Source of the DNA: a virus | DNA: 64,000 nt | IMG/VR virus record: IMGVR_UViG_3300047160_020099 | Location: 32,001 to 96,000 of that record | Strand: one strand, 5' to 3' | Shown here: one piece after another, positions 1 to 64,000 of the stretch | Layout of the letters: every line of letters starts with the position of its first letter | How positions within the stretch are numbered: position 1 is the first letter of the stretch | Notes under the pieces: model-generated | The model's database searches: none | Told to the model about the DNA's origin: nothing | Seen by the model: only the letters and a program-made list of their open reading frames with translations | Translations under genes and position numbers: made by a program

Positions 1-16
1 GCTCTCCGGCTGTGCC

Positions 17-226
17 ATGTCGCCTGAAGAGCGGCAAAAGTTCATGCGGGAAAACCCACCACAACTCGTTGGCGAGCAAGACGGCGTCAAGCTGTGGCAC
101 GCCCTGGTGCCACTCAAGTACGGCGGCACCCAGGACGTTTTCTTCACCACTCCGGGCGGTGCCACCAACTGGCGGGAAAAGCAAGGAAAGGTGTGGGTAG
201 AGAAGGGCGTTCCCGGTACTCCGTAA
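17..226 (+). CDS. Hypothetical protein (may extend past the left window edge)
   Basis: Frame is open from the window start; phage-like codon usage; TAA at 224-226. Confidence 0.55.
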   Translation: MSPEERQKFMRENPPQLVGEQDGVKLWHALVPLKYGGTQDVFFTTPGGATNWREKQGKVWVEKGVPGTP

Positions 227-231
227 CCGGC

Positions 232-260
232 TAAATTCCAATCACTTTGGTGGCATTCTT
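232..260 (+). promoter_or_regulatory. Candidate phage promoter TAAA-N14-GTGGCATTCTT
   Basis: Same two-part motif and identical spacing recur at 644 and 45080, each in an intergenic gap. Confidence 0.5.
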
Positions 261-296
261 CAGTGGAGGATCCTTTCCCCACACAAGGAGGTTCGT

Positions 297-584
297 ATGG
301 AGGCGAAGTTGATTGTGCCGTATCTCGACCGGGACGGTCGGGTACAGCACCTCATGAAGCGAGTGCCGCTTGCCCTGCGGCCGTGCTGTGGTTCAGAAGT
401 AGCGCTGGAGCCTGAACAGCGAGACCGTTCGCCGATAGCCTGCGTCAAGGCTATCAAGTATGACTGCTGTGGCTGTCTCTTGATCTACTTCAACGTGGTA
501 AAGCCTGGCTCCGGCTGGTTCGGGATCTCCCACGAGGCCTTCCAGAAGGCGATGGCTTCGTGGTCCCGGGTGGTCCTCGTGTGA
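297..584 (+). CDS. Hypothetical Cys-rich protein
   Basis: AGGAGG RBS before ATG; followed by a terminator. Confidence 0.75.
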   Translation: MEAKLIVPYLDRDGRVQHLMKRVPLALRPCCGSEVALEPEQRDRSPIACVKAIKYDCCGCLLIYFNVVKPGSGWFGISHEAFQKAMASWSRVVLV

Positions 585-598
585 GAAGTGAAGTGATC

Positions 599-636
599 GG
601 TTCTCCTCGTCAAAGCGACGAGGAGAGCCTTTTTTC
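599..636 (+). terminator. Rho-independent terminator
   Basis: GGTTCTCCTCGTC-AAAGC-GACGAGGAGAGCC stem followed by a T run. Confidence 0.85.
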
Positions 637-643
637 TAGCTGT

Positions 644-672
644 TAAAAAACGACAAGAGCGGTGGCATTATT
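644..672 (+). promoter_or_regulatory. Candidate phage promoter TAAA-N14-GTGGCATTATT
   Basis: Directly after the terminator; same motif and spacing as 232 and 45080. Confidence 0.55.
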
Positions 673-744
673 AGATGACATGCCAAGTATATAACGTTTG
701 TCGCAGTATGGTGGTGTCAGTAATTAGCTATCGGCAGGAGGACC

Positions 745-1155
745 ATGAAAGCAACAGTATTCCAATACTTCGATCTTCACGCTGCCAGTCTGGACCGTCC
801 TGTCGCAGCAGATTGGCTTGAGGATCAGGGCTGGTACCCCATTGAGGCGGCAGCATTGAGAGGCAAGCTAGACTTGCCTGCGGAACCACATTCCTGTGAA
901 GAAACAGACCCTGACAGTATGGCTAGCGTGTATGCCTATCACGGCAATGGCGTTGGTGGCCTGGACGTGAATTTTAGCGGTGGTTGCGACCGGTCCATAA
1001 TTGAACACAAAGGTGCCGTGTCTACAAACGGCATAAGCGGACAGCAAGGCGGCATTGCTGACGGAGCTCAAGGCTACGACATTTACGATGCCGATGATGA
1101 TGCGGGAAATGCGGGCGATGAGACACCGGCCTGGCGTCCTGCGGCCGGCTGTTAG
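745..1155 (+). CDS. Hypothetical protein with TIGR02996-like ADWLE motif and Gly/Asp-rich tail; paralog of 1517-1909
   Basis: AGGAGG RBS; VFQYFDLHA..D.PVAADWLEDQG shared with the 1517 ORF. Confidence 0.75.
   Translation: MKATVFQYFDLHAASLDRPVAADWLEDQGWYPIEAAALRGKLDLPAEPHSCEETDPDSMASVYAYHGNGVGGLDVNFSGGCDRSIIEHKGAVSTNGISGQQGGIADGAQGYDIYDADDDAGNAGDETPAWRPAAGC
756..769. repeat. Dispersed 14-bp palindrome AGTATTCCAATACT
   Basis: Exact arms; lies in the first codons of ORF 745. Confidence 0.7.
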
Positions 1156-1178
1156 TGGTATTGAAATGAGGAGGAGAA

Positions 1179-1529
1179 ATGATAGGCGAATTCGTCCTAA
1201 TTAGAACGTACTCAGCTGGCGTACACATGGGTACGCTGGTCAGTTGTAATGGCACCGCGGTTTTGCTGGAAGCACCCGAGCTGCACATCAAAGACCCAAA
1301 GGAACGGGCCGCAGCGATGGCCAGGAATCCAGACAAGAAGGGGTGGCCCCGTCGGCTATGGCGGTGGCGTGGGGCAAACACTTTGCACGAGGTATCGCTA
1401 TACGGTATCGAGCCTGGCTCACGCATCAGCGAGCCGATCGAGCAGATCCTGCTGACTCAGGCCATCGAGGTCCTGGTGCCCACGGAAAAGGCTCGGGAGA
1501 CGTTGGAAGTTTCGGCATGGCCAGATTGA
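1179..1529 (+). CDS. DUF6948-like phage protein
   Basis: IRTYSAGVHMGTL...RRLWRWRGANTLHEVS...LTQAIE pattern; GAGGAGGAG RBS. Confidence 0.75.
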   Translation: MIGEFVLIRTYSAGVHMGTLVSCNGTAVLLEAPELHIKDPKERAAAMARNPDKKGWPRRLWRWRGANTLHEVSLYGIEPGSRISEPIEQILLTQAIEVLVPTEKARETLEVSAWPD

Positions 1530-1909
1530 TAGTATTCGAATACTTCGACCTTCATGCAGGCAGCATTGACTGGCCTATTGCTGCCGACTGGTTCGAGGAC
1601 CGCTACCCTGACCCTGTTCAACCAGCGGCCTTGCGTATCGCTCTTTTTCTTCCAGATCATATCAAGATGGCCATCCAGCACCACGATGAACGGGCGAGTG
1701 GTTCGGCCTGTGGCGCCGGTACAGGAAACGGTCGCGGTCATGCGGCCGGACCTGCGGCCAGTGGTGGCACATACGCTTGGGCCAATTCTTGTGGTACGGG
1801 TGACGGTGCTGGCCACATAGGCCTGGCCGGGTATGTTTATGGCGGTGGTACAGGCGACGGCAGCTCAGAAGGTGCCGACGACTCTGATATCCCACCCGGA
1901 GCTTTTTAA
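1517..1909 (+). CDS. Hypothetical protein, paralog of 745-1155 (start refined from track 1343)
   Basis: MARLIVFEYFDLHAGSIDWPIAADWFED aligns with the N-terminus of ORF 745; Gly-rich C-terminus. Confidence 0.7.
   Translation: MARLIVFEYFDLHAGSIDWPIAADWFEDRYPDPVQPAALRIALFLPDHIKMAIQHHDERASGSACGAGTGNGRGHAAGPAASGGTYAWANSCGTGDGAGHIGLAGYVYGGGTGDGSSEGADDSDIPPGAF
1531..1544. repeat. Dispersed 14-bp palindrome AGTATTCGAATACT
   Basis: Perfect palindrome at a gene junction. Confidence 0.7.
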
Positions 1910-1951
1910 GTAAGATGAGTTTCGTTCCTGTCCTATTTGGAGGGCCACATC

Positions 1952-2401
1952 ATGCCGAAGACCAAGATCACTGACGACGACGTTCTGCACGTGCTGAACG
2001 AAGCCGGATTGGATGCCGAGGACATCACGGCCTTTCGGATGGCCCGGCACCTCCTGTCGCACGGCGTGCCGGCCTGCTGTGTGTATTACCACATGGCCCT
2101 GGACACGGAAGTGCCTTCCCCGTCCGCCGAGCTGATCAACGAGCTGATGGCTGACAGCGGGCTGCTGGGGGCCTATGCCAACTGTACATTGGCCTCGTTC
2201 GCCCACGCGAACCGAGCACGTATTCTGGCCAAGAAGGCCCACGTCAACCTGCGGTATGTGCCCTGCCCCGCCTGTGTGCTGACGCGCAAGTTCGTCCGTC
2301 TGCCAAAGGGTTGTGGCTGCTGTCTGGACCGGAAGAAGCATCCCGGCACTGACTGCGACCCGCCTCCTGACGACACGACGGAGAAGGCTTCGACAGAATG
2401 A
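1952..2401 (+). CDS. Hypothetical protein with CxxC and Cys-rich C-terminus
   Basis: GGAGGG RBS before ATG 1952. Confidence 0.75.
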   Translation: MPKTKITDDDVLHVLNEAGLDAEDITAFRMARHLLSHGVPACCVYYHMALDTEVPSPSAELINELMADSGLLGAYANCTLASFAHANRARILAKKAHVNLRYVPCPACVLTRKFVRLPKGCGCCLDRKKHPGTDCDPPPDDTTEKASTE

Positions 2402-2407
2402 TCTGAT

Positions 2408-2452
2408 TTGCGTGGTCCAGGGACGTCTGCCATAATGCTGGCAGACGTCCCT
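2408..2452 (+). promoter_or_regulatory. Sigma70-like promoter whose -10 lies at the loop of a 14-bp inverted repeat
   Basis: TTGCGT-N17-CATAAT with TGn extension; AGGGACGTCTGCCA (2419-2432) pairs with TGGCAGACGTCCCT (2439-2452). Confidence 0.6.
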
Positions 2453-2469
2453 CTTACGGAGATTTGTGA

Positions 2470-2919
2470 ATGAAGACCCTGAAGCTCTTCGGACTCGCCC
2501 TGCTTCTGGCGTTGATTCCGACCGTGAGTCGTGCAGGTTGTGGGTATGGCTACGGATACAGCTCGTATTACCCGAGCTACTCCTATTCCTACCCGAGTTA
2601 CTCTTACCCAAGCTACTCTTACCCGAGTGTCTACTACCCGCCCTACGTTGCTTACCCAAGCTACTACCCGGCGACACTCGGCCAGCCACAACTCGGGCTT
2701 GGTGGCTTGAACAGTCTCGCCCAGCTTCAGCAACTTGCTGGGTTGGGAACCGCCGGAACTGACTTGCAGCAGTTGCAATTGATCCTTCAGCTCAAGCAGC
2801 TGTTGGGGCAGCAACAGACGACCCAGCAGCAAGTTCCGCCGGCGCCGGGTCCCATTCCTCAGCTGACTGCCGAGGAAGTTACTCGCCTGCGAGCCATCTT
2901 GCAGGGCGGGCTCAAGTGA
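2470..2919 (+). CDS. Exported low-complexity protein with YPSY repeats and Q/L-rich C-terminus
   Basis: Signal peptide MKTLKLFGLALLLALIPTVSRA; GGAG RBS. Confidence 0.8.
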   Translation: MKTLKLFGLALLLALIPTVSRAGCGYGYGYSSYYPSYSYSYPSYSYPSYSYPSVYYPPYVAYPSYYPATLGQPQLGLGGLNSLAQLQQLAGLGTAGTDLQQLQLILQLKQLLGQQQTTQQQVPPAPGPIPQLTAEEVTRLRAILQGGLK

Positions 2920-2968
2920 ACAAGTTGTTCACAGGTGAACAGGCTCAATATTGAGGAAGGAACCTCTC

Positions 2969-3373
2969 ATGGCCGAACAGCAACAGCTCCAGTTTCCGCA
3001 GGCCGCGTACGAAGTCCTGGTCAACAAGGTCCACCGGCCTGTTTTCCTGGAGAAGCTGGCCGCCGAGTACAACATCATCCCGCAGTCGCCGCAGGACGAG
3101 TTCCAGTTGCTGGAGCTTGCCGGCCTCTTGCGGGAAGCCCGCGAGTCACAGACCGTCAAGACGGCTGCGGCCGGTGGCGGCAACAACTTCCTGACGGAAG
3201 CTACTGACAGCCTCAAGGGCGCCTTGTCGCAGCTTGGCTATGGCCAGGTTCCGACTTTCCGTGACCGGCTGATCAAGCAGGCCGCGGCTGGGCTGTCGCA
3301 AGATCCCGAGGTCGTCAGGGCCGTCGAGGAGTTCGGTAGCTACTGGGGCAAGGTGGCCGAGCAGAACGGCTAA
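2969..3373 (+). CDS. Putative head-associated or scaffold-like protein
   Basis: GAGGAAGGA RBS; helical; repeated K-x-A motifs (EKLAA, VKTAA, IKQAA); position upstream of structural genes. Confidence 0.65.
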   Translation: MAEQQQLQFPQAAYEVLVNKVHRPVFLEKLAAEYNIIPQSPQDEFQLLELAGLLREARESQTVKTAAAGGGNNFLTEATDSLKGALSQLGYGQVPTFRDRLIKQAAAGLSQDPEVVRAVEEFGSYWGKVAEQNG

Positions 3374-3423
3374 TTGCCGCTTCGCTAATCTTTTTTTACA
3401 TGTGACCACGGAGGGTTCTCCAC

Positions 3424-5004
3424 ATGGCTGGTCTGTATACAACCGTCAAGAACCTCATGGGTGTGGACCACGTTTTTGGCTACATTCCGCCCCACGGCAA
3501 GAAGCTGCTCGCCAACGCGGCCTACACTTTGCCGGGCGATCTGCTCAGCCACACGTTGTTCGGTCGCACCAGCAATTTCAGCCGCATGCGCTTCAAGTCG
3601 CTGGAACGTGACTTGTATCGTGGCCGGCTGGCTGTCGAGAGCACGCCCGCGCCGATCTTCTTCGATGCGGCTGCGCCAACGGCCCTCACAGCTGCCAGCG
3701 GTGCCCCGACACTCGGTACAGCTGGCGGCACCACCTGGACTGGCACAACCGGCAGCTACTACTTCGTCTACACCTACCTGAACGCGTACGGTGAAACGAC
3801 GATTGGTTCGAGCCGCACCGCTGCCACCACACTGACCAACGGCACAACCAAGGAACAGATCACCATCCCGACGAAGACAGGCGCTACCAGCGCCAACGTC
3901 TACGCCAGCACCACAAGCGGTTCCGAGGTGTTCTTGCAGAACATCGCTTCGGCCAGCTTCGGCTCTGCTGTGGACATCGTGGCCAACTTCCCGAGCGGCA
4001 CGGCGTTGCCAAGCTCCAACACAGCGACACTGCCTGCTCCGACTCTGATCCCGGCGGTCAACGTCACAGGTGGTGGTGCCACAGGCGGCTCGCTTCAGTC
4101 CGGTGCGTACTTTGCCAAGTACACCTGGACCAACGCCAATGGCGAGACCACGGTTTCGCCCGAGACGCTCCAGTTCACCGTCGCCACCGGCAACATCCCT
4201 GCACTGACTTTGCAGCCGGCGCCTAACGGTGCGACCGGTGTCAACATCTACCTCACCGCGGCTGCTGGTGGAACAGGTACAGAAACCCTCTACGACAGTG
4301 TGCCGATCCCGGCTGGTGGCCTTGCCAGCAACCTGGCCGGCTACTTGCAGCCGGGTATTGGTGGTTCGGGTTCCAACCCGGAGACGCCACTCTCGCTGTA
4401 TCTCTTCCAGAAGGCCCAGGCGACTGGCGCCTCCATGCCTGGTGCCAATACGGCGGTGGTTTCGGCTCCGACTGTCACACCGGTCGTGACAGTTCTGGCG
4501 TCTGGTGTGCCCGGCGTGACGCCGCCACTGAGCAACCTCGCACCTTACCTTGCCCCTGGTATGCAGGGCGATGTGTGGTTCGGGGCGCAACAGTACAACG
4601 GTCAGCTTCAGCCTGGTACATACTACGCCAAGTTCACCTACGTCAACGCTGGTGGTGAGACCACTCCGTCCCCAGAGTCCAGCCCGTTCACTGTCGTGGC
4701 CGGGCAGATTCCGGTGATGCAGCTGGTGCCACCGGGCCGATCGCCGGAAGGGTTGGCCCTATTCCCGCCTGGTGTGACCAGTGTGAACGTGTACCTGACA
4801 GCTGCTGGCGGTGGCGCTGGCAACGAGACGCTTTACCTGAGCGGTGTCACTGCGGCTTTCGCCCTGCTGACCATTCCGACCGGTAACGTATCGTGGCCGA
4901 CAACCAACACGACTGGTGGCCACTCCGTTCGAACGATTCGCGTGAATGCCGATACTCTCGGCACCCTTGACCCGGCCTGGGGTGCCTACCGCGGGCCGGC
5001 GTGA
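3424..5004 (+). CDS. Putative virion decoration protein with three copies of a ~110-aa beta-rich repeat domain
   Basis: Three G.YY.KYT..NA.GET motifs also found in the tail sheath; GGAGGG RBS; followed by a terminator. Confidence 0.8.
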   Translation: MAGLYTTVKNLMGVDHVFGYIPPHGKKLLANAAYTLPGDLLSHTLFGRTSNFSRMRFKSLERDLYRGRLAVESTPAPIFFDAAAPTALTAASGAPTLGTAGGTTWTGTTGSYYFVYTYLNAYGETTIGSSRTAATTLTNGTTKEQITIPTKTGATSANVYASTTSGSEVFLQNIASASFGSAVDIVANFPSGTALPSSNTATLPAPTLIPAVNVTGGGATGGSLQSGAYFAKYTWTNANGETTVSPETLQFTVATGNIPALTLQPAPNGATGVNIYLTAAAGGTGTETLYDSVPIPAGGLASNLAGYLQPGIGGSGSNPETPLSLYLFQKAQATGASMPGANTAVVSAPTVTPVVTVLASGVPGVTPPLSNLAPYLAPGMQGDVWFGAQQYNGQLQPGTYYAKFTYVNAGGETTPSPESSPFTVVAGQIPVMQLVPPGRSPEGLALFPPGVTSVNVYLTAAGGGAGNETLYLSGVTAAFALLTIPTGNVSWPTTNTTGGHSVRTIRVNADTLGTLDPAWGAYRGPA

Positions 5005-5027
5005 ACGAAGCTCCTGTTCTCCCTCTC

Positions 5028-5061
5028 GGCCGGCCCCTGTTCTGCAGGGGCCGGTTTTTTT
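5028..5061 (+). terminator. Rho-independent terminator
   Basis: GGCCGGCCCCTG-TTCTG-CAGGGGCCGG followed by T7. Confidence 0.85.
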
Positions 5062-5070
5062 AGCACTCAC

Positions 5071-5625
5071 ATGCTGCCACTGAACTACGCGCTTGCATTG
5101 GCTTTACTGACAGCCGGCGGGCCGGACGAAGGCCCACTGGACTGCAAGGGCTACGGCACCCTTCTGCCTACGCTGCAAGACGTGGCGGTTTCGATCGAGG
5201 TTCTCGACAAACGTGAGCTACGCTACTGGCTAGCCAAGTACGAAGAACTGCCTCTTGACCTGCGCAACATACGGAAGCGCTGTCGGGAGCTAGGAGACGC
5301 ACCGCCTCTGGCAGAACACTGGCGTTTTCCTACCCGCGAGCTCCTGATCGAACAGAAAGGTTTCAACCGGGAATGCCACGCGTATCTCGAAGGGCAGCGG
5401 GAGATGGACTTCTTGCGACCGGGCTGGTACGTGGAACGGCTAGCAGAATTGGACAGGCTCTTACTGATATATGACAAGGCGACGGACGTGAAGACCGAGT
5501 ATTACTATACTACGGTCAGGCGAGGCGCCCTGAAAGATCTCCGCGAGCTGCTAGGCTGGAAGCGCTACAGCGAGGGAACGTTACCGCCTTGCGTGCCTGT
5601 GAACCTGTTTAGGGTGGCCAACTGA
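5071..5625 (+). CDS. Hypothetical protein with signal peptide, resembling Gemmataceae hypothetical proteins
   Basis: Hydrophobic N-terminus; DAPPL...RFP...RR.AL..LR..LG...Y..G.LPP.VP pattern recalled from planctomycete proteins, not searched. Confidence 0.75.
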   Translation: MLPLNYALALALLTAGGPDEGPLDCKGYGTLLPTLQDVAVSIEVLDKRELRYWLAKYEELPLDLRNIRKRCRELGDAPPLAEHWRFPTRELLIEQKGFNRECHAYLEGQREMDFLRPGWYVERLAELDRLLLIYDKATDVKTEYYYTTVRRGALKDLRELLGWKRYSEGTLPPCVPVNLFRVAN

Positions 5626-5634
5626 CCTGTTGAT

Positions 5635-5668
5635 TTGTAGCGTCGTCCTGGCCTTGTTATAGTCAAGG
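5635..5668 (+). promoter_or_regulatory. Sigma70-like promoter
   Basis: TTGTAG-N17-TATAGT with TGn extension; -10 flanked by short IR CCTTG/CAAGG. Confidence 0.55.
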
Positions 5669-5710
5669 TGGACATCGTAGCTGGCTCATAAACGGGCAAA
5701 GGACTGCACC

Positions 5711-6499
5711 ATGAGCATTATCCTCACCGCACTTCTGGTCGTTGTGTTCCTGCTGTTGCTTGATCTCAACAAGCTCATCATGGTGCCTTCGGCCGGTGGC
5801 GTGGAGTTGCTGAAGCGGCAGCTCTATGGCCGCGGCGGCACCATTACAGCCGCCACCAACGCCAGCCCCACGGTCATCACCAGCACTTCCCACGGCCTGT
5901 CTAACGGTGATGCCGTCTACATCGCGGGTGCGACAGGCAACACGAACATCAACGGCGGTCCCTTTGTGGTCAACAACGTGGCCACAAACACTTTCCAGAT
6001 CGCCACGATTTCAGGCACCACCCTTACCCTGGTCAACGGTAACGGCACGTTCGGCGGCACCTGCTACTGGTCGCTCGCCAACATGGAAAACTGTGCCCTG
6101 AAGCTTTACTCCAGCAACACCACCCCGGCTGAGGGTGACACAGCTGGTACGTACACCGAAGTGGCCAACGGCTCCGGCTACACGACCGGCGGCGTTACGC
6201 TCAACAGCGTTACCCAGGCGACCGGTCAGTCCGGCTGGACAGTGCCGGCCACAGTGGGTTCAGGCGGTACTGGTGCCTGGGGCACAGGTCTTGGCACTGG
6301 TTCGACAAACGTGCCGGAAAGCACGTACAACCAGCAAACCTGGTCCTGGACCGGCAACGTGACAGCGTACGGTTACTTCGTGGTCGGAGGCACTTCGACG
6401 ACAATCTGGTGGAGCGAGCGGTTTGCCAACCCGCCAAAAAACTTCGGGTCGGGCGATACACTCCAGCTAACGCCGAGGTTGGGCTTGACGCACGCTTGA
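5711..6499 (+). CDS. Putative virion structural (tail or fibre-associated) protein
   Basis: ITAATNASPTVITSTSHGLSNGD module and LKLYS.N.TP...YTEV..GY motif typical of phage tail-associated proteins. Confidence 0.75.
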   Translation: MSIILTALLVVVFLLLLDLNKLIMVPSAGGVELLKRQLYGRGGTITAATNASPTVITSTSHGLSNGDAVYIAGATGNTNINGGPFVVNNVATNTFQIATISGTTLTLVNGNGTFGGTCYWSLANMENCALKLYSSNTTPAEGDTAGTYTEVANGSGYTTGGVTLNSVTQATGQSGWTVPATVGSGGTGAWGTGLGTGSTNVPESTYNQQTWSWTGNVTAYGYFVVGGTSTTIWWSERFANPPKNFGSGDTLQLTPRLGLTHA

Positions 6500-6557
6500 C
6501 AGAATTCTACGTTATCTGTAAATTAGCTCCTGATGGTAACTTAATCAGGAGCTAATT
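6496..6557 (+). promoter_or_regulatory. Sigma70 promoter plus RBS-sequestering hairpin upstream of the HNH gene
   Basis: TTGACA(6496)-N17-TAAATT(6519); AATTAGCTCCTGAT (6521-6534) pairs with ATCAGGAGCTAATT (6544-6557), which contains the AGGAG RBS and abuts the ATG. Confidence 0.75.
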
Positions 6558-7538
6558 ATGACAGAGACATGGAAATCGCCGTTGGGTAAACGACCGAGAA
6601 CTTACAGTCCAGAATTCGAGCAAACAGTTTTACAAGCGTTCCGCGAGGGAAAATCCGCTTCAGATATCGGTCGCGAAACAAATAAGCCGGCTTACTTGAT
6701 TCGGCTCATTCTGCAACGGTTTGGACTTAAAGCATCCGTGAATCAGCGGAGAGGACCACAAGGAAAACCACCAGAGACCCAACAAGCTATCGTGGTTTTT
6801 TATCAGGAGCCTCATACGATTCACGCAACAATGGAGCGCTTTGGCATGTCATATGGAGGTATTCGCAAGATACTGTCCAAAAATAATGCGCTTCGTGGTG
6901 ATGAGGGTCGCCGAGCTTTTAGTCCAGACGAAGTAGCTGAAATGAAAAGGCTGTTTCTGGCTGGCACGTCGCTCTGTGAAATAGCTGAGCAATTCCACAC
7001 ATGCGCACGAACAACGGAACGCTGGCTACACGAGAACGGTGTTGAACTTCCGGTTAAAAAGGATCAGCGACGTACAGAATTAGCCGAAGGGGTGGCCGAG
7101 GCAATCAAAGCATTGTGGGCTGACGGCAATAACACCGGTACGATCGCAGAAGCGTGTGGATTGAAACGAGGAGCGGTGATCTGGTTTATACGACGCGAGG
7201 GATTGAGTCGTCCACGTAAAGATGGCCGTATTTTCCATCGCAGAGATGGTTATTGGTACATTCTTGTTCGCGCGGACGATCCTATGCACGCTATGGCTAA
7301 TACCAATAGCTATGTCCTTGAACACCGCCTCGTCGTGGCCCGCCACCTCGGCCGTCCGCTGACCCGGCACGAAACCGTTCACCACATCAACGGTGACAAG
7401 AACGACAACCGGCTGGACAACCTCCAGCTTCGCCACGGCAACCATGGGACTGGAATCGTTCTCCAGTGTCGCTGCTGTGGCTCAACCGATATCACCGAAC
7501 GACCTTTGGCCGTCAGTGAACTTAAACCAGGAGATTGA
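6558..7538 (+). CDS. Free-standing HNH homing endonuclease with multiple N-terminal HTH-like repeats
   Basis: YVLEHRLVVARHLGRPL...VHHINGDKNDNRLDNL motif; locally lower GC. Confidence 0.9.
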   Translation: MTETWKSPLGKRPRTYSPEFEQTVLQAFREGKSASDIGRETNKPAYLIRLILQRFGLKASVNQRRGPQGKPPETQQAIVVFYQEPHTIHATMERFGMSYGGIRKILSKNNALRGDEGRRAFSPDEVAEMKRLFLAGTSLCEIAEQFHTCARTTERWLHENGVELPVKKDQRRTELAEGVAEAIKALWADGNNTGTIAEACGLKRGAVIWFIRREGLSRPRKDGRIFHRRDGYWYILVRADDPMHAMANTNSYVLEHRLVVARHLGRPLTRHETVHHINGDKNDNRLDNLQLRHGNHGTGIVLQCRCCGSTDITERPLAVSELKPGD

Positions 7539-7541
7539 TTC

Positions 7542-8153
7542 ATGAAGGATTCTCTCGGCCTCGAAGCTCCAGTGCAGCCGGCTCCCCGGCTTCGTCCTCG
7601 CTCGTTCGTCAAGCTTCAGCTCAAGGACAAAGCGAAGCAGAAGTACTTTACGGAGCAGGGCGCACACACTGCCCGTGACGGCTCCCTCGTTGCGATCTTC
7701 TATGGCGGCTTTACTTCCACCGCCATCGAGGTCACCCGTCAGGACGGGACCAAGGAGACACATAGCAGCGAGTGGATTCCTGAACACTTCCAGCTCATTC
7801 GGGCCAATGGGACCAACCTCTCGTTGCCTGTGCTGGAGGAGAAGCTCGGGCACTGGGTGATCCAGGACATCAACTTCCTGCCTCACACCAAGGACGGTGC
7901 TCCCAACCCGAACATCGTGTCCTGGGCGCCTGTCAATGATGCCCGGGACCTGCCGCCTGGCCGGATCGTCCATCCTCAGTGGCTTGAGGCACTTCACAAT
8001 GCCGACAAGAAACCAGGCGAGGAAGGGCACCGGCTGACCGACGCACAACACACGGAACACGCAGCCGGCCTGACGCCTGCCCAGTTCATGGCCAAGGCCG
8101 CGAAGTTCGTGCCTCACCCAGCAGCGGAAGCTGCTTTGACCGCGAAGGACTGA
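7542..8153 (+). CDS. Hypothetical protein
   Basis: AGGAG RBS; phage-like codon usage. Confidence 0.75.
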   Translation: MKDSLGLEAPVQPAPRLRPRSFVKLQLKDKAKQKYFTEQGAHTARDGSLVAIFYGGFTSTAIEVTRQDGTKETHSSEWIPEHFQLIRANGTNLSLPVLEEKLGHWVIQDINFLPHTKDGAPNPNIVSWAPVNDARDLPPGRIVHPQWLEALHNADKKPGEEGHRLTDAQHTEHAAGLTPAQFMAKAAKFVPHPAAEAALTAKD

Positions 8154-8179
8154 ACGTTGAAGCTAGGGAGGGCTTACCC

Positions 8180-8785
8180 ATGGCCGTGCGTCTGTCAGAT
8201 ACGGAAAAGCTGCTTGCCGTGATGTGGCGGTCCAAGATGGAGGCCGCCAATATCCCTCTCGATCCAGCTCACCGCAATCCCAGCCAGCTGCAAGCCTCTG
8301 TATTCATGCTGTGGACTGCCCGAATGGAAATGGCAGTGGACGGGCAGACAGTAGACTACAGGATCTTGCAAGAGTGGATTCATCCAGCCTCGGGTCCGCC
8401 GGGTTCACTCGCGCCGCCAGTGTCAGCAGACGTCCTTGCCGCTTCTGGGCCGACGCCCATCACGTTCTCGATCGCTCCCGCTGCGCGTTCAGGCGCCTTT
8501 GGCTCGTCCGTTGTGACGCATCCGGGCGGTGCTTACACCCGGCTCTACTGGGAACTCAACCTGCCGACGGTCACGGACTACGTCAATCCGGCGAACCAGA
8601 TTGTCATGAACTTCATCGTCAATGGCAATCCAAGCCAGATCATCTGGCAAGGAAACGACGGCAACGTACCTCCTTTCGCAATGGAGTACGACATCAGCCG
8701 TTACGGCGCCGGCACGACGTTCCAGATAACAGGCAGCCTGAACAATACAATGAACATGGGCATAGCGAACGGTAAGCTATCGTGA
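8180..8785 (+). CDS. Hypothetical, probably structural protein
   Basis: GGGAGGG RBS; abuts the next gene. Confidence 0.75.
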   Translation: MAVRLSDTEKLLAVMWRSKMEAANIPLDPAHRNPSQLQASVFMLWTARMEMAVDGQTVDYRILQEWIHPASGPPGSLAPPVSADVLAASGPTPITFSIAPAARSGAFGSSVVTHPGGAYTRLYWELNLPTVTDYVNPANQIVMNFIVNGNPSQIIWQGNDGNVPPFAMEYDISRYGAGTTFQITGSLNNTMNMGIANGKLS

Positions 8786-8786
8786 C

Positions 8787-11700
8787 ATGGCCACTATTGC
8801 CTATGTTACCGGTCAGACAACCGGAACCTCAGCGGCCAGTGCCGCGTCTGTTCAGACATTGGGGATGCCCAATCCCCCGACGGTGGGCAATGTAGTAGTC
8901 GCCTTTTGTGCTGCATCAGCAGGCGCTGCTGCTGTTTATTCGGTTACTGACAACGCCTCTCCTCCCAACACTTTCAATCTGCTGGGCTCATTCGCCTCTT
9001 CCAGCAACCGTGACTCGCTAATCTACGCCGCCTACATTGCCACCAGTACAGTCGGCGCCAACTCCTACAAAGTAACCTTCAGTGAAACAGGCGGCTCTGG
9101 TCCTGGCCTACGAGTCTCTGCGCTTGAGTTCTCTGGGGTGAAAATATCAGGTTCTGCGCCCGTACAGGACGGTAGCTCCGTGGGCGCTACTGGTACAAGT
9201 TCCGCTCCTGCACCAGGCAACATGACAGTCAGTGCCGGAGACCTGGTGTTGGGCGTTTCGATCAACAGCTCGGGAACCTATACGGGTCCAACCGGCTGGA
9301 CCCAGGCGATGAATACTAGCACGAACCCGGCTAGTGACGGGGAATACATCATCAATCCGGCCTCGCCCACGAATCCTACATGGGGTTTGAGTGGTAGCTT
9401 CAGCTGGTCGGCGGTACAGGCGGCTCTTCTTGCGGCCCCGAGCGTCGTTACTATAGGCGGTACGGGAGGTTCAGTAACAGGCAGCGATTCCAGCGGCACC
9501 TATGTCCCAACGTTGTCGGGTGGTTCCGTTGGTGGCAGCAGCCCTGCAGTTCCTGCCACTTACAACCCAGCACCTTCAGGCGGAGCGATAGACGGCTCTG
9601 ACGGTTCACCTATCGACGTCCCGGGAATCAAAGGCGGAACCCTGGACGGGTCTGGCATAGGAGCCACAGCCACTTACACTCCGGCTCCATCAGGGGGTGA
9701 CATAGTTGGTACCACCGCAAACGTGCCCAACGCTGCTGCTAGTGTTACGTTGCTGGGCCATACAACCGCTACCAACGCTAGTGCCACATCGCTTATCGTC
9801 AACCGTCCAACAGGCGCGACCGTAGCTGGCAACATTTTGCGAGCCACGTTTGCATCTGGTACAACTAACGGCTTCACACCCGGTACGCCAAGTGGCTGGA
9901 CTCGGGTGATAGCTAACAACCTGGACTCCAACAATTACCTGTACGTTTTCGAGAAGGTTACGGGCGCCTCGGAGCCCACAACATACACCTTTACCCAAGG
10001 TGGCGCTAACGACAATATGGCCGTGATCCTGGCGTGCTACGGCGGAGCTGCCAGTATATCGGAAGCCCAGGCGACCAATAACTCAGGGCTCCCTGGTGTT
10101 ACGCCAACGGCCAATAGCGTAACCACGTTAGGTACGAATCGTCTCCTGTGTAGTGACTTCCTTGCCGACGGTGCCACGACCATCAGTCCACAAGGCTCAA
10201 TGACCAGCGTTGCTGGCACCATAGCTGTAGGTGCTATCTCACTCAACTGTGCCTATGAAACCGTGGCAGCTTCTGGCAGTACAGGTACACGCACGGCCAG
10301 CTACAGTCCCATAAAGACCTGGGCCACTTCGGCAGACGCTCTTCCTCCCGGTGGTGGAACAACCGGTACTCAGGCCATCTACAATCCGCCTCCTTCGGGC
10401 GGTACGGTTGATGGCAGCCAGGCCAGTCCAGCCTGGACTGATACTCCAGTTCCTTCGGGTGGTGACATAGTTGGCACCACTGTCGGCACGCAGGCCACCT
10501 ACAATCCTGCTCCTTCAGGCGGTTCGCTTGATGGCAGCAAAGCCAGCCCAGCCTGGACTGACACTCAGACTCCGTCTGGCGGGTCGCTAACCGGCACTAC
10601 CGCTAACGTTCCCACTGTTCCCACTCCAGCTCTACGTAGCTCTTCGACGCAACACGGGAGTGCTACTTCTCTCACCGTTAACAAACCGGCAGGCACACAG
10701 TCCGGCGACTTGTTGAGAGCTGTCGTATCGGTGAGTCAAGTAGGTGGTAGCTTCCCAGCCACGCCAACTGGTTGGTCAGTTGACGTCTCTACCCAAGACT
10801 ATGTCGGGAACACCTACACCACAGCTTTCTGGAAGATAGCCGGATCAAGTGAACCTAGCACGTACACGTTCACTCAGCCAGGTGTGGCAGACCACATGAT
10901 GGTCATCCTGGCCGCCTATACTGGCATTTCGGCTGGGCCAGAAGCTCACGTTGGCAACTACAACATTGCCAGTACAACAACTGCCACGGCAAACGGTGTC
11001 ACTACGCTGGGTGCATACCGGCTGCTTTGCTGCGACTTCATGCCCACTACAGCAGTCTCCATAACACCACAAGCTTCCATGACCAGTGTGGCGGGCACGG
11101 TCACGGAAGGTTACGCAATGAACTGTGCCTTCGAGATCGTGCCGGCAACGGGGGTTACTGGAAGCCGTACAGCCACACTCGGCTCAGCTTCGTCTAGCTC
11201 TGAAATCTCAAGTGCCTTCCCGCCCACCGGAGTTCCTTCGACTGGTACTCAGGCTACTTACAACCCAGCACCTGCTGGCGGCACGATCGATGGCAGTCAG
11301 GCCAGTCCGGCTGGAACGGACATTCAAACGCCGACTGGTGGAGACGTGATTGGCACTGTTGCCGACACTCCAACCATCTACAACCCGCCTCCTTCCGGCG
11401 GCTCACTTGATGGCAGCCAGGCCGATATAGCCAAGACCACTACGCCAGTACCGGCTGGTGGCACTCTTGATGGCTCACAAGCCGACGTATCTAGCAGCTA
11501 CGTGCCGACAGCAACCGGCGGCAGTTTGACAGGGTCTCAGGAAACATTGACCTTGCTGCCAGCACCGCAAGGGGGCAGCTCTGTTAGCTCACAAGCCAAT
11601 ACACCCAGCAGTTACGTACCAAAAGCTACTGGCGGTGGTTTGGAAGGAAGCGAAGCTGGCGTTGGTTCTGTTCCTCCAGTAATAGCTAGTGGCGGCAGTT

Positions 11701-12887
11701 TGGCTGGGTCTCAGGCAGCGACAACCTTGCTTCCAACGCTACAAGGTGGCGACCTTGCTGGAAGCCAGGCTGACGTGTCCAGCATTCCGCTGGTAACAGC
11801 TACCGGTGGTAGCCTGACAGGTTCTCAAGCACCACCGACTTTGCTTCCTGCACCGCAAGGTGGTAGTGCTGTCGGCAGCCAGGCCAACACAACCGGTACT
11901 TTGATAACACCCTCTGGCGGTGGTGTGGAAGGTTCCCAGGCTGACGAATCGAGTACTGCTCCTCCAGTCGTGGCTGTCGGCGGTAGTTTGACGGGGTCTC
12001 AAGGAACGATAACCTTGTTTCCGCCAACGCAAGGTGGAGAACTTGCTGGAAGCCAGGCTGGCGCTTTGACAACTGTTCCAACAACAGGCGGAACTGCAGA
12101 GGGTAGCACTGCGGCCGGTACGACAACTACGCCCACTGCAACGGGCGGCGGCCTTGACGGCTCACAAGCAGACAGTGGCCCGATTACAGCCCCTATCGCG
12201 ACAGGTGGCACTTCTGCTGGAAGTACAACAGCTCCAGGCACGGTTCCTGGAATATCAGGCGGTACGGTGGCTGGCAGCGTGGCTCAGCAGCTGCAAACGG
12301 CCAATCCACCACCTACCGGTGGAACAATAGCCGGCTCCTACGCCGATGCTGGTAGACCGGCCATCTACGTCATACCCATAGGCGGCACGATCACTGGCGC
12401 AATGAGTAGTCCAGCGGCCACTTATCCGTTGTCGGCCAAGGGAGGCGCTGTAACTGGTGGTACCGCTACTTCACCTTCTACCTTCGTGTCGAGGCCTACT
12501 GGTGGCGGGCTAACCAGCGGAATCAGTGACTGGATAATCATCAGAGTGAGCTTCCCCGAGGGTGGTTCGCTTGTCGGTAGTACGGCGAACGCCATCTCGG
12601 AGATTATTGCGGCCGGTGGAGGCGGTGGACTTACTGGCGGACAGGCCAGCTCCTTCCTGGTCGTGCAAGCTCACGGTGGTACGCTAGAGGGTGGTATTGT
12701 CACCCCGATCTTGCTGGTCACTCCACACGGAGGAAGCGTAGACGGCTCGCGAGTGGTAACGCACGGCCTGGTAATCATGCCAACTCGCGGTGGAAGCATA
12801 GTGGGCGGTCTGATGATGGTCATGATTCCGCCGCGCGGTACAGGCGCTGGAATTTTTATGGCCCCGGTAGAGTCCGTCTTCACATGA
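8787..12887 (+). CDS. Large S/T/G/P-rich virion fibre or decoration protein with ~19-aa GGxxxGS repeats and two related globular inserts
   Basis: Dozens of PxGGxxxGSQA units; two copies of SATSL.VN.P.G...G..LRA...P.GW...K..G.SEP.TYTFTQ. Confidence 0.8.
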   Translation: MATIAYVTGQTTGTSAASAASVQTLGMPNPPTVGNVVVAFCAASAGAAAVYSVTDNASPPNTFNLLGSFASSSNRDSLIYAAYIATSTVGANSYKVTFSETGGSGPGLRVSALEFSGVKISGSAPVQDGSSVGATGTSSAPAPGNMTVSAGDLVLGVSINSSGTYTGPTGWTQAMNTSTNPASDGEYIINPASPTNPTWGLSGSFSWSAVQAALLAAPSVVTIGGTGGSVTGSDSSGTYVPTLSGGSVGGSSPAVPATYNPAPSGGAIDGSDGSPIDVPGIKGGTLDGSGIGATATYTPAPSGGDIVGTTANVPNAAASVTLLGHTTATNASATSLIVNRPTGATVAGNILRATFASGTTNGFTPGTPSGWTRVIANNLDSNNYLYVFEKVTGASEPTTYTFTQGGANDNMAVILACYGGAASISEAQATNNSGLPGVTPTANSVTTLGTNRLLCSDFLADGATTISPQGSMTSVAGTIAVGAISLNCAYETVAASGSTGTRTASYSPIKTWATSADALPPGGGTTGTQAIYNPPPSGGTVDGSQASPAWTDTPVPSGGDIVGTTVGTQATYNPAPSGGSLDGSKASPAWTDTQTPSGGSLTGTTANVPTVPTPALRSSSTQHGSATSLTVNKPAGTQSGDLLRAVVSVSQVGGSFPATPTGWSVDVSTQDYVGNTYTTAFWKIAGSSEPSTYTFTQPGVADHMMVILAAYTGISAGPEAHVGNYNIASTTTATANGVTTLGAYRLLCCDFMPTTAVSITPQASMTSVAGTVTEGYAMNCAFEIVPATGVTGSRTATLGSASSSSEISSAFPPTGVPSTGTQATYNPAPAGGTIDGSQASPAGTDIQTPTGGDVIGTVADTPTIYNPPPSGGSLDGSQADIAKTTTPVPAGGTLDGSQADVSSSYVPTATGGSLTGSQETLTLLPAPQGGSSVSSQANTPSSYVPKATGGGLEGSEAGVGSVPPVIASGGSLAGSQAATTLLPTLQGGDLAGSQADVSSIPLVTATGGSLTGSQAPPTLLPAPQGGSAVGSQANTTGTLITPSGGGVEGSQADESSTAPPVVAVGGSLTGSQGTITLFPPTQGGELAGSQAGALTTVPTTGGTAEGSTAAGTTTTPTATGGGLDGSQADSGPITAPIATGGTSAGSTTAPGTVPGISGGTVAGSVAQQLQTANPPPTGGTIAGSYADAGRPAIYVIPIGGTITGAMSSPAATYPLSAKGGAVTGGTATSPSTFVSRPTGGGLTSGISDWIIIRVSFPEGGSLVGSTANAISEIIAAGGGGGLTGGQASSFLVVQAHGGTLEGGIVTPILLVTPHGGSVDGSRVVTHGLVIMPTRGGSIVGGLMMVMIPPRGTGAGIFMAPVESVFT

Positions 12888-12894
12888 GGCGGCC

Positions 12895-13563
12895 ATGCAG
12901 CTGATCAAAACTGTCACGCCGAACGTGAACATCAGCGCTGAAGCGCAGGTGCTGCTCTACACCTACACGGGCAGCGATCCGGTGGAGGTCATTGCTCGCG
13001 TTGATCTCGGTGACTCCATCAAGCCCATCATCGGTGGCGGCAGTTACGTGGTGAACTTCTACGTCAACAACGTTCTGCTGACCCCGGTCACGGTAGATCA
13101 GGTGCCGTCAGGACAGACACGGACGATCCTGGTCAGCCGGCCGGTCCCGCTTTACACCAGCGACACGGTCTCCTTGACAGTGGTTGGGCAACCGGCTGAC
13201 ACGTCGGTGAACATAACGGCCAGCCTGCGTACCTCGACACCGTTGCAGATAACCGATGTCTACGGCACCGGTCCTACGGCCGTGGACCAGAACTACGGTG
13301 GCCCCAATACCCTGGCTTACCAGACTTCGACGGGTGGTGGGATCGTCGGCGCAACGGTGCTGGCCTACCTGACTACCGACTACAATGCCGGGCGTCGTGG
13401 ACAAGCGTACGCACAAGGGCGCACCGTTACGATTGCTGGCGGAGCCTGGCAGGAACCGATTTACCTGACGCCTGGCGCTGGCGGTGGCGGCGCCGGCAAC
13501 TACACGCTCGTGTACTACCTGCAGAACCAGTACGGCACGGACACGATAACCATCACGGTCTGA
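12895..13563 (+). CDS. Putative structural protein
   Basis: Beta-rich composition; in the structural operon; GAGG RBS. Confidence 0.75.
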   Translation: MQLIKTVTPNVNISAEAQVLLYTYTGSDPVEVIARVDLGDSIKPIIGGGSYVVNFYVNNVLLTPVTVDQVPSGQTRTILVSRPVPLYTSDTVSLTVVGQPADTSVNITASLRTSTPLQITDVYGTGPTAVDQNYGGPNTLAYQTSTGGGIVGATVLAYLTTDYNAGRRGQAYAQGRTVTIAGGAWQEPIYLTPGAGGGGAGNYTLVYYLQNQYGTDTITITV

Positions 13564-13575
13564 CCAGGAGGCACC

Positions 13576-14499
13576 ATGCCCGTAATCGGCACCCCGGTAC
13601 AGACGCCGACCATTCCTGGTCAAGGCACTGGGCTTGGTCAATTGACCATCGTCCCCACCTTGACGCAGGTCGAAGGTTCGTCCGTTCCCGCCAAGATCCA
13701 GGGCATTCAAGTTGTCCAGGGACAGCTCGCGACTGTTTCCTGGACGATGAAGGACCGCAATGGCGATCCGGTCGATCTGACCAACGTCAGCGGCGGCACA
13801 GTCAATCTGATCATCCGCGAGTCCATGTCGCTGGACGGCCAGGTAGACGCCGGTACGCTTCTTGTGGGCAGCATCGTCAACGCCACGGCCGGGCAGGTTC
13901 AGGCCACGCTCACCGCTGACGTGACCTACGCTCCTGGCATTTCAGTGGCCGAGTTCGGGATCTTCCTGAACAACGCACTCGTCTTCACGAACTGGTTTTA
14001 CCTGATCGTTGAGCCCAGCCAGTCCGGCTTCCTGCTTGGCGAGCGGCTGACCATGCAAGGGCCGCCGAGCATGGCCGAGATCCGGTTGCATCTGCGGGAC
14101 GTGGACCCAGGCGGGAACCTGTGGATGGGTACCTACGAGTGGGATCTGGCAGAGATTGCAGCCTGCATCGTCCGACCTATCCAGCAGTTCAACGAGGCAC
14201 CGCCGCCCATAACCAGGACGTACACCACGGCAACCTTCCCGTGGCGGCACAACTGGCTGAACGCTATCTGCGGCAACCTCATGCGAATCTCGGCCGACTG
14301 GTACCGGCGTGTCCATTTGCCTTACCAGGGCGGCGGGTTGGCCATCGATGACAAAAATAAGTTCCAGCAGTACGACGCGAGAGGGAAAGAATTGCAGGAT
14401 GAGTGGAAGACGTGGACCCAGTGGAAACGAGTGCAGCTCAATGCTGACGAGGCATATCAGACAATGGGGAGCAGCTATAGTAATTTTGGCTGGTACTGA
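13576..14499 (+). CDS. Putative head-tail adaptor (neck) protein with N-terminal BppU/Ig-like domain
   Basis: D.NGDPVDLT...ATAGQV N-domain; C-domain FNEAPP...Y.GGGL.IDDK; position before closure and terminator genes. Confidence 0.65.
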   Translation: MPVIGTPVQTPTIPGQGTGLGQLTIVPTLTQVEGSSVPAKIQGIQVVQGQLATVSWTMKDRNGDPVDLTNVSGGTVNLIIRESMSLDGQVDAGTLLVGSIVNATAGQVQATLTADVTYAPGISVAEFGIFLNNALVFTNWFYLIVEPSQSGFLLGERLTMQGPPSMAEIRLHLRDVDPGGNLWMGTYEWDLAEIAACIVRPIQQFNEAPPPITRTYTTATFPWRHNWLNAICGNLMRISADWYRRVHLPYQGGGLAIDDKNKFQQYDARGKELQDEWKTWTQWKRVQLNADEAYQTMGSSYSNFGWY

Positions 14500-14510
14500 G
14501 CCATGGCCTG

Positions 14511-14524
14511 AATATTGGAATACT
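14511..14524. repeat. Dispersed palindrome variant AATATTGGAATACT
   Basis: One mismatch; intergenic, ending 1 nt before the ATG at 14526. Confidence 0.65.
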
Positions 14525-14525
14525 C

Positions 14526-15359
14526 ATGCCGGCGTCACCGTTCGTACCCTACAATCCGATCACGCGTGTAGTCGTGGACTACTCGATGCGTGGCAAGGCC
14601 ACGATCTCGTGGGAGCTCTGTCCACACTTCTTCGAAACGGAGCCGTGGTCCTTCCAGGTGCAGGTCGCCGACAGCCAGCTTCCTACGGCCGCCTGGACCA
14701 ACGTCGGTAACCCTGTGGTCGGCACGTTGACCACATCCATACAGGACACCACGCTCCGTCTGCCGGCCGGCAAGGAGCCGCAGCTCTTCTACCGTGTCGT
14801 TGTCACAACCAGCACACCGAACACATACATCTCCCCGGTAGCCAACGTGCTTGGCGATCTGCCGAAGTTCCTGTGGCTGAAGTACCAGGAGCTGCTCCGC
14901 AAGGAACTGCTTATGTTGTCCCGCCATCACGTCGGCGGCAACGAGGGCATCCTGCTGCGAGCCAAGCGCTCGGGGCAGCCGTGTACTGCCTGCACCGATC
15001 CCAACACCGAGGAGCAGACGGACGCACAGTGCCCCACCTGCTTCGGCCAGCGTTTCGTCGGTGGTTACTACCAGGCACAGGCCAAGGTATATTTCGACAA
15101 CCAGCCGTTGAGTCGTTACCAGCTCCTTGACCTGCAAAATCGTGGCAACGTCAACGACGCAACGGTCTTCATGGGTCGCAGTGCCGGCTATCCGCTTCTG
15201 AGCACCTACGACATCTGGATCGACAAGACGTCTGACATCCGCTACTTCATCCACAAGGTGGACACGTTGTACCATGTACGTATGGTGCCTGTTGCACACC
15301 AGATATCGTTGAAGCTGATCCCGTTCGACTCGATCATCTATCTGTTCCCAACCTCATGA
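14526..15359 (+). CDS. Putative head-closure (neck) protein with zinc-finger insert
   Basis: GQPCTAC.D......CPTCFG..FVGGYY pattern; gene order. Confidence 0.65.
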   Translation: MPASPFVPYNPITRVVVDYSMRGKATISWELCPHFFETEPWSFQVQVADSQLPTAAWTNVGNPVVGTLTTSIQDTTLRLPAGKEPQLFYRVVVTTSTPNTYISPVANVLGDLPKFLWLKYQELLRKELLMLSRHHVGGNEGILLRAKRSGQPCTACTDPNTEEQTDAQCPTCFGQRFVGGYYQAQAKVYFDNQPLSRYQLLDLQNRGNVNDATVFMGRSAGYPLLSTYDIWIDKTSDIRYFIHKVDTLYHVRMVPVAHQISLKLIPFDSIIYLFPTS

Positions 15360-15366
15360 GGCGGCC

Positions 15367-15552
15367 ATGGACAAACCCGCCAGAGACGTGCGAGCCGACG
15401 AAGCTGTCAAGAACCCATTCATCCGCAAGATCAAGGACCTTGGTGAGTTTGTCCCTGACCAGAACGCCATCGACGTGGCGGCATCGACGGATGAGGGGGC
15501 CGTGGTGTCAGCCTTGCGACGGAAGCTCAGGGTCGGCGAGGACGTCCGGTAA
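15367..15552 (+). CDS. Small hypothetical protein
   Basis: GAGG RBS; fills the gap; TAATG overlap with next gene. Confidence 0.65.
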   Translation: MDKPARDVRADEAVKNPFIRKIKDLGEFVPDQNAIDVAASTDEGAVVSALRRKLRVGEDVR

Positions 15553-16178
15553 TGGTCTATCCGCAGTTCGACAGCAACTGGGTCAGTCTGCTCTGTACTG
15601 CCGGCCCTCGCCCACTCATTACTACGGGTTGGTTACGCCTGTGGCTGACCGGCCACTTTCAACTGGCCAACCTGGAGGATCAGTCCCAGGCCGTCCAGCA
15701 CATGCTCTGGACCCCGGTCTCCACGACCGGGATCATGATCGAGAGCATTACGCGCTGGCTTCCGGAGATGACCGAAAAACGCCCGGCGGTTATTATCAAG
15801 AGGAACCCCTGGAAGAGGATTCGGCTGGGCATCGGCGACAAAATGCTGGGCCTGACGGAACTCGATGGGCAGGGTGTATACGCCAACGCCTGGCAAGGCA
15901 GTCACACGTTATTCTGTATCACAGGGAAAGGCGCTGAGACCGAACTGCTGGCAGCCGAAGTCTACCGGGAGATGAATGAGTTTGGCCCGGTCTTCCGCGA
16001 AGTTCTCGACCTGTTGCGGTTCGAAGTCTCAGAAGTCGGCGACCTGATGATACTGGACGAAGCAAGGCAGAATTTCGTTGTCCCGATCGTTGTTGCCTAT
16101 GCATTCGTCGAAGGCTGGCGTATCAGGCGGGAAGTGCCGGTACTCAAGACGGCGTCGGTTACTTTACTGACGCCTTGA
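15552..16178 (+). CDS. Putative tail terminator or completion protein
   Basis: RPAVIIKR motif; immediately upstream of sheath. Confidence 0.6.
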   Translation: MVYPQFDSNWVSLLCTAGPRPLITTGWLRLWLTGHFQLANLEDQSQAVQHMLWTPVSTTGIMIESITRWLPEMTEKRPAVIIKRNPWKRIRLGIGDKMLGLTELDGQGVYANAWQGSHTLFCITGKGAETELLAAEVYREMNEFGPVFREVLDLLRFEVSEVGDLMILDEARQNFVVPIVVAYAFVEGWRIRREVPVLKTASVTLLTP

Positions 16179-16207
16179 CAAGTCAACGGGACACGGAGGT
16201 CCGATAA

Positions 16208-19200
16208 ATGCCTTCCCTCGTTCTGGACCAGGCCACGGTCTTCAAGGAGTTCACCGACAACATCCCGGTGGATATCTACGGCTCGTTGCGAAGCCATGTT
16301 TGCGGCGGCCACGCGGCACTGCACCGCTACAAAGCACCAGCTGAAAAGCCGACGATCGCGCTGGGTGCCTACAACTCGGTTCAAAACCAGGCCTACGCCT
16401 GGCCCGGTCTCGTCTCGCCGACGTCCGTCATCGACCTGTCCTACTTCCAGCTCTTCATCGACAACGCGTACCTCCAGTACTACCAGGACCTGATCGGTAG
16501 CGGCGACACCATCGCACCGGTTACCAACTTCCCCAATCGCATCCGGGCTCTGGCTACCAACTGGGTGGCCAATGGTACTTCGTACCCGCGTGCTGCCGGT
16601 CTGTTTGACCGCGACGTTCGCATCGGTGACTGGATCTACTTGTCGGGCGGTGGTGACACACTCTGGACTTCGGTTGCCTCGATCCTGCCAGACTCCCTCT
16701 CCGGTACAGTCGGCTCGGCTTCTGGCGACCCCGGCAACTACGGCAGCCAATCTGCCAGCACTACCTCGTCGCAGACTGGCGGTTCGAGCAACTACATCAG
16801 TCTGTCGTCAATCACGGGGACCTATTACGACGGTTCGCCTACAGGAGACCTGTCTGAAACCTACACCCTGGTCGTGACAACGGCTTCGACTGGTGGTGAT
16901 GCGACGCTGGCTCGCTTCAGCGTGGCTAGCGCCTCTGGTCGAGACAATGTTGCGTCGGTGCAGCCGGCTGCCTTTGGCACCGCCTTCGCCGTAGGCACTC
17001 GTGGGCTGCGGATCACGTTCACCAACACGAACACCGGCAACCCGCTAACCGGTGGTGCTACCCCGATCGACTTCATCGTCGGACAGACCTGGCAGGTTAC
17101 CGTTCTACAGGCCTGGACGCCACCAAACGCTACCAGCGGTGGAAGCTACATCGGAACCGCCAACCAGAAGTACATCGTGACCGTGACTCGCGGTGGACTT
17201 TACCAGGTCCAGCTGCCTATCACGGCACCAACAGCGACGCCTACCGTCAGCCCAACCGGCGGCGGACCAACCGGCGGTAACTTGCAGGCTGGCACCTATT
17301 ACGTCAAGTACACCTACGTCAACGCAATCGGTGAGACGACGCCCAGCCCGGAGTCCACACAGTTCACGGTTGCTACGGGCAACGTGCCACAAGTTACCTT
17401 GCCGGCGCTGCCGACAGGCGTGACGAGCATCAACCTGTATCTGACACCGACCAACGGTGCTTCGGGTACTGAGGTGCTTTACGCGACAAGCATCACGACA
17501 ACGACCTACAATCTTTCGGCCGCTGTCACACAGCAGCCGCCAACCAGCAACAACGCAATTGGTGTGGAGTCTGCACCAACGGTTGTGCCGACGGTCAATC
17601 CTACTGGTGGTGGTGCCACTGGCGGCGCCTTGCAGGCTGGCGTTTTCTACCTGAAGTACACCTATGTCAATGCGAACGGTGAAACCGCTCCAAGTCCTGA
17701 GTCGGCTGCGTTCACAGTGGCTTCTACCAACCAGCCACAGGTCACTTTGCCAGCTCTCCCAGCTGGTGTGACGAGCATTTCGCTCTACATCACGCCTCCG
17801 GGTGGTGCTTCTGGCGGTGAATGCATCCGGTACGCAACGGGTATTACAACCACGACGTACACCATGGCGACGGCTTCTATCAAGCTGCCGCCTACAACGA
17901 ACACCACATCCCCGTCTGTGACCAACCCGGCCTTTACGCCAACAGTCAGCGCGTCGGGTGGTGGTTCGTCCGGCGGCAAACTGCCGGCCGGTGTGTACTA
18001 CCTGAAGGTGACCTACACCGGAACGTCCGGTGAAACCCTTCCTGGGCCTGAATCCGCCTCGTTCACAGTCGTTGCTGGCGGCGTGCCACAGATCACCAAT
18101 GTCCCAACAGCGGCACCGACCAACGCGACCGGCTTCAATGTTTACCTGACGCCGGTTGGCAGTGCTTCCGGTTCCGAAGTCCTGTATTCCACCGCCAACG
18201 CTTTCCCGGGTGGTGGAACGTACAACCTGTCCACTGCCTTCCCAACTACGGCAGGCTCGCCGCCTGGCTCCAATACGACCAATCCGGCCGTCTCCAATCC
18301 GGCGACGACACCTACTGTCAACGTCACAGGCGGTGGTGCGAGTGGAGGTTTGCTGCCACCTGGTGCGTACTACGTCAAGTACACATACTCAGGCAAGGGT
18401 GGTGAGACTCAGGCAAGTTCGGAGTCCACACTCTTCACCGTTGCTGCCGGCAACATTCCGCAGGTCACTCTGCCGTCATTGCCGACCAACGTAACGGCCA
18501 TCAACCTGTACCTCACTCCTACAGGTGGTGCTTCCGGCAGTGAAATCTTGTATGCCCAGGGCATCACCACGGTGACCTACAACCTGGCGCTACCACTGCC
18601 GGTACAGACGCCACCGCCAGGGCCCAACACGGCGGCCACATTCTCGCTGAGCAATCCGTCTATTGCCCCAACGGTCAACGCGACAGGTGGTGGGACGACA
18701 GGCGGCAACCTCACTGCCGGTTCCTATCGACTGGACTACACCTGGGTTGGTGGAGTCAGCGGCGAGACGCTTAGCAGCGTAGAAGCGGCCTTCACGATCG
18801 GCGCCGGTAACATTCCCCAGGTCACCATTCCCAGCCTGCCAAACGGTGTGTCTGGGGCCAACATCTACTTGACCCAGCCGGGTGGTGCGGCTGGCTCGGA
18901 GACCAAGTTCCCGTCTGCGGTCAACCAGGCCGGGCCAACCATCAACCTGAACGCTTCTTCGACAAGCGGGTTGGTCGGCCGGCCGCCGACCACTACCACA
19001 GCCACGGCACTCGGTGCGAACCCCAGCCCACCGCAAGTGACAGTGACGACCAGCTCGGGGCTGGATTCGTCTGGGCCGACGAATGTCACCGCAGCGACGA
19101 CGAACGTTTCGATCGGCACGGAAGGCGTCTTGATGCAGTGGAGTGGTAATGGGCTTCGCAAGAGCGATCTTTACACACTCCAGGCCACTGAAGTCGCTCA

Positions 19201-20848
19201 AGGGCCGTTCCGCACGCTGGTACTGACCAACAACATGTCGGCGGCCATGCAGGGTGCCAGCGACCTGTCTGTTACCTTGTACATCAAGGAGAACATGACG
19301 GTCCCGCAGCAGCGACTGTCGTCGCCGCCCAACCTGAACTGGACGGTTACCCAGGCTGCCATCACTGTTAACTCCGGGCTGACTGCCTACAACCCGACGC
19401 TGACCAACGGCGGCGTGCCTTTCTCGGTGCCGGTCGTCTCTGGCCTGGACACCGTGATGTACGCCAACTACCGCGAATGGTTGATGACTTACGCACAGGT
19501 GCTGACGCCCGTCAGCGTGCCTGTCAGCAGCGACCCGCTGACCGTTGCGACCACAGCGCTGGGTACGGTGGACCCGGACAACCCGCTGGCCTACGGCGTC
19601 TACAAGGCCTTGCTGAATTGCAATGGCACCCTACTGTACTTCAGCGCTTCTGGAGACCCCACGGTCGAGGCCAACTGGGCTGGCTGTCTGGCGATCCTGG
19701 CTGGCCTGAAGAACATCCGTCACCTGGTGCCACTGACAGCCAACCAGGCTGTGCTGACCGCTTACCAGCAGCACATCGATACGCAGTCGGACGACAACGT
19801 CGGTGGCGAGTGGCGGTTCGGCCTGTTCAATCTGAAGGCCCAGACATCGATCCCGGTCGTCTTCGGACCACCGACCTCGACGACGCTCAACCTTACGCCT
19901 ACGACGTCGGACGGCAATGCGGCCAACGCCACGATTGCCAACAATCCGTTGCTCACCGGTACCAACTACACGTACGTTGCTTGCACGACCCGCAACGGCA
20001 AGTTCGTGACCAACGGCGTGCAGCCTGGCGACGTGATGAGGTTCCTGTTCACTCAGGATGCCTTCGGCAATCCATCCTGGACTTCGTTTACCGTCCTGTC
20101 GGTTGTCAACGAGGACACGCTCACACTGGCGGCCGGGCCTAACGCGGCTGTCAGTACGGCGCAGCGGTTCGAGATCTGGCGTAACTTGACGTCCAACCAG
20201 GTCGCCGACAACCTGGCCGACACGATCGAGGCCACGAACGACCGGCGTATCGCTTATGTGTGGCCCGACTTCATGCTGGACGGCGGCCAGCAGGTTGACG
20301 GCGTCTTCCTCTGTGCAGCCATCGGTGGCTTCCTCTCCGGCATCGCCCCTCACCAAGGCATCCGGTATGTCGCGATCGGCGGCTTCGACGGTTCGGTGCC
20401 AAGGAGCCAGCAGTTCTTCACCAATGCACAGTTGCAGATCTTGAAGACGGCCGGTGCCATCGTCGTTACGGCCGACGAGTTCAGCAACGTCTACTCGATG
20501 TGTGCGTTGACGACCTCGCAGAGTGGTGTGATCGATGACGAGAGTGAACAGGCGGTGCGGACCAACGACGCTCTCAAGTACAGCTTCTATAACGCTACCC
20601 AACAGTTCTTTGGGAAGGCGAACATCACACCGACGGCAATGAGCATGATCAACGCTCAGGTGCAAGGAGCCATCCAGACGGCCAAGCAGCAAACGAACAT
20701 CAATCGAATTGGGCCACTGCTCACAGATGGCTCGATCAACACACTGAGGCCGCACGCCACCATACGCGATCGCATCGTACTCATCGTCAATGTCACGTAC
20801 AGTTACGCTGTGGATGATGCCACGGTGTCGGTGATCATCGGTACGTGA
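16208..20848 (+). CDS. Contractile tail sheath protein (1546 aa) with five inserted repeat domains
   Basis: Sheath-like C-terminus (DNPLAYGVYKAL, RRIAYVWPD, AAIGG..SG..PHQG, PHATIRDRIV); GGAGGT RBS; tube gene downstream. Confidence 0.85.
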   Translation: MPSLVLDQATVFKEFTDNIPVDIYGSLRSHVCGGHAALHRYKAPAEKPTIALGAYNSVQNQAYAWPGLVSPTSVIDLSYFQLFIDNAYLQYYQDLIGSGDTIAPVTNFPNRIRALATNWVANGTSYPRAAGLFDRDVRIGDWIYLSGGGDTLWTSVASILPDSLSGTVGSASGDPGNYGSQSASTTSSQTGGSSNYISLSSITGTYYDGSPTGDLSETYTLVVTTASTGGDATLARFSVASASGRDNVASVQPAAFGTAFAVGTRGLRITFTNTNTGNPLTGGATPIDFIVGQTWQVTVLQAWTPPNATSGGSYIGTANQKYIVTVTRGGLYQVQLPITAPTATPTVSPTGGGPTGGNLQAGTYYVKYTYVNAIGETTPSPESTQFTVATGNVPQVTLPALPTGVTSINLYLTPTNGASGTEVLYATSITTTTYNLSAAVTQQPPTSNNAIGVESAPTVVPTVNPTGGGATGGALQAGVFYLKYTYVNANGETAPSPESAAFTVASTNQPQVTLPALPAGVTSISLYITPPGGASGGECIRYATGITTTTYTMATASIKLPPTTNTTSPSVTNPAFTPTVSASGGGSSGGKLPAGVYYLKVTYTGTSGETLPGPESASFTVVAGGVPQITNVPTAAPTNATGFNVYLTPVGSASGSEVLYSTANAFPGGGTYNLSTAFPTTAGSPPGSNTTNPAVSNPATTPTVNVTGGGASGGLLPPGAYYVKYTYSGKGGETQASSESTLFTVAAGNIPQVTLPSLPTNVTAINLYLTPTGGASGSEILYAQGITTVTYNLALPLPVQTPPPGPNTAATFSLSNPSIAPTVNATGGGTTGGNLTAGSYRLDYTWVGGVSGETLSSVEAAFTIGAGNIPQVTIPSLPNGVSGANIYLTQPGGAAGSETKFPSAVNQAGPTINLNASSTSGLVGRPPTTTTATALGANPSPPQVTVTTSSGLDSSGPTNVTAATTNVSIGTEGVLMQWSGNGLRKSDLYTLQATEVAQGPFRTLVLTNNMSAAMQGASDLSVTLYIKENMTVPQQRLSSPPNLNWTVTQAAITVNSGLTAYNPTLTNGGVPFSVPVVSGLDTVMYANYREWLMTYAQVLTPVSVPVSSDPLTVATTALGTVDPDNPLAYGVYKALLNCNGTLLYFSASGDPTVEANWAGCLAILAGLKNIRHLVPLTANQAVLTAYQQHIDTQSDDNVGGEWRFGLFNLKAQTSIPVVFGPPTSTTLNLTPTTSDGNAANATIANNPLLTGTNYTYVACTTRNGKFVTNGVQPGDVMRFLFTQDAFGNPSWTSFTVLSVVNEDTLTLAAGPNAAVSTAQRFEIWRNLTSNQVADNLADTIEATNDRRIAYVWPDFMLDGGQQVDGVFLCAAIGGFLSGIAPHQGIRYVAIGGFDGSVPRSQQFFTNAQLQILKTAGAIVVTADEFSNVYSMCALTTSQSGVIDDESEQAVRTNDALKYSFYNATQQFFGKANITPTAMSMINAQVQGAIQTAKQQTNINRIGPLLTDGSINTLRPHATIRDRIVLIVNVTYSYAVDDATVSVIIGT
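17225..19010 (+). repeat. Five tandem ~118-aa repeat domains within the sheath (approximate bounds)
   Basis: PTV..TGGG..GG.L.AG.YY.KYTY....GET.PS.ES..FTV..G..PQVT.P.LP.GV..INLY.T..GGASG.E repeated five times. Confidence 0.85.
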
Positions 20849-20855
20849 GGTAGCT

Positions 20856-21431
20856 ATGCCGGAAGTATTCGAATACTGCTCTGAGGAACGGCGGATGGTC
20901 GAGACAACGACCAAGAAATGTCGTCGTTGCAAAGAGGTGAAGCCGCTGGCGGAGTTCAACAGGCAGCAACGAACCCCTGATGGCTTGAACTACTATTGCC
21001 GGCAGTGCCAGAGCGAATGGAACCGGAAATGGGCAGCCGAGTTGTCTGAAGAGAAGCGGGAGGCTCGCAAGAAATACAATCAAGAATGGCGAGATAGCCA
21101 TCGTGACAGACTGCGAGCCAAACAGCCCCGAAATCAGCGCAAGTCGAATTACGGGCTAGATGACACGATCTATCAACAGATGCTTCGTGATCAGAATGGC
21201 CGATGTGCGATTTGCGGTGAGCTGGAGACAACGGAACTGCGAGGTAAAGTTTGGAGTCTCTCGGTTGATCACGATCACGTAACCGGACAGATACGTGGGC
21301 TGCTGTGCAGGCGATGTAACTCCATGCTTGGACACGTTCAAGATAATCCAAGCTTGCTGGAGAAAGCGATAGCTTATCTCCTTAAACACCAACCGACCGA
21401 CATGGTCGTGCCTCCGAATAAGGGAGATTAA
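20856..21431 (+). CDS. Endonuclease VII-family (His-Me) free-standing endonuclease
   Basis: KCRRCKEVKPL.EF...YCRQC N-terminus; QNGRCAICG...SVDHDHVTGQIRGLLCRRCN motif. Confidence 0.92.
   Translation: MPEVFEYCSEERRMVETTTKKCRRCKEVKPLAEFNRQQRTPDGLNYYCRQCQSEWNRKWAAELSEEKREARKKYNQEWRDSHRDRLRAKQPRNQRKSNYGLDDTIYQQMLRDQNGRCAICGELETTELRGKVWSLSVDHDHVTGQIRGLLCRRCNSMLGHVQDNPSLLEKAIAYLLKHQPTDMVVPPNKGD
20864..20877. repeat. Dispersed 14-bp palindrome AGTATTCGAATACT
   Basis: Perfect palindrome at the sheath/endonuclease junction. Confidence 0.7.
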
Positions 21432-21436
21432 AGACA

Positions 21437-21910
21437 ATGGCGGTCACAGATGTCTTCGGAAGACTGCCCCTGGAGTTTGGTGGAGCCTTCGCTGCCGACG
21501 CGGCTATTGCAACTTTCGGCGGCGTGGCCGGTGGTGGTGTGGGACTTCTAACGCAACAAATACAACTCGGATATCAACAGTCTATTACTAGATTGTACGA
21601 AGTCGGCACCCGTGCCACCTTCTACGTCGCTGGCCGTTCCCAGGGCAACGCCAACGTATCCCGCGTGCTTGGTCCCCGACCAGTGAGCGCAGCCTTCTAC
21701 GCTGCCTACGGCAACATCTGTAACGCAGCCGCCAACACCTTGATCTTCCAGGTCATCAGTGGCTGTAACGTTGCCGGCGACACTGGTGCGGGCTTGACCT
21801 TCGCGGCCATCGGTGTTGTGATCGTATCCCTGGGTATGACGGTCACCGCCGAGAACATGATCATCAACGAAGCCCTGGCACTGATGTACGTCGCTCTTCT
21901 GGCCAGCTGA
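21437..21910 (+). CDS. Tail tube protein
   Basis: 157 aa after sheath; QQIQLGYQQSITRLYEVG...YVAGR.QG pattern. Confidence 0.8.
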   Translation: MAVTDVFGRLPLEFGGAFAADAAIATFGGVAGGGVGLLTQQIQLGYQQSITRLYEVGTRATFYVAGRSQGNANVSRVLGPRPVSAAFYAAYGNICNAAANTLIFQVISGCNVAGDTGAGLTFAAIGVVIVSLGMTVTAENMIINEALALMYVALLAS

Positions 21911-21928
21911 CCCGCGTGACAGCCAGGC

Positions 21929-21968
21929 AAGCCCGTCAGAAAAGCGTCATGCTTTCCTGACGGGCTTT
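21929..21968 (+). terminator. Stem-loop, possible terminator or mRNA stabiliser after the tube gene
   Basis: AAGCCCGTCAG/CTGACGGGCTT stem with inner AAAGC/GCTTT; only a short T tail. Confidence 0.6.
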
Positions 21969-21982
21969 AGTATTGGAATACT
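21969..21982. repeat. Dispersed 14-bp palindrome AGTATTGGAATACT
   Basis: Exact arms; intergenic. Confidence 0.7.
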
Positions 21983-21994
21983 ACGAGGTCAAGG

Positions 21995-24577
21995 ATGCCA
22001 GAGCGGGCTTACTCGCTGGAGCTTCGCGGGTCCCGGGATTTCCCGGGTCCTGTCGGCAACACCCGTCCCCACCAAGACCCGACCGTTTCCTCTGGCTTGC
22101 ACAGCATGGGGCTGCACGTCGAGCCCCGCCTCCTCTTCGGCCGGATCGTCGATTGCGTCGCGTACGGCCATCTCTACAAGGTCCAGCTGGAACGTAGCGG
22201 TCAGATCATCCTTTGCACGTCTTCCGGTCAAGGCACTTTCCAGCTTGTCGGCGCCCGCGTCATCAACACCTACAACTACGGGTGCGGCGTCATCGTCTTC
22301 TACCACCCGCAGTCGCCTCTCGGCTTCATCCTCTGTGCCCTGCCCGATTTCATGTTTGACGGCACCAGCGGCATGGCCGACTTCCTCGTGCAGGGTTCCA
22401 ACGTCGGCCTTCGCACTGACGGCGTTCACAAATTCCCGTTCTTCATGGCTGGTGCCGGCGGCCTGGAAGACCGTTCTGGTGGCCGACCGTTCGACAGCTT
22501 GCCTGTCGGCGAATGGGGCGCTATCACCGAGACCGGGCTAGCTTTCTTCCTCGATCCATTTCTGGCTTATATGCGAGTGGACGAGGAGACAGGACTCTTC
22601 CTCTTCTATCACGACCAGCTGGCCCGTCTTGCCGGCCACAACTTGCAAATCTGGTCAGCCGGCCGACAGCGCGAAGAGCTTGACGATCAGAACGAGTTCA
22701 TCGGTGAGGAAGGCTGGACACACCAGCTCTTCGAGGCCCGCGGCACCTTCGGGCCGTTGACTGGTACTGCCGTTTCCCGCTCCTACGGTTCTTCCGACAC
22801 CCAAGTCGCGTCACCCTGGTATTCGGCACTGGAGCCGGCCTATGACGACCAGGTGCCTTTCCACCGGCGCCGCAGCTACAGAGGCTATCTCGGGCAAGGC
22901 GGCACAGAAGTGCTGGCACTGCCGCCCGTTGGTGCCTACAACGACTCGTTCAACCGGCTCTCTGAACCACCGACCATACCCGGGGCCTTCGAAGAGGGTG
23001 TGGGCGTAGACGGCACCTACGCACTGCGCTCGGCCAAGTCCGTCATCATTTCGAAGTGTCCGAACATCCCGGTGCCAGCCAGGAAAGCTGCTCCAGACGA
23101 CCCGGAAGGCGACACGCCAACCGACTACAAGTTTGCTGGCATTTACGGCTCCGGCCCTTCACATTCGGTCCATGACATTTCCGGTCCGTCGTCCGGTACC
23201 CCCAGCCAGGTACGAGCCGCTGCCGTTGCCGACTACTACGACTTCGTCTTCAACTGGAAGGCCTGGCGACACGCCTTCCACTACCACACGCTCGACTGGT
23301 ATCTGCCGGACGAGTCCGGCATGCCAATGGAAAGCAACATGGCTTCCGGCGTGCCGAGTTACGGCTCCCTGGCAACCCAGCAGTACCTGCCCACGCCAAC
23401 GTCGTTCACGCTCAAGGTTGACGAGCGCTACGGCAACATCATCTACTTCCCGAACAACGCCTTCATCGCTCTCCTCGAAGACGGCGGCATCATGTTCGTG
23501 GACGGCTGGGGCAGTGAGTTCCTCATGTCAGCCGGCTCCATACGTCAATCCTGTGCCGGCGACCATTGGGTTGTGGCAGGCCGCAACGCCAACGTGCTGG
23601 CCGGCTATGACGTCATCCAGCGAGCTAACAACGAAGTCAACCTGACCGCCAATCTGGGCAACGTGCGTGTCGAAGCCTACCAGAGCGTCATGGCGCTTGC
23701 AGGCAACGGCGGCTGTGGTGGCTTCCTGTTTGAGAGCAGGGCCATACAGGCCGGTTATGCGTACGACGCACACAACCCTGTGTGTTCCGGCTTTCTTGTC
23801 CGCTGCAAGGAGAGCCCTGTTGTGCTGCTCGGCGCCGACATGCTGATCTCCACACGTTACCCGTCGCAGGGCGGTCACATCGTGCTCGACGCCGGCACTG
23901 CCAAGACCATGCTGCACGGCAGCGACATCGAATTGCAGGCCACATACTCGGTGCTACTGGCGGCTGACGGCACGGCGTTTGAATTCTGGAGTGACGAGGC
24001 GAATTTTGGTGCCGACGTCGGTATCGATGGCAAGCTGGTCGCAACCGACTGCGGCATGTTTGGTACCAGTGTCTCGTCGCCTACCGTAGCCGGCAGCCTG
24101 GCCACTTACACGTCCGGCGTGGCTTCTACTGTTACTACCGCCAAGACAGCAGTCGCTGACCGGGCAACTGTAGCCAACGCTTACGCAGTGGCAGCACTTG
24201 CCGACATACAGGAACTGTATACTGCCGCACCGGCTATTGTTTCGGTACAATTTGAGCACCGTGACCAGGCTGACTATTTGACAACCGGCATGAGTTTCTA
24301 CGAGCCACGCTGGCACCAGATAGCCCGGCTGAGTGGGCAGACACTGGCGTACTGGACCGAGACTCCTTGCACAGACGACGCGGCCAATGTGACCTATCCG
24401 TACCCTGGCAAGACTGTCTGGCTAGGTTCGCATTACGCCAAGGAGAACCTGGCTCTGCACAACCAGGTCACCAACCTGGCAGCCGACCGCGGTTCGACTT
24501 ATGAGACCGCTGCATATGACTCGCCCAGCTTTGTGGTAATGGACGGTAACTTCCCAGTGATCGTTAACCCCTCATAA
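21995..24577 (+). CDS. Putative baseplate central spike (gp5/VgrG-like) protein
   Basis: OB-fold-like N-terminus; beta-helix-like segment (FIALLEDGGIMFVDGWGSEFLMSAGSI); position; function inferred. Confidence 0.55.
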   Translation: MPERAYSLELRGSRDFPGPVGNTRPHQDPTVSSGLHSMGLHVEPRLLFGRIVDCVAYGHLYKVQLERSGQIILCTSSGQGTFQLVGARVINTYNYGCGVIVFYHPQSPLGFILCALPDFMFDGTSGMADFLVQGSNVGLRTDGVHKFPFFMAGAGGLEDRSGGRPFDSLPVGEWGAITETGLAFFLDPFLAYMRVDEETGLFLFYHDQLARLAGHNLQIWSAGRQREELDDQNEFIGEEGWTHQLFEARGTFGPLTGTAVSRSYGSSDTQVASPWYSALEPAYDDQVPFHRRRSYRGYLGQGGTEVLALPPVGAYNDSFNRLSEPPTIPGAFEEGVGVDGTYALRSAKSVIISKCPNIPVPARKAAPDDPEGDTPTDYKFAGIYGSGPSHSVHDISGPSSGTPSQVRAAAVADYYDFVFNWKAWRHAFHYHTLDWYLPDESGMPMESNMASGVPSYGSLATQQYLPTPTSFTLKVDERYGNIIYFPNNAFIALLEDGGIMFVDGWGSEFLMSAGSIRQSCAGDHWVVAGRNANVLAGYDVIQRANNEVNLTANLGNVRVEAYQSVMALAGNGGCGGFLFESRAIQAGYAYDAHNPVCSGFLVRCKESPVVLLGADMLISTRYPSQGGHIVLDAGTAKTMLHGSDIELQATYSVLLAADGTAFEFWSDEANFGADVGIDGKLVATDCGMFGTSVSSPTVAGSLATYTSGVASTVTTAKTAVADRATVANAYAVAALADIQELYTAAPAIVSVQFEHRDQADYLTTGMSFYEPRWHQIARLSGQTLAYWTETPCTDDAANVTYPYPGKTVWLGSHYAKENLALHNQVTNLAADRGSTYETAAYDSPSFVVMDGNFPVIVNPS

Positions 24578-24587
24578 CGGAGGACAA

Positions 24588-25682
24588 ATGAACGATTTCA
24601 ATCTCATCGGCGACCGCAGGCCACAGCCTCCTGTCAGGCCGAAGCAAGTCAACACCCTGTCCGGTAGGCTACCTCTGCCTGCTGGCGTCGTACTCCACGA
24701 GAGTGAGACACAGGACCTCAGACCCTTTGGCTGGGAACAGGGCGATCCCATCCCACCGGATTTTGCCCAGGCACTGTCGCAAGCCCGTGCTGAGGCGCTC
24801 GATGACGTGCAAAGCGGCAAGCTGCACGATGTCGGGGACATCCCGCCCCTGAGAACGCCAGAGGAAGTACCGCTTCACCTGCTCGCTCCGGAACGTCGTA
24901 AAGAGCTGGAGGAGATGGTCACGACCTACAGGCGACTCGCGCCGCAGATAGCTGCTGCCGCAGCCGAACAGCAGTCACCTCAGCAGCAGATGACGGGTAT
25001 TGACCCGAGCGTGCGTCGGGCCATTCACGCTGCCATGGCCAGGGACGGCATCCAGTTCCCAGCCGCTGAACCTGCAGCGCCGGCACCGGAAGCGGCACCG
25101 GAGGTTGCCAAGCCCTCCTCGCCGGCTGCTCCCTCTCTGCCACAACGTTGCCCAAGCTGTCTGTATGACCTGGTGAACGGGACCGTCGTCGAGCCGACCG
25201 AAGACGACAAGGTCAACTTCGTCGGGGCCATTCTTGGGCAGCAACGCTTCGTCAAGCAGTACACCTTCCTCGGTGGCCGGCTCCGTGTGGTGTTCCGGTC
25301 GGCCACGAGCAGTGACAGCAGTGCCGTGGCCGAGCAGCTTAGCCGCGATCAGCGTGATGGCCTCGTTCTCAACCTGGACGACATGTTCCGCCGCGGCTTC
25401 GACTATCGCACGATGCTGGCGCTGGACGTGGTCGAAACCGGAAACCAGGTCCTGCAAGTCGGTAAGGCTGTGGATGAGTTCCTGGCGAAGCCGCCTGGTG
25501 AATTCCTGGAGAGTAAGGCCGTGCTTCCGGCCATCCTGGAACGCCTGTTGGCCCGGCAGCCTTTCCAGAACGAGGCCGTGTGGGGCATGCTGCTCAATGC
25601 GTCCCGCCGCTTCAACGATCTGGTAAAGCTGCTGCAGGACAGAGCCGACAAGCCGGATTTTTGGAAGACGGTCGGGGGCTAA
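24588..25682 (+). CDS. Putative tail assembly chaperone
   Basis: GGAGG RBS; ends ADKPDFWK; two genes upstream of tape measure. Confidence 0.65.
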   Translation: MNDFNLIGDRRPQPPVRPKQVNTLSGRLPLPAGVVLHESETQDLRPFGWEQGDPIPPDFAQALSQARAEALDDVQSGKLHDVGDIPPLRTPEEVPLHLLAPERRKELEEMVTTYRRLAPQIAAAAAEQQSPQQQMTGIDPSVRRAIHAAMARDGIQFPAAEPAAPAPEAAPEVAKPSSPAAPSLPQRCPSCLYDLVNGTVVEPTEDDKVNFVGAILGQQRFVKQYTFLGGRLRVVFRSATSSDSSAVAEQLSRDQRDGLVLNLDDMFRRGFDYRTMLALDVVETGNQVLQVGKAVDEFLAKPPGEFLESKAVLPAILERLLARQPFQNEAVWGMLLNASRRFNDLVKLLQDRADKPDFWKTVGG

Positions 25683-26119
25683 TACTGCTCCGCGAGGCTC
25701 ACGTTCGGAAGTTGATCGACTTCCGCGAAGCCAAGTTCCTCGACCGTAACTGGTGGCTCTCTGCCGGCTGGGTTCTGGAGTGGCTGGAGAAGGAGCTCTA
25801 CGGCGAGGTGTATGGGCTGAAGTATGCCCTGCACCTTGCCCTGCTGGAGTACGCTCTCGAACAACGGACGTTCGACCTGCACTGGGAACAGGCACAGGAT
25901 TTCCAGGCGAGGATCATACGCCACAAGCTGCCTTGGCTGAAAATAGAGCATGGGCCTTCGCAGCAGGAGGTCAAGAGCATGGCGGCCAAGTGGGCTGAGA
26001 TTTTCGGCGACCCGAATGACCCGGAGGTTGCACAGAAGATTGAGGCCACGGCTGCCGCGCTGCGTTCTGGTGCTGCCGTTGGATTGGATCCGACAAGATT
26101 GGCTGGCAGGGTGAACTGA
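25580..26119 (+). CDS. Putative second tail assembly chaperone segment, possibly reached by -1 frameshift
   Basis: In the -1 frame relative to 24588 ORF; no clear RBS or ATG; GGATTTTTG at 25655-25663. Confidence 0.6.
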   Translation: MGHAAQCVPPLQRSGKAAAGQSRQAGFLEDGRGLILLREAHVRKLIDFREAKFLDRNWWLSAGWVLEWLEKELYGEVYGLKYALHLALLEYALEQRTFDLHWEQAQDFQARIIRHKLPWLKIEHGPSQQEVKSMAAKWAEIFGDPNDPEVAQKIEATAAALRSGAAVGLDPTRLAGRVN

Positions 26120-26121
26120 GT

Positions 26122-28287
26122 ATGCTGCCCTTTGACCCATCACGTCCGCGAGCAGACCCGCAGTTCAACGTCGGCGGGGCTATGGGGCTGCTGTCTCAGC
26201 TGTTCCAGGGGCCCGCCAACCAGATGATGGGCAGCCAGGGCTTTGTCCCTGGACAGTTCTCTCCCACCCAGAGCTTCTACTCGCGACTGGAAGGCCAGCA
26301 GTACAACCGCGAGATGATGGCGGCCATGAAGACAGCCGCCGAGTCCGACAAGCCTACCTACTCGGCCCTGGCACAGGGCGCCTGGAACCTTAGCCACAAA
26401 GATCAACCTTGGGGGCCACAGCAGCAACAGAGCGCAGCCGCTTTTGCCAACCAGATGGCAGCAGCTGGCCCGATGATGGCCCAGCTCTTCCCTGCCACTT
26501 TTGATTCCCTGCACGGACAGCGTGGTTCCGCGCAGGTCATGGCGATGAACGTCTTCGATGCTTCTCGCTTCTTGCAGACGCCGGGTGGAGCGCCAATGAG
26601 CGGTGCTGCCGCCGGCAACCTGACTCGCGGCTTGCACGAGCAACTTTTCGGCAAGGGAGCCAACCTTTCTGAGATGCACGGTCTGGGTGGCGGCCAGGCT
26701 GGCATGATGTTCGGCGAGATGGTCCGCCGTGGACAGATCGGGCAAGTCTCAGGAGATAACCGCACTGACACGTCACGCATTGCCGGACAGATGAAGGAGA
26801 TGTCTGGCGCCGTCAAGGCCATGCAGGAAATCTTCGGTGACGCCGGCCATCCCGATGCGCCGATGAAGGCGATCTTCGACGCGCTGGAAAAGGTCACGCA
26901 AGGTGGTCTCACCAGCATGAGCCCGGCCAATGTGCAGGGTATCGTCAGGCAGATGCATACCCTGGCCCACAACACCGGGCAGAGCTTCGAAGCTATTGCG
27001 GGCATGGTGAGTACCGGCGGGCAAATGGCCCAGGCCGTCGGGCTCAACCGGCAGTTTGGCGTCGTTTCGGCGATGGGTGCCGCTGGATTCAGTCAGGCTT
27101 TTGCGAATATGGCCGGACCACAAGGCTTTGGTGGACTCTCCCGTGACGAGGCCACACAACTGGACATGCGACTGCGTACGTCTGCTGCAGCAAGCGCCCG
27201 CGGCAACGACCTTGGTGCCATCGCCAATCTGGCCGAGCAGGGTCTTATCAGTGGCATCGGGTTCGACCCCAAAAGCGGTAGCATGACCGATGCCGGTAAG
27301 GCTGAGTTGCAAGGCATCATGCGGCAGGCAGCCAACCTGTCTCCGGACCAGCTTGGTGCGTTTCTAAAGAGTCGTGGTGTTAGCGAGCGTACTTTCTCCG
27401 CCTTCCGCAATGCGCGAGAAGCCAACCAGGGAGCGGGCTTGCGACACGGTGCTGGTGAGATCGCGAGAGAGAACCAGTGGAAAGACGTTGCCCCGATGAT
27501 GGAAAACGCCTTGGCGGCAGGGGCCATGAACGCTGGGGCCGGAGCACAAAGCGACCGCATCGGTCGTGTCATGCGAGGCATGCTTGAAGCTGGTGTCTTG
27601 TCGCCCGAAATGCTAAGCGATCCGACGAAGATTCGTGCGCGTAACAAGGCTATGCGGGATGCCTTGGCTGGGCAAGGTATCAACGTGAGCGACGAGGTCA
27701 TAGCCAATTCACTGAATGAACTGGACCAGACGGTCAGATCTGACCCAACGCTGAGTGCCTTCGGCAATATCAGTGGCGTGCTGGCCATGACCCGCCCAGG
27801 GATCCTGGCCCAGGGCAAGAAGAACGTGCAGGCAGCTGACGCTGCTGCCAAACTGGCGGGTGTTACCTCGGGCCTCGGGCAGCAAGACGTCGTTCAGAGA
27901 ATCTCTGATGCCATACAGAAGGCGAAACCAGGAGATGACGCGCTCAAGGTTGCCGCCGCAGCGCTCGGTGGCATTGACATGGAGCAGATCAAACAGGCTC
28001 TCGGTCCCGACGCCGAGAAGATCATCAAGGATATTGCGGGGGCAGCTACTGGAGATGGTGGGGGTGCGGCAGCTGCTAGTGTTGCTGGTGCAGTTGCTGG
28101 TGATAAGAAATTACCCGCTGGTATGGGTGGTGTTCTCGGTGCTCTTGCAGGTGTAGGTGGCGGTGGTGGCGGTGGTGGCGGTGGTGGCGGTGGCACCATG
28201 ACGATTACCGGTAACTTGAACTTGACTACCGGTGCGATCAAGGCCGAGGGACATACTGGCGACGCACCGTCTCCGGACACGAAGTAA
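26122..28287 (+). CDS. Putative tape measure protein
   Basis: Ala/Gly/Met/Gln-rich helical 721 aa after the chaperones; poly-Gly near C-terminus. Confidence 0.7.
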   Translation: MLPFDPSRPRADPQFNVGGAMGLLSQLFQGPANQMMGSQGFVPGQFSPTQSFYSRLEGQQYNREMMAAMKTAAESDKPTYSALAQGAWNLSHKDQPWGPQQQQSAAAFANQMAAAGPMMAQLFPATFDSLHGQRGSAQVMAMNVFDASRFLQTPGGAPMSGAAAGNLTRGLHEQLFGKGANLSEMHGLGGGQAGMMFGEMVRRGQIGQVSGDNRTDTSRIAGQMKEMSGAVKAMQEIFGDAGHPDAPMKAIFDALEKVTQGGLTSMSPANVQGIVRQMHTLAHNTGQSFEAIAGMVSTGGQMAQAVGLNRQFGVVSAMGAAGFSQAFANMAGPQGFGGLSRDEATQLDMRLRTSAAASARGNDLGAIANLAEQGLISGIGFDPKSGSMTDAGKAELQGIMRQAANLSPDQLGAFLKSRGVSERTFSAFRNAREANQGAGLRHGAGEIARENQWKDVAPMMENALAAGAMNAGAGAQSDRIGRVMRGMLEAGVLSPEMLSDPTKIRARNKAMRDALAGQGINVSDEVIANSLNELDQTVRSDPTLSAFGNISGVLAMTRPGILAQGKKNVQAADAAAKLAGVTSGLGQQDVVQRISDAIQKAKPGDDALKVAAAALGGIDMEQIKQALGPDAEKIIKDIAGAATGDGGGAAAASVAGAVAGDKKLPAGMGGVLGALAGVGGGGGGGGGGGGGTMTITGNLNLTTGAIKAEGHTGDAPSPDTK

Positions 28288-28289
28288 CG

Positions 28290-28763
28290 ATGGACGTATT
28301 TCTTACACATCCTGGCATTGCCATAGCTGTTGACTCGCCAGGCATACCCATGAACCTCTTCGTGGGTAACTGGAAGGGCTACACCGGCTACAAGTCCATC
28401 CTCACCAGCTTTGCCGTACACATGAAGGGTGGCGTTCGCTACATGCACACCCTCCGTGACATGATATATGTCTACACGTTCGGCGAGCGCATGGCACCGA
28501 TCACCATAAGCGGCGTTTCCTTCGCCGCAGTCTGCGAAAATCTGAAAGACCGTGTTGCCACAACCAGCCATGGTCTGGAATACGCCATGTCGTACTACTG
28601 GACTCAGCGAGTGACGGCGACAGGGCTGCCAATAAGACTCGTACTCGGTCTGGCAGCCATATTCCAGGGCTTCCTTGATGAGGGAACTTTCCAACTGGCT
28701 GATCCGAACAGTTACGTTGGGCAGTTCTCATTCAACTTCAATGCTATTCAGATGGGTCGCTGA
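28290..28763 (+). CDS. Putative tube-initiator or baseplate protein
   Basis: Tube-like fold pattern (HTL.D.IYVYTFGERM..ITISG); follows tape measure. Confidence 0.6.
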   Translation: MDVFLTHPGIAIAVDSPGIPMNLFVGNWKGYTGYKSILTSFAVHMKGGVRYMHTLRDMIYVYTFGERMAPITISGVSFAAVCENLKDRVATTSHGLEYAMSYYWTQRVTATGLPIRLVLGLAAIFQGFLDEGTFQLADPNSYVGQFSFNFNAIQMGR

Positions 28764-28765
28764 TT

Positions 28766-29560
28766 ATGGTTAATCACCTGCGAACCTGTTTGCTGAACGT
28801 CAACGGTAGCTTGTCGCCATCGCCTGCATATCCCGGCGAGGAGTACGTGCCACCTACCTACGTGGCGAAGTTTTTGCCTGGCGAGCTAGCACAGGGCTAC
28901 GAGCTGCTCTTCGGCCTGCAGCCAGATCGAGCCTTGATGAACTATAACCTTCGGGCCTTGCTCGACATGCTTCACGCGTCTGAGCTGGAGTCGCACGTAC
29001 TGGCGTTGGACCCGCGTATCACGTACATGCCGCCCAAGACAGACCTATTCGATCTGGTAGCCAGCGGTGCCGTGATAACGCAACTGGCCGGTACGCAGAC
29101 GCTCACGTTTGCTGGCGGCAACGCTGTCAGTCAGGTCGGCAATAACATCAGCTTCCGCTGGCAAGTGGCTGTACTGGATAGCTCGCACGTCCAGGTGACC
29201 CAGTATTCGAATACTTTCACGTCCGCAGTGACGACCATCCTTCCTTACACAGTCAGCAACGGTCTTTCTTGCCCGATCGCCTTGCCTGGCTCCAGCTTGT
29301 CTGTCCACTTCACAGCAGGAACAGGTAGCTCATGGCAGATTGACGCAATGGCCAGACCGGCACTCGACATACCAGCACTTTCGTACGGGTTGTCAACCAG
29401 TCTGACCGCCGACATGGCTGACGCTATCTTCGGCCCAGTTGGCTCGCCGGAGCCCTACAAGACCTTCCGCAACTTGTGGGAGATGCACGACCAGCTACCC
29501 TACCGGTTGGGTGGCTTGGTGTTAGCTCTCGGTTACCAGATAGACAGCTTGAAGAAATGA
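28766..29560 (+). CDS. Hypothetical tail or baseplate protein
   Basis: Tightly packed in the tail operon. Confidence 0.7.
   Translation: MVNHLRTCLLNVNGSLSPSPAYPGEEYVPPTYVAKFLPGELAQGYELLFGLQPDRALMNYNLRALLDMLHASELESHVLALDPRITYMPPKTDLFDLVASGAVITQLAGTQTLTFAGGNAVSQVGNNISFRWQVAVLDSSHVQVTQYSNTFTSAVTTILPYTVSNGLSCPIALPGSSLSVHFTAGTGSSWQIDAMARPALDIPALSYGLSTSLTADMADAIFGPVGSPEPYKTFRNLWEMHDQLPYRLGGLVLALGYQIDSLKK
29202..29215. repeat. Dispersed 14-bp palindrome AGTATTCGAATACT
   Basis: Perfect palindrome inside a CDS. Confidence 0.7.
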
Positions 29561-29563
29561 GCT

Positions 29564-31288
29564 ATGGCTGTACCAAACTGGTCTCTGTCAGACATCAAAT
29601 TGTTCGGCCTTGTGTGGCTTACCATCCAGGGCAAGCTCACTCCCTACATTCTGGACATTGTTAATGCGAGCGTCAGCTGGGGCCTGAACACCATACCGCG
29701 GGCTCGTATCACCGTTGCAGCCGGCCGAGAACTCAAGAGTCTGCAGCCATCAAACATCCACAACCTTGTTGACTACCTGAAGATGCAGCTGCCATTCCAG
29801 CTGTACATGGTAGCCCAGGAGAAAGGCAACTCCTACGGCATTCCTGTGGAACAGTGGCCGGCCAACCAGCAGCCCTTTCTCATCTTCGACGGCTACACGG
29901 CCAACGCTGGCTTCGCAAAGTCAATGTCTGGCGACGTCAACTACACACTCACCCTGACACACTGGCTGACGAACATGAACTTCTCGTCCTGTCTGAGCAG
30001 GACGACGAACACATTCAACCCAGCCCAGTTCGCGAAATCGGCAGCCATACGCGGCGGCTTTGGGGTTACCAACAGCTTCGTGGCCAGTACGCTCGGCAAT
30101 ACCTTTTTCACCACCGCGAACATACGACAGGACTTCTGGGGCTCTGCTTTGCTGCCCTGGCTGCAGAGGGTCTGCACCCAGGACATTCTGACTGATTCCA
30201 AGGACCCATTACTCCAGAACCCGGCTGGCAAACTCAACTACGAAGCCACACGAGCTCTACAACTCTTTGAACCGATCGTCAGGAACGGTGTGCCCACCTA
30301 CATCTACGGCGTACCGTTGTCCCTGGATGTCAACGCCCCATTAGCTGGCAGCATCATTACCGCGATCTCGGCAAACATCTCGAAGACGACCGGCGAAGCC
30401 ATGGCTTCGACAACCTTGTGGGACAAGCTTGTGGGCAACATGGGCTTTGCCGGCAGCTACTTGTTCTCGGTGGTACCGCTCGTGCGTTCGGCACTTGTCG
30501 TACCATTCCAGCCGGGGCTGCGAGCCGTCTGGCAGACCATCTACGCCCAGGAATACGATTCCATTGGTCTGGAAGGTGATACACCACGGGCCTTGCGTGG
30601 CGTCCGCATCTTTGGCGGCTTCGGTGATTCATACGGGCTGGGAGGTGCGCGTGTCGGCACGGCTGCGGATCAGACTTCCATCGGCGGTGCTTACACGAAC
30701 CCGAACATGACAGACGGTATGATCCGCTATTTCAATGCCGTCAGCTGGATGAGCAGTATCGTCAGCCCAAATGTTTACGGCACACAGGCGATGCAGCCAG
30801 CCGGCGTGATCGGCAATGCACTATTCCCTGGAAACGGGCAGCCACTGGTGGGACCTCGACCCGGGCTGGTGCGGCAGCAGGTGCAACCGTTACTAAACCA
30901 GTTCGCCCAGGCAGTGTATGTGAACGAGGTGTTGCAGGACCGCTCAGGAGTCATCAAGAGCAAGCTGCGGTTCGACATTGGGCCCGGCTCCTCGGTACAG
31001 ATCATGATCAACGAGGAGCCGTTCGTGGATCGGGCACTGGGATTGGGCGGCAGAAACTCTCTCTTCGGCTCTGTCCGCTCACTGACGCATTATTTCGACG
31101 CCGAGTCAGCAGATGCGTATACGGTCTTTGACATTGGCTGGCTCCGCAGCCCGCTGGAAAATACGCAAGACGGTACGTCGGTGATCGGGCATCCTTTGTG
31201 GCAGAATCAGTGGGTGGGCTCCCCGAACGTGGAGGGCTTCCTACCCAATCAACAACTGCCATTGCAGCTCGGCTGGACAGCAGGATGA
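29564..31288 (+). CDS. Putative baseplate hub protein
   Basis: SWGLNTIPRARITVA N-terminus and LRFDIGPGSSV...GSVRSLTH C-terminus resemble hub proteins; gene order. Confidence 0.6.
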   Translation: MAVPNWSLSDIKLFGLVWLTIQGKLTPYILDIVNASVSWGLNTIPRARITVAAGRELKSLQPSNIHNLVDYLKMQLPFQLYMVAQEKGNSYGIPVEQWPANQQPFLIFDGYTANAGFAKSMSGDVNYTLTLTHWLTNMNFSSCLSRTTNTFNPAQFAKSAAIRGGFGVTNSFVASTLGNTFFTTANIRQDFWGSALLPWLQRVCTQDILTDSKDPLLQNPAGKLNYEATRALQLFEPIVRNGVPTYIYGVPLSLDVNAPLAGSIITAISANISKTTGEAMASTTLWDKLVGNMGFAGSYLFSVVPLVRSALVVPFQPGLRAVWQTIYAQEYDSIGLEGDTPRALRGVRIFGGFGDSYGLGGARVGTAADQTSIGGAYTNPNMTDGMIRYFNAVSWMSSIVSPNVYGTQAMQPAGVIGNALFPGNGQPLVGPRPGLVRQQVQPLLNQFAQAVYVNEVLQDRSGVIKSKLRFDIGPGSSVQIMINEEPFVDRALGLGGRNSLFGSVRSLTHYFDAESADAYTVFDIGWLRSPLENTQDGTSVIGHPLWQNQWVGSPNVEGFLPNQQLPLQLGWTAG

Positions 31289-31294
31289 CAAGAC

Positions 31295-32026
31295 ATGGAC
31301 TCGTTACTTGAGCCTGAATTCAAGCAACCGTTTGAGCTCTGGAAGCAGGACCCAGGCCCGCATACGGCTGGTCCTTTCCTGGCGGCCATCGACCCGGTGC
31401 TGCAGTCCGCCATACGGACTTATGGAGGTAGCCGGCCCAGCACGGCGCTGCATAGCCACGCCAAGTTGCTGGCACTCGATGCCGCGGCTCGCTACGACCC
31501 ATCACGGGCGAAGCTGCGTACCCATCTGATGACCAATCTCCAGGGCCTGCGACGCATCGGCGCCCGGCAAACGCAGATCATCTCCGTGCCGGAAAGAGTC
31601 GGTCTGGACCTGCATCGGTTGCATATTGCCAACCAGGAACTGCACGATCGGCTTGGTAGGGAGCCTTCGGACGCCGAGCTTGCTGACCACACGGGGCTGT
31701 CTCTGAAGCGGCTGACGCACATTCGCAGGGCTCGTCCCGGCTTTGCCGAGAGTCAGCTCGTATCGCGACACGAGGACAGTGAAACGACCTTCAACCCAGC
31801 GGTGACAGACACGGGCGATGACACCTGGGTCAACTTCGTCTATCACGACCTGCAGCCGACGGACCAGCTCATTCTCGAACACATCCTCGGCCTGCATGGC
31901 AAACGGGTCTTGTCAAAGCAACAGATAGCAGCCAAGCTGAAGTTGTCGCCTGGTGCTATCAGTCAGAGGGCTGCTAAGATCCAGATGATGCTGGACAAAC
32001 GGGATGAACTGGGGACGTTCTTCTGA
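31295..32026 (+). CDS. Phage-encoded sigma-70-family (FliA/SigF-like) sigma factor
   Basis: Region 2 (RYDPSRAKLRTHL), region 3 (RLGREPSDAELADHTGLS), region 4 HTH (SKQQIAAKLKLSPGAISQR). Confidence 0.88.
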   Translation: MDSLLEPEFKQPFELWKQDPGPHTAGPFLAAIDPVLQSAIRTYGGSRPSTALHSHAKLLALDAAARYDPSRAKLRTHLMTNLQGLRRIGARQTQIISVPERVGLDLHRLHIANQELHDRLGREPSDAELADHTGLSLKRLTHIRRARPGFAESQLVSRHEDSETTFNPAVTDTGDDTWVNFVYHDLQPTDQLILEHILGLHGKRVLSKQQIAAKLKLSPGAISQRAAKIQMMLDKRDELGTFF

Positions 32027-32310
32027 TGGACAACTTCTATCATCGACGGCTGGTTCTCGCGAAGAAAGTGATACGGCACAAGCAGTCGTCGATAATCAGA
32101 CAGACACACATGCTGGAGAATACGCTACGCAGGAAGATCAAGCAGTGGGCACAACGTGGTTACAGCCTGGCGGAGGGCATGATCTACGTCAAGGTGGACA
32201 ATGGCTACATCGAGGTATCAGCTTTGATGTCGCTGTTACCTTACGACCAGGAGTGCTGTGACCCCAAACTCTTGCTCAAGCTGATGAGGCACAAGTACTC
32301 CAGGACATAA
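32026..32310 (+). CDS. Hypothetical basic protein
   Basis: TGATG coupling to the sigma gene. Confidence 0.6.
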   Translation: MDNFYHRRLVLAKKVIRHKQSSIIRQTHMLENTLRRKIKQWAQRGYSLAEGMIYVKVDNGYIEVSALMSLLPYDQECCDPKLLLKLMRHKYSRT

Positions 32311-32312
32311 TC

Positions 32313-32750
32313 ATGCCAGTAGGACTTCTCTATGATCGCTACGTGACGCAGAGCGCGGTTCTGCGTGTGAAAGACGCTGCAGCTGCAGCTGCTTCACTTG
32401 AAAACGGGCAACGGCCTTGGATGGTGCCTGATCTAGGCGACGGCAGTTTCACTATTCCTGGGCTGGCTGATGCGTACGACCGCAGCGAGATGTCGGAGGC
32501 CTATTCGCTCATCCTGACCCAGCCAGGTGGAACGCAAGGCGACGCGATGGCGGCCAAGCTCCAGTCCGATTACCTGGCCTCACAGGAGAGGGCCTATCGG
32601 CTTCGACAGTCAGGCCCGGTGCGTTGTGCCATGCACGCCGCCGCACGACGACAGGCTCATGGCGCTGTCAACGGCGTCTTTGGCCGCGTGGACGCCTTTG
32701 TGCAGGACCTGATCATGGCAGGGGCAGCCAACTATGTCGGGGATGAGTAA
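32313..32750 (+). CDS. Hypothetical protein
   Basis: Tightly packed; TAATG coupling to next gene. Confidence 0.7.
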   Translation: MPVGLLYDRYVTQSAVLRVKDAAAAAASLENGQRPWMVPDLGDGSFTIPGLADAYDRSEMSEAYSLILTQPGGTQGDAMAAKLQSDYLASQERAYRLRQSGPVRCAMHAAARRQAHGAVNGVFGRVDAFVQDLIMAGAANYVGDE

Positions 32751-33313
32751 TGTCTGACGTGCTTGTCTTCGTGCAGCAGCCCGACGGGACACTTGTCCCC
32801 CAGGTAGCGTCTGCTACCGAAGACGGACAAACTGTTACACCATCCGGCCTCGTTACTGCAGTCGCGCCGCAGCAGACGATCACGACGACCGCGTTGAGTT
32901 TCTTGACGACAGTCAACGGCCAGGAAGTACAGCAACTCTATGCTGCCGGCAATCCTGGCAGCACCGTTGTCGCCCAGCAGAAGCTCGCCCAGCGTTTCTT
33001 GCTGCACCTGCTAACTGCACAGGGCTCGATACTCTACAGGCCAACGCAGGGTTGCTCGTTCGTTCAGCAATTACGGATCGGCAAGGCAGCCTCAGAGAAC
33101 GACATCTTCGCGGCGTTTGCTGGCGCCATGCCTGATGTGACGCAGAACATGCAGATAGAAGAACTCAGCACGGACCCGCCCGAGGAACGGTTCGGCTCGG
33201 CACAGATGACCAATCTGACTCTGAATAAGGGCTCCATCGTCACGACGATTACGCTCAACAGTCTTGCGCAGGTGCCCCTGAACCTCATCCTGCCACTCAA
33301 CTTCCTGCTGTAA
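32750..33313 (+). CDS. Putative baseplate wedge or sheath initiator (gp25-like)
   Basis: QKLAQRFLLHLLT..GS..Y.P..G.F and P.ERF patterns; precedes J-like gene. Confidence 0.7.
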   Translation: MSDVLVFVQQPDGTLVPQVASATEDGQTVTPSGLVTAVAPQQTITTTALSFLTTVNGQEVQQLYAAGNPGSTVVAQQKLAQRFLLHLLTAQGSILYRPTQGCSFVQQLRIGKAASENDIFAAFAGAMPDVTQNMQIEELSTDPPEERFGSAQMTNLTLNKGSIVTTITLNSLAQVPLNLILPLNFLL

Positions 33314-33325
33314 CGAGGGCCAGCC

Positions 33326-34975
33326 ATGTCCTTGACAGTCACAGACCTGACAACGCTGGACCCGACGCAGGTCGAGCAGTTTCGTCAACAAGACCAGGCA
33401 CTTATCCAGGAGTACAACCCTGGAGCAGACCTGAAGCGTGGCCCGCTCCAGGACCTGGTCATCACGCCCAAGGCAGCACTGGATACAGCCACGCAGACGA
33501 ACATCGACCTGATCCGTCAGTCGAGCAGCTTGCTGGAGATCAATGCCAACCCGACGCTTGCCGACACAGATACCGTCAACCGGCTGCTGTCGAACTACGG
33601 GCTAACCAGGAATCCCGGCGCCGCAGCTACAGGTACGGTGACCATCGTGCTGAGCGCCCTGGTCCCAACGGTGATACAGCCCAGCACGATCTTCACTATC
33701 AATGGGCTGACCTTCCAGCCGATCATGACCTATGCCGGCCGGGTGACTTCGCAACTGGTGGTTGGCCCCGGCGACGTGTTGATTACAGCACTTGGCTCCA
33801 ACTACGCTTTCTCGATTACGGTTCAGGCTACGGCCGTGGGAGCTGCCGGCAACGTAACGAACGGCAGTACAGCTACGCTCAGTCTGAACCCGCCACAGTT
33901 TGTGCAGGCCTACGCCCAGGGCAACTTTACAGGTGGGCAGGACGAGGAGACCAACGAACAGCTCATCATCCGGTTGCAAAGCGGCCTGGCAGCGAAGACC
34001 TGGAGCAACCGGGCCACCATCGACGCGATGCTCAAGCAGCAGTTCCCGGCATTGATGGTCGAGTCAATCATCGGCTTTGGCGACGCTGAAATGTTGCGAG
34101 ATGCACATGCTCTATGGCCGGGGCATGCTGGTGGTCGCTCCGACACGTACGTTCGTACCGCTCAGCCCTGGCAAGCTGTCGTCCTGACCAAGACAGCTAC
34201 CTTGCAGTCTGTGTCCGGTGTCAACGGCACCTGGCAGTTCACTGTTGGTCGCGACGATGCACCCGGGTATTACGAGATTGACCGCATCCTGCTGCCCAGC
34301 ATGGCATTGACCGCCACCGGCTTCGCCCCCTCAAGCGACGTACGTAGCTGGGACTTTACGCCGGACGCAACACACAGTTACTTCCCCGACGTCACGGCAA
34401 CTATCGAGGCCGTATACAGCCGGTACCAGACCTCGACGGTACAGTTTGTGGATACGGTCACAAATGCCAGCAGTCTGACGCCTGGCGTGTCCACCGCGCA
34501 ATATGTCGTCATCTTCCGGACCATGCCTCAAGTGGCCGCCATCCAGGACTTCCTGGGGCAGCGAAACAACCGCCCGCCGATGGGCGATATTCTTGTGAAA
34601 GCTGCCGTGCCGTGTTTCATGACGGCTTCGATGACGCTCAACATCCTGACAGGCACAACGGTCGATGTTGCGGCCTTGCAGAACGCGCTGGCCGTGGCTG
34701 TGAATACTGCCGGCTTTATTGGCAGCATTGCCGCGTCAATGCTCTCCCAGGTTCTTCACAATGCGCTGGGGGCGGCACTGGTTTCTATCACGGGCATCAG
34801 CCTGGCAGGACGTATCCGAAAGCCAGACGGCACCAACGTTAGCATCAGCAGCTCTACGAATCTTTCATTCAGCAACGACAACTCGACGATGACGACCAAC
34901 CGTACGGTGATCTTCCTGCTCAACGCGACCGACGTTACACTAACGATCGTCAATGTGCCCGCACCGACACTGTAA
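33326..34975 (+). CDS. Baseplate J/gp47-like wedge protein
   Basis: NYGLTR..G..ATGTV, ATAVGAAGN, FTGGQDEETNEQLI.R, GFGD.EM.RD motifs. Confidence 0.85.
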   Translation: MSLTVTDLTTLDPTQVEQFRQQDQALIQEYNPGADLKRGPLQDLVITPKAALDTATQTNIDLIRQSSSLLEINANPTLADTDTVNRLLSNYGLTRNPGAAATGTVTIVLSALVPTVIQPSTIFTINGLTFQPIMTYAGRVTSQLVVGPGDVLITALGSNYAFSITVQATAVGAAGNVTNGSTATLSLNPPQFVQAYAQGNFTGGQDEETNEQLIIRLQSGLAAKTWSNRATIDAMLKQQFPALMVESIIGFGDAEMLRDAHALWPGHAGGRSDTYVRTAQPWQAVVLTKTATLQSVSGVNGTWQFTVGRDDAPGYYEIDRILLPSMALTATGFAPSSDVRSWDFTPDATHSYFPDVTATIEAVYSRYQTSTVQFVDTVTNASSLTPGVSTAQYVVIFRTMPQVAAIQDFLGQRNNRPPMGDILVKAAVPCFMTASMTLNILTGTTVDVAALQNALAVAVNTAGFIGSIAASMLSQVLHNALGAALVSITGISLAGRIRKPDGTNVSISSSTNLSFSNDNSTMTTNRTVIFLLNATDVTLTIVNVPAPTL

Positions 34976-34986
34976 AGGAGTTTTCC

Positions 34987-35844
34987 GTGATTCGTTATCT
35001 CACCTGTCTGTTTCTGACCATCGCGGCGTTTGGCACGGCACTGGTGTACATCCCAACCGCGCCGGCCGGAACAGAAGCAGCCCAGAAGGGGGAAGATGCA
35101 CCCACCAAGGTCATGCCGCCGGCCAAAGAAGACGCCGAACCACCGATGCCAATGGCATCACCGCCAGGCGCTGCTGCCGGCGCCTTGCCAGACGACGGTG
35201 AGTTCAAGGAGATGAAGATCCCGGACACCAACAAAGTTGCCGGGTTGACGCTCACGCCGGATCAGACCGTTTCTGCCGCGAAACGTTTCGCCATCGTCCG
35301 TGCCACTACCGACAAGCCCGATCAGAAGGTGCGCTGGATCGTGCTGGGCGCGTTGCCGGGTCTCCAGCCCAGCTCGCTCGTATCGCCCAGCGGTCGGAGT
35401 ATTCTAATATTCCCGGCCGGTTATGCTGACCTGATCGTCGTGATGGCGTACAGCTCTACCGCGGACGGGCCTACAGACGTCGCCGTCAGCAAACTCGCTG
35501 TGGAAGGCCCGCTGGCGCCTTCTCCACAGCAACCAGCTACCAAACCGCCAGTCACAGGTAAGCTGCACGTCACGGTCGTCATCGACCTTGCCAAGCAGAC
35601 GCCTGAACTGGCGGCCATGCGAGCTTCCAAGGCCTTCCGTGACTTCCTTGGGAAAGAGAACTGCGTGTACCACGAGTGCAACCCGGCCACTGTGCCGGCC
35701 GACATAGGGGCTGCACTGAAGAAGGCTGGTCTCCCGTACCCGGCAGTCGTCATCCAGAATGCTGCCGGTGACATCGAGGAAAAGGCCACGTTTCTTACGG
35801 CCGAAGATGTAACAGGCCTTGTGGAACGAGTACGAGGTAAGTAA
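34987..35844 (+). CDS. Exported or membrane-anchored protein with Pro-rich linker and possible thioredoxin-like C-domain (no CxxC)
   Basis: AAGGAG RBS, GTG start, hydrophobic N-terminus; GLPYPAVVIQ.A.G.I C-terminal pattern. Confidence 0.75.
   Translation: MIRYLTCLFLTIAAFGTALVYIPTAPAGTEAAQKGEDAPTKVMPPAKEDAEPPMPMASPPGAAAGALPDDGEFKEMKIPDTNKVAGLTLTPDQTVSAAKRFAIVRATTDKPDQKVRWIVLGALPGLQPSSLVSPSGRSILIFPAGYADLIVVMAYSSTADGPTDVAVSKLAVEGPLAPSPQQPATKPPVTGKLHVTVVIDLAKQTPELAAMRASKAFRDFLGKENCVYHECNPATVPADIGAALKKAGLPYPAVVIQNAAGDIEEKATFLTAEDVTGLVERVRGK
35398..35411. repeat. Dispersed palindrome variant AGTATTCTAATATT
   Basis: One mismatch; inside a CDS, using AT-rich codons ATT CTA ATA. Confidence 0.6.
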
Positions 35845-36001
35845 GCTATGGGCGTAATCGGTCATACATGGAGGAGAAACAATGTCGGATCTCATTCTGA
35901 CAACCGAACCCCAACGACTGCTTCACGAAGGCAATCCCACCTCTGCGTAACGTCGCCAGCAGGGCTTCACCCAGGCCCTGCATCTTCGACAGGGAGGTCC
36001 T

Positions 36002-37990
36002 GTGCGTTGGCGACGACTTGTTCTGCCTCTGTTGCTTGTAGCCGGCATTCTACCCGTTCTTGGCGCCGAGCCCGACGCCCCTCCCAGGGTACGTACCGAC
36101 CGCTCCAGACCGCGACTGGCTGCTCGTGGTAACTGGACTGTCGTCAAGAACCTCTACACGCCAAACGACGCGGCCGAGGCCGCTCGTCAAGACTTGCGTA
36201 ACCTGGTGATCTCCAGATTGCCGGGCTATGCCCACATCTTCGTGGCTGCACCAGATAAGGCTGACCAGATCCTTGCTGAGTTCCAGTCCAAATACGCGAA
36301 AACCTTCTGCTACTACAGGTACTTGACCAGCTATAACTTCCCAGAAGCCATGCGGGAAGGGGTCTGGCAGGACGTTTCTTTCCTCGTGAACAGTCTCAGC
36401 CGGCACGACGAGAAGTTCCGACCAGCGTTCGGCGGTCCTGGCAACATCCTGATCCGCATCAACCTGCTTGACTACGACATTGATCCAGAGGATTGGGACA
36501 AGCTCGTTCTCAACGAGCCATACTTCCATCAGGATATTTTGCCTATTGCTGTCAGCAGTGTTGCTGCAACCTCGCCAGAAGAAGTACAACCCGGAACCAT
36601 CAACGAAGGCACGCCACACGCGACGATCAAGGTCCTGACCACGCCAGATGCCGACATACGCCTGGACGACCAGATCGTTCAATCCAGAGGCGCAGAGCGT
36701 ACGCTAGTCACGCCACCGCTGCTGGCAGGCAAGCGCTTCCGCTACACAGTTACCGCGGTCTGGCACGAAGGTGATAACGACCGTACAGCCACCAAACGCA
36801 TCCAGGTAATTGCCGGGCACACAACAGTGGTGGACTTGCGGGTTCCACGGGAACTGCCTGAAACACTGACAACAGTGACCGGCGCTCCAACGAGAGCAAT
36901 GGCTGGCTGGATCAATCCCTGTACCAACTCCGAGCTGGCCTTTCTGACACATTCGCAAGCGCCAATTGCTCGGGCTGATTGGTTCATCGCCAATGCGTCA
37001 GTACCACCAAACTACTACGATCTGCTGCGGCTGAAGACGCTCGATGACTTCAGGGATCTGGCAGGTTTCGACAAGCGGGCCGAACAACGCAAGGAAATTC
37101 GGGCCACGGTCGTCAGGTCCGGTTCTCATGGACTGGCTACGCCGGTCGCTCGCAACAACCGCATTCTGGCCCGTACACCGACATTCCAGGGCTACTTCTG
37201 GGAGACCTTCGACTTCCTCAACTCGGTCAAGGCCCGGAACGTCATCAACAACTTCCTCAACATCAGGGAAGACATTGCCCGACACTTCGAGGTCGGCGAG
37301 CTTTCCGGGCTTAACCCACGCGAATGGTTGCAGCACGTCCGCAACAAGCGTGGTTTCCGCGATGCTGGCGAATGGATCGCGTGTCTCCCCAATGGGCTGC
37401 AGTTTTACTTCCTGACCAATGGACAGGACCAGCGGCTGGACGAGGCAGACATTCACGTTGCGTACGATTCGACGGCCCACGACTTCCGGGTCATCAACGG
37501 CCGTTCCTGTATCTGGTGTCACTCAGACGGCATCCGGCCCTTCCGTAGCCAGTTCCAGCTCCAGATCGGTCCCAAGCAGCTGACGGACCTGGGCATCTAT
37601 CTGAACGACCCCGTGCGGGCACAGGAGCTGTCTGACTTCATTCGCAGGAAGTTCGGTTCGCCGCAGTTCGAGACCGTCATTCAGCGGGATCAGGCGTTCT
37701 ACAGCGAGAACATTGCCGCCGCCAATACACTGACGCCTGAATCCAACGCAGCCTTGTTCCGAAGTCTGTGGGACGGCTACCAGGAAGTGGACTTGAACCT
37801 GAATGTCATCTGTTATGAGCTGGGGATCCAGCCGGAAGAGGTCAAGGCACTCATTGCTGCACGACTCAACGGCGTCAACAACGGCGTCCTTTTGCAGCAA
37901 TTACTCCGGCCGCCGATAGCCATTCGCCGCGATCAATGGGAAGAGGTTTTCGATCAGATAGCGATCTTGACCACCCTGTTACGGCGGTGA
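36002..37990 (+). CDS. Exported planctomycete-type protein with TIGR03000-like domain and CxxCH heme-binding motif
   Basis: Signal peptide; G.ERT..TPPL..GK.F.YTV.A.W...V.AG..T.VDL domain (~36615-36845); RNNR, YFWET.DF, LPNGLQ, NGRSCIWCH (37508-37522). Confidence 0.85.
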   Translation: MRWRRLVLPLLLVAGILPVLGAEPDAPPRVRTDRSRPRLAARGNWTVVKNLYTPNDAAEAARQDLRNLVISRLPGYAHIFVAAPDKADQILAEFQSKYAKTFCYYRYLTSYNFPEAMREGVWQDVSFLVNSLSRHDEKFRPAFGGPGNILIRINLLDYDIDPEDWDKLVLNEPYFHQDILPIAVSSVAATSPEEVQPGTINEGTPHATIKVLTTPDADIRLDDQIVQSRGAERTLVTPPLLAGKRFRYTVTAVWHEGDNDRTATKRIQVIAGHTTVVDLRVPRELPETLTTVTGAPTRAMAGWINPCTNSELAFLTHSQAPIARADWFIANASVPPNYYDLLRLKTLDDFRDLAGFDKRAEQRKEIRATVVRSGSHGLATPVARNNRILARTPTFQGYFWETFDFLNSVKARNVINNFLNIREDIARHFEVGELSGLNPREWLQHVRNKRGFRDAGEWIACLPNGLQFYFLTNGQDQRLDEADIHVAYDSTAHDFRVINGRSCIWCHSDGIRPFRSQFQLQIGPKQLTDLGIYLNDPVRAQELSDFIRRKFGSPQFETVIQRDQAFYSENIAAANTLTPESNAALFRSLWDGYQEVDLNLNVICYELGIQPEEVKALIAARLNGVNNGVLLQQLLRPPIAIRRDQWEEVFDQIAILTTLLRR

Positions 37991-38031
37991 TTATTGGTAG
38001 AATACGGGCGGACCACTGCCAGGAGGGCACC

Positions 38032-38736
38032 ATGCGATTCCATCTTTTTCTACCCATACTATGCTTGCTGTGGCTGGCAACAAGCGGCCGGTCGCAGTAC
38101 TATCAGCCGCCACCGCGTTACCAGCAGCAACCCTATTACCAGCCACAGCCCCAGATCATCTACCAGGACCGGGTCGAATACCGTGATCGCATAGTCCCGG
38201 TCGTTCAGCCTGTACCCTTCACTGTCGCTGTACCGGTAATCTCGTACCTGTACAACGGCTCCAGTTTCAGTCCTGTTTTCAACGCACAGACGACAGTAGC
38301 GAACCCGGGTCTTCAGGTAGCACAGACTACACAGCAGCAAGTACAGTCAGTACAGCAGACGCAGCAAGTTGCTGGCGGCCAGCTCCAGCTCGACGACGCA
38401 TTCATCGACAAGTTGATCGATCGCATCGAGCAGCGGCTGCAACAGCGCAACAAGCAGCCAATCGGGCCTCCGCCCGTACGGAAGGACGAGGCCCTTCACC
38501 AGCAGGTCGTGACGATCCTGTCCAACAACTGCGCTTCCTGCCACACGGCGCCCAAAGCCAAGGGTGGCATTACAATGTTCCTAGGTACCGGCGTCTTCAA
38601 CCCGGCCGTGGACAAGAAGAAAATCTTCGACGCGGCAGACGAGGGGCGCATGCCGCCCGCTGCCAAGACAGATCCATCGGCCGCGTTGAACGACGCCGAT
38701 ATTGCTTTGTTGCGACGCTGGCGAGACTCGGAGTAA
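38032..38736 (+). CDS. Exported c-type cytochrome (planctomycete cytochrome C-like domain)
   Basis: AGGAGG RBS; signal peptide; ILSNNCASCH (CxxCH at 38530-38544), KGG, GRMPP distal Met, L...DIALLRRW. Confidence 0.88.
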   Translation: MRFHLFLPILCLLWLATSGRSQYYQPPPRYQQQPYYQPQPQIIYQDRVEYRDRIVPVVQPVPFTVAVPVISYLYNGSSFSPVFNAQTTVANPGLQVAQTTQQQVQSVQQTQQVAGGQLQLDDAFIDKLIDRIEQRLQQRNKQPIGPPPVRKDEALHQQVVTILSNNCASCHTAPKAKGGITMFLGTGVFNPAVDKKKIFDAADEGRMPPAAKTDPSAALNDADIALLRRWRDSE

Positions 38737-38772
38737 GATCGAGGTATGGCTACCACACAAGGAGGAACACTC

Positions 38773-39624
38773 ATGCGTAAGCTCTTTGCCGTTTTCGCTC
38801 TGCTTGCTGCACTGACTTTTGCCAGCCCGGCTGGTGCCTGGTTCCGTGGAGGCTGTTGCGGCCCACGGTGTGGTGCCTCGTCCTTTAGCTTCCGTGGAGG
38901 CTTCTCCAGCGGAGGCTTCGGCTACGGTGGCTACAACTTCGGCCGCAGCTACGCACTGAACGCGCCGTTCTCTCTCCAGACCTTCGCGCCGGCGATGTCG
39001 TCTGGGTTTTCTTTCCAGGCCGCGCCGAGCATGCTGCAGTCTGACGTGTTCCAGCAGGTGATCCCGCCTATCGTCCAGCAGCGGGTGATCCAGCCGGCTA
39101 TCATCGAACAGACCATGACACGGCCATCGATCCAGACCTTCATGTCTGGATATGATCCTGGCTACCAGAGCAGCTACAGCTATCCGACAAACACGTACGA
39201 CACTGGCTACGATACCGGCGGCTATGGCTACGACCCCGGCAGCTATAGCTACGGCGGAGGTTACAGTCTGCCCTTCAACTCCGGCTTCAGCTCTGGCTAC
39301 AGCGGTGGCGGTTTCAGCTTGCCGTTCTCTGGCGGCTTTCGCTCTGGCTACGGCTTCGGCGGCGGCTTCTACGGCGGGTTCCGCGGGGGCTTCCGCAGTG
39401 ATGCCCGTACGCTGCCGATCCGTTTCCCCGGGTTCAGAGGCTCGGGCTTCTCCGCTGGCTTCGGAGGCTTCGGAGGCTTCGGTGGCTTCTCGCCGTTCTC
39501 TTCGACCAACGTCAACGTGAGCCGAGGAGGCCTGTTCGGCCGACGTACCAACGTCAATGTGCAATCGTTCTCGCCGTTCTCTTCGTCCAACGTCAATGTG
39601 AACGTTGGCAGACGGCGCTTCTGA
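38773..39624 (+). CDS. Exported low-complexity G/F/Y/S-rich protein with NVNV repeats
   Basis: AGGAGG RBS; MRKLFAVFALLAALTFASPAGA signal peptide; followed by a terminator. Confidence 0.82.
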   Translation: MRKLFAVFALLAALTFASPAGAWFRGGCCGPRCGASSFSFRGGFSSGGFGYGGYNFGRSYALNAPFSLQTFAPAMSSGFSFQAAPSMLQSDVFQQVIPPIVQQRVIQPAIIEQTMTRPSIQTFMSGYDPGYQSSYSYPTNTYDTGYDTGGYGYDPGSYSYGGGYSLPFNSGFSSGYSGGGFSLPFSGGFRSGYGFGGGFYGGFRGGFRSDARTLPIRFPGFRGSGFSAGFGGFGGFGGFSPFSSTNVNVSRGGLFGRRTNVNVQSFSPFSSSNVNVNVGRRRF

Positions 39625-39647
39625 ACTTCGGCCGTCGCCAGTCCCAA

Positions 39648-39681
39648 GGACGCCGTCGCCACAAGCGACGGCGTCTTTTTT
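39648..39681 (+). terminator. Rho-independent terminator
   Basis: GACGCCGTCGC-CACAA-GCGACGGCGTC followed by T6. Confidence 0.85.
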
Positions 39682-39697
39682 GAACCATGGTTGTGCC

Positions 39698-41104
39698 ATG
39701 CCTTTCGAGTACCCAACTGACCAGCGTGACAACCTGAATGTCTACGCGAGCCTGATAGCCAGCTTCTGGACCACGCTATTCGGCAACGTCGATAACGTGG
39801 TGGACCTGCTGCGCACCTACAAGCTGTCCGAGCGGCAGCTGGCCGGCCAGATGCAGGAGCTGCAAGACACCGTTGGTCGGCAGACTTGTCCCGTCCACCA
39901 CACTCAGGACTGGTACGAGCTTACGCTGCTCCTGTCTACTCGGCAGGCTGGACCCATACCCGGTAGTGTCAGTTACGTTTTGCCGGCAGTTTTACAGAAC
40001 TGCCTACAGGTCACCAACGCCATCACAACCCCTTCCGCAGCCTGGCACAATGGCGTCTCGATGACGATCGACCCGGTCAACCACCTCATCAACTTCGCCG
40101 CCGATCCATTCAACGACCCGAATGTAGTACCTGTACCTGTTCACGATTCCACAGGCACGGTCATCGATACAGCGCTGACGCTGTGGCTCTTCAAGGCGAA
40201 GCTCGACTGGCAGTATCTCTACGAGCAATTCGGTTACGTGGTTGGCGTCGGACAAGACATGGCAAGCACCTACGCCCTCAAGACCTTGCTCAACGCCGTC
40301 TATGACGCCTACACCGCGGGCAGTACCTACGACGCTGTAAGCCGGCTGTTAACAGCACTCACGGACATACCACTCGCGGTCGGCAACGAGACTGTACAGG
40401 CGATCACGCAAGACGCCACCAACTTGCTCGTTATAACCGACCAAACTGTGTATAAGTTCTCGCCAGACGCAACGGCAGTTGTACTGCCTGGGCAACAGCT
40501 CAACCGCAACGATCCGCTCACCGACGCCTTGCAGATCATCGAGCCGACAGCTGGGGTCATCCCGCCGATAATCTCGCAGCTCTCCCTCGGCCCTGGCTTC
40601 CTGCTCGTCGATATTTCGAACGAGCTGCTGTTCAAAAATGCCTCGGTCCCCCTGAACGTGCAGACGGGCGTGAGTGGCTACACAAAGCTGACCTGGCAGT
40701 TGGGCGGCTTTACCACCGACGTGACGACGTTCTTCAACGACCTGCATTCAAGAGGTGTGGCGGCTGGTGCCACGCTCGCCAATTACCTGGATACGCGGAC
40801 GGTACCCGTCGGACAACCAACCGCTGCTGATCTGCCTACCGGTATCAACCCTCTTCAGTTCCTGGTGCAGAACGTCCTTCGCAACAACTGTCTGTTCGTG
40901 TATCTGAAGGTAGACCAGTTTGGCCCCAAGGCACTTGGCACCGGTCTGGCCAGCTTGTTGCGACAGGTGGTGCCGCCACACATGACCGTGATCGTCTACG
41001 CCGAGGTCGTCCAGGCTACTGAGGCCGTTACAATGAACGGTGTTGGCAGTCTGACCAACCCTGGCTATGCTGAGAGCTATTCGCTCTATACCACACCCGG
41101 TTAA
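39698..41104 (+). CDS. Putative baseplate wedge or peripheral protein
   Basis: SFWT..F, YEQFGY.VG, NAVYDA...G, L.A....P patterns; position between J-like and fibre genes. Confidence 0.65.
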   Translation: MPFEYPTDQRDNLNVYASLIASFWTTLFGNVDNVVDLLRTYKLSERQLAGQMQELQDTVGRQTCPVHHTQDWYELTLLLSTRQAGPIPGSVSYVLPAVLQNCLQVTNAITTPSAAWHNGVSMTIDPVNHLINFAADPFNDPNVVPVPVHDSTGTVIDTALTLWLFKAKLDWQYLYEQFGYVVGVGQDMASTYALKTLLNAVYDAYTAGSTYDAVSRLLTALTDIPLAVGNETVQAITQDATNLLVITDQTVYKFSPDATAVVLPGQQLNRNDPLTDALQIIEPTAGVIPPIISQLSLGPGFLLVDISNELLFKNASVPLNVQTGVSGYTKLTWQLGGFTTDVTTFFNDLHSRGVAAGATLANYLDTRTVPVGQPTAADLPTGINPLQFLVQNVLRNNCLFVYLKVDQFGPKALGTGLASLLRQVVPPHMTVIVYAEVVQATEAVTMNGVGSLTNPGYAESYSLYTTPG

Positions 41105-41114
41105 GGAGCCAAAT

Positions 41115-41249
41115 ATGCCTCATGTGCTCATTGCGGCTGTCTTGTTGCTGGTCGTGCTGGCAGTTGCAGGCTCGCGCGACAAGGAGTACGAGGGCAAGCC
41201 AGTCATCCTGCCGTTCAAGCGACCCGACAGGAAGGGTAATTCGGCATGA
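41115..41249 (+). CDS. Small single-pass membrane protein (44 aa)
   Basis: TAAGGAG RBS; hydrophobic N-half; ATGA overlap with next gene. Confidence 0.6.
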   Translation: MPHVLIAAVLLLVVLAVAGSRDKEYEGKPVILPFKRPDRKGNSA

Positions 41250-41893
41250 CGCCTCTCAAGAAACGCTGGCGACGCCTGGAGAAGCGAGTACCAGGGCTGT
41301 ACGTCAATCCGGATATCTGTCATGGGCGGTATCAGATCTACCGGATTGACGAGGCTACCGGCCACTGGGACTTCTTGTTCTCCAAAGAGAACCTGGTCCT
41401 GTACACCTGGGGCTACCTTGCCTGCCAGTGCATTGGCCGTGGTAATCCAGCCTACGCTGTGGCAGCCGCTTACCTGGAGTACATGAACGTCGTTACAGCG
41501 GGCACCGTGGTAACGCCGCCTACCTACGACCGCTCGGCCGGCCTATCCTATTTCAGCGGCTTGCCAGTCAACAAGGATTATCTGCGTGTGCCGCTCGTTG
41601 GACTGCCAACGATTGACATTGCTCCTGGCTATGAGCCGTACTTCGTCTCTGGCTCAACCGGCAACCGTGCAACATTCGTTGCACAAAGCACCGGTACTGT
41701 GGGAGTGAACGGCCAACCTTACTCGGCGGCTGCGTTGTCCACAGTCTATGGTGTCACGCTTGTTGCTACACCAGTGCAGAACACACCTGCCGACGACATC
41801 ATCCTGAGTCGTGGGTATTTCAATACTAACGACCAGCAGTTGAAGCAGGACGGCAGCCAGATCGGCGTCCGCTGGAAGATCAGTTTCCAATGA
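41246..41893 (+). CDS. Putative baseplate or tail-fibre attachment protein
   Basis: NLVL..., DYLRVPL, K....QIGVRW.I.F C-terminal pattern; precedes the fibre gene. Confidence 0.6.
41814..41827. repeat. Dispersed palindrome variant GGTATTTCAATACT
   Basis: One mismatch; inside a CDS. Confidence 0.6.
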
Positions 41894-41906
41894 GCAGGGA
41901 TGCGTT

Positions 41907-43319
41907 GTGACACGCTGGAATAGCTCAAATTGCCCGACGCCGGGGCCGGTCACCGACCATACTCCTACCACACCGTCGGCCATACCACCCTGTCCGGAGT
42001 CTTTTACCGGCACCAGTGTTGGCACAGCTGGGCCACGTGGTCAACGCGGTGCTCCTGGTACCGTTGGGCCGCGTGGACCAAGAGGAGTAGGTGGTCAGGT
42101 CGGCCCACAAGGCACTACAGGGGCAACAGGCGCAACAGGTCCACAAGGGCCTTCCGGCGGGCCACAAGGGCCACAAGGAGCAACTGGGCCACAGGGCCCG
42201 CAAGGGGCACGAGGTGCCACCGGTGCGACAGGCCCGCAAGGGCCACAAGGGGTCCCCGGACCACAGGGACCACAAGGTCCGCAGGGTGTTGCCGGGCCAC
42301 AAGGACCATACGGGCCACAAGGCGCTACTGGGCCTGTTGGTGGCTCGGGTAGGCCTGGCAGAGCTGGTCCAGCAGGGCCACGCGGACCGCGCGGACCACA
42401 CGGTCCTGGCGGACCACAAGGGCCACGAGGTGCCACAGGGCCACAAGGCCCGCAAGGTTTCCAGGGTCCCCAAGGTCCGCCCGGCACCTACACAGCTGGT
42501 AACGGCATCAGCATTGTGGGCAGCGTGATCTCAGTGGCTCCGACCATTCCGCAGGCCACCACTGTCAGCGTTGCTGATACAGGTACCAATACCACGCCCA
42601 CAGTCGCTACGCTGAACCACTCGACGTCCAACACGCCGGCCGATGGTCTTGGCTTACTTATGAAGGCCATGGTCGATACAAGTACAACAGCTAGTCAGGA
42701 AGTTGGTCAGCTGGAAATGTCGTGGGCAACCGTGGCTCATGCCTCACGTAAAGCCCAGGCAGTATGTCGGCTTCAAGATGCAGCTGGCGCCCGTGAGATC
42801 TGGCGAGGTAAAGCTGACGGAGCTAATCCAAACATCGGCTTCCTCGGAGCCACGCCATCAGCAGCGTTGGCTTCGCCCGATATGGGTACGCTCGCCACGA
42901 CGTTCGGTCTGGCGTCTGGCACGCCGACATTCAATGCCGTGAACCTTACTAATACGGCAAGCGCTGGAATACCAACTACCGGATCTGCGGCCTCGGGCAA
43001 CGTCAAATACAGCACAGGGACCATAACAGCCAACGGGATTGTGCAAGGCACTGCTACTCCCGTGACCCACGACAACGAAACGGTAACAATCCCGAACTCA
43101 AGTAACACGGCAGTCATCTTGCCGTCGGCTGCAGGTGGACAGCGTATTACCATCATCAACTCCAGTAACACCTTCAGCGTGGCGGTTTTTCCAGCCTCCG
43201 GTGAAACGATCGGTGGCGGGGTGGCCAACGCTGCGTTTACACTAGGGCTAAGCACCAAGATGATGTTCTGCGCTGTAAGCTCTACACACTGGACGGGACT
43301 AGGATTCGACATCAGTTGA
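41907..43319 (+). CDS. Collagen-like tail fibre protein
   Basis: About 50 Gly-X-Y triplets (~42030-42485), then YTAGNGISI and a beta-rich C-domain. Confidence 0.85.
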
Positions 43320-43334
43320 GAAAACGAGGAAGCC

Positions 43335-43796
43335 ATGCGAGGCGAATATACAGTATCGGTTGCACTTACCGGCGTGGGACCCCCGGCCACCATTCCAGCA
43401 ACGCTGCTTTTGCTCAAAACACCATCAGCTGCAATAGTTGAGGTGCTGGAAGCCTGGATCCAGTCCGAAGACGGTATTGCTCAGCAGATATCTGGGGCTC
43501 TATCCAGAGTTGCTAGTCCTGGCTCGCCAGCTGGCTCGACAGTTACGCCCGAGAAGATGGAGCCCGGCGATCAGGCTAGTGGTTGTACTGTGATCGTTAA
43601 TGTCGAACCTACTGGCAGCTATGACGGCGTTCCTGTTGACTGGCAAGGGGCACCAGCAACCTCTGGCTATCTGTTCAGTGAACCGGTTGGAATGGGCGCC
43701 TTCGCAGCTCCGAGCACCGGCATCGGGCTGAGGATCGAAGAGATCACAACTGCTGGCAATTTCATCGTCGGGCTGCGCTGGGTCGAACACGGATGA
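43335..43796 (+). CDS. Hypothetical, probably structural protein
   Basis: GAGGA RBS; beta-rich. Confidence 0.7.
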   Translation: MRGEYTVSVALTGVGPPATIPATLLLLKTPSAAIVEVLEAWIQSEDGIAQQISGALSRVASPGSPAGSTVTPEKMEPGDQASGCTVIVNVEPTGSYDGVPVDWQGAPATSGYLFSEPVGMGAFAAPSTGIGLRIEEITTAGNFIVGLRWVEHG

Positions 43797-43809
43797 GTAT
43801 TCCGATACT
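43796..43809. repeat. Dispersed palindrome variant AGTATTCCGATACT
   Basis: One mismatch; overlaps a TGA stop. Confidence 0.65.
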
Positions 43810-43877
43810 CGTCTTGTCGGTCGTCCGCCAGGCAGCTACACTGGCTGACGACTGGCATTCCTTCAACGGAGGTGAGC

Positions 43878-44306
43878 ATGAATGGTAAGGTTGAGGTGAA
43901 GATGGTTGGTGCCAACCAGCTTCCAGACTTCCTGCTGAAGCTGTTCAATCAGCTCGGCTGCAACCTCGGGCCGGAGGCTCAGGGCAATGGGGAAGACGCC
44001 GTGCCCGTTGAGCCAGATCCGTATGCCGGTCTGTGTAACTTCGTGGCCGACCAGATGTACTCCATCGACTGCGGCAAGCAGAAGTTCGATGAGAGGCTGA
44101 CAGCTCTGGCCGACAGTCTCGACAAGCATCCGCAGACACAGACCGAGGTTCATCGGCTTCGCGAGGCTGTGTCGCACAAGCTGGATGAGCTCCGCGATAC
44201 GATGCTGCTTCTCGACCCGGTGCTGAAGAACCTGGCCAACGAACAGAAGGCCCAGCAGACAGCCGCGGAGAAGGAAGCCTTCCTCCAGGAAGCCATCAGC
44301 AGCTGA
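43878..44306 (+). CDS. Hypothetical coiled-coil protein
   Basis: GGAGGTGA RBS; followed by a terminator. Confidence 0.75.
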   Translation: MNGKVEVKMVGANQLPDFLLKLFNQLGCNLGPEAQGNGEDAVPVEPDPYAGLCNFVADQMYSIDCGKQKFDERLTALADSLDKHPQTQTEVHRLREAVSHKLDELRDTMLLLDPVLKNLANEQKAQQTAAEKEAFLQEAISS

Positions 44307-44328
44307 ACAAGCTGGTACTTTGCTGACG

Positions 44329-44359
44329 AAGGCCGGGCAGAAGCCCGGCCTTTTTGTTT
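44329..44359 (+). terminator. Rho-independent terminator
   Basis: GGCCGGGC-AGAA-GCCCGGCC followed by TTTTTGTTT. Confidence 0.85.
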
Positions 44360-44383
44360 GGTAGAATCGGGCTGGAGGCACAC

Positions 44384-44818
44384 ATGGCGACACACAGCAT
44401 AACCGTCACACGCTCCATCCCGGTCCAAACCGTAACGTTCGCTCCACCAGGTACGCCTGGTGTAGTGCAGAACTACACACTGAGCTTTGCCCAGATCTAC
44501 ACGGCGAGCGACGGCGTCGGCATTGACGACAACATCTTCTTGATGAATCAGCGGCCTGTAGACCCCACCAATCTCGGCGGCCCGCAGACTGCCGATTACG
44601 TGGGCGTCTGCTCTCCATATGATCTGGCAACCTGGTCGGTAAACGCTCCGGCGCCCGGCCAGACTCTCTTCCGTGTCCTCCAGGTGAACCGTTCTTTCCA
44701 GAATCAGAACGACGCCGACGTTGAGTGGACAGTTGTCAAGGAAGACGTGCAGCTGTTAATCAACGTGCTCAAGGCGAACGACAACCTCAACAACGTCGAG
44801 GTCTTTACTGCTTCGTGA
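44384..44818 (+). CDS. Hypothetical protein
   Basis: GGAGG RBS; TGGTAGAAT extended -10-like element at 44359-44367. Confidence 0.75.
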   Translation: MATHSITVTRSIPVQTVTFAPPGTPGVVQNYTLSFAQIYTASDGVGIDDNIFLMNQRPVDPTNLGGPQTADYVGVCSPYDLATWSVNAPAPGQTLFRVLQVNRSFQNQNDADVEWTVVKEDVQLLINVLKANDNLNNVEVFTAS

Positions 44819-44821
44819 GCC

Positions 44822-45082
44822 ATGCTCATCGACGATTCCACAATCAACGCACTGTTACAACGGCCAGAAATGGTCAGGGAGTTCCCTTTCCTGCTGGCCA
44901 CTACCGAGAATGCAAAGGTATGTTGCGGGCGTAGCCGTCGCGTTGCGAACTACCCAATCATCAAGCAGACGATTGCCGGCATGCCCACGGAGCGTAAGGA
45001 GCTCTTCAAGAAGATGCTGGGCGTGCTTTCTTGCCGAGTTGTCTTCCAGGTCAACAACTCCATCTCCGATATCACGATCTAA
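44822..45082 (+). CDS. Hypothetical protein
   Basis: Packed behind the previous gene; typical codon usage. Confidence 0.7.
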   Translation: MLIDDSTINALLQRPEMVREFPFLLATTENAKVCCGRSRRVANYPIIKQTIAGMPTERKELFKKMLGVLSCRVVFQVNNSISDITI

Positions 45083-45108
45083 AATAGTCGTAAAAGTGCG
45101 ACATTATT
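45080..45108 (+). promoter_or_regulatory. Candidate promoter TAAA-N14-GCGACATTATT for the structured RNA
   Basis: Same spacing as 232 and 644; predicted start near 45113 coincides with the first helix. Confidence 0.5.
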
Positions 45109-45112
45109 GTAT

Positions 45113-45778
45113 GCAGGATCACTACTTCTCGGCCTTTTCGGCCGGGAAGGAATGGCCTGCGACAGGAATCAGCTGTTGGCTTTGGAGTACATCTTGAGCA
45201 CCATTGAGATGTCGGCGAAAGCCGGCCTCCGAGGCCTCCCCTCGCTGATTCTTGTGGCCCCGGCGTGCTAACACCACGCCGGGGTCCCAAACGGTGTGTT
45301 GTGCGCAAGCTGACCGGCCTAACATCACCTACAAAAGCCGGCCTACACGAGGGCCGGTTCGACGTGCGAAAGCACGGACTGTGGCCTGTCCCCTGAAAGA
45401 CACGGGGCAATGGTGATACAACACACCGAACAGGGGCGGGCGCACGCCCGCGTCGCCGCCCCTGCCACTGTCCCTGTGAGCGAACACAGGGGGACAGGCC
45501 GCCAGCGGTCGAGCGACCGGCCAATCGACCGCTGGCACCTTCTAACATCGCCCGGCTTTCTGTCCTTCGCTGGGCGGTGTTGCCAGCGGCCGGCCCCGGT
45601 CAAGTGTACGGCCGCTGGCATTTCAGCTGCCTCCTGCCGGGAGCCTGTCCGCCCCGGCCCACATCGAAATCCTTCACGCCGCTTTGTTAAGCGGGTGGAT
45701 GATTGTGCCGGCAGCCCCCTGCCCGGCCTACAATCCTCTTACCCACTTCTCAAGCTCGTGATAGGATTACCGATGTGG
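45113..45778 (+). ncRNA. Candidate large, highly structured non-coding RNA (~670 nt), family unassigned
   Basis: Longest gene-free gap in the window; more than 15 nested or adjacent helices with G-U pairs, two GAAA tetraloops and complementary loops. Confidence 0.75.
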
Positions 45779-45834
45779 ATTTCATCCATCTTTGTCTTGT
45801 AGGACGACCTTTGCTTTACATATTGGGGAACCCA

Positions 45835-46113
45835 ATGCTCCGTTTCATCGAAGATAAGTGCGTCCAGACACCACAGAACATGTTGGTGATTGTAGAGGCC
45901 GACACCCCGCCCGAATTGACCAACCGTCAGGCACGCGACGCTGTGCTGGTCTGGGCCAGGCGACAGGGCTTTCCGGCCCGAGGGATCAGTGGCATCCCAC
46001 AGACCTATCCTGTTGACGCGAAGGGTGAGACCAACCCCGAGGTCGTGATGGGCAAGGTGCCTACCGCTGCACATCGAGCTGACTATCAACTGAGCGCCGG
46101 GATTGTCGTGTGA
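45835..46113 (+). CDS. Hypothetical protein (start refined from track 45703)
   Basis: GGGGA RBS inside a small ATTGGG/CCCAAT hairpin; GTGA overlap with next gene. Confidence 0.7.
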   Translation: MLRFIEDKCVQTPQNMLVIVEADTPPELTNRQARDAVLVWARRQGFPARGISGIPQTYPVDAKGETNPEVVMGKVPTAAHRADYQLSAGIVV

Positions 46114-46640
46114 AGATACCTTTCACCATCCATGCCGTAAGCGAGGTAACACACACGCTTACGCCAGCAAAGCGGCACCGGCTGCTCCGGCTGCTGGGTA
46201 GAACGGAAGAACGGCTCGACGACGGCAATATCGAGCTCACACCAGCACAAGCCCTGGTACTGTGGACAGCAGACGCCTTGATGGTGCGGACGGCGTTGCC
46301 GCTGGACCAGCAAGACTTCCTCCTCGAAGAACTCCACCGGACCATAGCAGACATCGGCCGACGCATCTGGCTGACGCTGGAAAAGTTCGAAGAGAAGGAC
46401 GAGCGTGGTGACGTCATCACGGCTCACCTGATGCTCTGGGACTCCCGGTTCGTGTCCGTCAGTGGCAAGAGCGGCTACCTCGATCTGCAAAAAGCTGTCT
46501 GGTTGACGAAGCTGGACAGAGCGCCGCTGTGGACCCAGTCTTGTGACCTGACGACCCTCTTCATAAGCTACCGGGCACGGATGGCCAAGCTGCATCCCGG
46601 CAGGAGAGATACCGATGCCGAGCGAATACCAGCTGCTTGA
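46110..46640 (+). CDS. Hypothetical protein
   Basis: Coupled to both neighbours. Confidence 0.7.
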   Translation: MKIPFTIHAVSEVTHTLTPAKRHRLLRLLGRTEERLDDGNIELTPAQALVLWTADALMVRTALPLDQQDFLLEELHRTIADIGRRIWLTLEKFEEKDERGDVITAHLMLWDSRFVSVSGKSGYLDLQKAVWLTKLDRAPLWTQSCDLTTLFISYRARMAKLHPGRRDTDAERIPAA

Positions 46641-47346
46641 GAATCGTCTGGCGACCTTCTGGCGCGATCCTCAGATGTTTGGCTTCAACCTCCTGGTATT
46701 GTTCATGGACGTCTACGGAGCCGAAGGCCTCAACTGGATGCCTGAGACTATCGAGATGGAGATCCGCGACGACAGTGGCGTCGATCTGCCGGAAGCCAAC
46801 TTCGACAAGCTGCTGACAGCCATTTCTCTTCTTGTCACTGACAACTTCTTCGTGAGCCCGACAGACTTCACACGAGCGTGTGTGGTCCTGTCAGGCCATG
46901 TCGTGAACCCCGGTTCTCTGATCCTGCCCGACTGTGCCGATCTGGCCTGGGGCCTCACCGAAGGCATGATGATCAATCCACCTGACGAAGATAACGAGGC
47001 ACCCTTCTCGAAAGAGATTGTTGCTTACGTAGGTGCGTGTCTGAATGACGAAGGTATTCTGAACCCTCCTGATATCCTGCGTATCGGCCTCCGTGACAAA
47101 GATTTGGCTGACAACGCACGGTACAGCTTTTCCGACGACCCGGAGATGATGGCGGCGATTTCTGGCTTCGAAGAAGACAAGACGTCGTCCATCAACTCTC
47201 TGGTTCTCAACCGGCTCAAGGACCTGTTCGCGCAACTCCAGTTGTTGCCCCTCAAGAACGGTCAGGCCGTTGCTGTAGCACGGAAGATGATGGCCGGGCT
47301 GGCCCATCAACCCGCTAGCGGCTCACCGCTAAATTCACCCGTTTGA
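46615..47346 (+). CDS. Hypothetical acidic protein
   Basis: AGGAG RBS; 243 aa. Confidence 0.78.
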   Translation: MPSEYQLLENRLATFWRDPQMFGFNLLVLFMDVYGAEGLNWMPETIEMEIRDDSGVDLPEANFDKLLTAISLLVTDNFFVSPTDFTRACVVLSGHVVNPGSLILPDCADLAWGLTEGMMINPPDEDNEAPFSKEIVAYVGACLNDEGILNPPDILRIGLRDKDLADNARYSFSDDPEMMAAISGFEEDKTSSINSLVLNRLKDLFAQLQLLPLKNGQAVAVARKMMAGLAHQPASGSPLNSPV

Positions 47347-47359
47347 GTATTGGAATACA
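47346..47359. repeat. Dispersed palindrome variant AGTATTGGAATACA
   Basis: One mismatch; overlaps a TGA stop, upstream of the AAA ATPase. Confidence 0.65.
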
Positions 47360-47411
47360 TGCAGTTGTCGGTACCACGGGGTGCCGGCGTATCGCTGCGC
47401 GCGGAGATCCG

Positions 47412-50099
47412 ATGAAGACATCGTTCGTTGATGACCTGGTTTACAAGTTCAAGTCCGGCTTCCCGGTTACTGCCGTCAATACGACAGAGACAGACCGCTG
47501 TATCCAGGAGATCAAGACTGCCGGCTGGTTGATGGGTGAAGGTTGCAAGGTCACACTCACGCCAGCTGACCGCAACCTGTTCAAGACCCTGTTCAACACG
47601 TATACGGAATACAGCTGCCCGCTGACACCTTCTGGCGAGTTGACTGCGGACATCAAGAAGCTGGTCGCTCTCATGCGACGGCTTTGCCACGAGAAGTCCG
47701 AGGCCGCGGCAGACGTTGACCGACTGCTCGATACGGTCGGCTACCCGGTCATTACCTGGAGCCATACCGGGGGCTTCGATAACGGCGCCGGCGACGTCGA
47801 GCTGGACCAGGCGCTGGTCATGGCGGCCCAACCGTATGACAGCAAGGCACGCGACAAGAACCCGCTGCCGCGCTTTTGCATCCTTGTGTACAAGAACGCG
47901 AACGAGTTTCTGGACCCGCCCGGCCCGGAGTGTGCCCGTTTCCGCTCAGCACTACACACCATCTTCTGCGGCAACCGGCTCGTTGACGGCAGCATCCGGC
48001 GGCTGGTTATCATGCTCCAGCCAGACTGGACGCCGCACACACAGATCGCTCACTGCGTCAACTTCGTGGAGTTCGAGCCACCGAACGAGGAGCAGCTCTC
48101 CCACGAAGTCACGTATGTCGAGGAGTCGTTGCAGTCTTCCAAGCGGGACGTGGTGAAGACCTGCCCGACCGAGCTGCGTAAGCCCATCATTACGGCACTG
48201 CGAGGTTTCACCCAGCACGAAGCCGTGAATGCGCTGGCCTACTGCATCGTCAAGCATCGTGGCTTCTGCCCAGACATGGTACCCACCTTGCACGGGCTGA
48301 AAGCCGAGACCTTGAAGCGGGACGAGGTCCTGGAGTACATCGACGCCGAGTACCTGGCCACCACGGATCAGATCGGCGGCTACGAGAACTACCTGGAATT
48401 CATCAGCGAGTGCCAGGAGTGCTACACGGACGAGGCGGCCAAGGCTGGACTAAAGAAGCCCAAGGGCGTGCTGCTCCTGGGCCTTCCTGGATGCGTAGCT
48501 GAAGACACGATGGTCTCTTACCGTCGGGGTAAACGAACCGGCAACAGAAGTTTGCCGATCAACGTCTTTTGCGACAAGGTGAATGGCACCGAACATCATC
48601 ATGCTGGCGTGAAATGGAAGCCAGGATTGGATACGTATTTGCAATCCTTCAACCCGGAGACTGGAAGGATCTTCTATAACCTAGTCAAAGGTGTTTACAA
48701 GAAGGGGCGTAAACATTGCATACGTATCATCACCGATAACGCTGGCTCAGTCACCCTGACCGATGACCATCCAATTATGACGGCTGAGATTATTTTCAAA
48801 GCCGCCGGTGAACTACGAGTTGGTGATAAGCTTCTGGTGCGTGGCAATATGCACCCCACTAAGTTGGCCAATAAGACGGCTCCAAAACATAAACGCCGGG
48901 TCACGGTTGAAACTCTTAAATATCACCCTCGCGGCTGGCCTCATCCGGTAAAAGAGCCAACGACCGGTAAGGTTTACACCTATCTGCGGCAGCACCGAGC
49001 CAGGCTGGTGCTAGAAGCACATATGAACGGATTGGCCTATGAAGAATTCATCCGAATTCTGCAGAAAGAGCCGACAACGGCTTCAGCATTGAAGTATCTC
49101 GAAGATGGTTTGGAGGTTCATCATCAGAACGAAGATCCAACCGACGACCGTCTGGAAAATCTGCTGGTACTGACAAAGCCGGCTCATACGAAGTTGCACT
49201 GTGATGAAAGTCGTTTCAACGTTGCGTATACAACTGAAGCGACTATTACCGGGATCGAAGCTGTCGGTTACCGCGAGACATATGACGTTTCCATGGAAGA
49301 TCCGTACGCCAACTTCGTGGTTAATGATGGGATCATAGCCCATAACACTGGGAAAAGTATGGTGGGCATGGCCACCGCCCGCATCATGAGCCTGCCGCTT
49401 GTGAAGTATGACTTCGGCAGTGTATTCGGTGGCATCGTCGGCCAGAGCGAAAGCACCCAGCGTCGCGTGTTGAAGCGGGTGACAGCTCTCGGCCCGTGCG
49501 TCCTGCTGATCGACGAGGCGGATAAGGCCTTTGCCGGGATGGACCAGACCATCGGTGATTCCGGCACCGGCCAGCGTGTCTTCGGGCGGCTCCTTACATG
49601 GATGGCCACCGAGAACACGGATGCGTTCATCGTGATGACCATGAACCGGCTGAAGGGTGTCCCCGTCGAGATGCTGCGTGCCGGCCGGCTCGACGCCACT
49701 TTCTACACCGAGTTCCCCAGTCCACCAGAGCGGCAAGAGATCCTGGCCATTCACATGAGGAAGAATGGCGTGGATCCCAACTGCTTCGACCGCAACGACT
49801 GGAAGACCCTGGTCAATATCACGGAAGACTTTGCCGGCGCCGAGTTGGAACAGCTCGTCATCAAGGCCGTACGCACTGCCTGGAAGGCAACCAAACTGGT
49901 GCAGCCGAAGATAGCCCACCTGGAGGCCGCGCGGGTCTCTGTGAACCCGGTCGCGCACCTTGACAGAGAGGGCATGCAGAAGATCCTCGAATTTTGCCAG
50001 GACAAGGCCACGCCTGTCAGCAAGAAGAAGCGTATCGCCAAGTCGCAGGTTGGTCGGCTGCGAAGCAGCATCCTGGTTGACAACCCGGAGAACAACTAA
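47412..50099 (+). CDS. Ycf46-like AAA+ ATPase with an intein in the Walker A motif
   Basis: IGGYEN, PKGVLLLGLPG/TGKS, VGQSE, LLIDEADK, RAGRLD; GGAG RBS before ATG 47412. Confidence 0.9.
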   Translation: MKTSFVDDLVYKFKSGFPVTAVNTTETDRCIQEIKTAGWLMGEGCKVTLTPADRNLFKTLFNTYTEYSCPLTPSGELTADIKKLVALMRRLCHEKSEAAADVDRLLDTVGYPVITWSHTGGFDNGAGDVELDQALVMAAQPYDSKARDKNPLPRFCILVYKNANEFLDPPGPECARFRSALHTIFCGNRLVDGSIRRLVIMLQPDWTPHTQIAHCVNFVEFEPPNEEQLSHEVTYVEESLQSSKRDVVKTCPTELRKPIITALRGFTQHEAVNALAYCIVKHRGFCPDMVPTLHGLKAETLKRDEVLEYIDAEYLATTDQIGGYENYLEFISECQECYTDEAAKAGLKKPKGVLLLGLPGCVAEDTMVSYRRGKRTGNRSLPINVFCDKVNGTEHHHAGVKWKPGLDTYLQSFNPETGRIFYNLVKGVYKKGRKHCIRIITDNAGSVTLTDDHPIMTAEIIFKAAGELRVGDKLLVRGNMHPTKLANKTAPKHKRRVTVETLKYHPRGWPHPVKEPTTGKVYTYLRQHRARLVLEAHMNGLAYEEFIRILQKEPTTASALKYLEDGLEVHHQNEDPTDDRLENLLVLTKPAHTKLHCDESRFNVAYTTEATITGIEAVGYRETYDVSMEDPYANFVVNDGIIAHNTGKSMVGMATARIMSLPLVKYDFGSVFGGIVGQSESTQRRVLKRVTALGPCVLLIDEADKAFAGMDQTIGDSGTGQRVFGRLLTWMATENTDAFIVMTMNRLKGVPVEMLRAGRLDATFYTEFPSPPERQEILAIHMRKNGVDPNCFDRNDWKTLVNITEDFAGAELEQLVIKAVRTAWKATKLVQPKIAHLEAARVSVNPVAHLDREGMQKILEFCQDKATPVSKKKRIAKSQVGRLRSSILVDNPENN
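48492..49346 (+). mobile_element. Intein (285 aa) carrying an HNH endonuclease
   Basis: Starts CVAEDT; block B LTDDHPI; ends TYDVSM...NFVVNDGIIAHN with Thr at +1; internal VHHQNEDPTDDRLENL; lower GC. Confidence 0.93.
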
Positions 50100-50479
50100 T
50101 GAGCCTTCAGGGCTTTTTCGTCACCGCTCACAAGCAGCTGGCCGTAGCATTTGACAGGCTCGACGGGGCGCTCTCGCACCTCTTCCAGCCTGTCATTACA
50201 AGCGGGCCACTGTTTGAACTGGTCAGGGACACTCACGCGACTGATTGGGTGTGCCAGCATTACCTTGTCGAGGACATCACACCCGACACGGCGGGCAGTG
50301 ACACAATCTACACTGTTACCGTTGAACTGCAGTGCAAAGGAAAGCAAGACCCCAACAAACCGGATGTTGGCAGTCAGCTGATCGCTTTGGTTGAGATCCC
50401 AGTCACCAAGAATGGCCTATGCGAGCTGGAAGTCATTTCCTGCACCAAATACACAGGAGACGGAACAGAACTGGAATGA
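50099..50479 (+). CDS. Hypothetical protein
   Basis: TAATG and ATGA coupling on both sides. Confidence 0.65.
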   Translation: MSLQGFFVTAHKQLAVAFDRLDGALSHLFQPVITSGPLFELVRDTHATDWVCQHYLVEDITPDTAGSDTIYTVTVELQCKGKQDPNKPDVGSQLIALVEIPVTKNGLCELEVISCTKYTGDGTELE

Positions 50480-50982
50480 GACTGCCACTGACCCTGACGA
50501 ACGACGAAAGCCTGGCAGCGGATCGTGTATGCGGTCCCTGCCAGGCTTGTTGTCATACCGTTGCCATCGACGACGAGGCCCTTCAAAAGGCCGAAAGGGA
50601 GCGGTGCTCTAACCTCTGTGCCACTGGCTGCAGTATTTACCCTGACAGGCCCAAAACTTGCAGAGAGTATCGTTGTGCGTGGTTGTCAGGTGCTTTGCAA
50701 GGTGATGAACGGCGGCGGCCTGACCAGCTCGGTCTGATGTTCCACTGGTCCGTCAACCACTGGTTCGGGCTCTTATTGATGTGCTGGGAGGTTCGACCTT
50801 TTGCCAGCGAGGAACCGGCGGCTAGCTATCTCTTGAAGAACCTATCACAGAAGCATTTGATCTGTATGTTCCTCAATGATCGCGGCGACGAGCCAGGAAC
50901 CAGAAAGTTCATTGGTCCGCCGCGTCGCATGGCTCAAGTTGCCGAGTTCGCGGAGAAGCATAAGGGACAGAAACCGGTTTGA
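50476..50982 (+). CDS. YkgJ-like CxxCxxCC zinc- or iron-chelating protein
   Basis: CGPCQACC...C..L...GCSIYPDRPKTCREYRCAWL. Confidence 0.82.
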   Translation: MRLPLTLTNDESLAADRVCGPCQACCHTVAIDDEALQKAERERCSNLCATGCSIYPDRPKTCREYRCAWLSGALQGDERRRPDQLGLMFHWSVNHWFGLLLMCWEVRPFASEEPAASYLLKNLSQKHLICMFLNDRGDEPGTRKFIGPPRRMAQVAEFAEKHKGQKPV

Positions 50983-51006
50983 AGTAGTGGATTTTTCGAG
51001 GAGCTA

Positions 51007-52113
51007 ATGTCCAATCCAACTGACGAACTTCGGGATATCGCTTCGGTAACCCGAGAACTGAACAGGAACGTTCTCTTCACACATGTGTCTGTGCATCGCT
51101 GGCGCGGGCATAAGGAAGTGGAAGCGGCCACCATCAAGGTCGAGGGCGAGACAGCGACTGAAACACTGGTGACCAAACCGCGGTGGAAGCTGCTCGACGA
51201 CGAGTGGCAACGTAAGTTCTCCAGGGTGGAGACCCTGCTACGCAACATCGTTGCCAAGGCCTCGCCGGCTTTCCCAATCCCCGGCGTCTATGTCATCCCG
51301 CGGCTGCGAGCCCGGCAGTTGTTCGAAGCGGTAGACGAGGTTGCGAAGGAGCAGTTCTACCCGCTGGCGGAGGAGTTTGCCGCTACGTGGCCGTCTTACG
51401 TGGCCAACATCCGGCAAACAGCCACAGAGGCTCAGTGGGCGCAGATCAACAAAGCCTTGCCGACCACAGCCACTGAGCTGCGTAAGAAGTTCCGTGTCAC
51501 GAAGCACATCATCCCGCTGGCCGGCGGCGCCGGTCTCAGCGTGGTAACACTTCGTGACATCTTCACGGACCTTGAGGCAGACCTGTGCAGCAGGCTGCCG
51601 CTGTCCGAGCACAACAAGGAGATCATCACCGCCACATTGCAGACCGCCATGGGCAAACTGCTGCAACACACAGGTGGTGAGTTGACTGGGGGCGAAGCGG
51701 ACAGCTACGCCGTCGAGATCGAGCAGGCGACACGGCAGTTCATCCAGGACACTGCTTCTGTGATTGCTGGCAGCGTTACTCAGGAGCTAAAGGACGCCGT
51801 CGATAATCTGGCCGGCCGGCTGGAAGAACACGGTGTGGTCCGCGACAGCACCATCGAGCTCGTCAAGGCAGCCTTCGAGAAGTACAAGTCGTTCAGCTTC
51901 GCAGCCAACCCGGCCACGCTGGCTCGCATGCACCAGGTCGAGCACCAACTGCTGCACCTATCGCACAAAGAGCTCAACCAGGACAACCGGCACGGCGACG
52001 GCTCGATTGCGAAGGGACTGTCGGACGCACTGAAGGCCTTGCGAGCCCAGGCAGAACAGGACTTCGCGGGTTCGGCAGCGTTTGGCCGCCGGCTCCGCAC
52101 GATCGAGGTTTGA
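51007..52113 (+). CDS. DUF3150-like helical protein
   Basis: V..WRG N-terminus, F.IPGVYVIP, P....LR.KF pattern; GAGGAG RBS; context with AAA ATPase and DUF1257. Confidence 0.65.
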   Translation: MSNPTDELRDIASVTRELNRNVLFTHVSVHRWRGHKEVEAATIKVEGETATETLVTKPRWKLLDDEWQRKFSRVETLLRNIVAKASPAFPIPGVYVIPRLRARQLFEAVDEVAKEQFYPLAEEFAATWPSYVANIRQTATEAQWAQINKALPTTATELRKKFRVTKHIIPLAGGAGLSVVTLRDIFTDLEADLCSRLPLSEHNKEIITATLQTAMGKLLQHTGGELTGGEADSYAVEIEQATRQFIQDTASVIAGSVTQELKDAVDNLAGRLEEHGVVRDSTIELVKAAFEKYKSFSFAANPATLARMHQVEHQLLHLSHKELNQDNRHGDGSIAKGLSDALKALRAQAEQDFAGSAAFGRRLRTIEV

Positions 52114-52126
52114 CAAAGAGGAGCCG

Positions 52127-52558
52127 ATGAATCGAGAGAGCCGTTACGATCCTTATTCCCTCTGGCTTGTCTTGCAGAGCCAACCAGACAAGACGCTGGT
52201 TCACAGCTTCGACCACGGAGACAAGGCCATGGAATTCGCCAAAACATATGACCCGCAGACCGGACCGTTCAAGCTGGCCCGGACTGCGCTAGAACAAGTA
52301 GCGCCGGTACTGGCCGCTGCCGCGCAGGTAGCGATCGGCATCATACGGTCCGAGAAGCACGCCTCGCGTAAGCTTCATGGTGCGGCCAACTTCCTCGAAA
52401 CGTCCCTGCGTTACGCAGCGATGGACCGTGACCTGCCGGAGCTTTACAAGGCGACACGGCGGCAGTTCATGTACGGGTCGCAGGTGCTGGCCGACAGGGT
52501 GCAGGCTGCTACTGATGCCCTGCGGCCCTATCTCGATCTGAAGCTGGTGATGCGGTGA
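52127..52558 (+). CDS. Hypothetical protein
   Basis: GAGGAG RBS before ATG 52127. Confidence 0.7.
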   Translation: MNRESRYDPYSLWLVLQSQPDKTLVHSFDHGDKAMEFAKTYDPQTGPFKLARTALEQVAPVLAAAAQVAIGIIRSEKHASRKLHGAANFLETSLRYAAMDRDLPELYKATRRQFMYGSQVLADRVQAATDALRPYLDLKLVMR

Positions 52559-52803
52559 GGAGTAGAGGACCTCGGCGTATAAATCTAGGGCATCTCAAGG
52601 AGGTTTACTACGCTGTATGGCTAGATACCTTGTCTTTCGAGCTTGAGCATATCGGTGAAGATCTTGCCTACTTGCTTGGCGCGATGCTCCAGGGCGAATG
52701 CTGTGCATGGCCCGAGCACAGGCCGCTTGTGAAACTTCTTCGGAAGCGGTTTCCGAAGACGCACATCGTGTGGGACTACATCAGCATAGACGAGGAGGCA
52801 TAA
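52555..52803 (+). CDS. Hypothetical protein
   Basis: GTGA overlap; fills the gap. Confidence 0.6.
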   Translation: MRSRGPRRINLGHLKEVYYAVWLDTLSFELEHIGEDLAYLLGAMLQGECCAWPEHRPLVKLLRKRFPKTHIVWDYISIDEEA

Positions 52804-52805
52804 CC

Positions 52806-53249
52806 TTGTCCCATATTACCAAGATGGAAATCGAAGTCACCGATCTTGATTCGCTCAAGGAGGCTTGCGAAGAGATCGGCCTGGAATTCAGAGAAGGTCA
52901 GGAGACCTACAAGTGGTTCGGTGCTTCCGTTGGCGACACGCCCATACCGGAAGGCGTTGATGAATCGCAGCTGGGACACTGTGCGCACGCGCTGCGTGTC
53001 CGCGGCAAGCCCGGTGCCTATGAGATCGGCGTGGTACCCAACGCTACCAGGACGGGTTACCACCTCTTGTGGGACTTCTGGGCCGGCGGTTATGGCCTTC
53101 GCGACGCTATCGGCGACGAGGGCAGCAAGCTTCTCCAGAAGTACACCGAGAAGAAGGTGCTCAAGGAAACGCGGAAGGCCGGCTTCCGGCTGGCCAACAC
53201 CGAGAGGAATTTCGCTGATGGCTCTATCAAGCTCACGCTTCGTCGCTGA
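52806..53249 (+). CDS. DUF1257 (Ycf35-like) protein, TTG start
   Basis: GAGGAGG RBS; SHITK.E.EV.DLD.L..AC..IG...YEIGVV...Y.L.WDFW...L.Q.Y...DGSIKL. Confidence 0.8.
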   Translation: MSHITKMEIEVTDLDSLKEACEEIGLEFREGQETYKWFGASVGDTPIPEGVDESQLGHCAHALRVRGKPGAYEIGVVPNATRTGYHLLWDFWAGGYGLRDAIGDEGSKLLQKYTEKKVLKETRKAGFRLANTERNFADGSIKLTLRR

Positions 53250-53271
53250 GCCTGAACGAGATCCATGGCGA

Positions 53272-53709
53272 ATGGCCATGCAGCTGGCTGTCATACGCGG
53301 GCAACTACCGGCCTTTAAGCCGGCAGATCTTGAACCCGGCGTCAAGTTCTTCGTGCTCATGCTTGAACAGGCCGGCTGTGAGACCATGTATAGCTGTGAA
53401 GGCCATCCAGGCGGCTTCTATATCGTGTTCCGCGCGCCGAACTACAGGCGAGCATTCGACATCGATCGCTGTGACTCGGTATTTACCACTGAGCTGGACC
53501 ACCGTGAGCTGGTTTTCAGGCTCTCGCTCATGGTAGCTGAACACGGGGATACTTCGTGGGATGATGACAAACGATGCCGACGGCTGAGCTATCTGGCGAA
53601 ACTATGGGAAAAGCAACTTGGCCGTCTCAAAGCTCTGGACGTACTGGAGGATAAATGCAGGAGATCACTATCACCATTGATCGCCTCGGCAAGCCAACCA
53701 TCGAGGTGA
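53272..53709 (+). CDS. Hypothetical protein with T..SCEGH motif (start uncertain)
   Basis: Fills the gap between DUF1257- and DUF2997-like genes. Confidence 0.6.
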   Translation: MAMQLAVIRGQLPAFKPADLEPGVKFFVLMLEQAGCETMYSCEGHPGGFYIVFRAPNYRRAFDIDRCDSVFTTELDHRELVFRLSLMVAEHGDTSWDDDKRCRRLSYLAKLWEKQLGRLKALDVLEDKCRRSLSPLIASASQPSR

Positions 53710-53852
53710 AAGGTGTCAAGGGACGACAGTGCCTGAAGGTAACCGAAGGACTGGAACAGTCGCTCGGTGGTAAGGTTGTAAGCCGCGACGCAACTGCTGA
53801 CATGTTGCCTCTCGGTAGCACCACCACAACGACCGCCAAAGTCACGCACTGA
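53655..53852 (+). CDS. DUF2997 protein
   Basis: GGAGG RBS; EITITI...G...IEV.G..G..C...T..LEQ.LG. Confidence 0.82.
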   Translation: MQEITITIDRLGKPTIEVKGVKGRQCLKVTEGLEQSLGGKVVSRDATADMLPLGSTTTTTAKVTH

Positions 53853-54115
53853 TGGACGTCACGCTGTTCATCGGCCGTGACGGCAGTTTGACATTCCTGT
53901 ACGACGACATCCTTATGCAAGCCCTTCGTGAGCTGGGTCCTGCCAGCACGCGAAGGGCTTCTAACGTTGAGCCCACTACAGACGGTAAACACTGGCTCGC
54001 CGACATGTCGCCCACAGCCGGCCGACCAGTAACTCTTGGTCCTTTCGAGACCCGCCAGGAAGCTCTGGATGCCGAGGCAAATTGGCTCCTGAACTTTCTG
54101 GTGGGCACCATATGA
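53852..54115 (+). CDS. Conserved hypothetical protein usually adjacent to DUF2997
   Basis: DG....LY.D....LG....RRAS.VEP..DG..W.AD.SP..G...LGPF..R.EAL.AE..WL. Confidence 0.78.
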   Translation: MDVTLFIGRDGSLTFLYDDILMQALRELGPASTRRASNVEPTTDGKHWLADMSPTAGRPVTLGPFETRQEALDAEANWLLNFLVGTI

Positions 54116-54120
54116 CGGGT

Positions 54121-54134
54121 AGTATTCGAATACT
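54121..54134. repeat. Dispersed 14-bp palindrome AGTATTCGAATACT
   Basis: Perfect palindrome; intergenic. Confidence 0.7.
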
Positions 54135-54152
54135 CCTACACAGGATGCAACA

Positions 54153-54503
54153 ATGCCACGCGCAAAGCGCACTACCGTTACTCATTCCGTCAGCAAGAGC
54201 TGCGACGGCGATGGCGATCCATTTGAGCTCGGAATGCCGAGTGAAGAGACGACTGTGGACCTGATCCGTTACCGGGTCATTGCCGAGCTCCACGTCGATC
54301 AGAAGATCGCTGAGCTGACCGCGATCCTGGCAATGGCCGTCGGCACGGGGCCGGCGGCTACAGCAACGCCCAAGACCAGTAAGTGGGCCTGGAACTACGC
54401 CACGTTTGCTGACGCACAGGCCGCTCAACGGCGACTCGCCGATCTGGCAGCGGCCAACAGCAACATCCGGGTCAAAAACCTGACCATTCAGGAGGTAGCG
54501 TGA
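54153..54503 (+). CDS. Hypothetical protein
   Basis: AGGA RBS; coupled to next gene. Confidence 0.7.
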   Translation: MPRAKRTTVTHSVSKSCDGDGDPFELGMPSEETTVDLIRYRVIAELHVDQKIAELTAILAMAVGTGPAATATPKTSKWAWNYATFADAQAAQRRLADLAAANSNIRVKNLTIQEVA

Positions 54504-54862
54504 ACTGGCAAAAGTTGATCGACGAGTTCGAGCCCGTTACCCTGGAGCGTGGTGACCTCACTGTCACCTTCGAATACTGGGATGGCGGGCTCGACAGGAA
54601 CTACTTCAACCCAGCTGAGCCGAAGGACGACAAGCCGACGCTTCACCTTGCCGTCTACCGGGATACGCCGAACGGTTTCGAAATGGAAGCCGCATTTGCC
54701 ACACGGCTTTTGATCAGCGACAGCTTCGAGACGCTGGTCGCGCATCTCGGCGCCATCTTGCCACTGGTCACGCACCAGGCGGATTACCAGATCCTCCTGC
54801 GTAAGGCTCCGTTCGTGTTCGCGGACCGTTCACCAGGCGTTGTGAGCCCGGCCTATGCCTAA
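54500..54862 (+). CDS. Hypothetical protein
   Basis: AGGAGGT RBS; GTG start. Confidence 0.75.
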   Translation: MNWQKLIDEFEPVTLERGDLTVTFEYWDGGLDRNYFNPAEPKDDKPTLHLAVYRDTPNGFEMEAAFATRLLISDSFETLVAHLGAILPLVTHQADYQILLRKAPFVFADRSPGVVSPAYA

Positions 54863-55073
54863 CCTCTATGAGATCACGGTCCGTTTCAGAGACGGAGAGC
54901 TATACGGCCGTACTAGTGTACAGGTCTCGGCAACTGACGAACATGACGCCAGGGAAAAAGCGCTCGATGAACTGGCTGAAACGCAGCCCTGGGATGAAGT
55001 GACGGATGTGTGGGTGACCAAGCTCAACGACCCGCCGCCATCGCCTGACGGCGAGCCTCCGCCAGCTGCCTGA
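54855..55073 (+). CDS. Small acidic hypothetical protein
   Basis: Overlaps previous stop; V.ATDE.DAREKA pattern common in phage small proteins. Confidence 0.65.
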   Translation: MPNLYEITVRFRDGELYGRTSVQVSATDEHDAREKALDELAETQPWDEVTDVWVTKLNDPPPSPDGEPPPAA

Positions 55074-56223
55074 GATAGTTGTTGCTGAACTGCTTCGAGT
55101 AAGCCGAAGCTTCCTTGACGATCGGCTTGATGCCGAAGTCAGACATGAACTTTTCCAGGGCTTCGACGTCGCCCCTTGGCAAGGTCTGAATGAAACGGGC
55201 GGCCTTCTCGGAATCGACGTACAGGCCGTCGTTGGTCATCTGATCGGCGAAGTCGTCGCCGAAATAATCTCGCACCTCGCCGAGCTTCATTCGCTCCAGG
55301 TCGGCGAGCTTGTACATGTTCCCCGTGGTAGTGCCGACGTGTTCCCTCACAGCCTCGGCCATCTTCTCCCTTGTAAGACCGAACAACACATCCTCCACAC
55401 GCGGCAGGTCCGGACCGTAGCCGGAAACAAGTCCGGCTGTTCGGTCAAACTGGTCCACCACAGCCGCTACCTTGACGCGGACGCCTGGCTCTCGTAGCTT
55501 GGCGGGATGTTGCGCGATCATTTTGGCCAGCTTCAGCATCTCGGTTTGAAGCTCGCTCAGAGGACCCGGTCCCTTGCGACTGGCATGTACCCTGGTAAGA
55601 ATCATCTCGGCCGCTTCGTGTGAGGAGCAGGCACCATGCCCAGCCTGCTTCTCGACGAACTCGTTCAACAGGCCCAGCGTTACGCCCAGCTGGGCCTGCT
55701 TTTGCAAAATCTTGTCGGCGATCTGCTGTCGGACTTCGAAAGTCATGGCCGGGTGGTCCCGGTGCTTGTGCAGGTAATCGGCAGCCGCCTTCACTTCGGC
55801 TGGGTTCTGAATGCGGTAGCGACGGTGCTTGCCGCCATCATCCTCCCAGACAAGAGCAAAGTCTTCATCCGGCAGCAGTGCGTCACTGTTCGGCACATTG
55901 GTGTCGAAAGCTACCTTGAGCTGCCGGATAGAATCATGTATGCCGTGGACTTCGGCGCAGTGCATGATACGGTCTTCGACTGCACTGGCATCGACAGGGC
56001 GGAACTCAGCCCTTTTGTCCAGGAAAAAGGCCATGCTAGCCCACGTGGCTGCCGCCGTGTGACACGGAAACATGCGGTGACGTGGGTCACCGTAAACCTC
56101 TGCCGGCAAGTTGTCTGTGCCACACAGCTCTTCCACAGACGCCTGCTTCACGAAGGCCGGTGGCTGATAGAGCGTGACAAGCCGGTAAAGCTGACGGCCA
56201 CTTACATCACGAGACTGATCCAT
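55024..56223 (-). CDS. Hypothetical protein rich in K-x-A motifs, possibly head-associated
   Basis: GGAG RBS before ATG at 56223 (MDQSRD); 399 aa with typical codon usage on the minus strand. Confidence 0.78.
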   Translation of the reverse strand: MDQSRDVSGRQLYRLVTLYQPPAFVKQASVEELCGTDNLPAEVYGDPRHRMFPCHTAAATWASMAFFLDKRAEFRPVDASAVEDRIMHCAEVHGIHDSIRQLKVAFDTNVPNSDALLPDEDFALVWEDDGGKHRRYRIQNPAEVKAAADYLHKHRDHPAMTFEVRQQIADKILQKQAQLGVTLGLLNEFVEKQAGHGACSSHEAAEMILTRVHASRKGPGPLSELQTEMLKLAKMIAQHPAKLREPGVRVKVAAVVDQFDRTAGLVSGYGPDLPRVEDVLFGLTREKMAEAVREHVGTTTGNMYKLADLERMKLGEVRDYFGDDFADQMTNDGLYVDSEKAARFIQTLPRGDVEALEKFMSDFGIKPIVKEASAYSKQFSNNYLRQLAEARRQAMAAGR

Positions 56224-58957
56224 GACGACTTCTCCGGATCGAGTTCCTGAAAACTTGAACCTGCTGGTGGACTGGACGAAAGCCTTGACAGCGATGGACG
56301 TCGGCGGTGTAGGCAACTACTTGCCATGCACGGTGCGCTGCCCGGGTTGTGCAAATAACACCTTGACCATCTATCAGGATACCACGCTCGGTGGTCAGTG
56401 GGGATACTGCAAGACGTGTCGGCTGGGCGGTGACCTGATCAAGTTGGTTAGCCGCTGGACCATTGGACATTTACACACCGCTTTGGCGTGGTTATACAAC
56501 CGCCAAGCGCTTACCTGTGCCGCTTTGCCCAGCACAGAGAGACTCAATGCTTATGACGCCTGGTATTCCGAGCGCATCAAGCAGACGACACTCTTCTGGG
56601 GACAGGCTCAAGTGAACCTTGTCACCGGGAAGGAAGGTGCTTCAGCCTTCCAGTTCATTGACGAGACCGATCGCTCCAGGCTGGCCGACGGCATTGGCCG
56701 TTTCGTCGGCGTCGCCACCCGAGAACAGGTCGCGGCTTTCCTGGCACCACACAACATACGCCATCTCTTTCCACCTGCCAAGCGGCACGGCGTTCGTCGC
56801 AGCTGGCAGAATGCATTGATCATCCCCTTCCAGGATTTCCCTGGCCGCATCTCCGCCTTCGCCCATTGCATCCACGAGGGTTACCTGGAGCCTGACGTTG
56901 CATACGTGGGGACAGCCTCCGCATTGCCTAACAGCAAGGTCCAAAGGCCTGGCGGTATCGCGATGCTTGACGCCCTATTGCAACCTCCTACGGAGCCATT
57001 CCATGACACCGCGTTCGTACTGCTGGACCCGATCCTGGCACTCCACCTGCAAACCCGACACCTGGCACACAGCCTCGATTACAACCTACTGCCCGTGGTT
57101 GGACTCTGGCCCGGCGCCGACGAAGCCCCGCTCCGCGTATTGGCTCCTACACAGAACCTGGTCTTCTGGGCGCCCAAGCTGACGGCAGATGTATTCCGTC
57201 ATGCCCGCAAGGCTAACGCCAAGATTGCGGTCTGCACAGCGGCCCGGGAGAAGCCAGAGAAACAGCAGAGCAGGTACGCAGTCTCCAAGTGGTTGAAGGA
57301 CCGCGAAGACCAGGCATTGCCGTGGGGTACTGTTCTTGAGGAACACTTACGCACCTTGCCGCCCGTGGAGGCAGAGGCTCTCCTGACCCAGGCCGGTCTG
57401 ACTGGTGAGGAGCTGCGGCAGTTCATAGCCGGTTGCGGAAAGGTCTTGCGCGAACGGCTTGGCACACTATTCACCCAGCACGGCTGCGACAAATGCGTGA
57501 ATGTCAGCAAACACACTGTCATCGAAACGGAGCGAGGCTGGGAACTGCTCAAGCCCCGGGAGTTGATCTGCGACGCCAAGTTGCGTGTCGATGAGGTTAT
57601 CCACCTGCCGGGCAGTGGACGCAGCTACGGACAAGGCTACGTTGTCTACAAGGGCGAGGAGTTACCTTTCACAGCGGAGCTTCACGAGCTGGAGACCAAA
57701 CCCTTCCTCTTCATGAGAAAGCTGCTCATCGAGCACAACAAGGGGCTGCTTCACGCTAATCAGCAATGGCAACGACATGGCTGGAACATTGCCCAGCAAT
57801 TCCACCCGCCGAAACTGGTTCGTGGTGTGGACCACTATGGCTGGGACCCTGTCGAGAACCGTTGGGTCTTCCCTGGTTACTTCATCGACAATCTTGGCAA
57901 CGTCCACGAGCACAAGTTGCCGCGGCCGAAGGTGCGAGGCCTGCCGGCGCTGAATCTCGGCAAGCCACAGGAGTTGCTACCTGATCAGGTTGAACTGCTG
58001 CATAAGTGGAACGATCCGGCTGTGCCAGCACTATGGTCTCTCCTGACGGCAGTGTTGCACAACTTGCTGGCAAGTCCTTACGCCTATGTCGCTTCCGGCA
58101 TTGCAGTCGTTGGTGACGAGTCTGGAAGACGGGACTGTCTGACGCTGGCGCAAGCGCTGGGCTGCCCCATCATGGCCTCGTCAGCCAGCATGCCAGCTGG
58201 CATTGCCGAGCGAATCCAGAAGGAGGAAGCCGACTCCGCATGGCCCGTCCCCATCGAGGGCTTCAAGCGAAGCCCTGGCTGGCGGTACTGGTTCGAGTTG
58301 AAGCCACACAACTGCGTCCTCGGTCTGGACGAGCTGACAGCGTATGTGGGGATGGTCAATGGAGGCTGGTTCTATCTGGAGGCTGCCAACCGGCCCGCAG
58401 TGGAACCAAAACACCTGGAAGTAGCCGCCGTCATGCTGCCTAGCTTCCTCCAGTGGCTGGCCAAGCGGCGCATGGAGCGGACGCTCTGGAGTGAGTCCTT
58501 GCCACTGAATCAGGTTATCGCCGACCTGAGTGCCTGGTTCAGGGAAGCTGGCGGGGCTGTTGATGTGGCTGCCAGGATGAATCGCAAGCTAACCGGCGAA
58601 TACAAGGGCTGCGTCACAGACTATTTCGCCAAGCTCTTGATGAAGCTGTACGAGGAAGGAGCCATTCTTTCACGGCGCGTCGGCTTCAAGTCGGCACAGA
58701 AGACATCGGTCATCTTTATGCCGGAGCGCGACGGGCTGTGGATACCGAAGTCCGGCGTGAATGTCGTTCTCGGCCATCGCAACCTGCCCGGACTGAACAT
58801 CGATCGCGTGACCAGGGCTCTGAACGACGAGAACGTGTTGCTCGACGAGTGTGATTGCCAGGGCACAGCCGGCTGGCTGGTCACAGAAGCCTGGTGGAAC
58901 GAGCAGCAAAAGCAATGGCGTGGTGGGCGTAAAACAGAGCTCAAGCTAGCGAGGTGA
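56222..58957 (+). CDS. Large protein with N-terminal primase-type zinc finger; putative primase-related replication protein
   Basis: RCPGC...YCKTC..GGDLIKLV zinc-binding motif; IIPFQDFPGRISAF; no clear Walker A; start may be 56293. Confidence 0.65.
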   Translation: MTTSPDRVPENLNLLVDWTKALTAMDVGGVGNYLPCTVRCPGCANNTLTIYQDTTLGGQWGYCKTCRLGGDLIKLVSRWTIGHLHTALAWLYNRQALTCAALPSTERLNAYDAWYSERIKQTTLFWGQAQVNLVTGKEGASAFQFIDETDRSRLADGIGRFVGVATREQVAAFLAPHNIRHLFPPAKRHGVRRSWQNALIIPFQDFPGRISAFAHCIHEGYLEPDVAYVGTASALPNSKVQRPGGIAMLDALLQPPTEPFHDTAFVLLDPILALHLQTRHLAHSLDYNLLPVVGLWPGADEAPLRVLAPTQNLVFWAPKLTADVFRHARKANAKIAVCTAAREKPEKQQSRYAVSKWLKDREDQALPWGTVLEEHLRTLPPVEAEALLTQAGLTGEELRQFIAGCGKVLRERLGTLFTQHGCDKCVNVSKHTVIETERGWELLKPRELICDAKLRVDEVIHLPGSGRSYGQGYVVYKGEELPFTAELHELETKPFLFMRKLLIEHNKGLLHANQQWQRHGWNIAQQFHPPKLVRGVDHYGWDPVENRWVFPGYFIDNLGNVHEHKLPRPKVRGLPALNLGKPQELLPDQVELLHKWNDPAVPALWSLLTAVLHNLLASPYAYVASGIAVVGDESGRRDCLTLAQALGCPIMASSASMPAGIAERIQKEEADSAWPVPIEGFKRSPGWRYWFELKPHNCVLGLDELTAYVGMVNGGWFYLEAANRPAVEPKHLEVAAVMLPSFLQWLAKRRMERTLWSESLPLNQVIADLSAWFREAGGAVDVAARMNRKLTGEYKGCVTDYFAKLLMKLYEEGAILSRRVGFKSAQKTSVIFMPERDGLWIPKSGVNVVLGHRNLPGLNIDRVTRALNDENVLLDECDCQGTAGWLVTEAWWNEQQKQWRGGRKTELKLAR

Positions 58958-58958
58958 C

Positions 58959-59312
58959 ATGGCTGAGAAGAAGACGATCTTCTTCCTGGAGATCGTCAGC
59001 GAAGGGACGGTAATCAGCGGCACGGCACATACAACAGAGGAGCATGCCAAACACTGGTTGGCTGAATGGTGTCGAAGTCAGTGGCTAGAGCAAAACGAGC
59101 TCGATCCTGACGATTTCCTCAATCCGGCTGAGGTCGAACTGATAGAAGATGAGTGGGAAAAGCCGTTGTCCGATGATGACAACGAAGCCACGAGCACGTA
59201 CTTCGAACACTGGGATCCAGAGGAAAGCTTCGATCTCGACGAACTGCTTCTTGACCCGCCGCTTCCTGGTGAAGAGCCTGTTGAATCAGGGCATCCCGAA
59301 GAAGCCGTCTAG
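58959..59312 (+). CDS. Highly acidic hypothetical protein
   Basis: GAGGTGA RBS; very D/E-rich. Confidence 0.75.
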   Translation: MAEKKTIFFLEIVSEGTVISGTAHTTEEHAKHWLAEWCRSQWLEQNELDPDDFLNPAEVELIEDEWEKPLSDDDNEATSTYFEHWDPEESFDLDELLLDPPLPGEEPVESGHPEEAV

Positions 59313-61253
59313 GTCGTTGCCGCCGCCCATTATCCACGGACTTTCCGGCGCCACCATGTTGAGCTGCTGCTCTGATAGCTTGATGTTGGCCAGAGCAGCC
59401 GTATCCGGCCAGCCTCGCTGCCACCACAAAGCACAGCACGCGAAATTGACGGCATGGGCGAAGTCGTCCTGCTGACCAGCCGCCCGCATGATCGTGTAGA
59501 TATCCCGCCCGCGGGCCATCTCGATCTTGTTCTCGGTCAGGGCCAGGAAGTCGCGTATGAGCCCCGGATTGTCCTTGTTCTCGTAGTCGTACCTGAAGAA
59601 GCGGATCTGGCCCAGCTTGATCATCAGGCAGGTCAGAACCAGGCTACGCGCCTTGTCGAGGATCCAGTAATCTCGGGAGTGCTTCTGCTCCGAGCGGTGG
59701 TAGACCATGATGTTCTGCGTGGCAGTAGCCTGATAGACAAGCGGCACTACACGCTCGATCGGCATACCGGAGTGTACGATCAACGCTTCGCGGCCAGAGC
59801 CGGCGCCGTTGTAGTCGTGGGCTAGCTGGTCGCAGCTGAACGCGTTGAAGACCTTCATGACGTCCACAGCTTCTTCGATCTGCATGGCCGGGTTCAATAG
59901 TTTCCGTCCGTAGATGACGTCGATCCTGCCATCGCCGCGCATGCCGGCAACAGCCATCTTTGTATACGAAATGATCTGGCTATGGCCTTCGATCTTGTTG
60001 CTGTCGCCGCCACCACCCCAGTCCACGCCAAGCACACAGTTCGTATATTCGCGCCGGTGACTCAGTGCTTCAGTCGGCACTTTGCGGCCCAGCAGGTCGT
60101 TGTCCCACTCAAGCACAGACGCCTTGACCAGATCGGTTTCCGTTACCAGCTTGATGCCCTGGTCGCAGCTCTCGCCCAGCACTTCGTTGTCGAATGTGGC
60201 CGGTGAGGTGTTGTTACGTCCTTCCCGTTTGCCCAGCAACTCCTTCCACATGTCGTGGTCGGCGTAGTGGATGGGCATGATGATCTGCGGGATGTGGTAG
60301 CCGGGGAAGTCCCATCGCCTTTGTTCATACCGGTGGACCCAACGCCCCTGGCGAGGAAAGACAGATCGGCCACAGCCGGCACAGATAATCCCAGGGCGAG
60401 CTTCGCTGATGTCGGGATGAAGAGGCCCAATCATCTTGTCCAGATCGAGAGCCTTGCACGGGAAGTTCAGCTTGCCACACGCCTGACAGGGTATGGCCCA
60501 CTCGGCCTGGCTGGAGTCCTGCCACAACGTTTCGATCGTGTTGTCGATGGTCTTGGGCGTGCCGGTGAAAAGCTTGAGCCGCCACGGGGAGTGTGAGCTG
60601 ACTTCCTCGATGACCGGGATCAGGCTATCCATCATGTCCTGGACTTCGTCGTAGTTGATAGCGTCGGCCGAGATACCGCGGACACGGTCAGCATCAGTCA
60701 GTGCAAATGAGAAGAACATCTTTGAGCGGTTCTTGAAGCTCCGTTGCAAGACGGAGTTCTCTGTCTCTGTTCCGGTCCACATGTCACGCACTGGCGAGTC
60801 ACTGATGAAGGGCCGGACATACTGTGTGGAGAAACGCCGCACCTGTTCGTAAAGCGGCGTGACAACAAGCGTGGTGAAGTGTGGGATGGCGTTGGACAGG
60901 GTTATGCTCCTGGCCGCCATGCTGGTGCTCTTGGCCACCTGCCGAGCTGTCTTGTAGAGCACCTCCCGAGCCATACGGCAGTTGAATACCGTTTCGAACG
61001 GGTAATGGTCGTCCAGTGTATATGGACGACCTTTCAGGTTCAGCAATAACGGCAGAAGCGGCACCATCGTACGCAAGCGGCCAGTTTCAGCCAGCTTGCG
61101 AAAGACAGCTATACGCTCCGTCCATGGCACCTTGTGGCCGCCGCTCGTTTCGGCAGCCAGTGCCATCAGCACCTTGCGCACCTGGTCTTCGTCGCTAACG
61201 CGGTGCTGACCACTATATGCAGTTATGGCCGCGCGTCCTTCTGTGGCCAACAT
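59286..61253 (-). CDS. terL: Terminase large subunit (GpA-like)
   Basis: KTARQVAKST Walker A, RVRGISAD..NYDEVQD Walker B, FTGTPKT, CxxC pairs, F.NEVLG, LGVDWG and DDFAHA nuclease motifs. Confidence 0.92.
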   Translation of the reverse strand: MLATEGRAAITAYSGQHRVSDEDQVRKVLMALAAETSGGHKVPWTERIAVFRKLAETGRLRTMVPLLPLLLNLKGRPYTLDDHYPFETVFNCRMAREVLYKTARQVAKSTSMAARSITLSNAIPHFTTLVVTPLYEQVRRFSTQYVRPFISDSPVRDMWTGTETENSVLQRSFKNRSKMFFSFALTDADRVRGISADAINYDEVQDMMDSLIPVIEEVSSHSPWRLKLFTGTPKTIDNTIETLWQDSSQAEWAIPCQACGKLNFPCKALDLDKMIGPLHPDISEARPGIICAGCGRSVFPRQGRWVHRYEQRRWDFPGYHIPQIIMPIHYADHDMWKELLGKREGRNNTSPATFDNEVLGESCDQGIKLVTETDLVKASVLEWDNDLLGRKVPTEALSHRREYTNCVLGVDWGGGGDSNKIEGHSQIISYTKMAVAGMRGDGRIDVIYGRKLLNPAMQIEEAVDVMKVFNAFSCDQLAHDYNGAGSGREALIVHSGMPIERVVPLVYQATATQNIMVYHRSEQKHSRDYWILDKARSLVLTCLMIKLGQIRFFRYDYENKDNPGLIRDFLALTENKIEMARGRDIYTIMRAAGQQDDFAHAVNFACCALWWQRGWPDTAALANIKLSEQQLNMVAPESPWIMGGGNDLDGFFGMP

Positions 61254-61337
61254 TGTTTCCCCATATGTTTGACAGACTGTCATCCGACAGCTGTCCGTTT
61301 CGTCACACGTTACCAGCTACCTAGCTTTGAGGTAACC

Positions 61338-61505
61338 ATGTCCAAGCGTGATTCTGACTCTCTGGTTGTCAACCTCGCCGGTCCGGTTGTCGTGAGCGGT
61401 TTGATCATTGCCGCTAGCGGTGGTGGTTTCATGCCGCTTCTGGGCATGCTGTTCGGTCTCTATCTTAGCAGCAACGCCCTCAAGGAGGTTGATAGGCATA
61501 AATAA
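61338..61505 (+). CDS. Small membrane protein
   Basis: GAGGT RBS; two hydrophobic stretches. Confidence 0.65.
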   Translation: MSKRDSDSLVVNLAGPVVVSGLIIAASGGGFMPLLGMLFGLYLSSNALKEVDRHK

Positions 61506-61516
61506 GGAGGTAACGG

Positions 61517-61837
61517 TTGAGTGAGATCGTGATCTTGGCGCTGGCAGTGCTCTCGCTGCATACAGCGTGGTATGAGGGCAGCATGTTCGCTGTCTGGCGA
61601 GAGCATGTCGAAGCCTGGCGAGGGTTGAGCGGCTACAAAAAGCCGCTCGCCTTCGTCGGCGAACTGCTAGGCTGCAAGTTGTGCATGTCGATCTGGCTGG
61701 CCATCCTGCTGGCCGTCTTGTTCAAGCTGACGCCTGCCGTCTTCGGCGGCTGGTGGGTTCGTATATGCGATGCCCTGCTGGCTGCTCTGGCCGCGGCGGC
61801 ACTCATCCAGGTCTATCACCACTGGCTGGATGAGTAG
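61517..61837 (+). CDS. DUF1360-like membrane protein
   Basis: TAAGGAGGT RBS; TTG start; GELLGCKLCMSIW motif; three hydrophobic segments. Confidence 0.72.
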   Translation: MSEIVILALAVLSLHTAWYEGSMFAVWREHVEAWRGLSGYKKPLAFVGELLGCKLCMSIWLAILLAVLFKLTPAVFGGWWVRICDALLAALAAAALIQVYHHWLDE

Positions 61838-61846
61838 TGCAATACT
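61833..61846. repeat. Dispersed palindrome variant AGTAGTGCAATACT
   Basis: One mismatch; overlaps a TAG stop. Confidence 0.6.
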
Positions 61847-61859
61847 CGTGGAGAGGTTC

Positions 61860-62216
61860 ATGTCACCCGAAGCAAAACGCAAGATGATCTTCGAGAAGGT
61901 GCTGGCCACGCTGAAACGAGCAACGGACGGCGTGCTGGAAGACTATGCCGAGGTTGAGTCGGTAGCCGTGGTGGTTACCTGGAAGGGCGGACTCAGGGAG
62001 TTGCCCATCGGCTTTCTGATGGGACCAGCCGGCCCGCTCTCCGAAGCAGAGCTGGCAAGAACGATCGAACAACTGGCCAGGATGCTCGGCTTTGCCACGG
62101 CACAGGCTGAGAAGCTGGCCATAACGAGAGTGCAACACCATGCGCAGCAAGGCAACCCCACGAACGGAGACCAGGGTCCAAAGACAGATACGCAAGGTAA
62201 CAGGGAGGACGAGTAA
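61860..62216 (+). CDS. Hypothetical protein
   Basis: GGAGAGG RBS before ATG 61860. Confidence 0.7.
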   Translation: MSPEAKRKMIFEKVLATLKRATDGVLEDYAEVESVAVVVTWKGGLRELPIGFLMGPAGPLSEAELARTIEQLARMLGFATAQAEKLAITRVQHHAQQGNPTNGDQGPKTDTQGNREDE

Positions 62217-62802
62217 GCTTGGTCCTCTTGTCATGGCACCCGTCGGCCAGGTGCTGGGCGAGCTCGGCGTTGCACCAGACGGCTGGGACGCCCTGTTGGT
62301 TGGCGACGGGTCTGGCATCTCGTGGGACCGCGGCTGTGGCTGGGCGACAGTTCTCATTGACCATTACACCAACCTCCGTAAGGATTTTCGCGGCGCCATG
62401 ATGCCGGGAACCGTGTACCTGAGCGAGCTCCTGGCATATTTCCACGCCCTTTTGTGGTACATTCGCGGCCCCGGCAAGATAAGGTTGCGTTCACTCCTCC
62501 ACAACAAACCTGGCGAGCGGGTGAAGGTCCATATCATCACGGACAACGAGAGCGTCGCTCTTCAGGGCCGCGGCGAGTACTCTCGCAAGATGAGTGAAGA
62601 AGTCTGGGCCGGCATGGATGCGATAGCCATGAAGGGCTACGAGCTACACTGGCACTGGATGCGACGGGACAGTCTCGGCCTCAATCAACTGGTCGATCAT
62701 CTGTCCAGGGAATCCCGGATAGCAGTTGAAGGTGTGAAGCTACCGCAGAATACTTCCATCTACGATTTCAACCGAAATGGAGAGACCGATGACAAATCTT
62801 GA
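62140..62802 (+). CDS. RNase H (type I-like)
   Basis: VGDGSG, SELLA, IITDNE, WHWM.R...N.LVD acidic catalytic pattern; start may lie downstream. Confidence 0.8.
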   Translation: MRSKATPRTETRVQRQIRKVTGRTSKLGPLVMAPVGQVLGELGVAPDGWDALLVGDGSGISWDRGCGWATVLIDHYTNLRKDFRGAMMPGTVYLSELLAYFHALLWYIRGPGKIRLRSLLHNKPGERVKVHIITDNESVALQGRGEYSRKMSEEVWAGMDAIAMKGYELHWHWMRRDSLGLNQLVDHLSRESRIAVEGVKLPQNTSIYDFNRNGETDDKS

Positions 62803-62986
62803 CCATCTGTATCAGGGCGTCAGAATGAGCGGCGACAAGAAAGTCGAGGAACAGTGGGACAGACTTAGTGGTGCTTTGTATGATCTTGATCGCCAGCACC
62901 CCGACCCTGTTACCGGCGAATTTGTTCAAGTGCGTGCCGAGATGTTGAATGAACTTCTACACGCGTATCGCGATATGACTGCCTGA
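62789..62986 (+). CDS. Small hypothetical protein
   Basis: GGAGAG RBS; overlaps previous stop. Confidence 0.6.
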   Translation: MTNLDHLYQGVRMSGDKKVEEQWDRLSGALYDLDRQHPDPVTGEFVQVRAEMLNELLHAYRDMTA

Positions 62987-63099
62987 TTTCCCGGCATTTT
63001 TTGTCAGCTTGCCTGCTGAAGCCTCGACACATAGAATCGGGGTTCCGGCCAGTTTTCAGTTCGTCACCGGCGTCGAAGCCGGTTTCAGGAGAATACGTT

Positions 63100-64000
63100 A
63101 TGTCGGCTACTCTTGTTGAAGGGCGTGGAACCACGCGCAACGGTACCGGGCGACATCTCGACACGATTGCCAAGCGGGACGGGCGACAGGTGCCCTTCGA
63201 TCAGCAGAAAATCTTCGCGGCAGTGAAGCGATGTTTCGTCAATGGGACGCACACATCGGAGGATACGGCCCAGAACCTTGCCACGCAGGTCTCGACGGCC
63301 GCCATCAACGTTCTCAAGCATCACGGCGAACCTGTCTCTGTCGAGCATGTGCAGCGGGTGGTGATTCAGCAGCTGTGGGCACAGGGTCATTTCGAAGCGG
63401 CCGAGCACTACCAGAACTATCGGGAAGAGCGACGTCGTGCTCGTGAAAGACGACAGGCGATAGATCCCGCTGATACAAGACGAATCACCGAAGATGCTAA
63501 ACATTTCCCAACGCCTATCCAGTATTTCCAGTTCCTGGATAAGTACGCACGCTGGAATGAAGTTAAGGGACGTAGGGAAACTTGGCGTGAATGCTGTGAC
63601 AGGGTGTTCACCTTTTTACGCAGTCGTCCGGTTCTTAACAAAGTGCCGGAAGAAACCTGGGCCATGCTGGATTCTGCTGTGTATGGCTTACAGGTCAGTC
63701 CAGCCATGCGCATTGTGCAGATGGCTGGCCCGGCATTGGAGAGATGTAACTCTGGTGCGTTCAATTGTTGTTACACCGCTTGTGATGATCTGATTGTCTT
63801 CCCCGAAGTCCTATATCTGCTCATGCAGGGCTGTGGTGTCGGTTTCTCCGTGGAGAGCCATTACGTTGATCAGTTGCCTCGCATTAAGAAGCAGAAAGGG
63901 TCATCAGCACGGACACTCCGTATTGATGATTCGACAGAAGGATGGTGTCACGCCTACCGCGAAGGCATTCTGGCTTGGGCGAATGGCGACGATGTCGTCT
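63100..64000 (+). CDS. nrdJ: Class II (adenosylcobalamin-dependent) ribonucleotide reductase with N-terminal ATP cone; truncated by the window edge
   Basis: Manual translation from ATG 63100 (AGGAG RBS): IAKRDGRQVPFDQQKI ATP cone; KYARW...RRETW.E; PAMR; FNCCY; LLMQGCGVGFSVE; IDDSTEGW. Confidence 0.92.
   Translation, partial: MSATLVEGRGTTRNGTGRHLDTIAKRDGRQVPFDQQKIFAAVKRCFVNGTHTSEDTAQNLATQVSTAAINVLKHHGEPVSVEHVQRVVIQQLWAQGHFEAAEHYQNYREERRRARERRQAIDPADTRRITEDAKHFPTPIQYFQFLDKYARWNEVKGRRETWRECCDRVFTFLRSRPVLNKVPEETWAMLDSAVYGLQVSPAMRIVQMAGPALERCNSGAFNCCYTACDDLIVFPEVLYLLMQGCGVGFSVESHYVDQLPRIKKQKGSSARTLRIDDSTEGWCHAYREGILAWANGDDVV

Follow-up and report, generated by a model that had tools for sequence, protein, structure and literature searches.

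The window analysed here is a 64-kb stretch (bases 32001-96000) of a 161,936-bp viral contig whose record is 78% complete and whose gene layout is nearly one-directional (172 of 183 genes on one strand). Distributed through the window is a 14-bp palindrome, AGTATT-SS-AATACT, with six exact copies and seven copies carrying one mismatch (Table 1). A preliminary description of this DNA had listed these 13 sites and claimed that they were in excess of chance. On re-checking, all coordinates and sequences were as listed, and dinucleotide-preserving shuffles of the window yielded 0.00 exact and 0.02 one-mismatch copies. Contig-wide, we counted 19 exact copies, 18 one-mismatch copies, and only 2 copies with two mismatches; none were expected by chance. 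A genome-wide screen of 6-N-6 palindromes determined this word alone to be enriched, and in a 7-mer screen of the phage's own intergenic DNA it was the sole recurrent signal beyond Shine-Dalgarno sequences and T-runs. The centre was S-S in 27 of the 37 exact and one-mismatch copies, and the flanks showed a weak G at -1 and a weak C at +1, with no conservation otherwise.

Table 1. Copies of the palindrome in the window (unstranded; positions are counted from the first base of the window)
Copy	Position	Location
Exact, AGTATTCCAATACT	756..769	Codons 4-8 of gene 745-1155, first of two tandem paralogs
Exact, AGTATTCGAATACT	1531..1544	2 nt past stop of 1179-1529; codons 5-9 of paralog 1517-1909
One mismatch (A9T)	5498..5511	Deep within CDS 5071-5625
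One mismatch (G2A)	14511..14524	Junction: 12 nt past stop of 13576-14499; ATG of 14526-15359 1 nt on
Exact	20864..20877	Junction: 16 nt past stop of 1546-aa gene; 17 nt before ATG 20895
Exact	21969..21982	Right behind terminator-like hairpin; 12 nt before ATG 21995 of 860-aa gene
Exact	29202..29215	Deep within CDS that ends at 29560
One mismatch (C13T)	35398..35411	Deep within CDS 34987-35844
One mismatch (A1G)	41814..41827	Within CDS 41246-41893, stop 66 nt downstream
One mismatch (A9G)	43796..43809	First base is last base of TGA stop of 43335-43796
One mismatch (T14A)	47346..47359	Overlaps stop of 46615-47346; AAA-ATPase/HNH gene (47412) 52 nt on
Exact	54121..54134	Junction: 6 nt past stop of 53852-54115; 18 nt before ATG 54153
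One mismatch (T5G)	61833..61846	Includes TAG stop of 61517-61837; ATG 61860 13 nt on

Nine of the 13 window sites were at gene boundaries and three of them overlapped stop codons, as had been described. Four sites were indeed deep within coding sequences, although these occupied only two reading frames. Sites 756 and 1531 are at the same codon position (V-F-E/Q-Y) of their genes, so gene duplication accounts for their inheritance. Approximately 100 nt upstream of site 756 are a terminator and an AT-rich stretch that resembles a promoter, so this site is not the promoter of gene 745-1155; more generally, because the genes holding the two sites own an upstream promoter-like region, the sites are not those genes' promoters. 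The ATG at 61860, downstream of site 61833, is preceded by GGAGAGG.

Twenty-two of the 37 contig copies were wholly within coding sequences. Synonymous codon shuffles gave 0.135 exact and 1.23 one-mismatch copies compared to the 12 and 10 observed, so the enrichment held when the encoded proteins were kept constant. The conserved RNA polymerase (RNAP) residues RRNIEI are encoded through the motif in this phage (AAT ATT GAA ATA CT), using codons that are rare, AT-rich synonyms for it, and are encoded by other codons in three relatives. Centre orientations were balanced (CC, n = 7; GG, n = 6). The arms were invariant in sequence within this genome, with no compensatory double changes. Pairing-preserving changes accounted for 3 of the 18 one-mismatch variants, compared to 6 of 36 possible changes, and were therefore unbiased; G.U-preserving changes were not enriched. 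Taken together, the synonymous shuffles, the RNAP codon choice, and the exact dyad support the preliminary claim that the constraint is on DNA and not on protein, and the exact dyad with balanced CC and GG centres supports the proposed form of the system, a dimeric DNA-binding protein acting genome-wide.

Gaps between the 37 sites had a mean of 4483 bp and a coefficient of variation (CV) of 0.48, compared to 0.97 for random placement, a regularity reached in 0 of 200,000 simulations (P < 5e-6). Very short and very long gaps were both depleted, and the longest site-free gap was 9.0 kb versus an expected 17.8 kb (P = 4e-4). Exact copies alone had a CV of 0.78, with one-mismatch copies occupying the gaps between them. 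The quasi-regular spacing seen earlier in the window was thus confirmed for the whole contig, and it was found in two relatives as well (CV 0.39, P = 0.0095; CV 0.385, P = 0.0013). Sites that were not wholly within a coding sequence made up 15 of the 37, compared to 10.8% of positions (P = 2.8e-6), and about 10 of roughly 16 junction sites were 10-21 nt from an ATG. The intragenic copies were located in the longest genes; they had no bias to gene 3' ends and no start sites after them.

The relatives examined were uncultured phages with a fused beta-beta' RNAP (61-70% identity, GC 47-64%), all available as partial records; the completeness of all records, including our own contig, was 31-78%. 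A core of AGTA-N6-TACT with an A/T-tract centre was common to these relatives and conserved in 6 genomes. In loci of 22-27 kb, four relatives had 4, 3, 4, and 2 copies of the core, compared to 0.1-0.45 expected, and in whole relative records we counted 8 sites where the control gave 1 and 9 where it gave 2. The number in distant relatives was 0-1. The motif of our phage is a lineage-specific long form of this clade-conserved core, which the preliminary description had overlooked. Several relatives conserved just 4 bp per arm, with position 5/10 often unpaired (A..C in relative G002).

All 7 subclade genomes had a site upstream of the conserved "GRHYRF" gene, and 4 had one upstream of the "RPPDWRW" gene; in relative L131, exactly these two places were occupied by symmetric variants (AGCTTT-CT-AAAACT and AGTTTT-AG-AAAACT). 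Two site positions in relatives were orthologous to sites of our phage. Conservation extended to the spacing but not, for most sites, to the gene concerned; for example, the ortholog in G002 of the gene containing site 5498 has the motif upstream and not inside, and the RNAP genes of four genomes have an internal copy at 3 or more different positions. In relatives G001 and G002 combined, 15 of 19 sites were at junctions, mostly with 9-17 nt from the motif end to the ATG and with a Shine-Dalgarno sequence 0-5 nt after the motif. Genes lacking a Shine-Dalgarno sequence start 1-3 nt behind the motif at L132:6832, L132:20559, and G002:59867, as expected if the RNA begins just after the motif. This tight association of the core with gene starts points to transcription control rather than segregation.

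Beyond these relatives, a scan of IMG/VR for the exact motif returned single chance matches in low-GC contigs only, and no contig had multiple relaxed copies beyond chance. The 1546-aa structural protein had no match in IMG/VR, megablast against cultured phages returned no match, and tblastn with the C-terminal part of RNAP beta' found no cultured relative above 30% identity. A search for analogous palindromes in distant relatives, covering 20 loci and a 175-kb phage contig deposited as a MAG, found nothing consistent.

The fixed position of the motif 0-5 nt upstream of Shine-Dalgarno sequences in relatives could reflect an RNA-level element, in which a transcribed hairpin or AU-rich patch by the ribosome-binding site would affect translation, mRNA stability, or processing, similar to the start-associated sequences (SAS) of Cluster K mycobacteriophages. 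Hairpins predicted with flanks ranged from -2.5 to -7.7 kcal/mol (z to -3.0 for two L132 sites), and the coding strand carried the T-run form of the centre somewhat more often (about 15 versus 6-7). However, the window hairpins were weak (z -0.9 to -2.2), the 22 intragenic copies had no start sites behind them, and the conserved arms of several relatives were short and often unpaired at position 5/10. The invariance of both arms without compensatory double changes, and the lack of enrichment of G.U-preserving variants, also argue against this element, which we consider improbable.

Alternatively, the sites could organise the genome, as evenly spaced entry points or anchors for a spreading, sliding, or bridging protein (a ParB-family protein or a condensin loader, for example) or as reload points for an RNAP processivity factor; the junction preference would then reflect the lower cost of an AT-rich word outside coding sequence. 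The significantly even spacing in three genomes, the filling of gaps between exact copies by one-mismatch copies, the conservation of spacing without conservation of most gene-by-gene positions, and the apparently independent gain of internal copies by long genes are all in agreement with this. The 14-bp palindrome also has the format of parS, NBS, and OB sites. Dispersed palindromes of the ParB family (RK2 KorB/OB, Bacillus subtilis Noc/NBS, and the centromeres of phage-plasmid N15) are bound by dimers and can act at a distance, and like our dyad they are 13-16 bp, scattered, and in some cases intragenic. However, a six-frame search for ParB_N (PF02195) found none in our contig, G001, or G002, all of which are incomplete records, and relative L128 had a weak match only; ParB was therefore rejected as the partner. 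A protein of our contig matched SMC_N/AAA_23, but it may be a Rad50/SbcC-type repair ATPase rather than a condensin, given that an exonuclease match was also present. The near-fixed, start-proximal place ahead of ribosome-binding sites in relatives would be unneeded by an anchor and is no characteristic of the ParB-family systems, and all records are incomplete (31-78%). The earlier suggestion of parS-like sites thus stands with respect to the 14-bp palindrome and not with respect to a ParB_N protein, and we regard the organising role as unlikely.

Our leading, although still tentative, interpretation is that the motif is a clade-conserved duplex-DNA site for a putative dimeric phage protein and marks points at which transcription starts or restarts. 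A homodimeric, phage-encoded protein would recognize the duplex, contacting AGTA and TACT one helical turn apart with a deformable spacer between them. The site would be an ancestral cis-element of a subclade of large uncultured phages that have their own fused beta-beta' RNAP, and would punctuate the nearly one-directional transcription map. With the protein bound just ahead of the ribosome-binding site, phage transcription would start or restart there, and the RNA 5' end would be a few bases past the motif. In our phage the arms would have grown to 6+6 around an S-S centre and the copy number would have roughly doubled, the extra copies inside long genes leaving no site-free stretch greater than 9 kb. 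With one site per 4.5-9 kb and nearly all genes on one strand, the genome resembles the promoter maps of RNAP-encoding phages, in the light of what is established for T7 and T4.

The promoters known for multisubunit and T7-type RNAPs have asymmetric sequences, and a phage-specific promoter would be expected to have a directional recognition sequence. What we found was a perfect dyad without conserved flanks, which carries no directional information and argues against this interpretation. A promoter would also be expected at a fixed short distance from the RNA start; most junction sites of the relatives end 9-17 nt before an ATG, and 22 of the 37 copies in our phage are intragenic. A strict scan associated an intrinsic terminator with 1 of the 37 sites here, and most sites follow no terminator. 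By eye, sites directly after intrinsic terminators were seen at window position 21969, contig position 128933, G002:70120, L132:623, and L132:20559, and placement directly behind a terminator leaves no room for another promoter. The intragenic location of 22 of 37 copies and the lack of an upstream terminator at most sites were observations that also spoke against the promoter reading, as did the location of sites 756 and 1531 in genes with an upstream promoter-like region of their own.

The lack of conservation of most sites at the level of individual genes is equally compatible with a regulon and with a function that depends on spacing. A possible but rather doubtful scenario is a spacing-constrained system, in which a dimeric factor would have to engage the genome at least once per 9-12 kb, with synonymous codons writing sites into long genes. 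The factor would be either a symmetric initiator for the bacterial-type phage RNAP or a reload or anchor point that sustains transcription or genome handling along a one-directional genome of approximately 200 kb.

The preliminary description had also compared the sites to stoperators. In such a roadblock, a dimeric repressor on the dyads would stop RNAP, silencing or timing blocks of the one-directional genome. Cluster A stoperators (L5 gp71 and its relatives) are 13-14-bp words, present genome-wide, through which a phage protein acts on transcription (PMC9283540). Likewise, our motif has many genome-wide copies, and, as with stoperators (PMC9283540), sites lie in the short gap that separates the stop codon of one gene from the ribosome-binding site or start of the next; three window sites are on stop codons. 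However, 22 of the 37 copies are intragenic. A roadblock would also account for the internal copies in the longest genes, including the RNAP genes of four genomes, and for the position of 756 and 1531 shortly downstream of a promoter-like region; depletion of short and long gaps is as expected if read-through is halted within a few kb. Stoperators, moreover, are asymmetric 13-bp sites oriented with transcription; the protein that binds them is a monomer carrying two DNA-binding domains, and they are used for prophage silencing in lysogeny (PMC9283540). Our motif is a perfect dyad with balanced CC and GG centres and no flank asymmetry, the phage encodes its own RNAP, and the 162 kb, from a record that is 78% complete, yielded no such repressor and neither a Phage_integrase nor a Resolvase domain. 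The analogy was therefore upheld for placement in short intergenic spaces but not for asymmetry, orientation dependence, or a temperate lifestyle. A roadblock would leave unexplained the 0-5 nt Shine-Dalgarno spacing in relatives and the genes starting 1-3 nt behind the motif, and we judge it to have a low probability.

The sole helix-turn-helix protein of the contig, considered as a candidate binder, is P0121 (HTH_3; 110119-110385; 88 aa), which is XRE-type and 434 Cro-like. Operators of 434-type Cro/CI are 14 bp (ACAA-N6-TTGT), with a spacer sequence that acts through DNA shape, and our motif has the same 4-6-4 geometry of conserved tetranucleotides one helical turn apart. However, no motif site flanks the P0121 gene. 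Among 5.8 billion proteins P0121 had a single weak homologue, a HigA-type antitoxin beside a ParE-like gene. It was absent from the partial records of five relatives, three of which are distant relatives without the motif, and four of those five records had no HTH_3 domain at all. Its homodimer prediction had a very low score, which counts neither for nor against it. P0121 was rejected as the binder on account of its lone weak homologue and its absence from the relatives' records. Dispersed repressor sites are known for P1 (C1) and phiC31 (conserved inverted repeats), but a classical repressor gene has its operators grouped at one or two adjacent promoters; our sites are single and evenly spread. 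The LexA boxes of xanthomonads and cyanobacteria have AGTA/TACT-like arms with a different spacing.

Proteins present in the subclade and missing from distant relatives were also considered as binder candidates, and two of them were examined and set aside. An 81-aa protein encoded between the RNAP genes had no Pfam match; its predicted model, a small domain rich in beta structure, matched nothing in the PDB, and the protein is also present in relative L126, which is motif-free over the 24 kb examined. The "GRHYRF" protein, whose gene always has the motif upstream, was modelled as a beta-sheet with three long helices and had no PDB match.

The closest precedent, as an analogue and not a homologue, would be the repeat of Cluster O mycobacteriophages, a 17-bp dyad (5'-TGTTCGG-NNN-CCGAACA) for which the authors inferred a dimeric binder (PMC4351075). 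Both motifs have more than 30 copies per genome (37 here), in which the inverted arms hardly vary but the centre does; this centre is A/T-rich in Cluster O as in the relatives of our phage. Both are present in short intergenic spaces, at gene 5' ends, and in gene interiors, have no orientation preference, and were not found in other phage groups. However, sequence, lineage, and host are unrelated, and our phage encodes an RNAP. Cluster O copies crowd to one genome end, in contrast to the significantly even spacing here, and our core extends to divergent relatives (61-70% RNAP identity, GC 47-64%), where it is start-associated. Cluster K SAS/ESAS elements are also repeated words, located a few bases upstream of the start codons of many unrelated genes (PMC3203893), and like our core they persist from one subcluster to another in front of different genes. 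SAS elements, though, are asymmetric, contain the Shine-Dalgarno core, are 3-7 bp from the start, and occupy one genome half. Our motif is a dyad without GGAG, located upstream of a separate Shine-Dalgarno sequence, genome-wide, and often intragenic.

A further scenario is a recombination or nuclease target, the dyads being resolvase or endonuclease sites or boundary sequences for module exchange; deletions between copies have been reported for the Cluster O repeat (PMC4351075). Our contig encodes endonuclease VII, a RuvC-like protein, and several HNH genes, and the motif is at each repeat boundary of tandem duplications (window 756/1531; G002 957/1889). The in-frame ATG at 20895, preceded by GAGGAA, is that of the endonuclease VII gene, and in G001 and G002 the core motif precedes a zinc-ribbon gene whose N-terminus is similar. 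Tblastn of our endonuclease VII gene against G002 gave 33% and the reverse search was empty, so orthology with the G002 zinc-ribbon gene is tentative. In opposition to this scenario, junction resolvases are structure-specific and not sequence-specific, a 14-bp AT-rich dyad is too short for stable extrusion, nothing links any encoded enzyme to the word, and start-proximal placement would be unexplained. The RuvC cleavage consensus, (A/T)TT|(G/C), matched the centre of our motif and not the centres in relatives, and was dropped. We consider a nuclease target very improbable.

Dispersed phage dyad repeats have thus been reported previously, in Cluster O mycobacteriophages, and never explained. 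What is new here is that the core of the motif is shared with relatives and is start-proximal and evenly spaced there too. Because the core is conserved while the inner bases and arm length evolve, binder and site could be traced by co-variation, and the statistically regular spacing in three genomes provides a handle for testing. The clade encodes a bacterial-type RNAP with a fused beta-beta' subunit, and the promoters of that polymerase are a testable question. If the dyad is a start signal or control point of the phage polymerase, the clade would gain its first transcription map, and a compact part for use as an orthogonal promoter or operator would become available. A spacing-driven loading site would instead represent a new principle of phage genome organisation, and a spacing-constrained initiator or reload/anchor system, if true, would be a previously undescribed way of punctuating phage genomes.

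All 6 exact and 7 one-mismatch matches to AGTATTNNAATACT (AGTATT-SS-AATACT; 16-bp duplex form, GAGTATTCGAATACTC) were recovered where the preliminary description had placed them in the window. Dinucleotide-preserving shuffles of the window gave 0.00 exact and 0.02 one-mismatch copies, so the claim that the motif exceeds chance also held. The whole contig (161,936 bp, GC 0.578, estimated completeness 78%) contained 19 exact and 18 one-mismatch copies but only 2 two-mismatch copies; the motif set is therefore sharply bounded. Among the 6-N-6 palindromes of the contig, this motif alone was enriched. In 27 of 37 sites both central bases were G/C, and CC, GG, CG, and GC were about equally frequent; over 30 nt of flank, column counts were uninformative apart from a weak preference for G at -1 and for C at +1. 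Apart from full sites, the + strand of the contig had 21 copies of the half-site AATACT and 10 of its complement AGTATT. The first site (contig 91) is only 90 bp from the contig start, and approximately 22% of the genome is missing.

The quasi-regular spacing first noted in the window extended to the contig. The 36 gaps averaged 4483 bp with a CV of 0.48, compared to 0.97 for random placement; a CV as low as 0.48 did not arise in any of 200,000 simulations. No gap exceeded 9.0 kb, whereas 17.8 kb was expected for the largest (P = 4e-4). One-mismatch copies fill gaps, since the CV for exact copies alone was 0.78. Spacing was also even in two relatives, G001 (CV 0.39, P = 0.0095) and G002 (CV 0.385, P = 0.0013).

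A simple codon-model caller identified 183 genes on the contig, 172 of them on the + strand, at a coding density of 90%. A stretch of 563 nt (window 45272-45834; contig 77272-77834) had no called gene amid a packed region. The reported preference for gene boundaries was significant, as 15 of 37 sites were not fully within a CDS compared to 10.8% of positions (P = 2.8e-6). The other 22 were intragenic and spread over all three reading frames. In 200 gene-by-gene shuffles of synonymous codons, the yield per genome was 0.135 for exact and 1.23 for one-mismatch copies, compared to 12 and 10 observed, which bears out the proposed constraint on DNA rather than protein. At the strongly conserved RRNIEI stretch of the RNA polymerase (RNAP) beta' subunit's C-terminal part (beta'C), this phage uses its own codons, AAT ATT GAA ATA CT; 3 relatives encode the same residues otherwise. 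Sites 756 and 1531 of the window are not independent; in two tandem paralogs, each covers the same N-terminal V-F-E/Q-Y codons. The motif is under selection at the DNA level.

A role for the motif in RNA was considered quite improbable. Of the 18 one-mismatch variants, 3 were G.U cases compared to 6 of 36 possible substitutions, so changes that keep an RNA pair were not enriched; the pairing-breaking G2A was seen 4 times and the pairing-keeping C13T once. Hairpins were predicted at the window sites; these were weak (-3.7 to -5.6 kcal/mol including flanks, z -0.9 to -2.2). We regard it as firmly shown that the form in which the motif is recognised is two-fold symmetric duplex DNA.

We compared approximately 25 kb around the RNAP fusion gene from six homologues and 21 IMG/VR loci, and the phage records used were 31-78% complete. 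The full AGTATT-NN-AATACT was in none of these six and 21 loci. A shorter core, AGTA-N6-TACT, was present in the nearest relatives, with 4 sites in locus L125 (0.44 expected), 3 in L128 (0.10), 4 in L132 (0.45), and 2 in L133 (0.24). The whole records of G001 (62 kb) and G002 (94 kb) had 8 and 9 core sites, compared to 1 and 2 in a reversed-pattern control. Relatives with 49-59% beta'C identity had 0-1 core copies and no other consistent palindrome. The inner six bases formed an A- or T-tract in lower-GC relatives, in either orientation (for example, AGTAATTTTTTACT). Two sites were positional orthologs: one upstream of a 150-180-aa gene (..GRHYRF..), equivalent to contig site 91, in 7 of 7 subclade genomes, and one upstream of an approximately 315-aa gene (..RPPDWRW..), equivalent to contig site 19980, in four. 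Locus L131 lacked AGTA-N6-TACT and had AGCTTT-CT-AAAACT and AGTTTT-AG-AAAACT at exactly these two positions, a symmetric change in both arms as expected if the specificity of a dimer had shifted. In L126 (GC 0.68), which otherwise lacked the motif, a perfect palindrome, AGTTTC-CG-GAAACT, was present right where the GRHYRF-gene ortholog begins (7484-7497) and could be due to chance (approximately 0.4 expected).

The core motif also preceded genes for approximately 150-aa proteins beginning MKITEIRV.. (G001:9208; G002:957 and 1889). The N-termini of these proteins appeared SpoVG-like by eye, and their genes, tandemly duplicated in G002, had a sigma70-like TTGCAA upstream, 17 nt from an A-rich hexamer within the motif. 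The contig yielded no homologue.

In G001 and G002, 15 of 19 core sites were at gene junctions. Most of these had 9-17 nt from the motif end to the ATG, with a GGAG-type Shine-Dalgarno sequence starting 0-5 nt past the motif. Genes without a Shine-Dalgarno sequence started 1-3 nt past the motif at L132:6832 and G002:59867, where ortholog alignment confirmed the starts, and also at L132:20559. A clear intrinsic terminator lay 0-13 nt upstream of the site at G002:70120, L132:623, L132:20559, window 21969, and contig 128933. Except for the two orthologous sites, positions shifted between genomes. The gene after G002:70120 has an ortholog here that carries the motif internally (window 5498), and the long RNAP genes had an internal copy in each of four genomes, at at least 3 different positions.

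We ranked first, tentatively, a transcription start or restart signal. The reasons are that the motif is tightly in front of ribosome-binding sites, that genes without a Shine-Dalgarno sequence abut it, that the terminator-motif-gene arrangements leave no space for another promoter, that in a 7-mer screen only Shine-Dalgarno sequences and T-runs recurred in intergenic DNA besides the motif, and that conservation of the word goes together with that of the phage's own polymerase. However, the perfect symmetry of the motif, its 22 intragenic copies, and the position of sites 756 and 1531 downstream of a separate promoter-like region (window 590-740, where a terminator and a promoter-like stretch rich in A and T lie 5' of the tandem paralogs) count against a start signal. 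The spacing and intragenic copies would be better explained by symmetric sites acting as roadblocks, which we consider unlikely and which would account for the start-proximal placement less well. Evenly spaced sites for loading or organising the genome, equally unlikely, would have the same advantage and the same weakness relative to a start or restart signal.

The phage is highly novel. Most of its large proteins had no Pfam or PHROG match, and no close cultured phage was found by megablast against cultured phages or by tblastn with beta'C. Its RNAP is bacterial-type and split between two proteins, one of 1964 aa that joins beta to the beta' N-terminal part and one of 625 aa with the beta' C-terminal part. 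The fusion protein had over 1000 metagenomic homologues (best 63-68% identity), on contigs of up to approximately 224 kb and many broken by inteins or LAGLIDADG domains; none in cultured phages exceeded 30% identity. A sigma-like protein is also encoded. Its gene was conserved (43-50%) in G002 and in two other relatives, G004 and G005, and the G002 ortholog had a one-mismatch core motif in front. Other genes encode family A DNA polymerase, ThyX, dCTP deaminase, a D12-class methyltransferase, an SMC_N/AAA_23 ATPase, a gpA-type terminase, and a Ro60-like protein. Nucleases included endonuclease VII, RuvC-like, and HNH enzymes, and an 895-aa protein matched phrog_8638 (unknown function) at 5e-80. 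Domain searches of the contig found no ParB_N, integrase, or resolvase. That the motif serves a nuclease or recombination is the reading to which we gave the least weight, as very improbable.

Coordinates of features on the contig (C1) or in the window
Feature	Coordinates	Remarks
RNAP genes	C1:3591-9485 and 10527-12404	Outside window; loci L118, L125-L133
81-aa protein	C1:10247-10492 (L118)	Between the two RNAP genes
XRE-type HTH_3 protein, 88 aa	contig 110119-110385	Outside window
Tandem paralogs	window 745-1155 and 1517-1909	Shared N-terminus ..VF[EQ]YFDLHA..; palindrome in codons 4-9 of each
Sigma-like gene	window 31295-32026	Baseplate region; Pfam Sigma70_r3 match in batch scan
895-aa protein	window 47412-50099	HNH_3 endonuclease segment at residues ~560-600; C-terminal AAA+ ATPase

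A deformable spacer separates the conserved AGTA and TACT by one helical turn, the same geometry as in 434-type operators. The HTH_3 protein fits this geometry; it was rejected as the binder as an orphan with no motif beside its own gene that was undetectable in the relatives' partial records. The 81-aa protein was conserved (37-51%) in 6 of 6 close relatives examined, went undetected in two distant ones, and may be an RNAP accessory subunit. Its model, a small beta-rich domain, had no PDB match, nor did that of the GRHYRF protein, and both were set aside as binders.

As a precedent, a 17-bp dyad repeat of no known function in Cluster O mycobacteriophages comes nearest. Corndog has 34 copies with invariant arms and an A/T-rich centre, both intergenic and intragenic, for which the authors inferred a dimeric binder (PMC4351075). 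Stoperators are placed like the motif but serve lysogeny, are bound by a monomer, and have an asymmetric, oriented sequence (PMC9283540). In Cluster K mycobacteriophages, start-associated sequences are likewise linked to gene starts, but they lack the symmetry of the motif and include the Shine-Dalgarno core (PMC3203893). The palindrome format is also that of ParB-type systems, but their defining ParB protein was not found in the contig. The dispersed dyad repeat is thus of a kind already known yet unexplained, and the motif is a new form of it. The comparison with relatives firmly showed that the motif is old within the phage subclade and that this genome has a lengthened form of it in more copies.

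Follow-up and report, generated by a model that had tools for sequence, protein, structure and literature searches.

A long hairpin conserved among syntenic phage loci at the end of a highly structured non-coding gap in an uncultured soil phage

A non-coding gap at the head of an operon

The window analysed here is a stretch of 64,000 nucleotides comprising bases 32001-96000 of a 161,936-bp IMG/VR record (class linear, approximately 78% complete), which derives from an uncultured large soil phage of a little-known lineage. Unless stated otherwise, positions refer to the window. Genes at the locus are arranged in the order 154-aa gene, 86-aa gene, gap, 92-aa gene and, further on, an AAA ATPase. 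The gap spans 752 nt (45083-45834), from the stop codon of the 86-aa gene (45082) to the ATG of the 92-aa gene (45835). The features of this region, with RNA helices taken from the minimum free energy (MFE) fold, are as follows.

44822-45082, plus strand: upstream 86-aa gene; codon score +0.21; kept in all relatives (88-108 aa)
45080-45117, plus strand: promoter-like motif TAAA-N14-GCGACATTATTGT-ATGCAGG, sigma-28-like, with a likely start predicted near 45111-45117
45113-45160, plus strand: H1, the 5'-terminal hairpin, in which GCAGG/CCUGC closes an inner 10-bp stem with a UUUUC loop
45162-45255, plus strand: H2, a branched domain with a 12-bp closing helix, two inner stems and a GAAA tetraloop at 45217-45220; the relatives carry no homolog
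45256-45286, plus strand: H3, a hairpin with a perfect 12-bp stem and the loop CUAACAC
45292-45428, plus strand: H4, a branched domain with a 12-bp closing helix, inner stems, a GAAA tetraloop at 45368-45371 and the junction CCUAACAUC
45431-45658, plus strand: H5-H10, six near-perfect hairpins in a string
45659-45778, plus strand: family-conserved long irregular hairpin of 48 bp (z of -8.85) with GCGGGUG and UCCUCUUACCC strands and an AGGAUU 3' strand
45779-45834, plus strand: AU-rich tail with two weak hairpins, the conserved CCUUUGCUUUACAUAUUGG (45808-45826) and the Shine-Dalgarno sequence of the next gene
45835-46113, plus strand: downstream 92-aa gene; codon score +0.17; kept in all relatives (90-94 aa)

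The TAA stop codon of the 86-aa gene, whose product is 53% identical to its L003 homolog, overlaps the TAAA of the promoter-like motif. On the other side of the gap, the 92-aa gene is preceded by a GGGGA Shine-Dalgarno sequence and forms the head of an operon that continues into the AAA+ ATPase module. Searches of Pfam and PHROG returned no match for the 92-aa protein, and a 176-aa protein encoded further downstream is an orphan among 5.8 billion proteins.

The gap is non-coding by codon usage. Specifically, a codon log-odds model trained on the genome's own 69 open reading frames (ORFs) of at least 300 codons assigns the flanking genes per-codon scores of +0.17 to +0.29, and gives every ORF within the gap a negative score (-0.05 to -0.35). 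The gap ORFs also exhibit a flat pattern of GC content across the three codon positions, except for one ORF of 54 codons (45107-45271).

The initial annotation saw no hallmark of tmRNA, RNase P or self-splicing introns in this gap, and the searches agree: ARAGORN reports no tRNA or tmRNA at the locus, and no covariance model of Rfam 15 matches the 64-kb window at its gathering score. The families covered include GOLLD, ROOL, HEARO, OLE, raiA, group I and II introns, RNase P, tmRNA and the riboswitches. The loci of six relatives, described below, likewise yield no match at gathering score. When the threshold is relaxed to E-values of up to 10 for positions 44800-46100, only hairpin-level noise appears, in the form of miRNA and sRNA models scoring 12-24 bits where the thresholds are 39-92. 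A strong match in such a search had been proposed as the finding that would overturn novelty. None exists at gathering score, but a new RNA class is still unestablished.

Folding of the gap

The plus-strand fold of positions 45083-45836 (754 nt) has a free energy of -385.9 kcal/mol, compared with -287.3 ± 7.8 kcal/mol for dinucleotide shuffles (z of -12.6), and the minus strand of the same gap gives a z of -8.2. For the body of the structure (45113-45658), the corresponding values are -10.0 on the plus strand versus -6.2 on the minus strand. An in-genome control leads to the same picture. When 231 non-overlapping segments of 700 nt were folded and their MFE was regressed on GC content, the gap emerged as an extreme outlier (z of -4.5), and the sole comparable segment overlaps the gap. 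A 300-nt scan over the first 114 kb likewise ranks 45.0-45.6 kb of the window near the top. The gap is the most structured stretch of the 162-kb phage record.

In the MFE structure (ViennaRNA, 45105-45835), 67% of bases are paired, through 157 G-C, 68 A-U and 20 G-U pairs. The gap had been described as paired almost end to end, and superiority to dinucleotide shuffles had been set as a check. The latter expectation is borne out by the z of -12.6, and the helices proposed from inspection agree nearly one for one with those computed. Toward the 5' end, the MFE structure includes 45113-117/45156-160, 45125-134/45140-149, 45162-173/45244-255, 45178-187/45227-236, 45189-197/45204-212 and the CGGC-GAAA-GCCG hairpin. 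The middle portion includes 45256-267/45275-286, 45292-303/45417-428, 45336-344/45351-359 and CGUGC-GAAA-GCACG. The string of hairpins is represented by 45431-439/45456-464, 45468-475/45490-497, 45501-512/45525-536 and 45544-556/45569-581, followed toward the 3' end by 45582-592/45609-619, 45636-641/45653-658 and the closing domain at 45659-45778. The sole proposed helix absent from the MFE structure is 45324-329/45412-417.

The helices are built mainly of perfect Watson-Crick pairing, and the minus strand folds almost equally well. Hairpins H7 and H9 have the stem GCCAGCGGNCG in common, and CUGUCC and GGGACAG words within H5-H10 permit alternative pairings. An argument that many G-U pairs reveal selection on a plus-strand RNA fails because the minus-strand fold holds 19 such pairs, which is nearly equal to the 20 on the plus strand.

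Several hints of a plus-strand RNA come from other observations. The MFE on the plus strand is better by 13-16 kcal/mol and its z is larger, GAAA tetraloops are present in the target and in the relatives L005 and L026, and the neighboring genes all lie on the plus strand.

Syntenic relatives and the hairpin before the next operon

The motif upstream of the first helix belongs to a small set of related sites. TAAA-N13-15-GYGRCAT occurs in seven copies in the 162-kb record, all on the plus strand, where approximately one would be expected on both strands together by our estimate. All seven copies run on as (T/A)(A/C)TT... and then (A/G)TG. The copy at the gap extends to 45104; behind it comes ATGCAGG, where the first helix starts. 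The other six reside approximately 30-80 nt ahead of a Shine-Dalgarno sequence and start codon, several of them directly after a terminator-like hairpin. The form TAAA-N14-G(C/T)G(A/G)CAT(T/A)AT resembles the sigma-28 (FliA) consensus (TAAA, a spacer of approximately 15 nt and a GCCGATAA-like -10 element), although the -10 element differs. The observation that a promoter-like motif ends just before the first helix is therefore sustained by a motif at 45080-45104 that has seven plus-only copies and is kept in relatives.

The upstream 154-aa protein, used as query in an exhaustive HMMER search, led to a family of more than 100 representatives, to which a profile search contributed closer members. 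This yielded six distinct syntenic loci from metagenome contigs, each with a 131-149-aa gene, an 88-108-aa gene, a gap and a 90-94-aa gene in that order. An AAA ATPase is located downstream in every relative locus long enough to reach that point, and the synteny with the target is conserved. The distances between the flanking genes in these loci are listed below.

L023: 537 nt
L005: 489 nt
L004: 421 nt
L006 (identical to L007): 206 nt
L024 (identical to L025): 174 nt
L026 (identical to L027): 624 nt, including an extra gene

Other searches for relatives returned nothing. Distant-mode blastn with the gap and tblastn with a 574-aa protein of the tail/baseplate gene region (29564-31288) each gave no match among 50,697 GenBank phages. 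Related-locus searches of IMG/VR found none, whether the query was one of four flanking or core proteins or the 154-aa family alignment, and the same alignment found none among metagenome contigs in the related-locus search. A pattern scan with the 3' motif gave no match in IMG/VR and 15 in metagenome contigs, each due to chance or to an unrelated AT-rich gene; a scan with the conserved hairpin strands gave none in IMG/VR or in genome contigs. Parts of the stretch are contained in 21 public soil runs from 19 studies, and there is no RNA run among the public sequencing runs listed with it. Pieces from three soil runs are 100% identical to the target and thus provide no variants for assessing covariation of the body, and a fourth run yielded no piece.

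The promoter-like motif covers the upstream stop codon at the same place in L023, L004, L005, L006 and L024, and a variant is present in L026. In a more distant locus (L029), the motif is kept and nothing else. Two relatives, L023 and L004, also begin with a hairpin, which is followed by (U)GUGAC or GCGAC.

At the other end of the gap, a hairpin of 83-120 nt precedes the 92-aa-type gene directly in the target and in all six relatives. Folded alone, these seven sequences adopt a common unbranched shape (z of -4.1 to -10.9, target included) in which an outer helix is followed by a short helix, CAG/CUG (AAG/CUU in the target), GGGUG.../...CACCC and a distal stem-loop. Three strands are conserved in sequence: GCGGGUG, UCCUCUUMACCC and (U)AGGAU. 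The outer helix is paired in every relative despite its differing sequence, with the versions UCACG/CGUGA, CCACAC/GUGUGG, CACACCG/CGGUGUG, ACCAGCU/AGCUGGU, CACCAC/GUGGUG and CUUCCGA/UCGGAAG. Similarly, UAGGAU in L006 has become UACGAU while its partner CCUA has become CGUA. The region 45659-45778 is a conserved hairpin with compensatory changes.

The formal count of covariation comes from a structure-blind MAFFT alignment of three sequences only, namely the target, L023 and L005. In this alignment, RNAalifold recovers the hairpin with 40 pairs, and its covariation term is slightly unfavorable (+2.44) because of register shifts. Pairing is possible in 80.8% of the cells of the three-sequence alignment, versus 37-52% when the partners are slid, and 13 of the 40 pairs are changed on both sides, as opposed to 1-5 with slid partners. 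Of 500 column shuffles, no more than one attained the observed pairing or covariation. MAFFT alignments of all seven hairpins, including a structure-coded one, were structurally wrong and were set aside.

Covariance model R2, built from L026 and L023 with the target left out, finds L005 at 55.5 bits (minus strand 32.3). Its top match in a 5-kb search with filters off is the target hairpin, a weak match of 15.5 bits (E of 0.015; minus strand 6.0). L004 is matched weakly on both strands, and R2 does not recover L006 and L024, which are tied to the family by synteny, motifs and fold shape only. Both R2 and the single-sequence model R1 also score the minus strands of the hairpin. R2 finds no second copy of the hairpin elsewhere in the genome.

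The predicted double-stranded RNA is near-continuous in six of the seven sequences (36-48 bp with interruptions of 1-3 nt) and comprises 31 bp in L024. The predicted hairpin is thus as long as an RNase III substrate must be (at least 20 bp, about two helical turns). The plus strand is the more stable in only four of the seven sequences.

Behind the hairpin, the relatives carry a U-rich tail of the type CCUUUGCUUUA(R)..., and blastn aligns the target and L023 in this tail region. A terminator scan finds no canonical terminator in the target after 45778, where weak hairpins are followed by CCUUUGCUUUA, and none at the same position in L023. In L026, a canonical terminator with a 12-bp stem, a GAAA loop and the U-rich tail GGUCUUUUCC comes right after the conserved hairpin.

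The interior of the gap is different. In blastn comparisons of the target gap with each relative's gap, only the promoter, the GCCUGUCC word with the 5' half of the hairpin, and the U-rich tail align, and no alignment falls within target positions 45125-45640. A homolog of the 546-nt body (45113-45658), which constitutes approximately 80% of the ornate fold, was not found in the six relatives, GenBank phages, IMG/VR or the genome collection. In the relatives, the slot is empty, carries a real small gene, or is filled by non-coding sequence of 240-320 nt with an ordinary degree of structure. Their bodies measure 0-320 nt and have z values of -2.3 (L023), +0.1 (L005) and -0.8 (L004), whereas the L026 slot holds a real 92-aa gene with a GC3 of 0.97, like its neighbors. 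Together with the target, slot length ranges from 174 to 752 nt. These unrelated or short contents indicate that the slot is a variable cargo space and that the body is specific to this phage.

Homologs with compensatory changes, the generic sign of a conserved structured RNA, are thus present for 45659-45778 only, and the structure of the body is without comparative support because the body has no homolog, a lack that does not by itself speak against such a structure. For the initial annotation, this means that a conserved structured RNA across approximately 670 nt is supported for the 3' domain and not for the body. The proposal that the whole of it forms one ornate RNA class is not supported by the six relatives, whose bodies are shorter, sometimes coding and ordinarily structured.

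Words repeated inside the gap include GCCAGCGGNCG (twice), CUGUCC (three times) and CCGGCCU (four times). All three copies of CTAACAYC in the genome and both copies of GCCAGCGGNCG are located in the gap, as are 4 of the 32 copies of CCGGCCT. This confinement argues against a dispersed REP or MITE family, which was rejected, and for local duplication. Also rejected were a CRISPR or anti-CRISPR repeat mimic, since repeats and spacers show no such order; a retron or DGR RNA, since the nine flanking proteins scanned include no reverse-transcriptase domain; and an integron attC-like site, for which only short chance motifs were seen.

A proposed leader RNA, its alternatives and known systems

The conserved unit at these loci is a promoter, an optional cargo, a long dsRNA hairpin, a U-rich tract and the first gene of the next operon. 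For the target, we tentatively favor an RNA that is a plus-strand untranslated leader or a processed non-coding RNA, with the conserved dsRNA hairpin at its end and a lineage-specific body. Transcription on the plus strand would start from the predicted sigma-28-like promoter TAAA-N14-GCGACAT (45080-45104), such that a long untranslated RNA heads the operon beginning with the 92-aa gene at 45835. This RNA would consist of a 5'-terminal hairpin, a 546-nt body of two branched domains and seven stable hairpins, and the 120-nt hairpin with its U-rich tract. We infer transcription, its strand, processing or attenuation and any trans-acting function from these arrangements, and RNase III cleavage or attenuation at the hairpin is suggested by analogy only.

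The conserved hairpin may be the functional core of the family, serving, by analogy with known hairpins, as a dsRNA processing, stability or attenuation element that would determine where the downstream mRNA begins and how it is translated. The hairpin of L026, which follows a real gene and precedes a canonical terminator, fits a module for 3' processing or termination. A cut at the hairpin, or a stop at the U-rich tract, would free the upstream part as a discrete, stable RNA of approximately 670 nt. The body would then be cargo in the variable slot between promoter and hairpin. Possible roles for it are a stable decoy or scaffold, shielding of the long untranslated stretch from Rho and nucleases, or none.

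In a doubtful alternative, the whole transcript of approximately 670 nt, or the 546-nt body, would act independently in trans and represent a new class of large structured RNA, expressed from its own promoter as GOLLD- or ROOL-like cargo. We have similar reservations about the version that includes the conserved hairpin, in which the RNA would act as a nuclease-resistant scaffold, decoy or multimer, made from a phage-sigma promoter in a moron-like slot. Its length and domain organization, with two multi-branch domains closed by 12-bp helices, are what such an RNA would be expected to display, and the promoter of its own, the stable 3' hairpin and the lack of matches to any Rfam family are also in keeping with it. 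Furthermore, GAAA accounts for two of the few tetraloops, every genomic copy of CTAACAYC is in the gap, and words of 11-12 nt in distant hairpins are perfectly complementary. In the predicted fold, the GAAA loops, the three CUAACAYC motifs and the complementary loop words might contribute to a tertiary or multimeric architecture. However, the missing body homolog in six syntenic relatives, GenBank phages and IMG/VR weighs against a class, as does a slot that is variable and able to hold a protein gene. Long perfect GC-rich stems and a z of -10 are unusual among known catalytic and scaffold RNAs, and fit stability hairpins better. A new ornate RNA class comparable to GOLLD and ROOL is possible but unproven.

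It is unlikely that the body is functionless, consisting of hairpin modules that were locally duplicated in a tolerant slot and kept in the untranslated leader as harmless or mildly useful sequence. The internal word repeats do indicate duplication, slot lengths differ across relatives (174-752 nt) and the contents are unrelated, and the relatives' bodies are not significantly structured. Yet drift alone would hardly produce a z of -10 across 546 nt and pairing of 67% of bases, no other stretch of the genome is as structured, and the sequence is unchanged in soil runs of several studies.

An explanation at the DNA level appears improbable. In this case, the hairpins would constitute a replication origin or single-strand initiation site with an activating or priming transcript, or else a protein-recognized DNA landmark between modules. 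Cumulative GC skew declines from approximately 34 kb, reaches a plateau of minimal values at 73-90 kb of the record and climbs again, and the element, at 77.1-77.8 kb of the record, sits in this plateau. Moreover, 143 of 151 genes in a crude gene call share one orientation despite the turn in skew. This pattern is compatible with a bidirectional origin nearby, and the almost perfect stems that fold on both strands, the inconsistent strand bias in stability of the conserved hairpin, and the promoter directly adjoining the hairpins would also suit a DNA element. Nevertheless, the skew minimum is a 17-kb plateau rather than a point, and the relatives exhibit no consistent change of skew sign across the element. 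The gap is in a GC-rich region and contains no iterons, AT-rich unwinding element or repeat family. Covarying stems, conserved bulges and plus-strand GAAA loops are more typical of RNA.

A small protein encoded by ORF 45107-45271 (54 codons from TTG or 39 from the ATG at 45151) is highly improbable: its GC content by codon position (0.59/0.46/0.70) is like that of real genes here, its codon score of -0.05 is the least negative in the gap and the L026 slot has a real 92-aa gene, but each flanking gene scores higher, the TTG falls within the promoter motif and before the point where transcription would likely start, Shine-Dalgarno spacing to the ATG at 45151 is poor, DNA comparison of the gaps reveals no homolog, the ORF is buried in the helices of H1 and H2, and it accounts for at most 165 of the 752 nt.

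Returning to the leader RNA that we favor, the transcript, if it exists, would be an unusually large and stable untranslated RNA of a little-known lineage of large soil phages. The promoter, long hairpin and U-rich tail together represent a new testable regulatory motif for this lineage. The conserved unit also marks a slot of swapped cargo, which consists of protein genes in some phages and structured RNA in the target; with a non-coding RNA as cargo, the idea of the moron would be widened to include RNAs. Until there is proof of expression and of a phenotype, the finding is of modest practical value.

Among known systems, GOLLD and ROOL are large ornate RNAs (Rfam RF01998 and RF03087; Weinberg 2017, PMC5737381; Kretsch 2024, bioRxiv 10.1101/2024.12.08.627333). 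The gap shares with them a size class of approximately 600-800 nt, carriage by a phage, a non-coding character and many helices with GNRA loops. Unlike these RNAs, it matches no covariance model even at E-values of up to 10 and has no tRNA neighborhood, and its body is not conserved among close syntenic relatives, in contrast to the wide covariation by which GOLLD and ROOL are defined.

A second comparison is with RNAs that act at origins. ColE1 RNA II is a primer transcript, and T4 ori(uvsY) and the T7 primary origin are transcription-activated origins. The target resembles these systems in having a promoter followed by a highly folded untranslated RNA of approximately 550-700 nt, located in a plateau of minimal GC skew. 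It differs in that no RNA I-like antisense promoter was found and in that the skew feature is broad and not reproduced in relatives.

The HK022 putL and putR elements and EAR are cis-acting antiterminator RNAs, the put RNA being approximately 70 nt long with two stem-loops. As with these RNAs, a phage promoter is followed by a conserved structured element where a long operon of co-oriented genes begins. Unlike the put RNAs, the target family features one long hairpin, and its distance from the promoter ranges from approximately 45 to 600 nt.

The RNase III hairpins of phages, such as R0.3 and R1.1 of T7 and that of the lambda N leader, reside just behind early promoters or between cistrons. 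These processing hairpins are probably the nearest working analogue of the conserved hairpin, with the cis-acting antiterminator and attenuator RNAs less close. In both cases, a long and irregular hairpin that exceeds 20 bp and is coaxially stacked occupies the untranslated stretch between a promoter or cistron and the next gene, and pairing and internal loops are conserved while the sequence of the stem drifts. The candidate described here differs in being approximately twice as long (36-48 bp) and, in the target, in having an additional 546 nt of structured RNA ahead of it. Among described families there is no match, and the motif of promoter and hairpin is an addition to the structured RNA elements known from phage leaders and intergenic regions.

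Promoter-like motif and the small reading frame

The motif TAAA-N13-15-GYGRCAT occurs seven times in the genome, every time on the plus strand, and is likely to represent a phage-specific promoter class.

Copies of TAAA-N13-15-GYGRCAT
Genome 13597, plus strand, before the window
Genome 14273, plus strand, before the window
Genome 30087, plus strand, before the window
Genome 30617, plus strand, before the window
Window 232-256, plus strand
Window 644-668, plus strand
Window 45080-45104, plus strand, ahead of the non-coding gap

The six copies other than 45080-45104 are each followed, approximately 30 to 80 nucleotides downstream, by a Shine-Dalgarno sequence and a start codon, and the motif is kept at the syntenic site in related phage contigs. 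Within the gap, an open reading frame at window 45107-45271 (54 codons from a TTG, or 39 from the ATG at 45151) has the least negative codon score and a gene-like base pattern (GC1/2/3 of 0.59/0.46/0.70); a micro-protein is a conceivable, though improbable, product of this frame.

Folding, GC skew and the ATPase

Further plus-strand windows of 300 nucleotides fold 3-4 SD better than the GC-adjusted genome norm. Judged by this predicted folding, they may be additional structured RNAs or terminator clusters.

Other strongly folding stretches
Genome 13100-14400, plus strand, outside the window
Genome 104400-104800, plus strand, outside the window
Genome 106600-107100, plus strand, outside the window
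Window 61400-61800, plus strand

The strongly folding stretch at genome 106.7-108.0 kb lies within a 1.25-kb gap of the crude gene call. Across the whole record, cumulative GC skew is V-shaped, falling from 34 to 78 kb and climbing between 80 and 155 kb, despite that call placing 143 of 151 genes on one strand. The minimum is a plateau at window ~41000-58000 and possibly denotes a replication origin region that lies between the tail and AAA+ modules. The 918-residue AAA+ ATPase of the downstream operon (window 47343-50099) carries an HNH_3 endonuclease segment (residues ~583-624) directly before its AAA domain, whereas the ATPases of relatives span 600-619 residues. The extra length and HNH_3 segment are consistent with an intein or homing element inserted in this phage.

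Occurrence and variable cargo

Of four soil metagenome runs examined, three yielded short contigs identical to this phage, covering pieces of window 44564-45838; among all listed runs, 21 from 19 studies contain part of the stretch. Hence the phage occurs widely and at low abundance, and the covered pieces show no variation. In the syntenic relative L026, the promoter-like motif is separated from the conserved hairpin by a real gene of 92 aa (L026:2733-3011; GC3 0.97). This slot thus resembles a moron-type cargo site in its behaviour, with contents that differ from phage to phage.

Follow-up and report, generated by a model that had tools for sequence, protein, structure and literature searches.

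Introduction

Intercistronic RNase III hairpins are known from phages, as in the early region of T7 and at sib of lambda, and T4-type phages carry terminator-promoter cassettes; stems of 40-50 bp should be substrates of RNase III. Kissing-loop complexes are exemplified by the HIV-1 DIS dimer and by RNA I/RNA II of ColE1, in which the complementarity of the loops is conserved and has been functionally shown. Promoters of the sigma28 (FliA) type have the form TAAA-N15-GCCGATAA. The large ornate RNAs GOLLD, ROOL and OLE are homo-oligomeric assemblies made of RNA only (PMC12286853).

The element described here, from an uncultured phage, matches no described RNA family and is of a familiar kind for phages, a structured RNA, intergenic or in a leader, found at the boundary of a module. 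With the arrangements of T7, lambda sib and the T4-type phages it shares long near-perfect stems that separate operons of the phage and lie on the strand that is transcribed, as well as a promoter that overlaps with a hairpin where two modules meet; it differs from them in that its stems, all of them predicted, are longer (~45-50 bp) and more numerous, in that no sequence relationship was seen, and in that the hairpin sequesters a whole promoter sequence in RNA. Like GOLLD, ROOL and OLE it is a candidate non-coding RNA of several hundred nucleotides, phage-associated and strongly structured. Unlike these RNAs and raiA, it gave no covariance-model match and has no conserved multi-junction core; only its terminal hairpin is conserved and covaries, and this in five phages only. 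Its part with the repeated loop words has no homologue at all, in contrast to GOLLD, ROOL and OLE. The resemblance to HIV-1 DIS and to RNA I/RNA II consists of two apical loops with a GC-rich Watson-Crick match of 6 bp and a palindromic CCGG core, whereas the complementarity in the phage lies at chance level (23%), comes from hairpin duplication and fits equally well an ordinary helix in a rod-shaped fold.

Genomic setting and structure of the gap

The window, that is, the whole stretch of 64,000 nucleotides that was analysed, corresponds to bases 32001-96000 of a 161,936-bp IMG/VR virus contig, and its plus strand holds nearly all of its genes. A gene-free gap of 752 nt (45083-45834) was found between two small ORFs of 86 and 92 aa, neither of which matched a Pfam or PHROG family, with a collagen-repeat tail fibre directly upstream of the gap region and, downstream, an AAA+ ATPase that contains an HNH insert. 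The stretch 45309-45650, for which the sequence-only reading had proposed kissing loops, competing pairings or multimerisation on the grounds of its repeated and complementary words, is the middle of this gap (Table 1). The stop codon TAA of the upstream ORF provides the first three letters of a promoter-like -35 word, TAAA, and homologues of this ORF occupied the same position in the related loci L003, L004, L006, L177, L178 and L096. A coding explanation of the gap was rejected: the spurious ORFs listed inside it matched no Pfam family, and the gaps of the relatives differ by up to 600 nt in length.

The gap folded far better than its shuffled versions, with z = -12.1 on the plus strand and z = -9.2 on the minus strand, and a z of -6.8 was obtained for 45309-45650 alone. 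Screening of the whole window with Rfam 15 gave nothing at the gathering score, and a permissive Rfam search of 44900-46000 returned only chance-level matches, all of them to models of unrelated miRNAs and sRNAs. Neither a riboswitch nor a leader family was matched in these searches, no recognisable ligand or factor site was seen, and a tRNA and tmRNA search found none.

Table 1. Coordinates of the genes, signals and predicted structures in and around the gap (positions of the window).
Feature	Position	Strand	Basis and remarks
Upstream 86-aa ORF	44822-45082	+	ORF list; small CC-G-R motif
Promoter-like motif TAAA-N14/15-GCGNCAnnAT	45080-45107	+	sigma28/FliA format; recurrence in the genome and in relatives
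5' hairpins H1-H3	45112-45286	+	MFE and centroid folds; include a perfect 12-bp hairpin at 45256-45286 with loop CUAACAC
Multi-branch domain	45292-45428	+	Inverted repeats, partition function; closed by the perfect 11-bp helix 45292-302/45418-428
Perfect 11-bp helix 45383-93/45490-500	45383-45500	+	Inverted repeat, partition function; formed by GCCTGTCC and GGACAGGC
Three-hairpin module H7-H8-H9	45501-45620	+	Inverted repeats, partition function, constrained folding
H7	45501-45536	+	12-bp stem, 12-nt loop with GACCGG
H8	45544-45581	+	Between H7 and H9; 12-nt pyrimidine loop with CTGTCC
H9	45582-45619	+	12-bp stem, 16-nt loop with CCGGTC
Small hairpin H10	45636-45658	+	Partition function; fourth CTGTCC (GCCTGTCC at 45643) in the loop
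Conserved terminal hairpin, ~120 nt	45659-45778	+	Covariation, covariance model
Pyrimidine-rich word (CCTTTGCTTTA...ATTGG; CCTTTnCTTTA..ATTGG)	45808-45826	+	Just before the downstream start codon; kept in relatives
Downstream 92-aa ORF	45835-46113	+	First gene of the operon leading to the AAA+ ATPase

Relatives of the locus

The phages in GenBank gave no match by DNA or with a neighbouring 243-aa protein, indicating that there was no cultured phage match; searches of IMG/VR for the locus with single proteins, three neighbouring ones in all, brought up no close relative, and the homologues of the 243-aa protein had at most 62% identity. An alignment of the upstream protein proved too divergent to guide a search of this kind. 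About 185 related loci were obtained from the contigs of these homologues and from profile-guided searches of IMG/VR and the JGI metagenomes, and they come from a clade of uncultured phages of roughly 160-230 kb, the longest contigs in the set being of about 180-235 kb. The gene order of the window (small ORF, gap, 92-aa ORF) was kept only in L003, L004, L006/L007, L096, L177, L178 and three further contigs.

The syntenic gaps were ~170 to 750 nt long and all of them were strongly structured (z = -4 to -10), and no cross-similarity in primary sequence was detected among them with nhmmer. Their middle part measured ~25 nt in L004 and L006, ~100 nt in L177, ~330 nt in L003 and ~545 nt in the window, and could not be aligned. 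No homologue of 45309-45650 was detectable in the 175+ related loci or in IMG/VR, and when IMG/VR was scanned for the exact stem pattern of H7-H8-H9, only three unrelated chance matches came up.

UUCG and GNRA tetraloops were present in the predicted folds. G-U pairs were more numerous on the plus than on the minus strand in the relatives (26 vs 9 in L003, 8 vs 2 in L006, 14 vs 6 in L177 and 23 vs 14 in L178), which points to selection on a plus strand RNA. The window itself is strand-symmetric in this respect (20 on the plus vs 19 on the minus strand), so that for the window the plus strand is argued from the relatives, from the promoter and from the orientation of the genes.

Promoter-like motif and terminal hairpin

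The promoter-like motif at the 5' end of the gap had the same position in five syntenic phages (the window, L003, L004, L006 and L177), with a spacer that was not conserved. Three more copies were located in the genome, at 30617 (window coordinate -1383), 142695-142722 (~110695) and 149182-149209 (117182), and at each of these a 5' hairpin, a Shine-Dalgarno sequence and a start codon or gene were found within 60-70 nt downstream. Two blocks in the format of sigma28/FliA promoters were present upstream of transcription units, a TAAA word as the -35 element and, at N14/15, a -10 block that starts with GC; the phage -10 block is GCGNCAnnAT and not the GCCGATAA of sigma28 promoters. Judged by this recurrence, the motif is probably a phage promoter of sigma28-like format, with an RNA start expected at about 45113. 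A diverged ORF of the sigma70 family (31295-32026) had a Sigma70_r3 match above the cut-off, an RpoD match far below its cut-off and a weak FliA/WhiG match (30.6 bits vs a cut-off of 189.6), and this sigma factor may be the one that acts at the motif.

At the other end of the gap, the terminal hairpin was common to the window, L003, L004, L006 and L177. In a MAFFT alignment of the five sequences, 83.5% of the cells paired, in comparison with 34-46% when the partners were slid, and 19 of the 32 pairs had changed on both sides; none of 500 shuffles reached the observed values. A covariance model built from the hairpin (R1) scored 79-112 bits on the plus strand vs 24-32 bits on the minus strand, and its search against 100 sources found only its five training sequences. 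For the window a hairpin of 47 pairs is predicted, and for the relatives hairpins of 40-55 pairs, beyond the length of ~20 bp or more expected of an RNase III substrate. In the window it folded slightly better on the minus strand (-63.7 kcal/mol vs -56.7 kcal/mol on the plus strand).

The 3' arm of the terminal hairpin contains a conserved -35-like word (45739-44), a spacer of 17-18 nt and an extended -10 element, TGnTAGGAT (45759-67), so that the RNA hairpin would bury the sigma70-type promoter sequence of the next operon. The extended -10 consensus across the hairpin homologues, read by eye on the alignment, is TGnTAGrAT; it was also found before the genes at 37995 (37995-38003) and 44359 (44359-44367), one copy lying directly 3' of a terminator-like hairpin. 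No clean intrinsic terminator was called after 45778 in a terminator scan. The tail that follows this position is U-rich but interrupted; UUUU stands directly after the homologous stem in L177, and there is none in L006.

A predicted non-coding transcript across the gap

With moderate confidence, the folding and the comparison with relatives lead us to regard 45309-45650 as probably the lineage-specific middle of a non-coding plus strand transcript of ~670 nt, which would be a long leader or else an RNA of its own, and its repeated words as by-products. The transcript would start at about 45113, just 3' of the promoter-like motif, would pass through a string of GC-rich hairpins, and would end in, or read through, the hairpin at 45659-45778, with which the sigma70-type promoter for the downstream operon overlaps. 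The hairpin array would act in cis: as judged from the length of the stems only, its long double-stranded stems may confer stability against nucleases and should be substrates of RNase III, and the stems, including the terminal hairpin, may attenuate read-through into the downstream operon. Under this model the selected parts would be the promoter and the terminal hairpin, and the middle would be free to expand or contract.

Loop words and their statistics

The words that the sequence-only reading had pointed out were all located where it had placed them: GACCGG at 45312 and 45515, CCGGTC at 45596, CTGTCC in four copies (45386, 45468, 45560 and 45645, the first and last extending to GCCTGTCC at 45384 and 45643), and GGACAGGC in a single copy at 45492-499. 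Pairing probabilities were derived from a partition-function fold of 45108-45834, which placed four of the words in hairpin loops, including two copies of CTGTCC, as had been claimed. GACCGG at 45515 and CCGGTC at 45596 lay in large apical loops (p unpaired 0.83 and 0.85, respectively), CTGTCC at 45560 in a pyrimidine loop of 12 nt (p unpaired 1.00) and CTGTCC at 45645 in a small loop (p unpaired 0.74). The GCCTGTCC at 45384 was paired (p unpaired 0.03), chiefly with GGACAGGC at 45492-99 (p ~0.6), and CTGTCC at 45468 was a competing local partner of GGACAGGC (45492-97, p ~0.22).

In 1000 dinucleotide shuffles of 45108-45834, some hexamer occurred at least four times in 53% of the cases, and a hexamer with at least four copies whose reverse complement was also present occurred in 23%. 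When the sequences of the 16 hairpin loops were shuffled within loops, 23% of the shuffles gave two loops able to pair over 6 or more consecutive Watson-Crick bp, and 25% gave a hexamer common to two loops; CUGUCC, in two loops, was the only such hexamer observed. The word pattern is mostly at chance level, and the copies of CTGTCC beyond the 11-bp helix are chance-level bare 6-mers, two of which happen to be in loops. The local density of CTGTCC, with four copies in 0.75 kb in comparison with 0.28 per kb genome-wide, counts against the reading of the words as by-products. The non-random part is in the helices and the overall fold rather than in the words: four perfect inverted repeats of at least 11 nt were seen vs 0.08 expected, and none of 300 shuffles reached four.

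Two other words were recorded in the gap. CCGGCC occurred seven times (p = 0.006 by shuffles), and CCGGCCTA was present at 45314, 45338 and 45723, three of its eight copies in the 162-kb genome, with no copy of its reverse complement. The whole H8 loop (45557-45568) also has a perfect 12-nt complement at 108722-108733 of the genome (window coordinate 76722, outside the window); this was rejected as an antisense target, since the site falls in the middle of an ORF (256 aa) and not at a ribosome-binding site. The match is probably due to chance, with ~0.01 expected per loop.

None of the loop words was conserved in the relatives: L177 had neither CTGTCC nor GGACAG, L178 had one CTGTCC and L003 had one of each. 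The GCCTGTCC 8-mer was also found directly 5' of the terminal hairpin in L003, the closest relative. In each of the syntenic relatives the middle part either is missing or cannot be aligned, and the conservation of the loops therefore cannot be shown.

Predicted competing helices in the middle part

The duplex 45383-93/45490-500, one of the four perfect repeats of at least 11 nt, has a predicted energy of -24.6 kcal/mol and competes with a local hairpin (45468-45497) that uses the CTGTCC at 45468. In this fold GGACAGGC would already be taken up as the 3' strand of an ordinary, strong helix and would not be available to pair with displayed loops. The same duplex crosses the 11-bp helix 45292-302/45418-428, which closes a domain with two C(GAAA)G tetraloops and the copy of GACCGG that starts at 45312, so that the two helices must alternate or form a pseudoknot; as modelled, this crossing is the best in silico support for competing pairings.

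H7 and H9 are near-duplicates, with 30 of the 36 bases of H7 identical in the alignment, the same outer stem sequence and loops built alike around a palindromic CCGG core, and the complementarity between the GACCGG and CCGGTC loops follows from this. Each of the two hairpins is palindromic and they flank H8, which gives the 120-nt module an overall dyad symmetry and leaves two folds open to it, three hairpins or a single rod. For 45498-45623 the predicted energies were -76.8 kcal/mol for three hairpins and -76.0 kcal/mol for the rod, the latter obtained by forcing 45515-20 to pair with 45596-601 and having ~41 predicted pairs. The complementary loops would accordingly be, in these folds, either the middle helix of the alternative rod or, equally possible, a kissing pair of 6 bp. 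An internal duplication of the halves of the stretch was considered and rejected (local alignment score of 17 vs a shuffle mean of 17.4).

The competing pairings proposed from the sequence thus held up, in silico only, in the form of near-isoenergetic folds, two partners for GGACAGGC and crossing 11-bp helices; they are plausible in the models but are the natural outcome of duplicated palindromic hairpins. A conformational switch, in which the module 45498-45623 and the crossing helices would be selected alternatives that set transcription or translation into the downstream operon, could draw on the difference of only 0.8 kcal/mol between the folds, on the division of GGACAGGC between its partners, on the crossing of two highly non-random helices and on the position of the element between a promoter and an operon. 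We consider it unlikely, given that the rod pairing 45515/45601 reached a p of only ~0.01 in the full-length ensemble, that near-duplicate palindromic hairpins yield such alternatives automatically, that the module is absent from all the relatives, and that there is neither a recognisable ligand or factor site nor a match to a riboswitch or leader family.

Proposed loop-loop contacts

A duplex between the loops at 45515-20 and 45596-601 would comprise 6 bp with a predicted energy of -11.7 kcal/mol, the extent of apical-loop complementarity (at least 6 nt) expected for kissing, and such a duplex is physically able to kiss, which tempers the chance argument. Functional contacts of this kind, with GACCGG/CCGGUC kissing within or between molecules and displayed CUGUCC loops leading to a cage-like multimer or to the titration of a host RNA or protein, would agree with the presence of four words in predicted loops, with the stability of the loop-loop duplex, with the equal length of the H7 and H9 stems, which could lie side by side, and with the homo-oligomerisation of large ornate RNAs of bacteria and phages (PMC12286853). 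They nevertheless appear decidedly unlikely. The pattern is at chance level, no orthologous loops exist among which covariation could be demonstrated, no model of GOLLD, ROOL, OLE or raiA was matched, the fold consists mostly of hairpins arranged as beads on a string and not of a conserved multi-junction core, and the single GGACAGGC is occupied by the 11-bp helix.

The more specific proposals of the sequence-only reading found no support. Kissing loops had been suggested from a word pattern that arises in 23% of shuffles and has no orthologous loops in the relatives; cage-like multimerisation was accompanied by no match to GOLLD, ROOL, OLE or any other Rfam model; and a role as a sponge for a protein or RNA fitted neither the sharing of CUGUCC between loops, at the level of chance (25%), nor the loops themselves, as GGA was present in 0 of the 16, unlike in the CsrB/RsmZ protein sponges. 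Loop-loop covariation, put forward as a check of these ideas, met with no orthologous loops in any relative, and as far as public data go the loops are unconserved, one part of the outcome that had been named as refuting them. The claim of kissing loops or an RNA cage consequently matters little, with a word pattern that is at chance level and unconserved.

Explanations at the DNA level and other alternatives

The palindromes and short repeats might instead act as DNA, either as sites bound by proteins or as cruciforms, in an origin, in a packaging site or in a regulatory region. Such sites would explain that the stems of the window are equally good on both strands, that CCGGCC is over-represented (7x), that CCGGCCTA is concentrated in the gap with no copy on the other strand, and that the gap stands on a broad minimum of the cumulative GC skew. 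The region has, however, no AT-rich unwinding region and no repeats of iteron length, the skew minimum is a plateau of 16 kb and not a point, the relatives show the plus strand G-U bias and tetraloops of RNA type, and the conserved promoter-like motif is directed into the region. Readings at the DNA level are weaker than the RNA reading, and we regard them as very unlikely; a replication origin at the gap was rejected, the skew minimum being flat over 16 kb and AT-rich region and iterons being absent.

Neutral accretion of hairpins, with the middle as non-functional filler that changes size by local palindrome duplication between selected ends, would account for a middle of ~25 to ~550 nt without common sequence in syntenic phages and for the near-duplicate pair H7/H9, but is highly improbable, since unselected sequence should not hold strong structure (z = -7 to -10) and a plus strand G-U bias in every lineage, and the alignment of the halves of the stretch revealed no significant larger duplication. 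Hardly any weight is likewise given to the ~670-nt transcript being a large non-coding phage RNA of a new class, with a pseudoknot formed by the crossing helices, an H7-H8-H9 assembly by kissing or domain swapping, or a programmed switch between three hairpins and a rod, and CUGUCC loops as contact or target sites.

Conservation and rearrangement at the module boundary

The lead that remains is modest but real: a clade of uncultured phages keeps a structured gap between a phage-specific promoter and a covarying hairpin, with a predicted transcript across it. If transcribed as predicted, the syntenic gaps would offer a natural series for the growth of hairpin arrays in phage leaders, and would allow a test of long stems at module boundaries as devices for processing or attenuation.

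Between the terminal hairpin and the start codon of the downstream gene, the word CCTTTnCTTTA..ATTGG also precedes this gene in L003, L004, L006, L177 and L096, and in distant relatives a related word, CTTAGCTATTGG, was found after terminator hairpins and before a -10-like hexamer; it may represent another class of promoter or operator. In most of the distant relatives (L018, L023, L024, L028, L042 and ~50 other loci) the homologue of the 92-aa gene was inverted relative to the 243-aa gene, indicating that the module boundary has been rearranged within the clade. The AAA+ ATPase of the downstream operon (47343-50099, 918 aa) contained an internal HNH_3 domain at residues 586-615, and the homologues in the relatives were of 540-656 aa and lacked HNH_3; because these are shorter and without the domain, HNH_3 fits an inserted intein or homing endonuclease.
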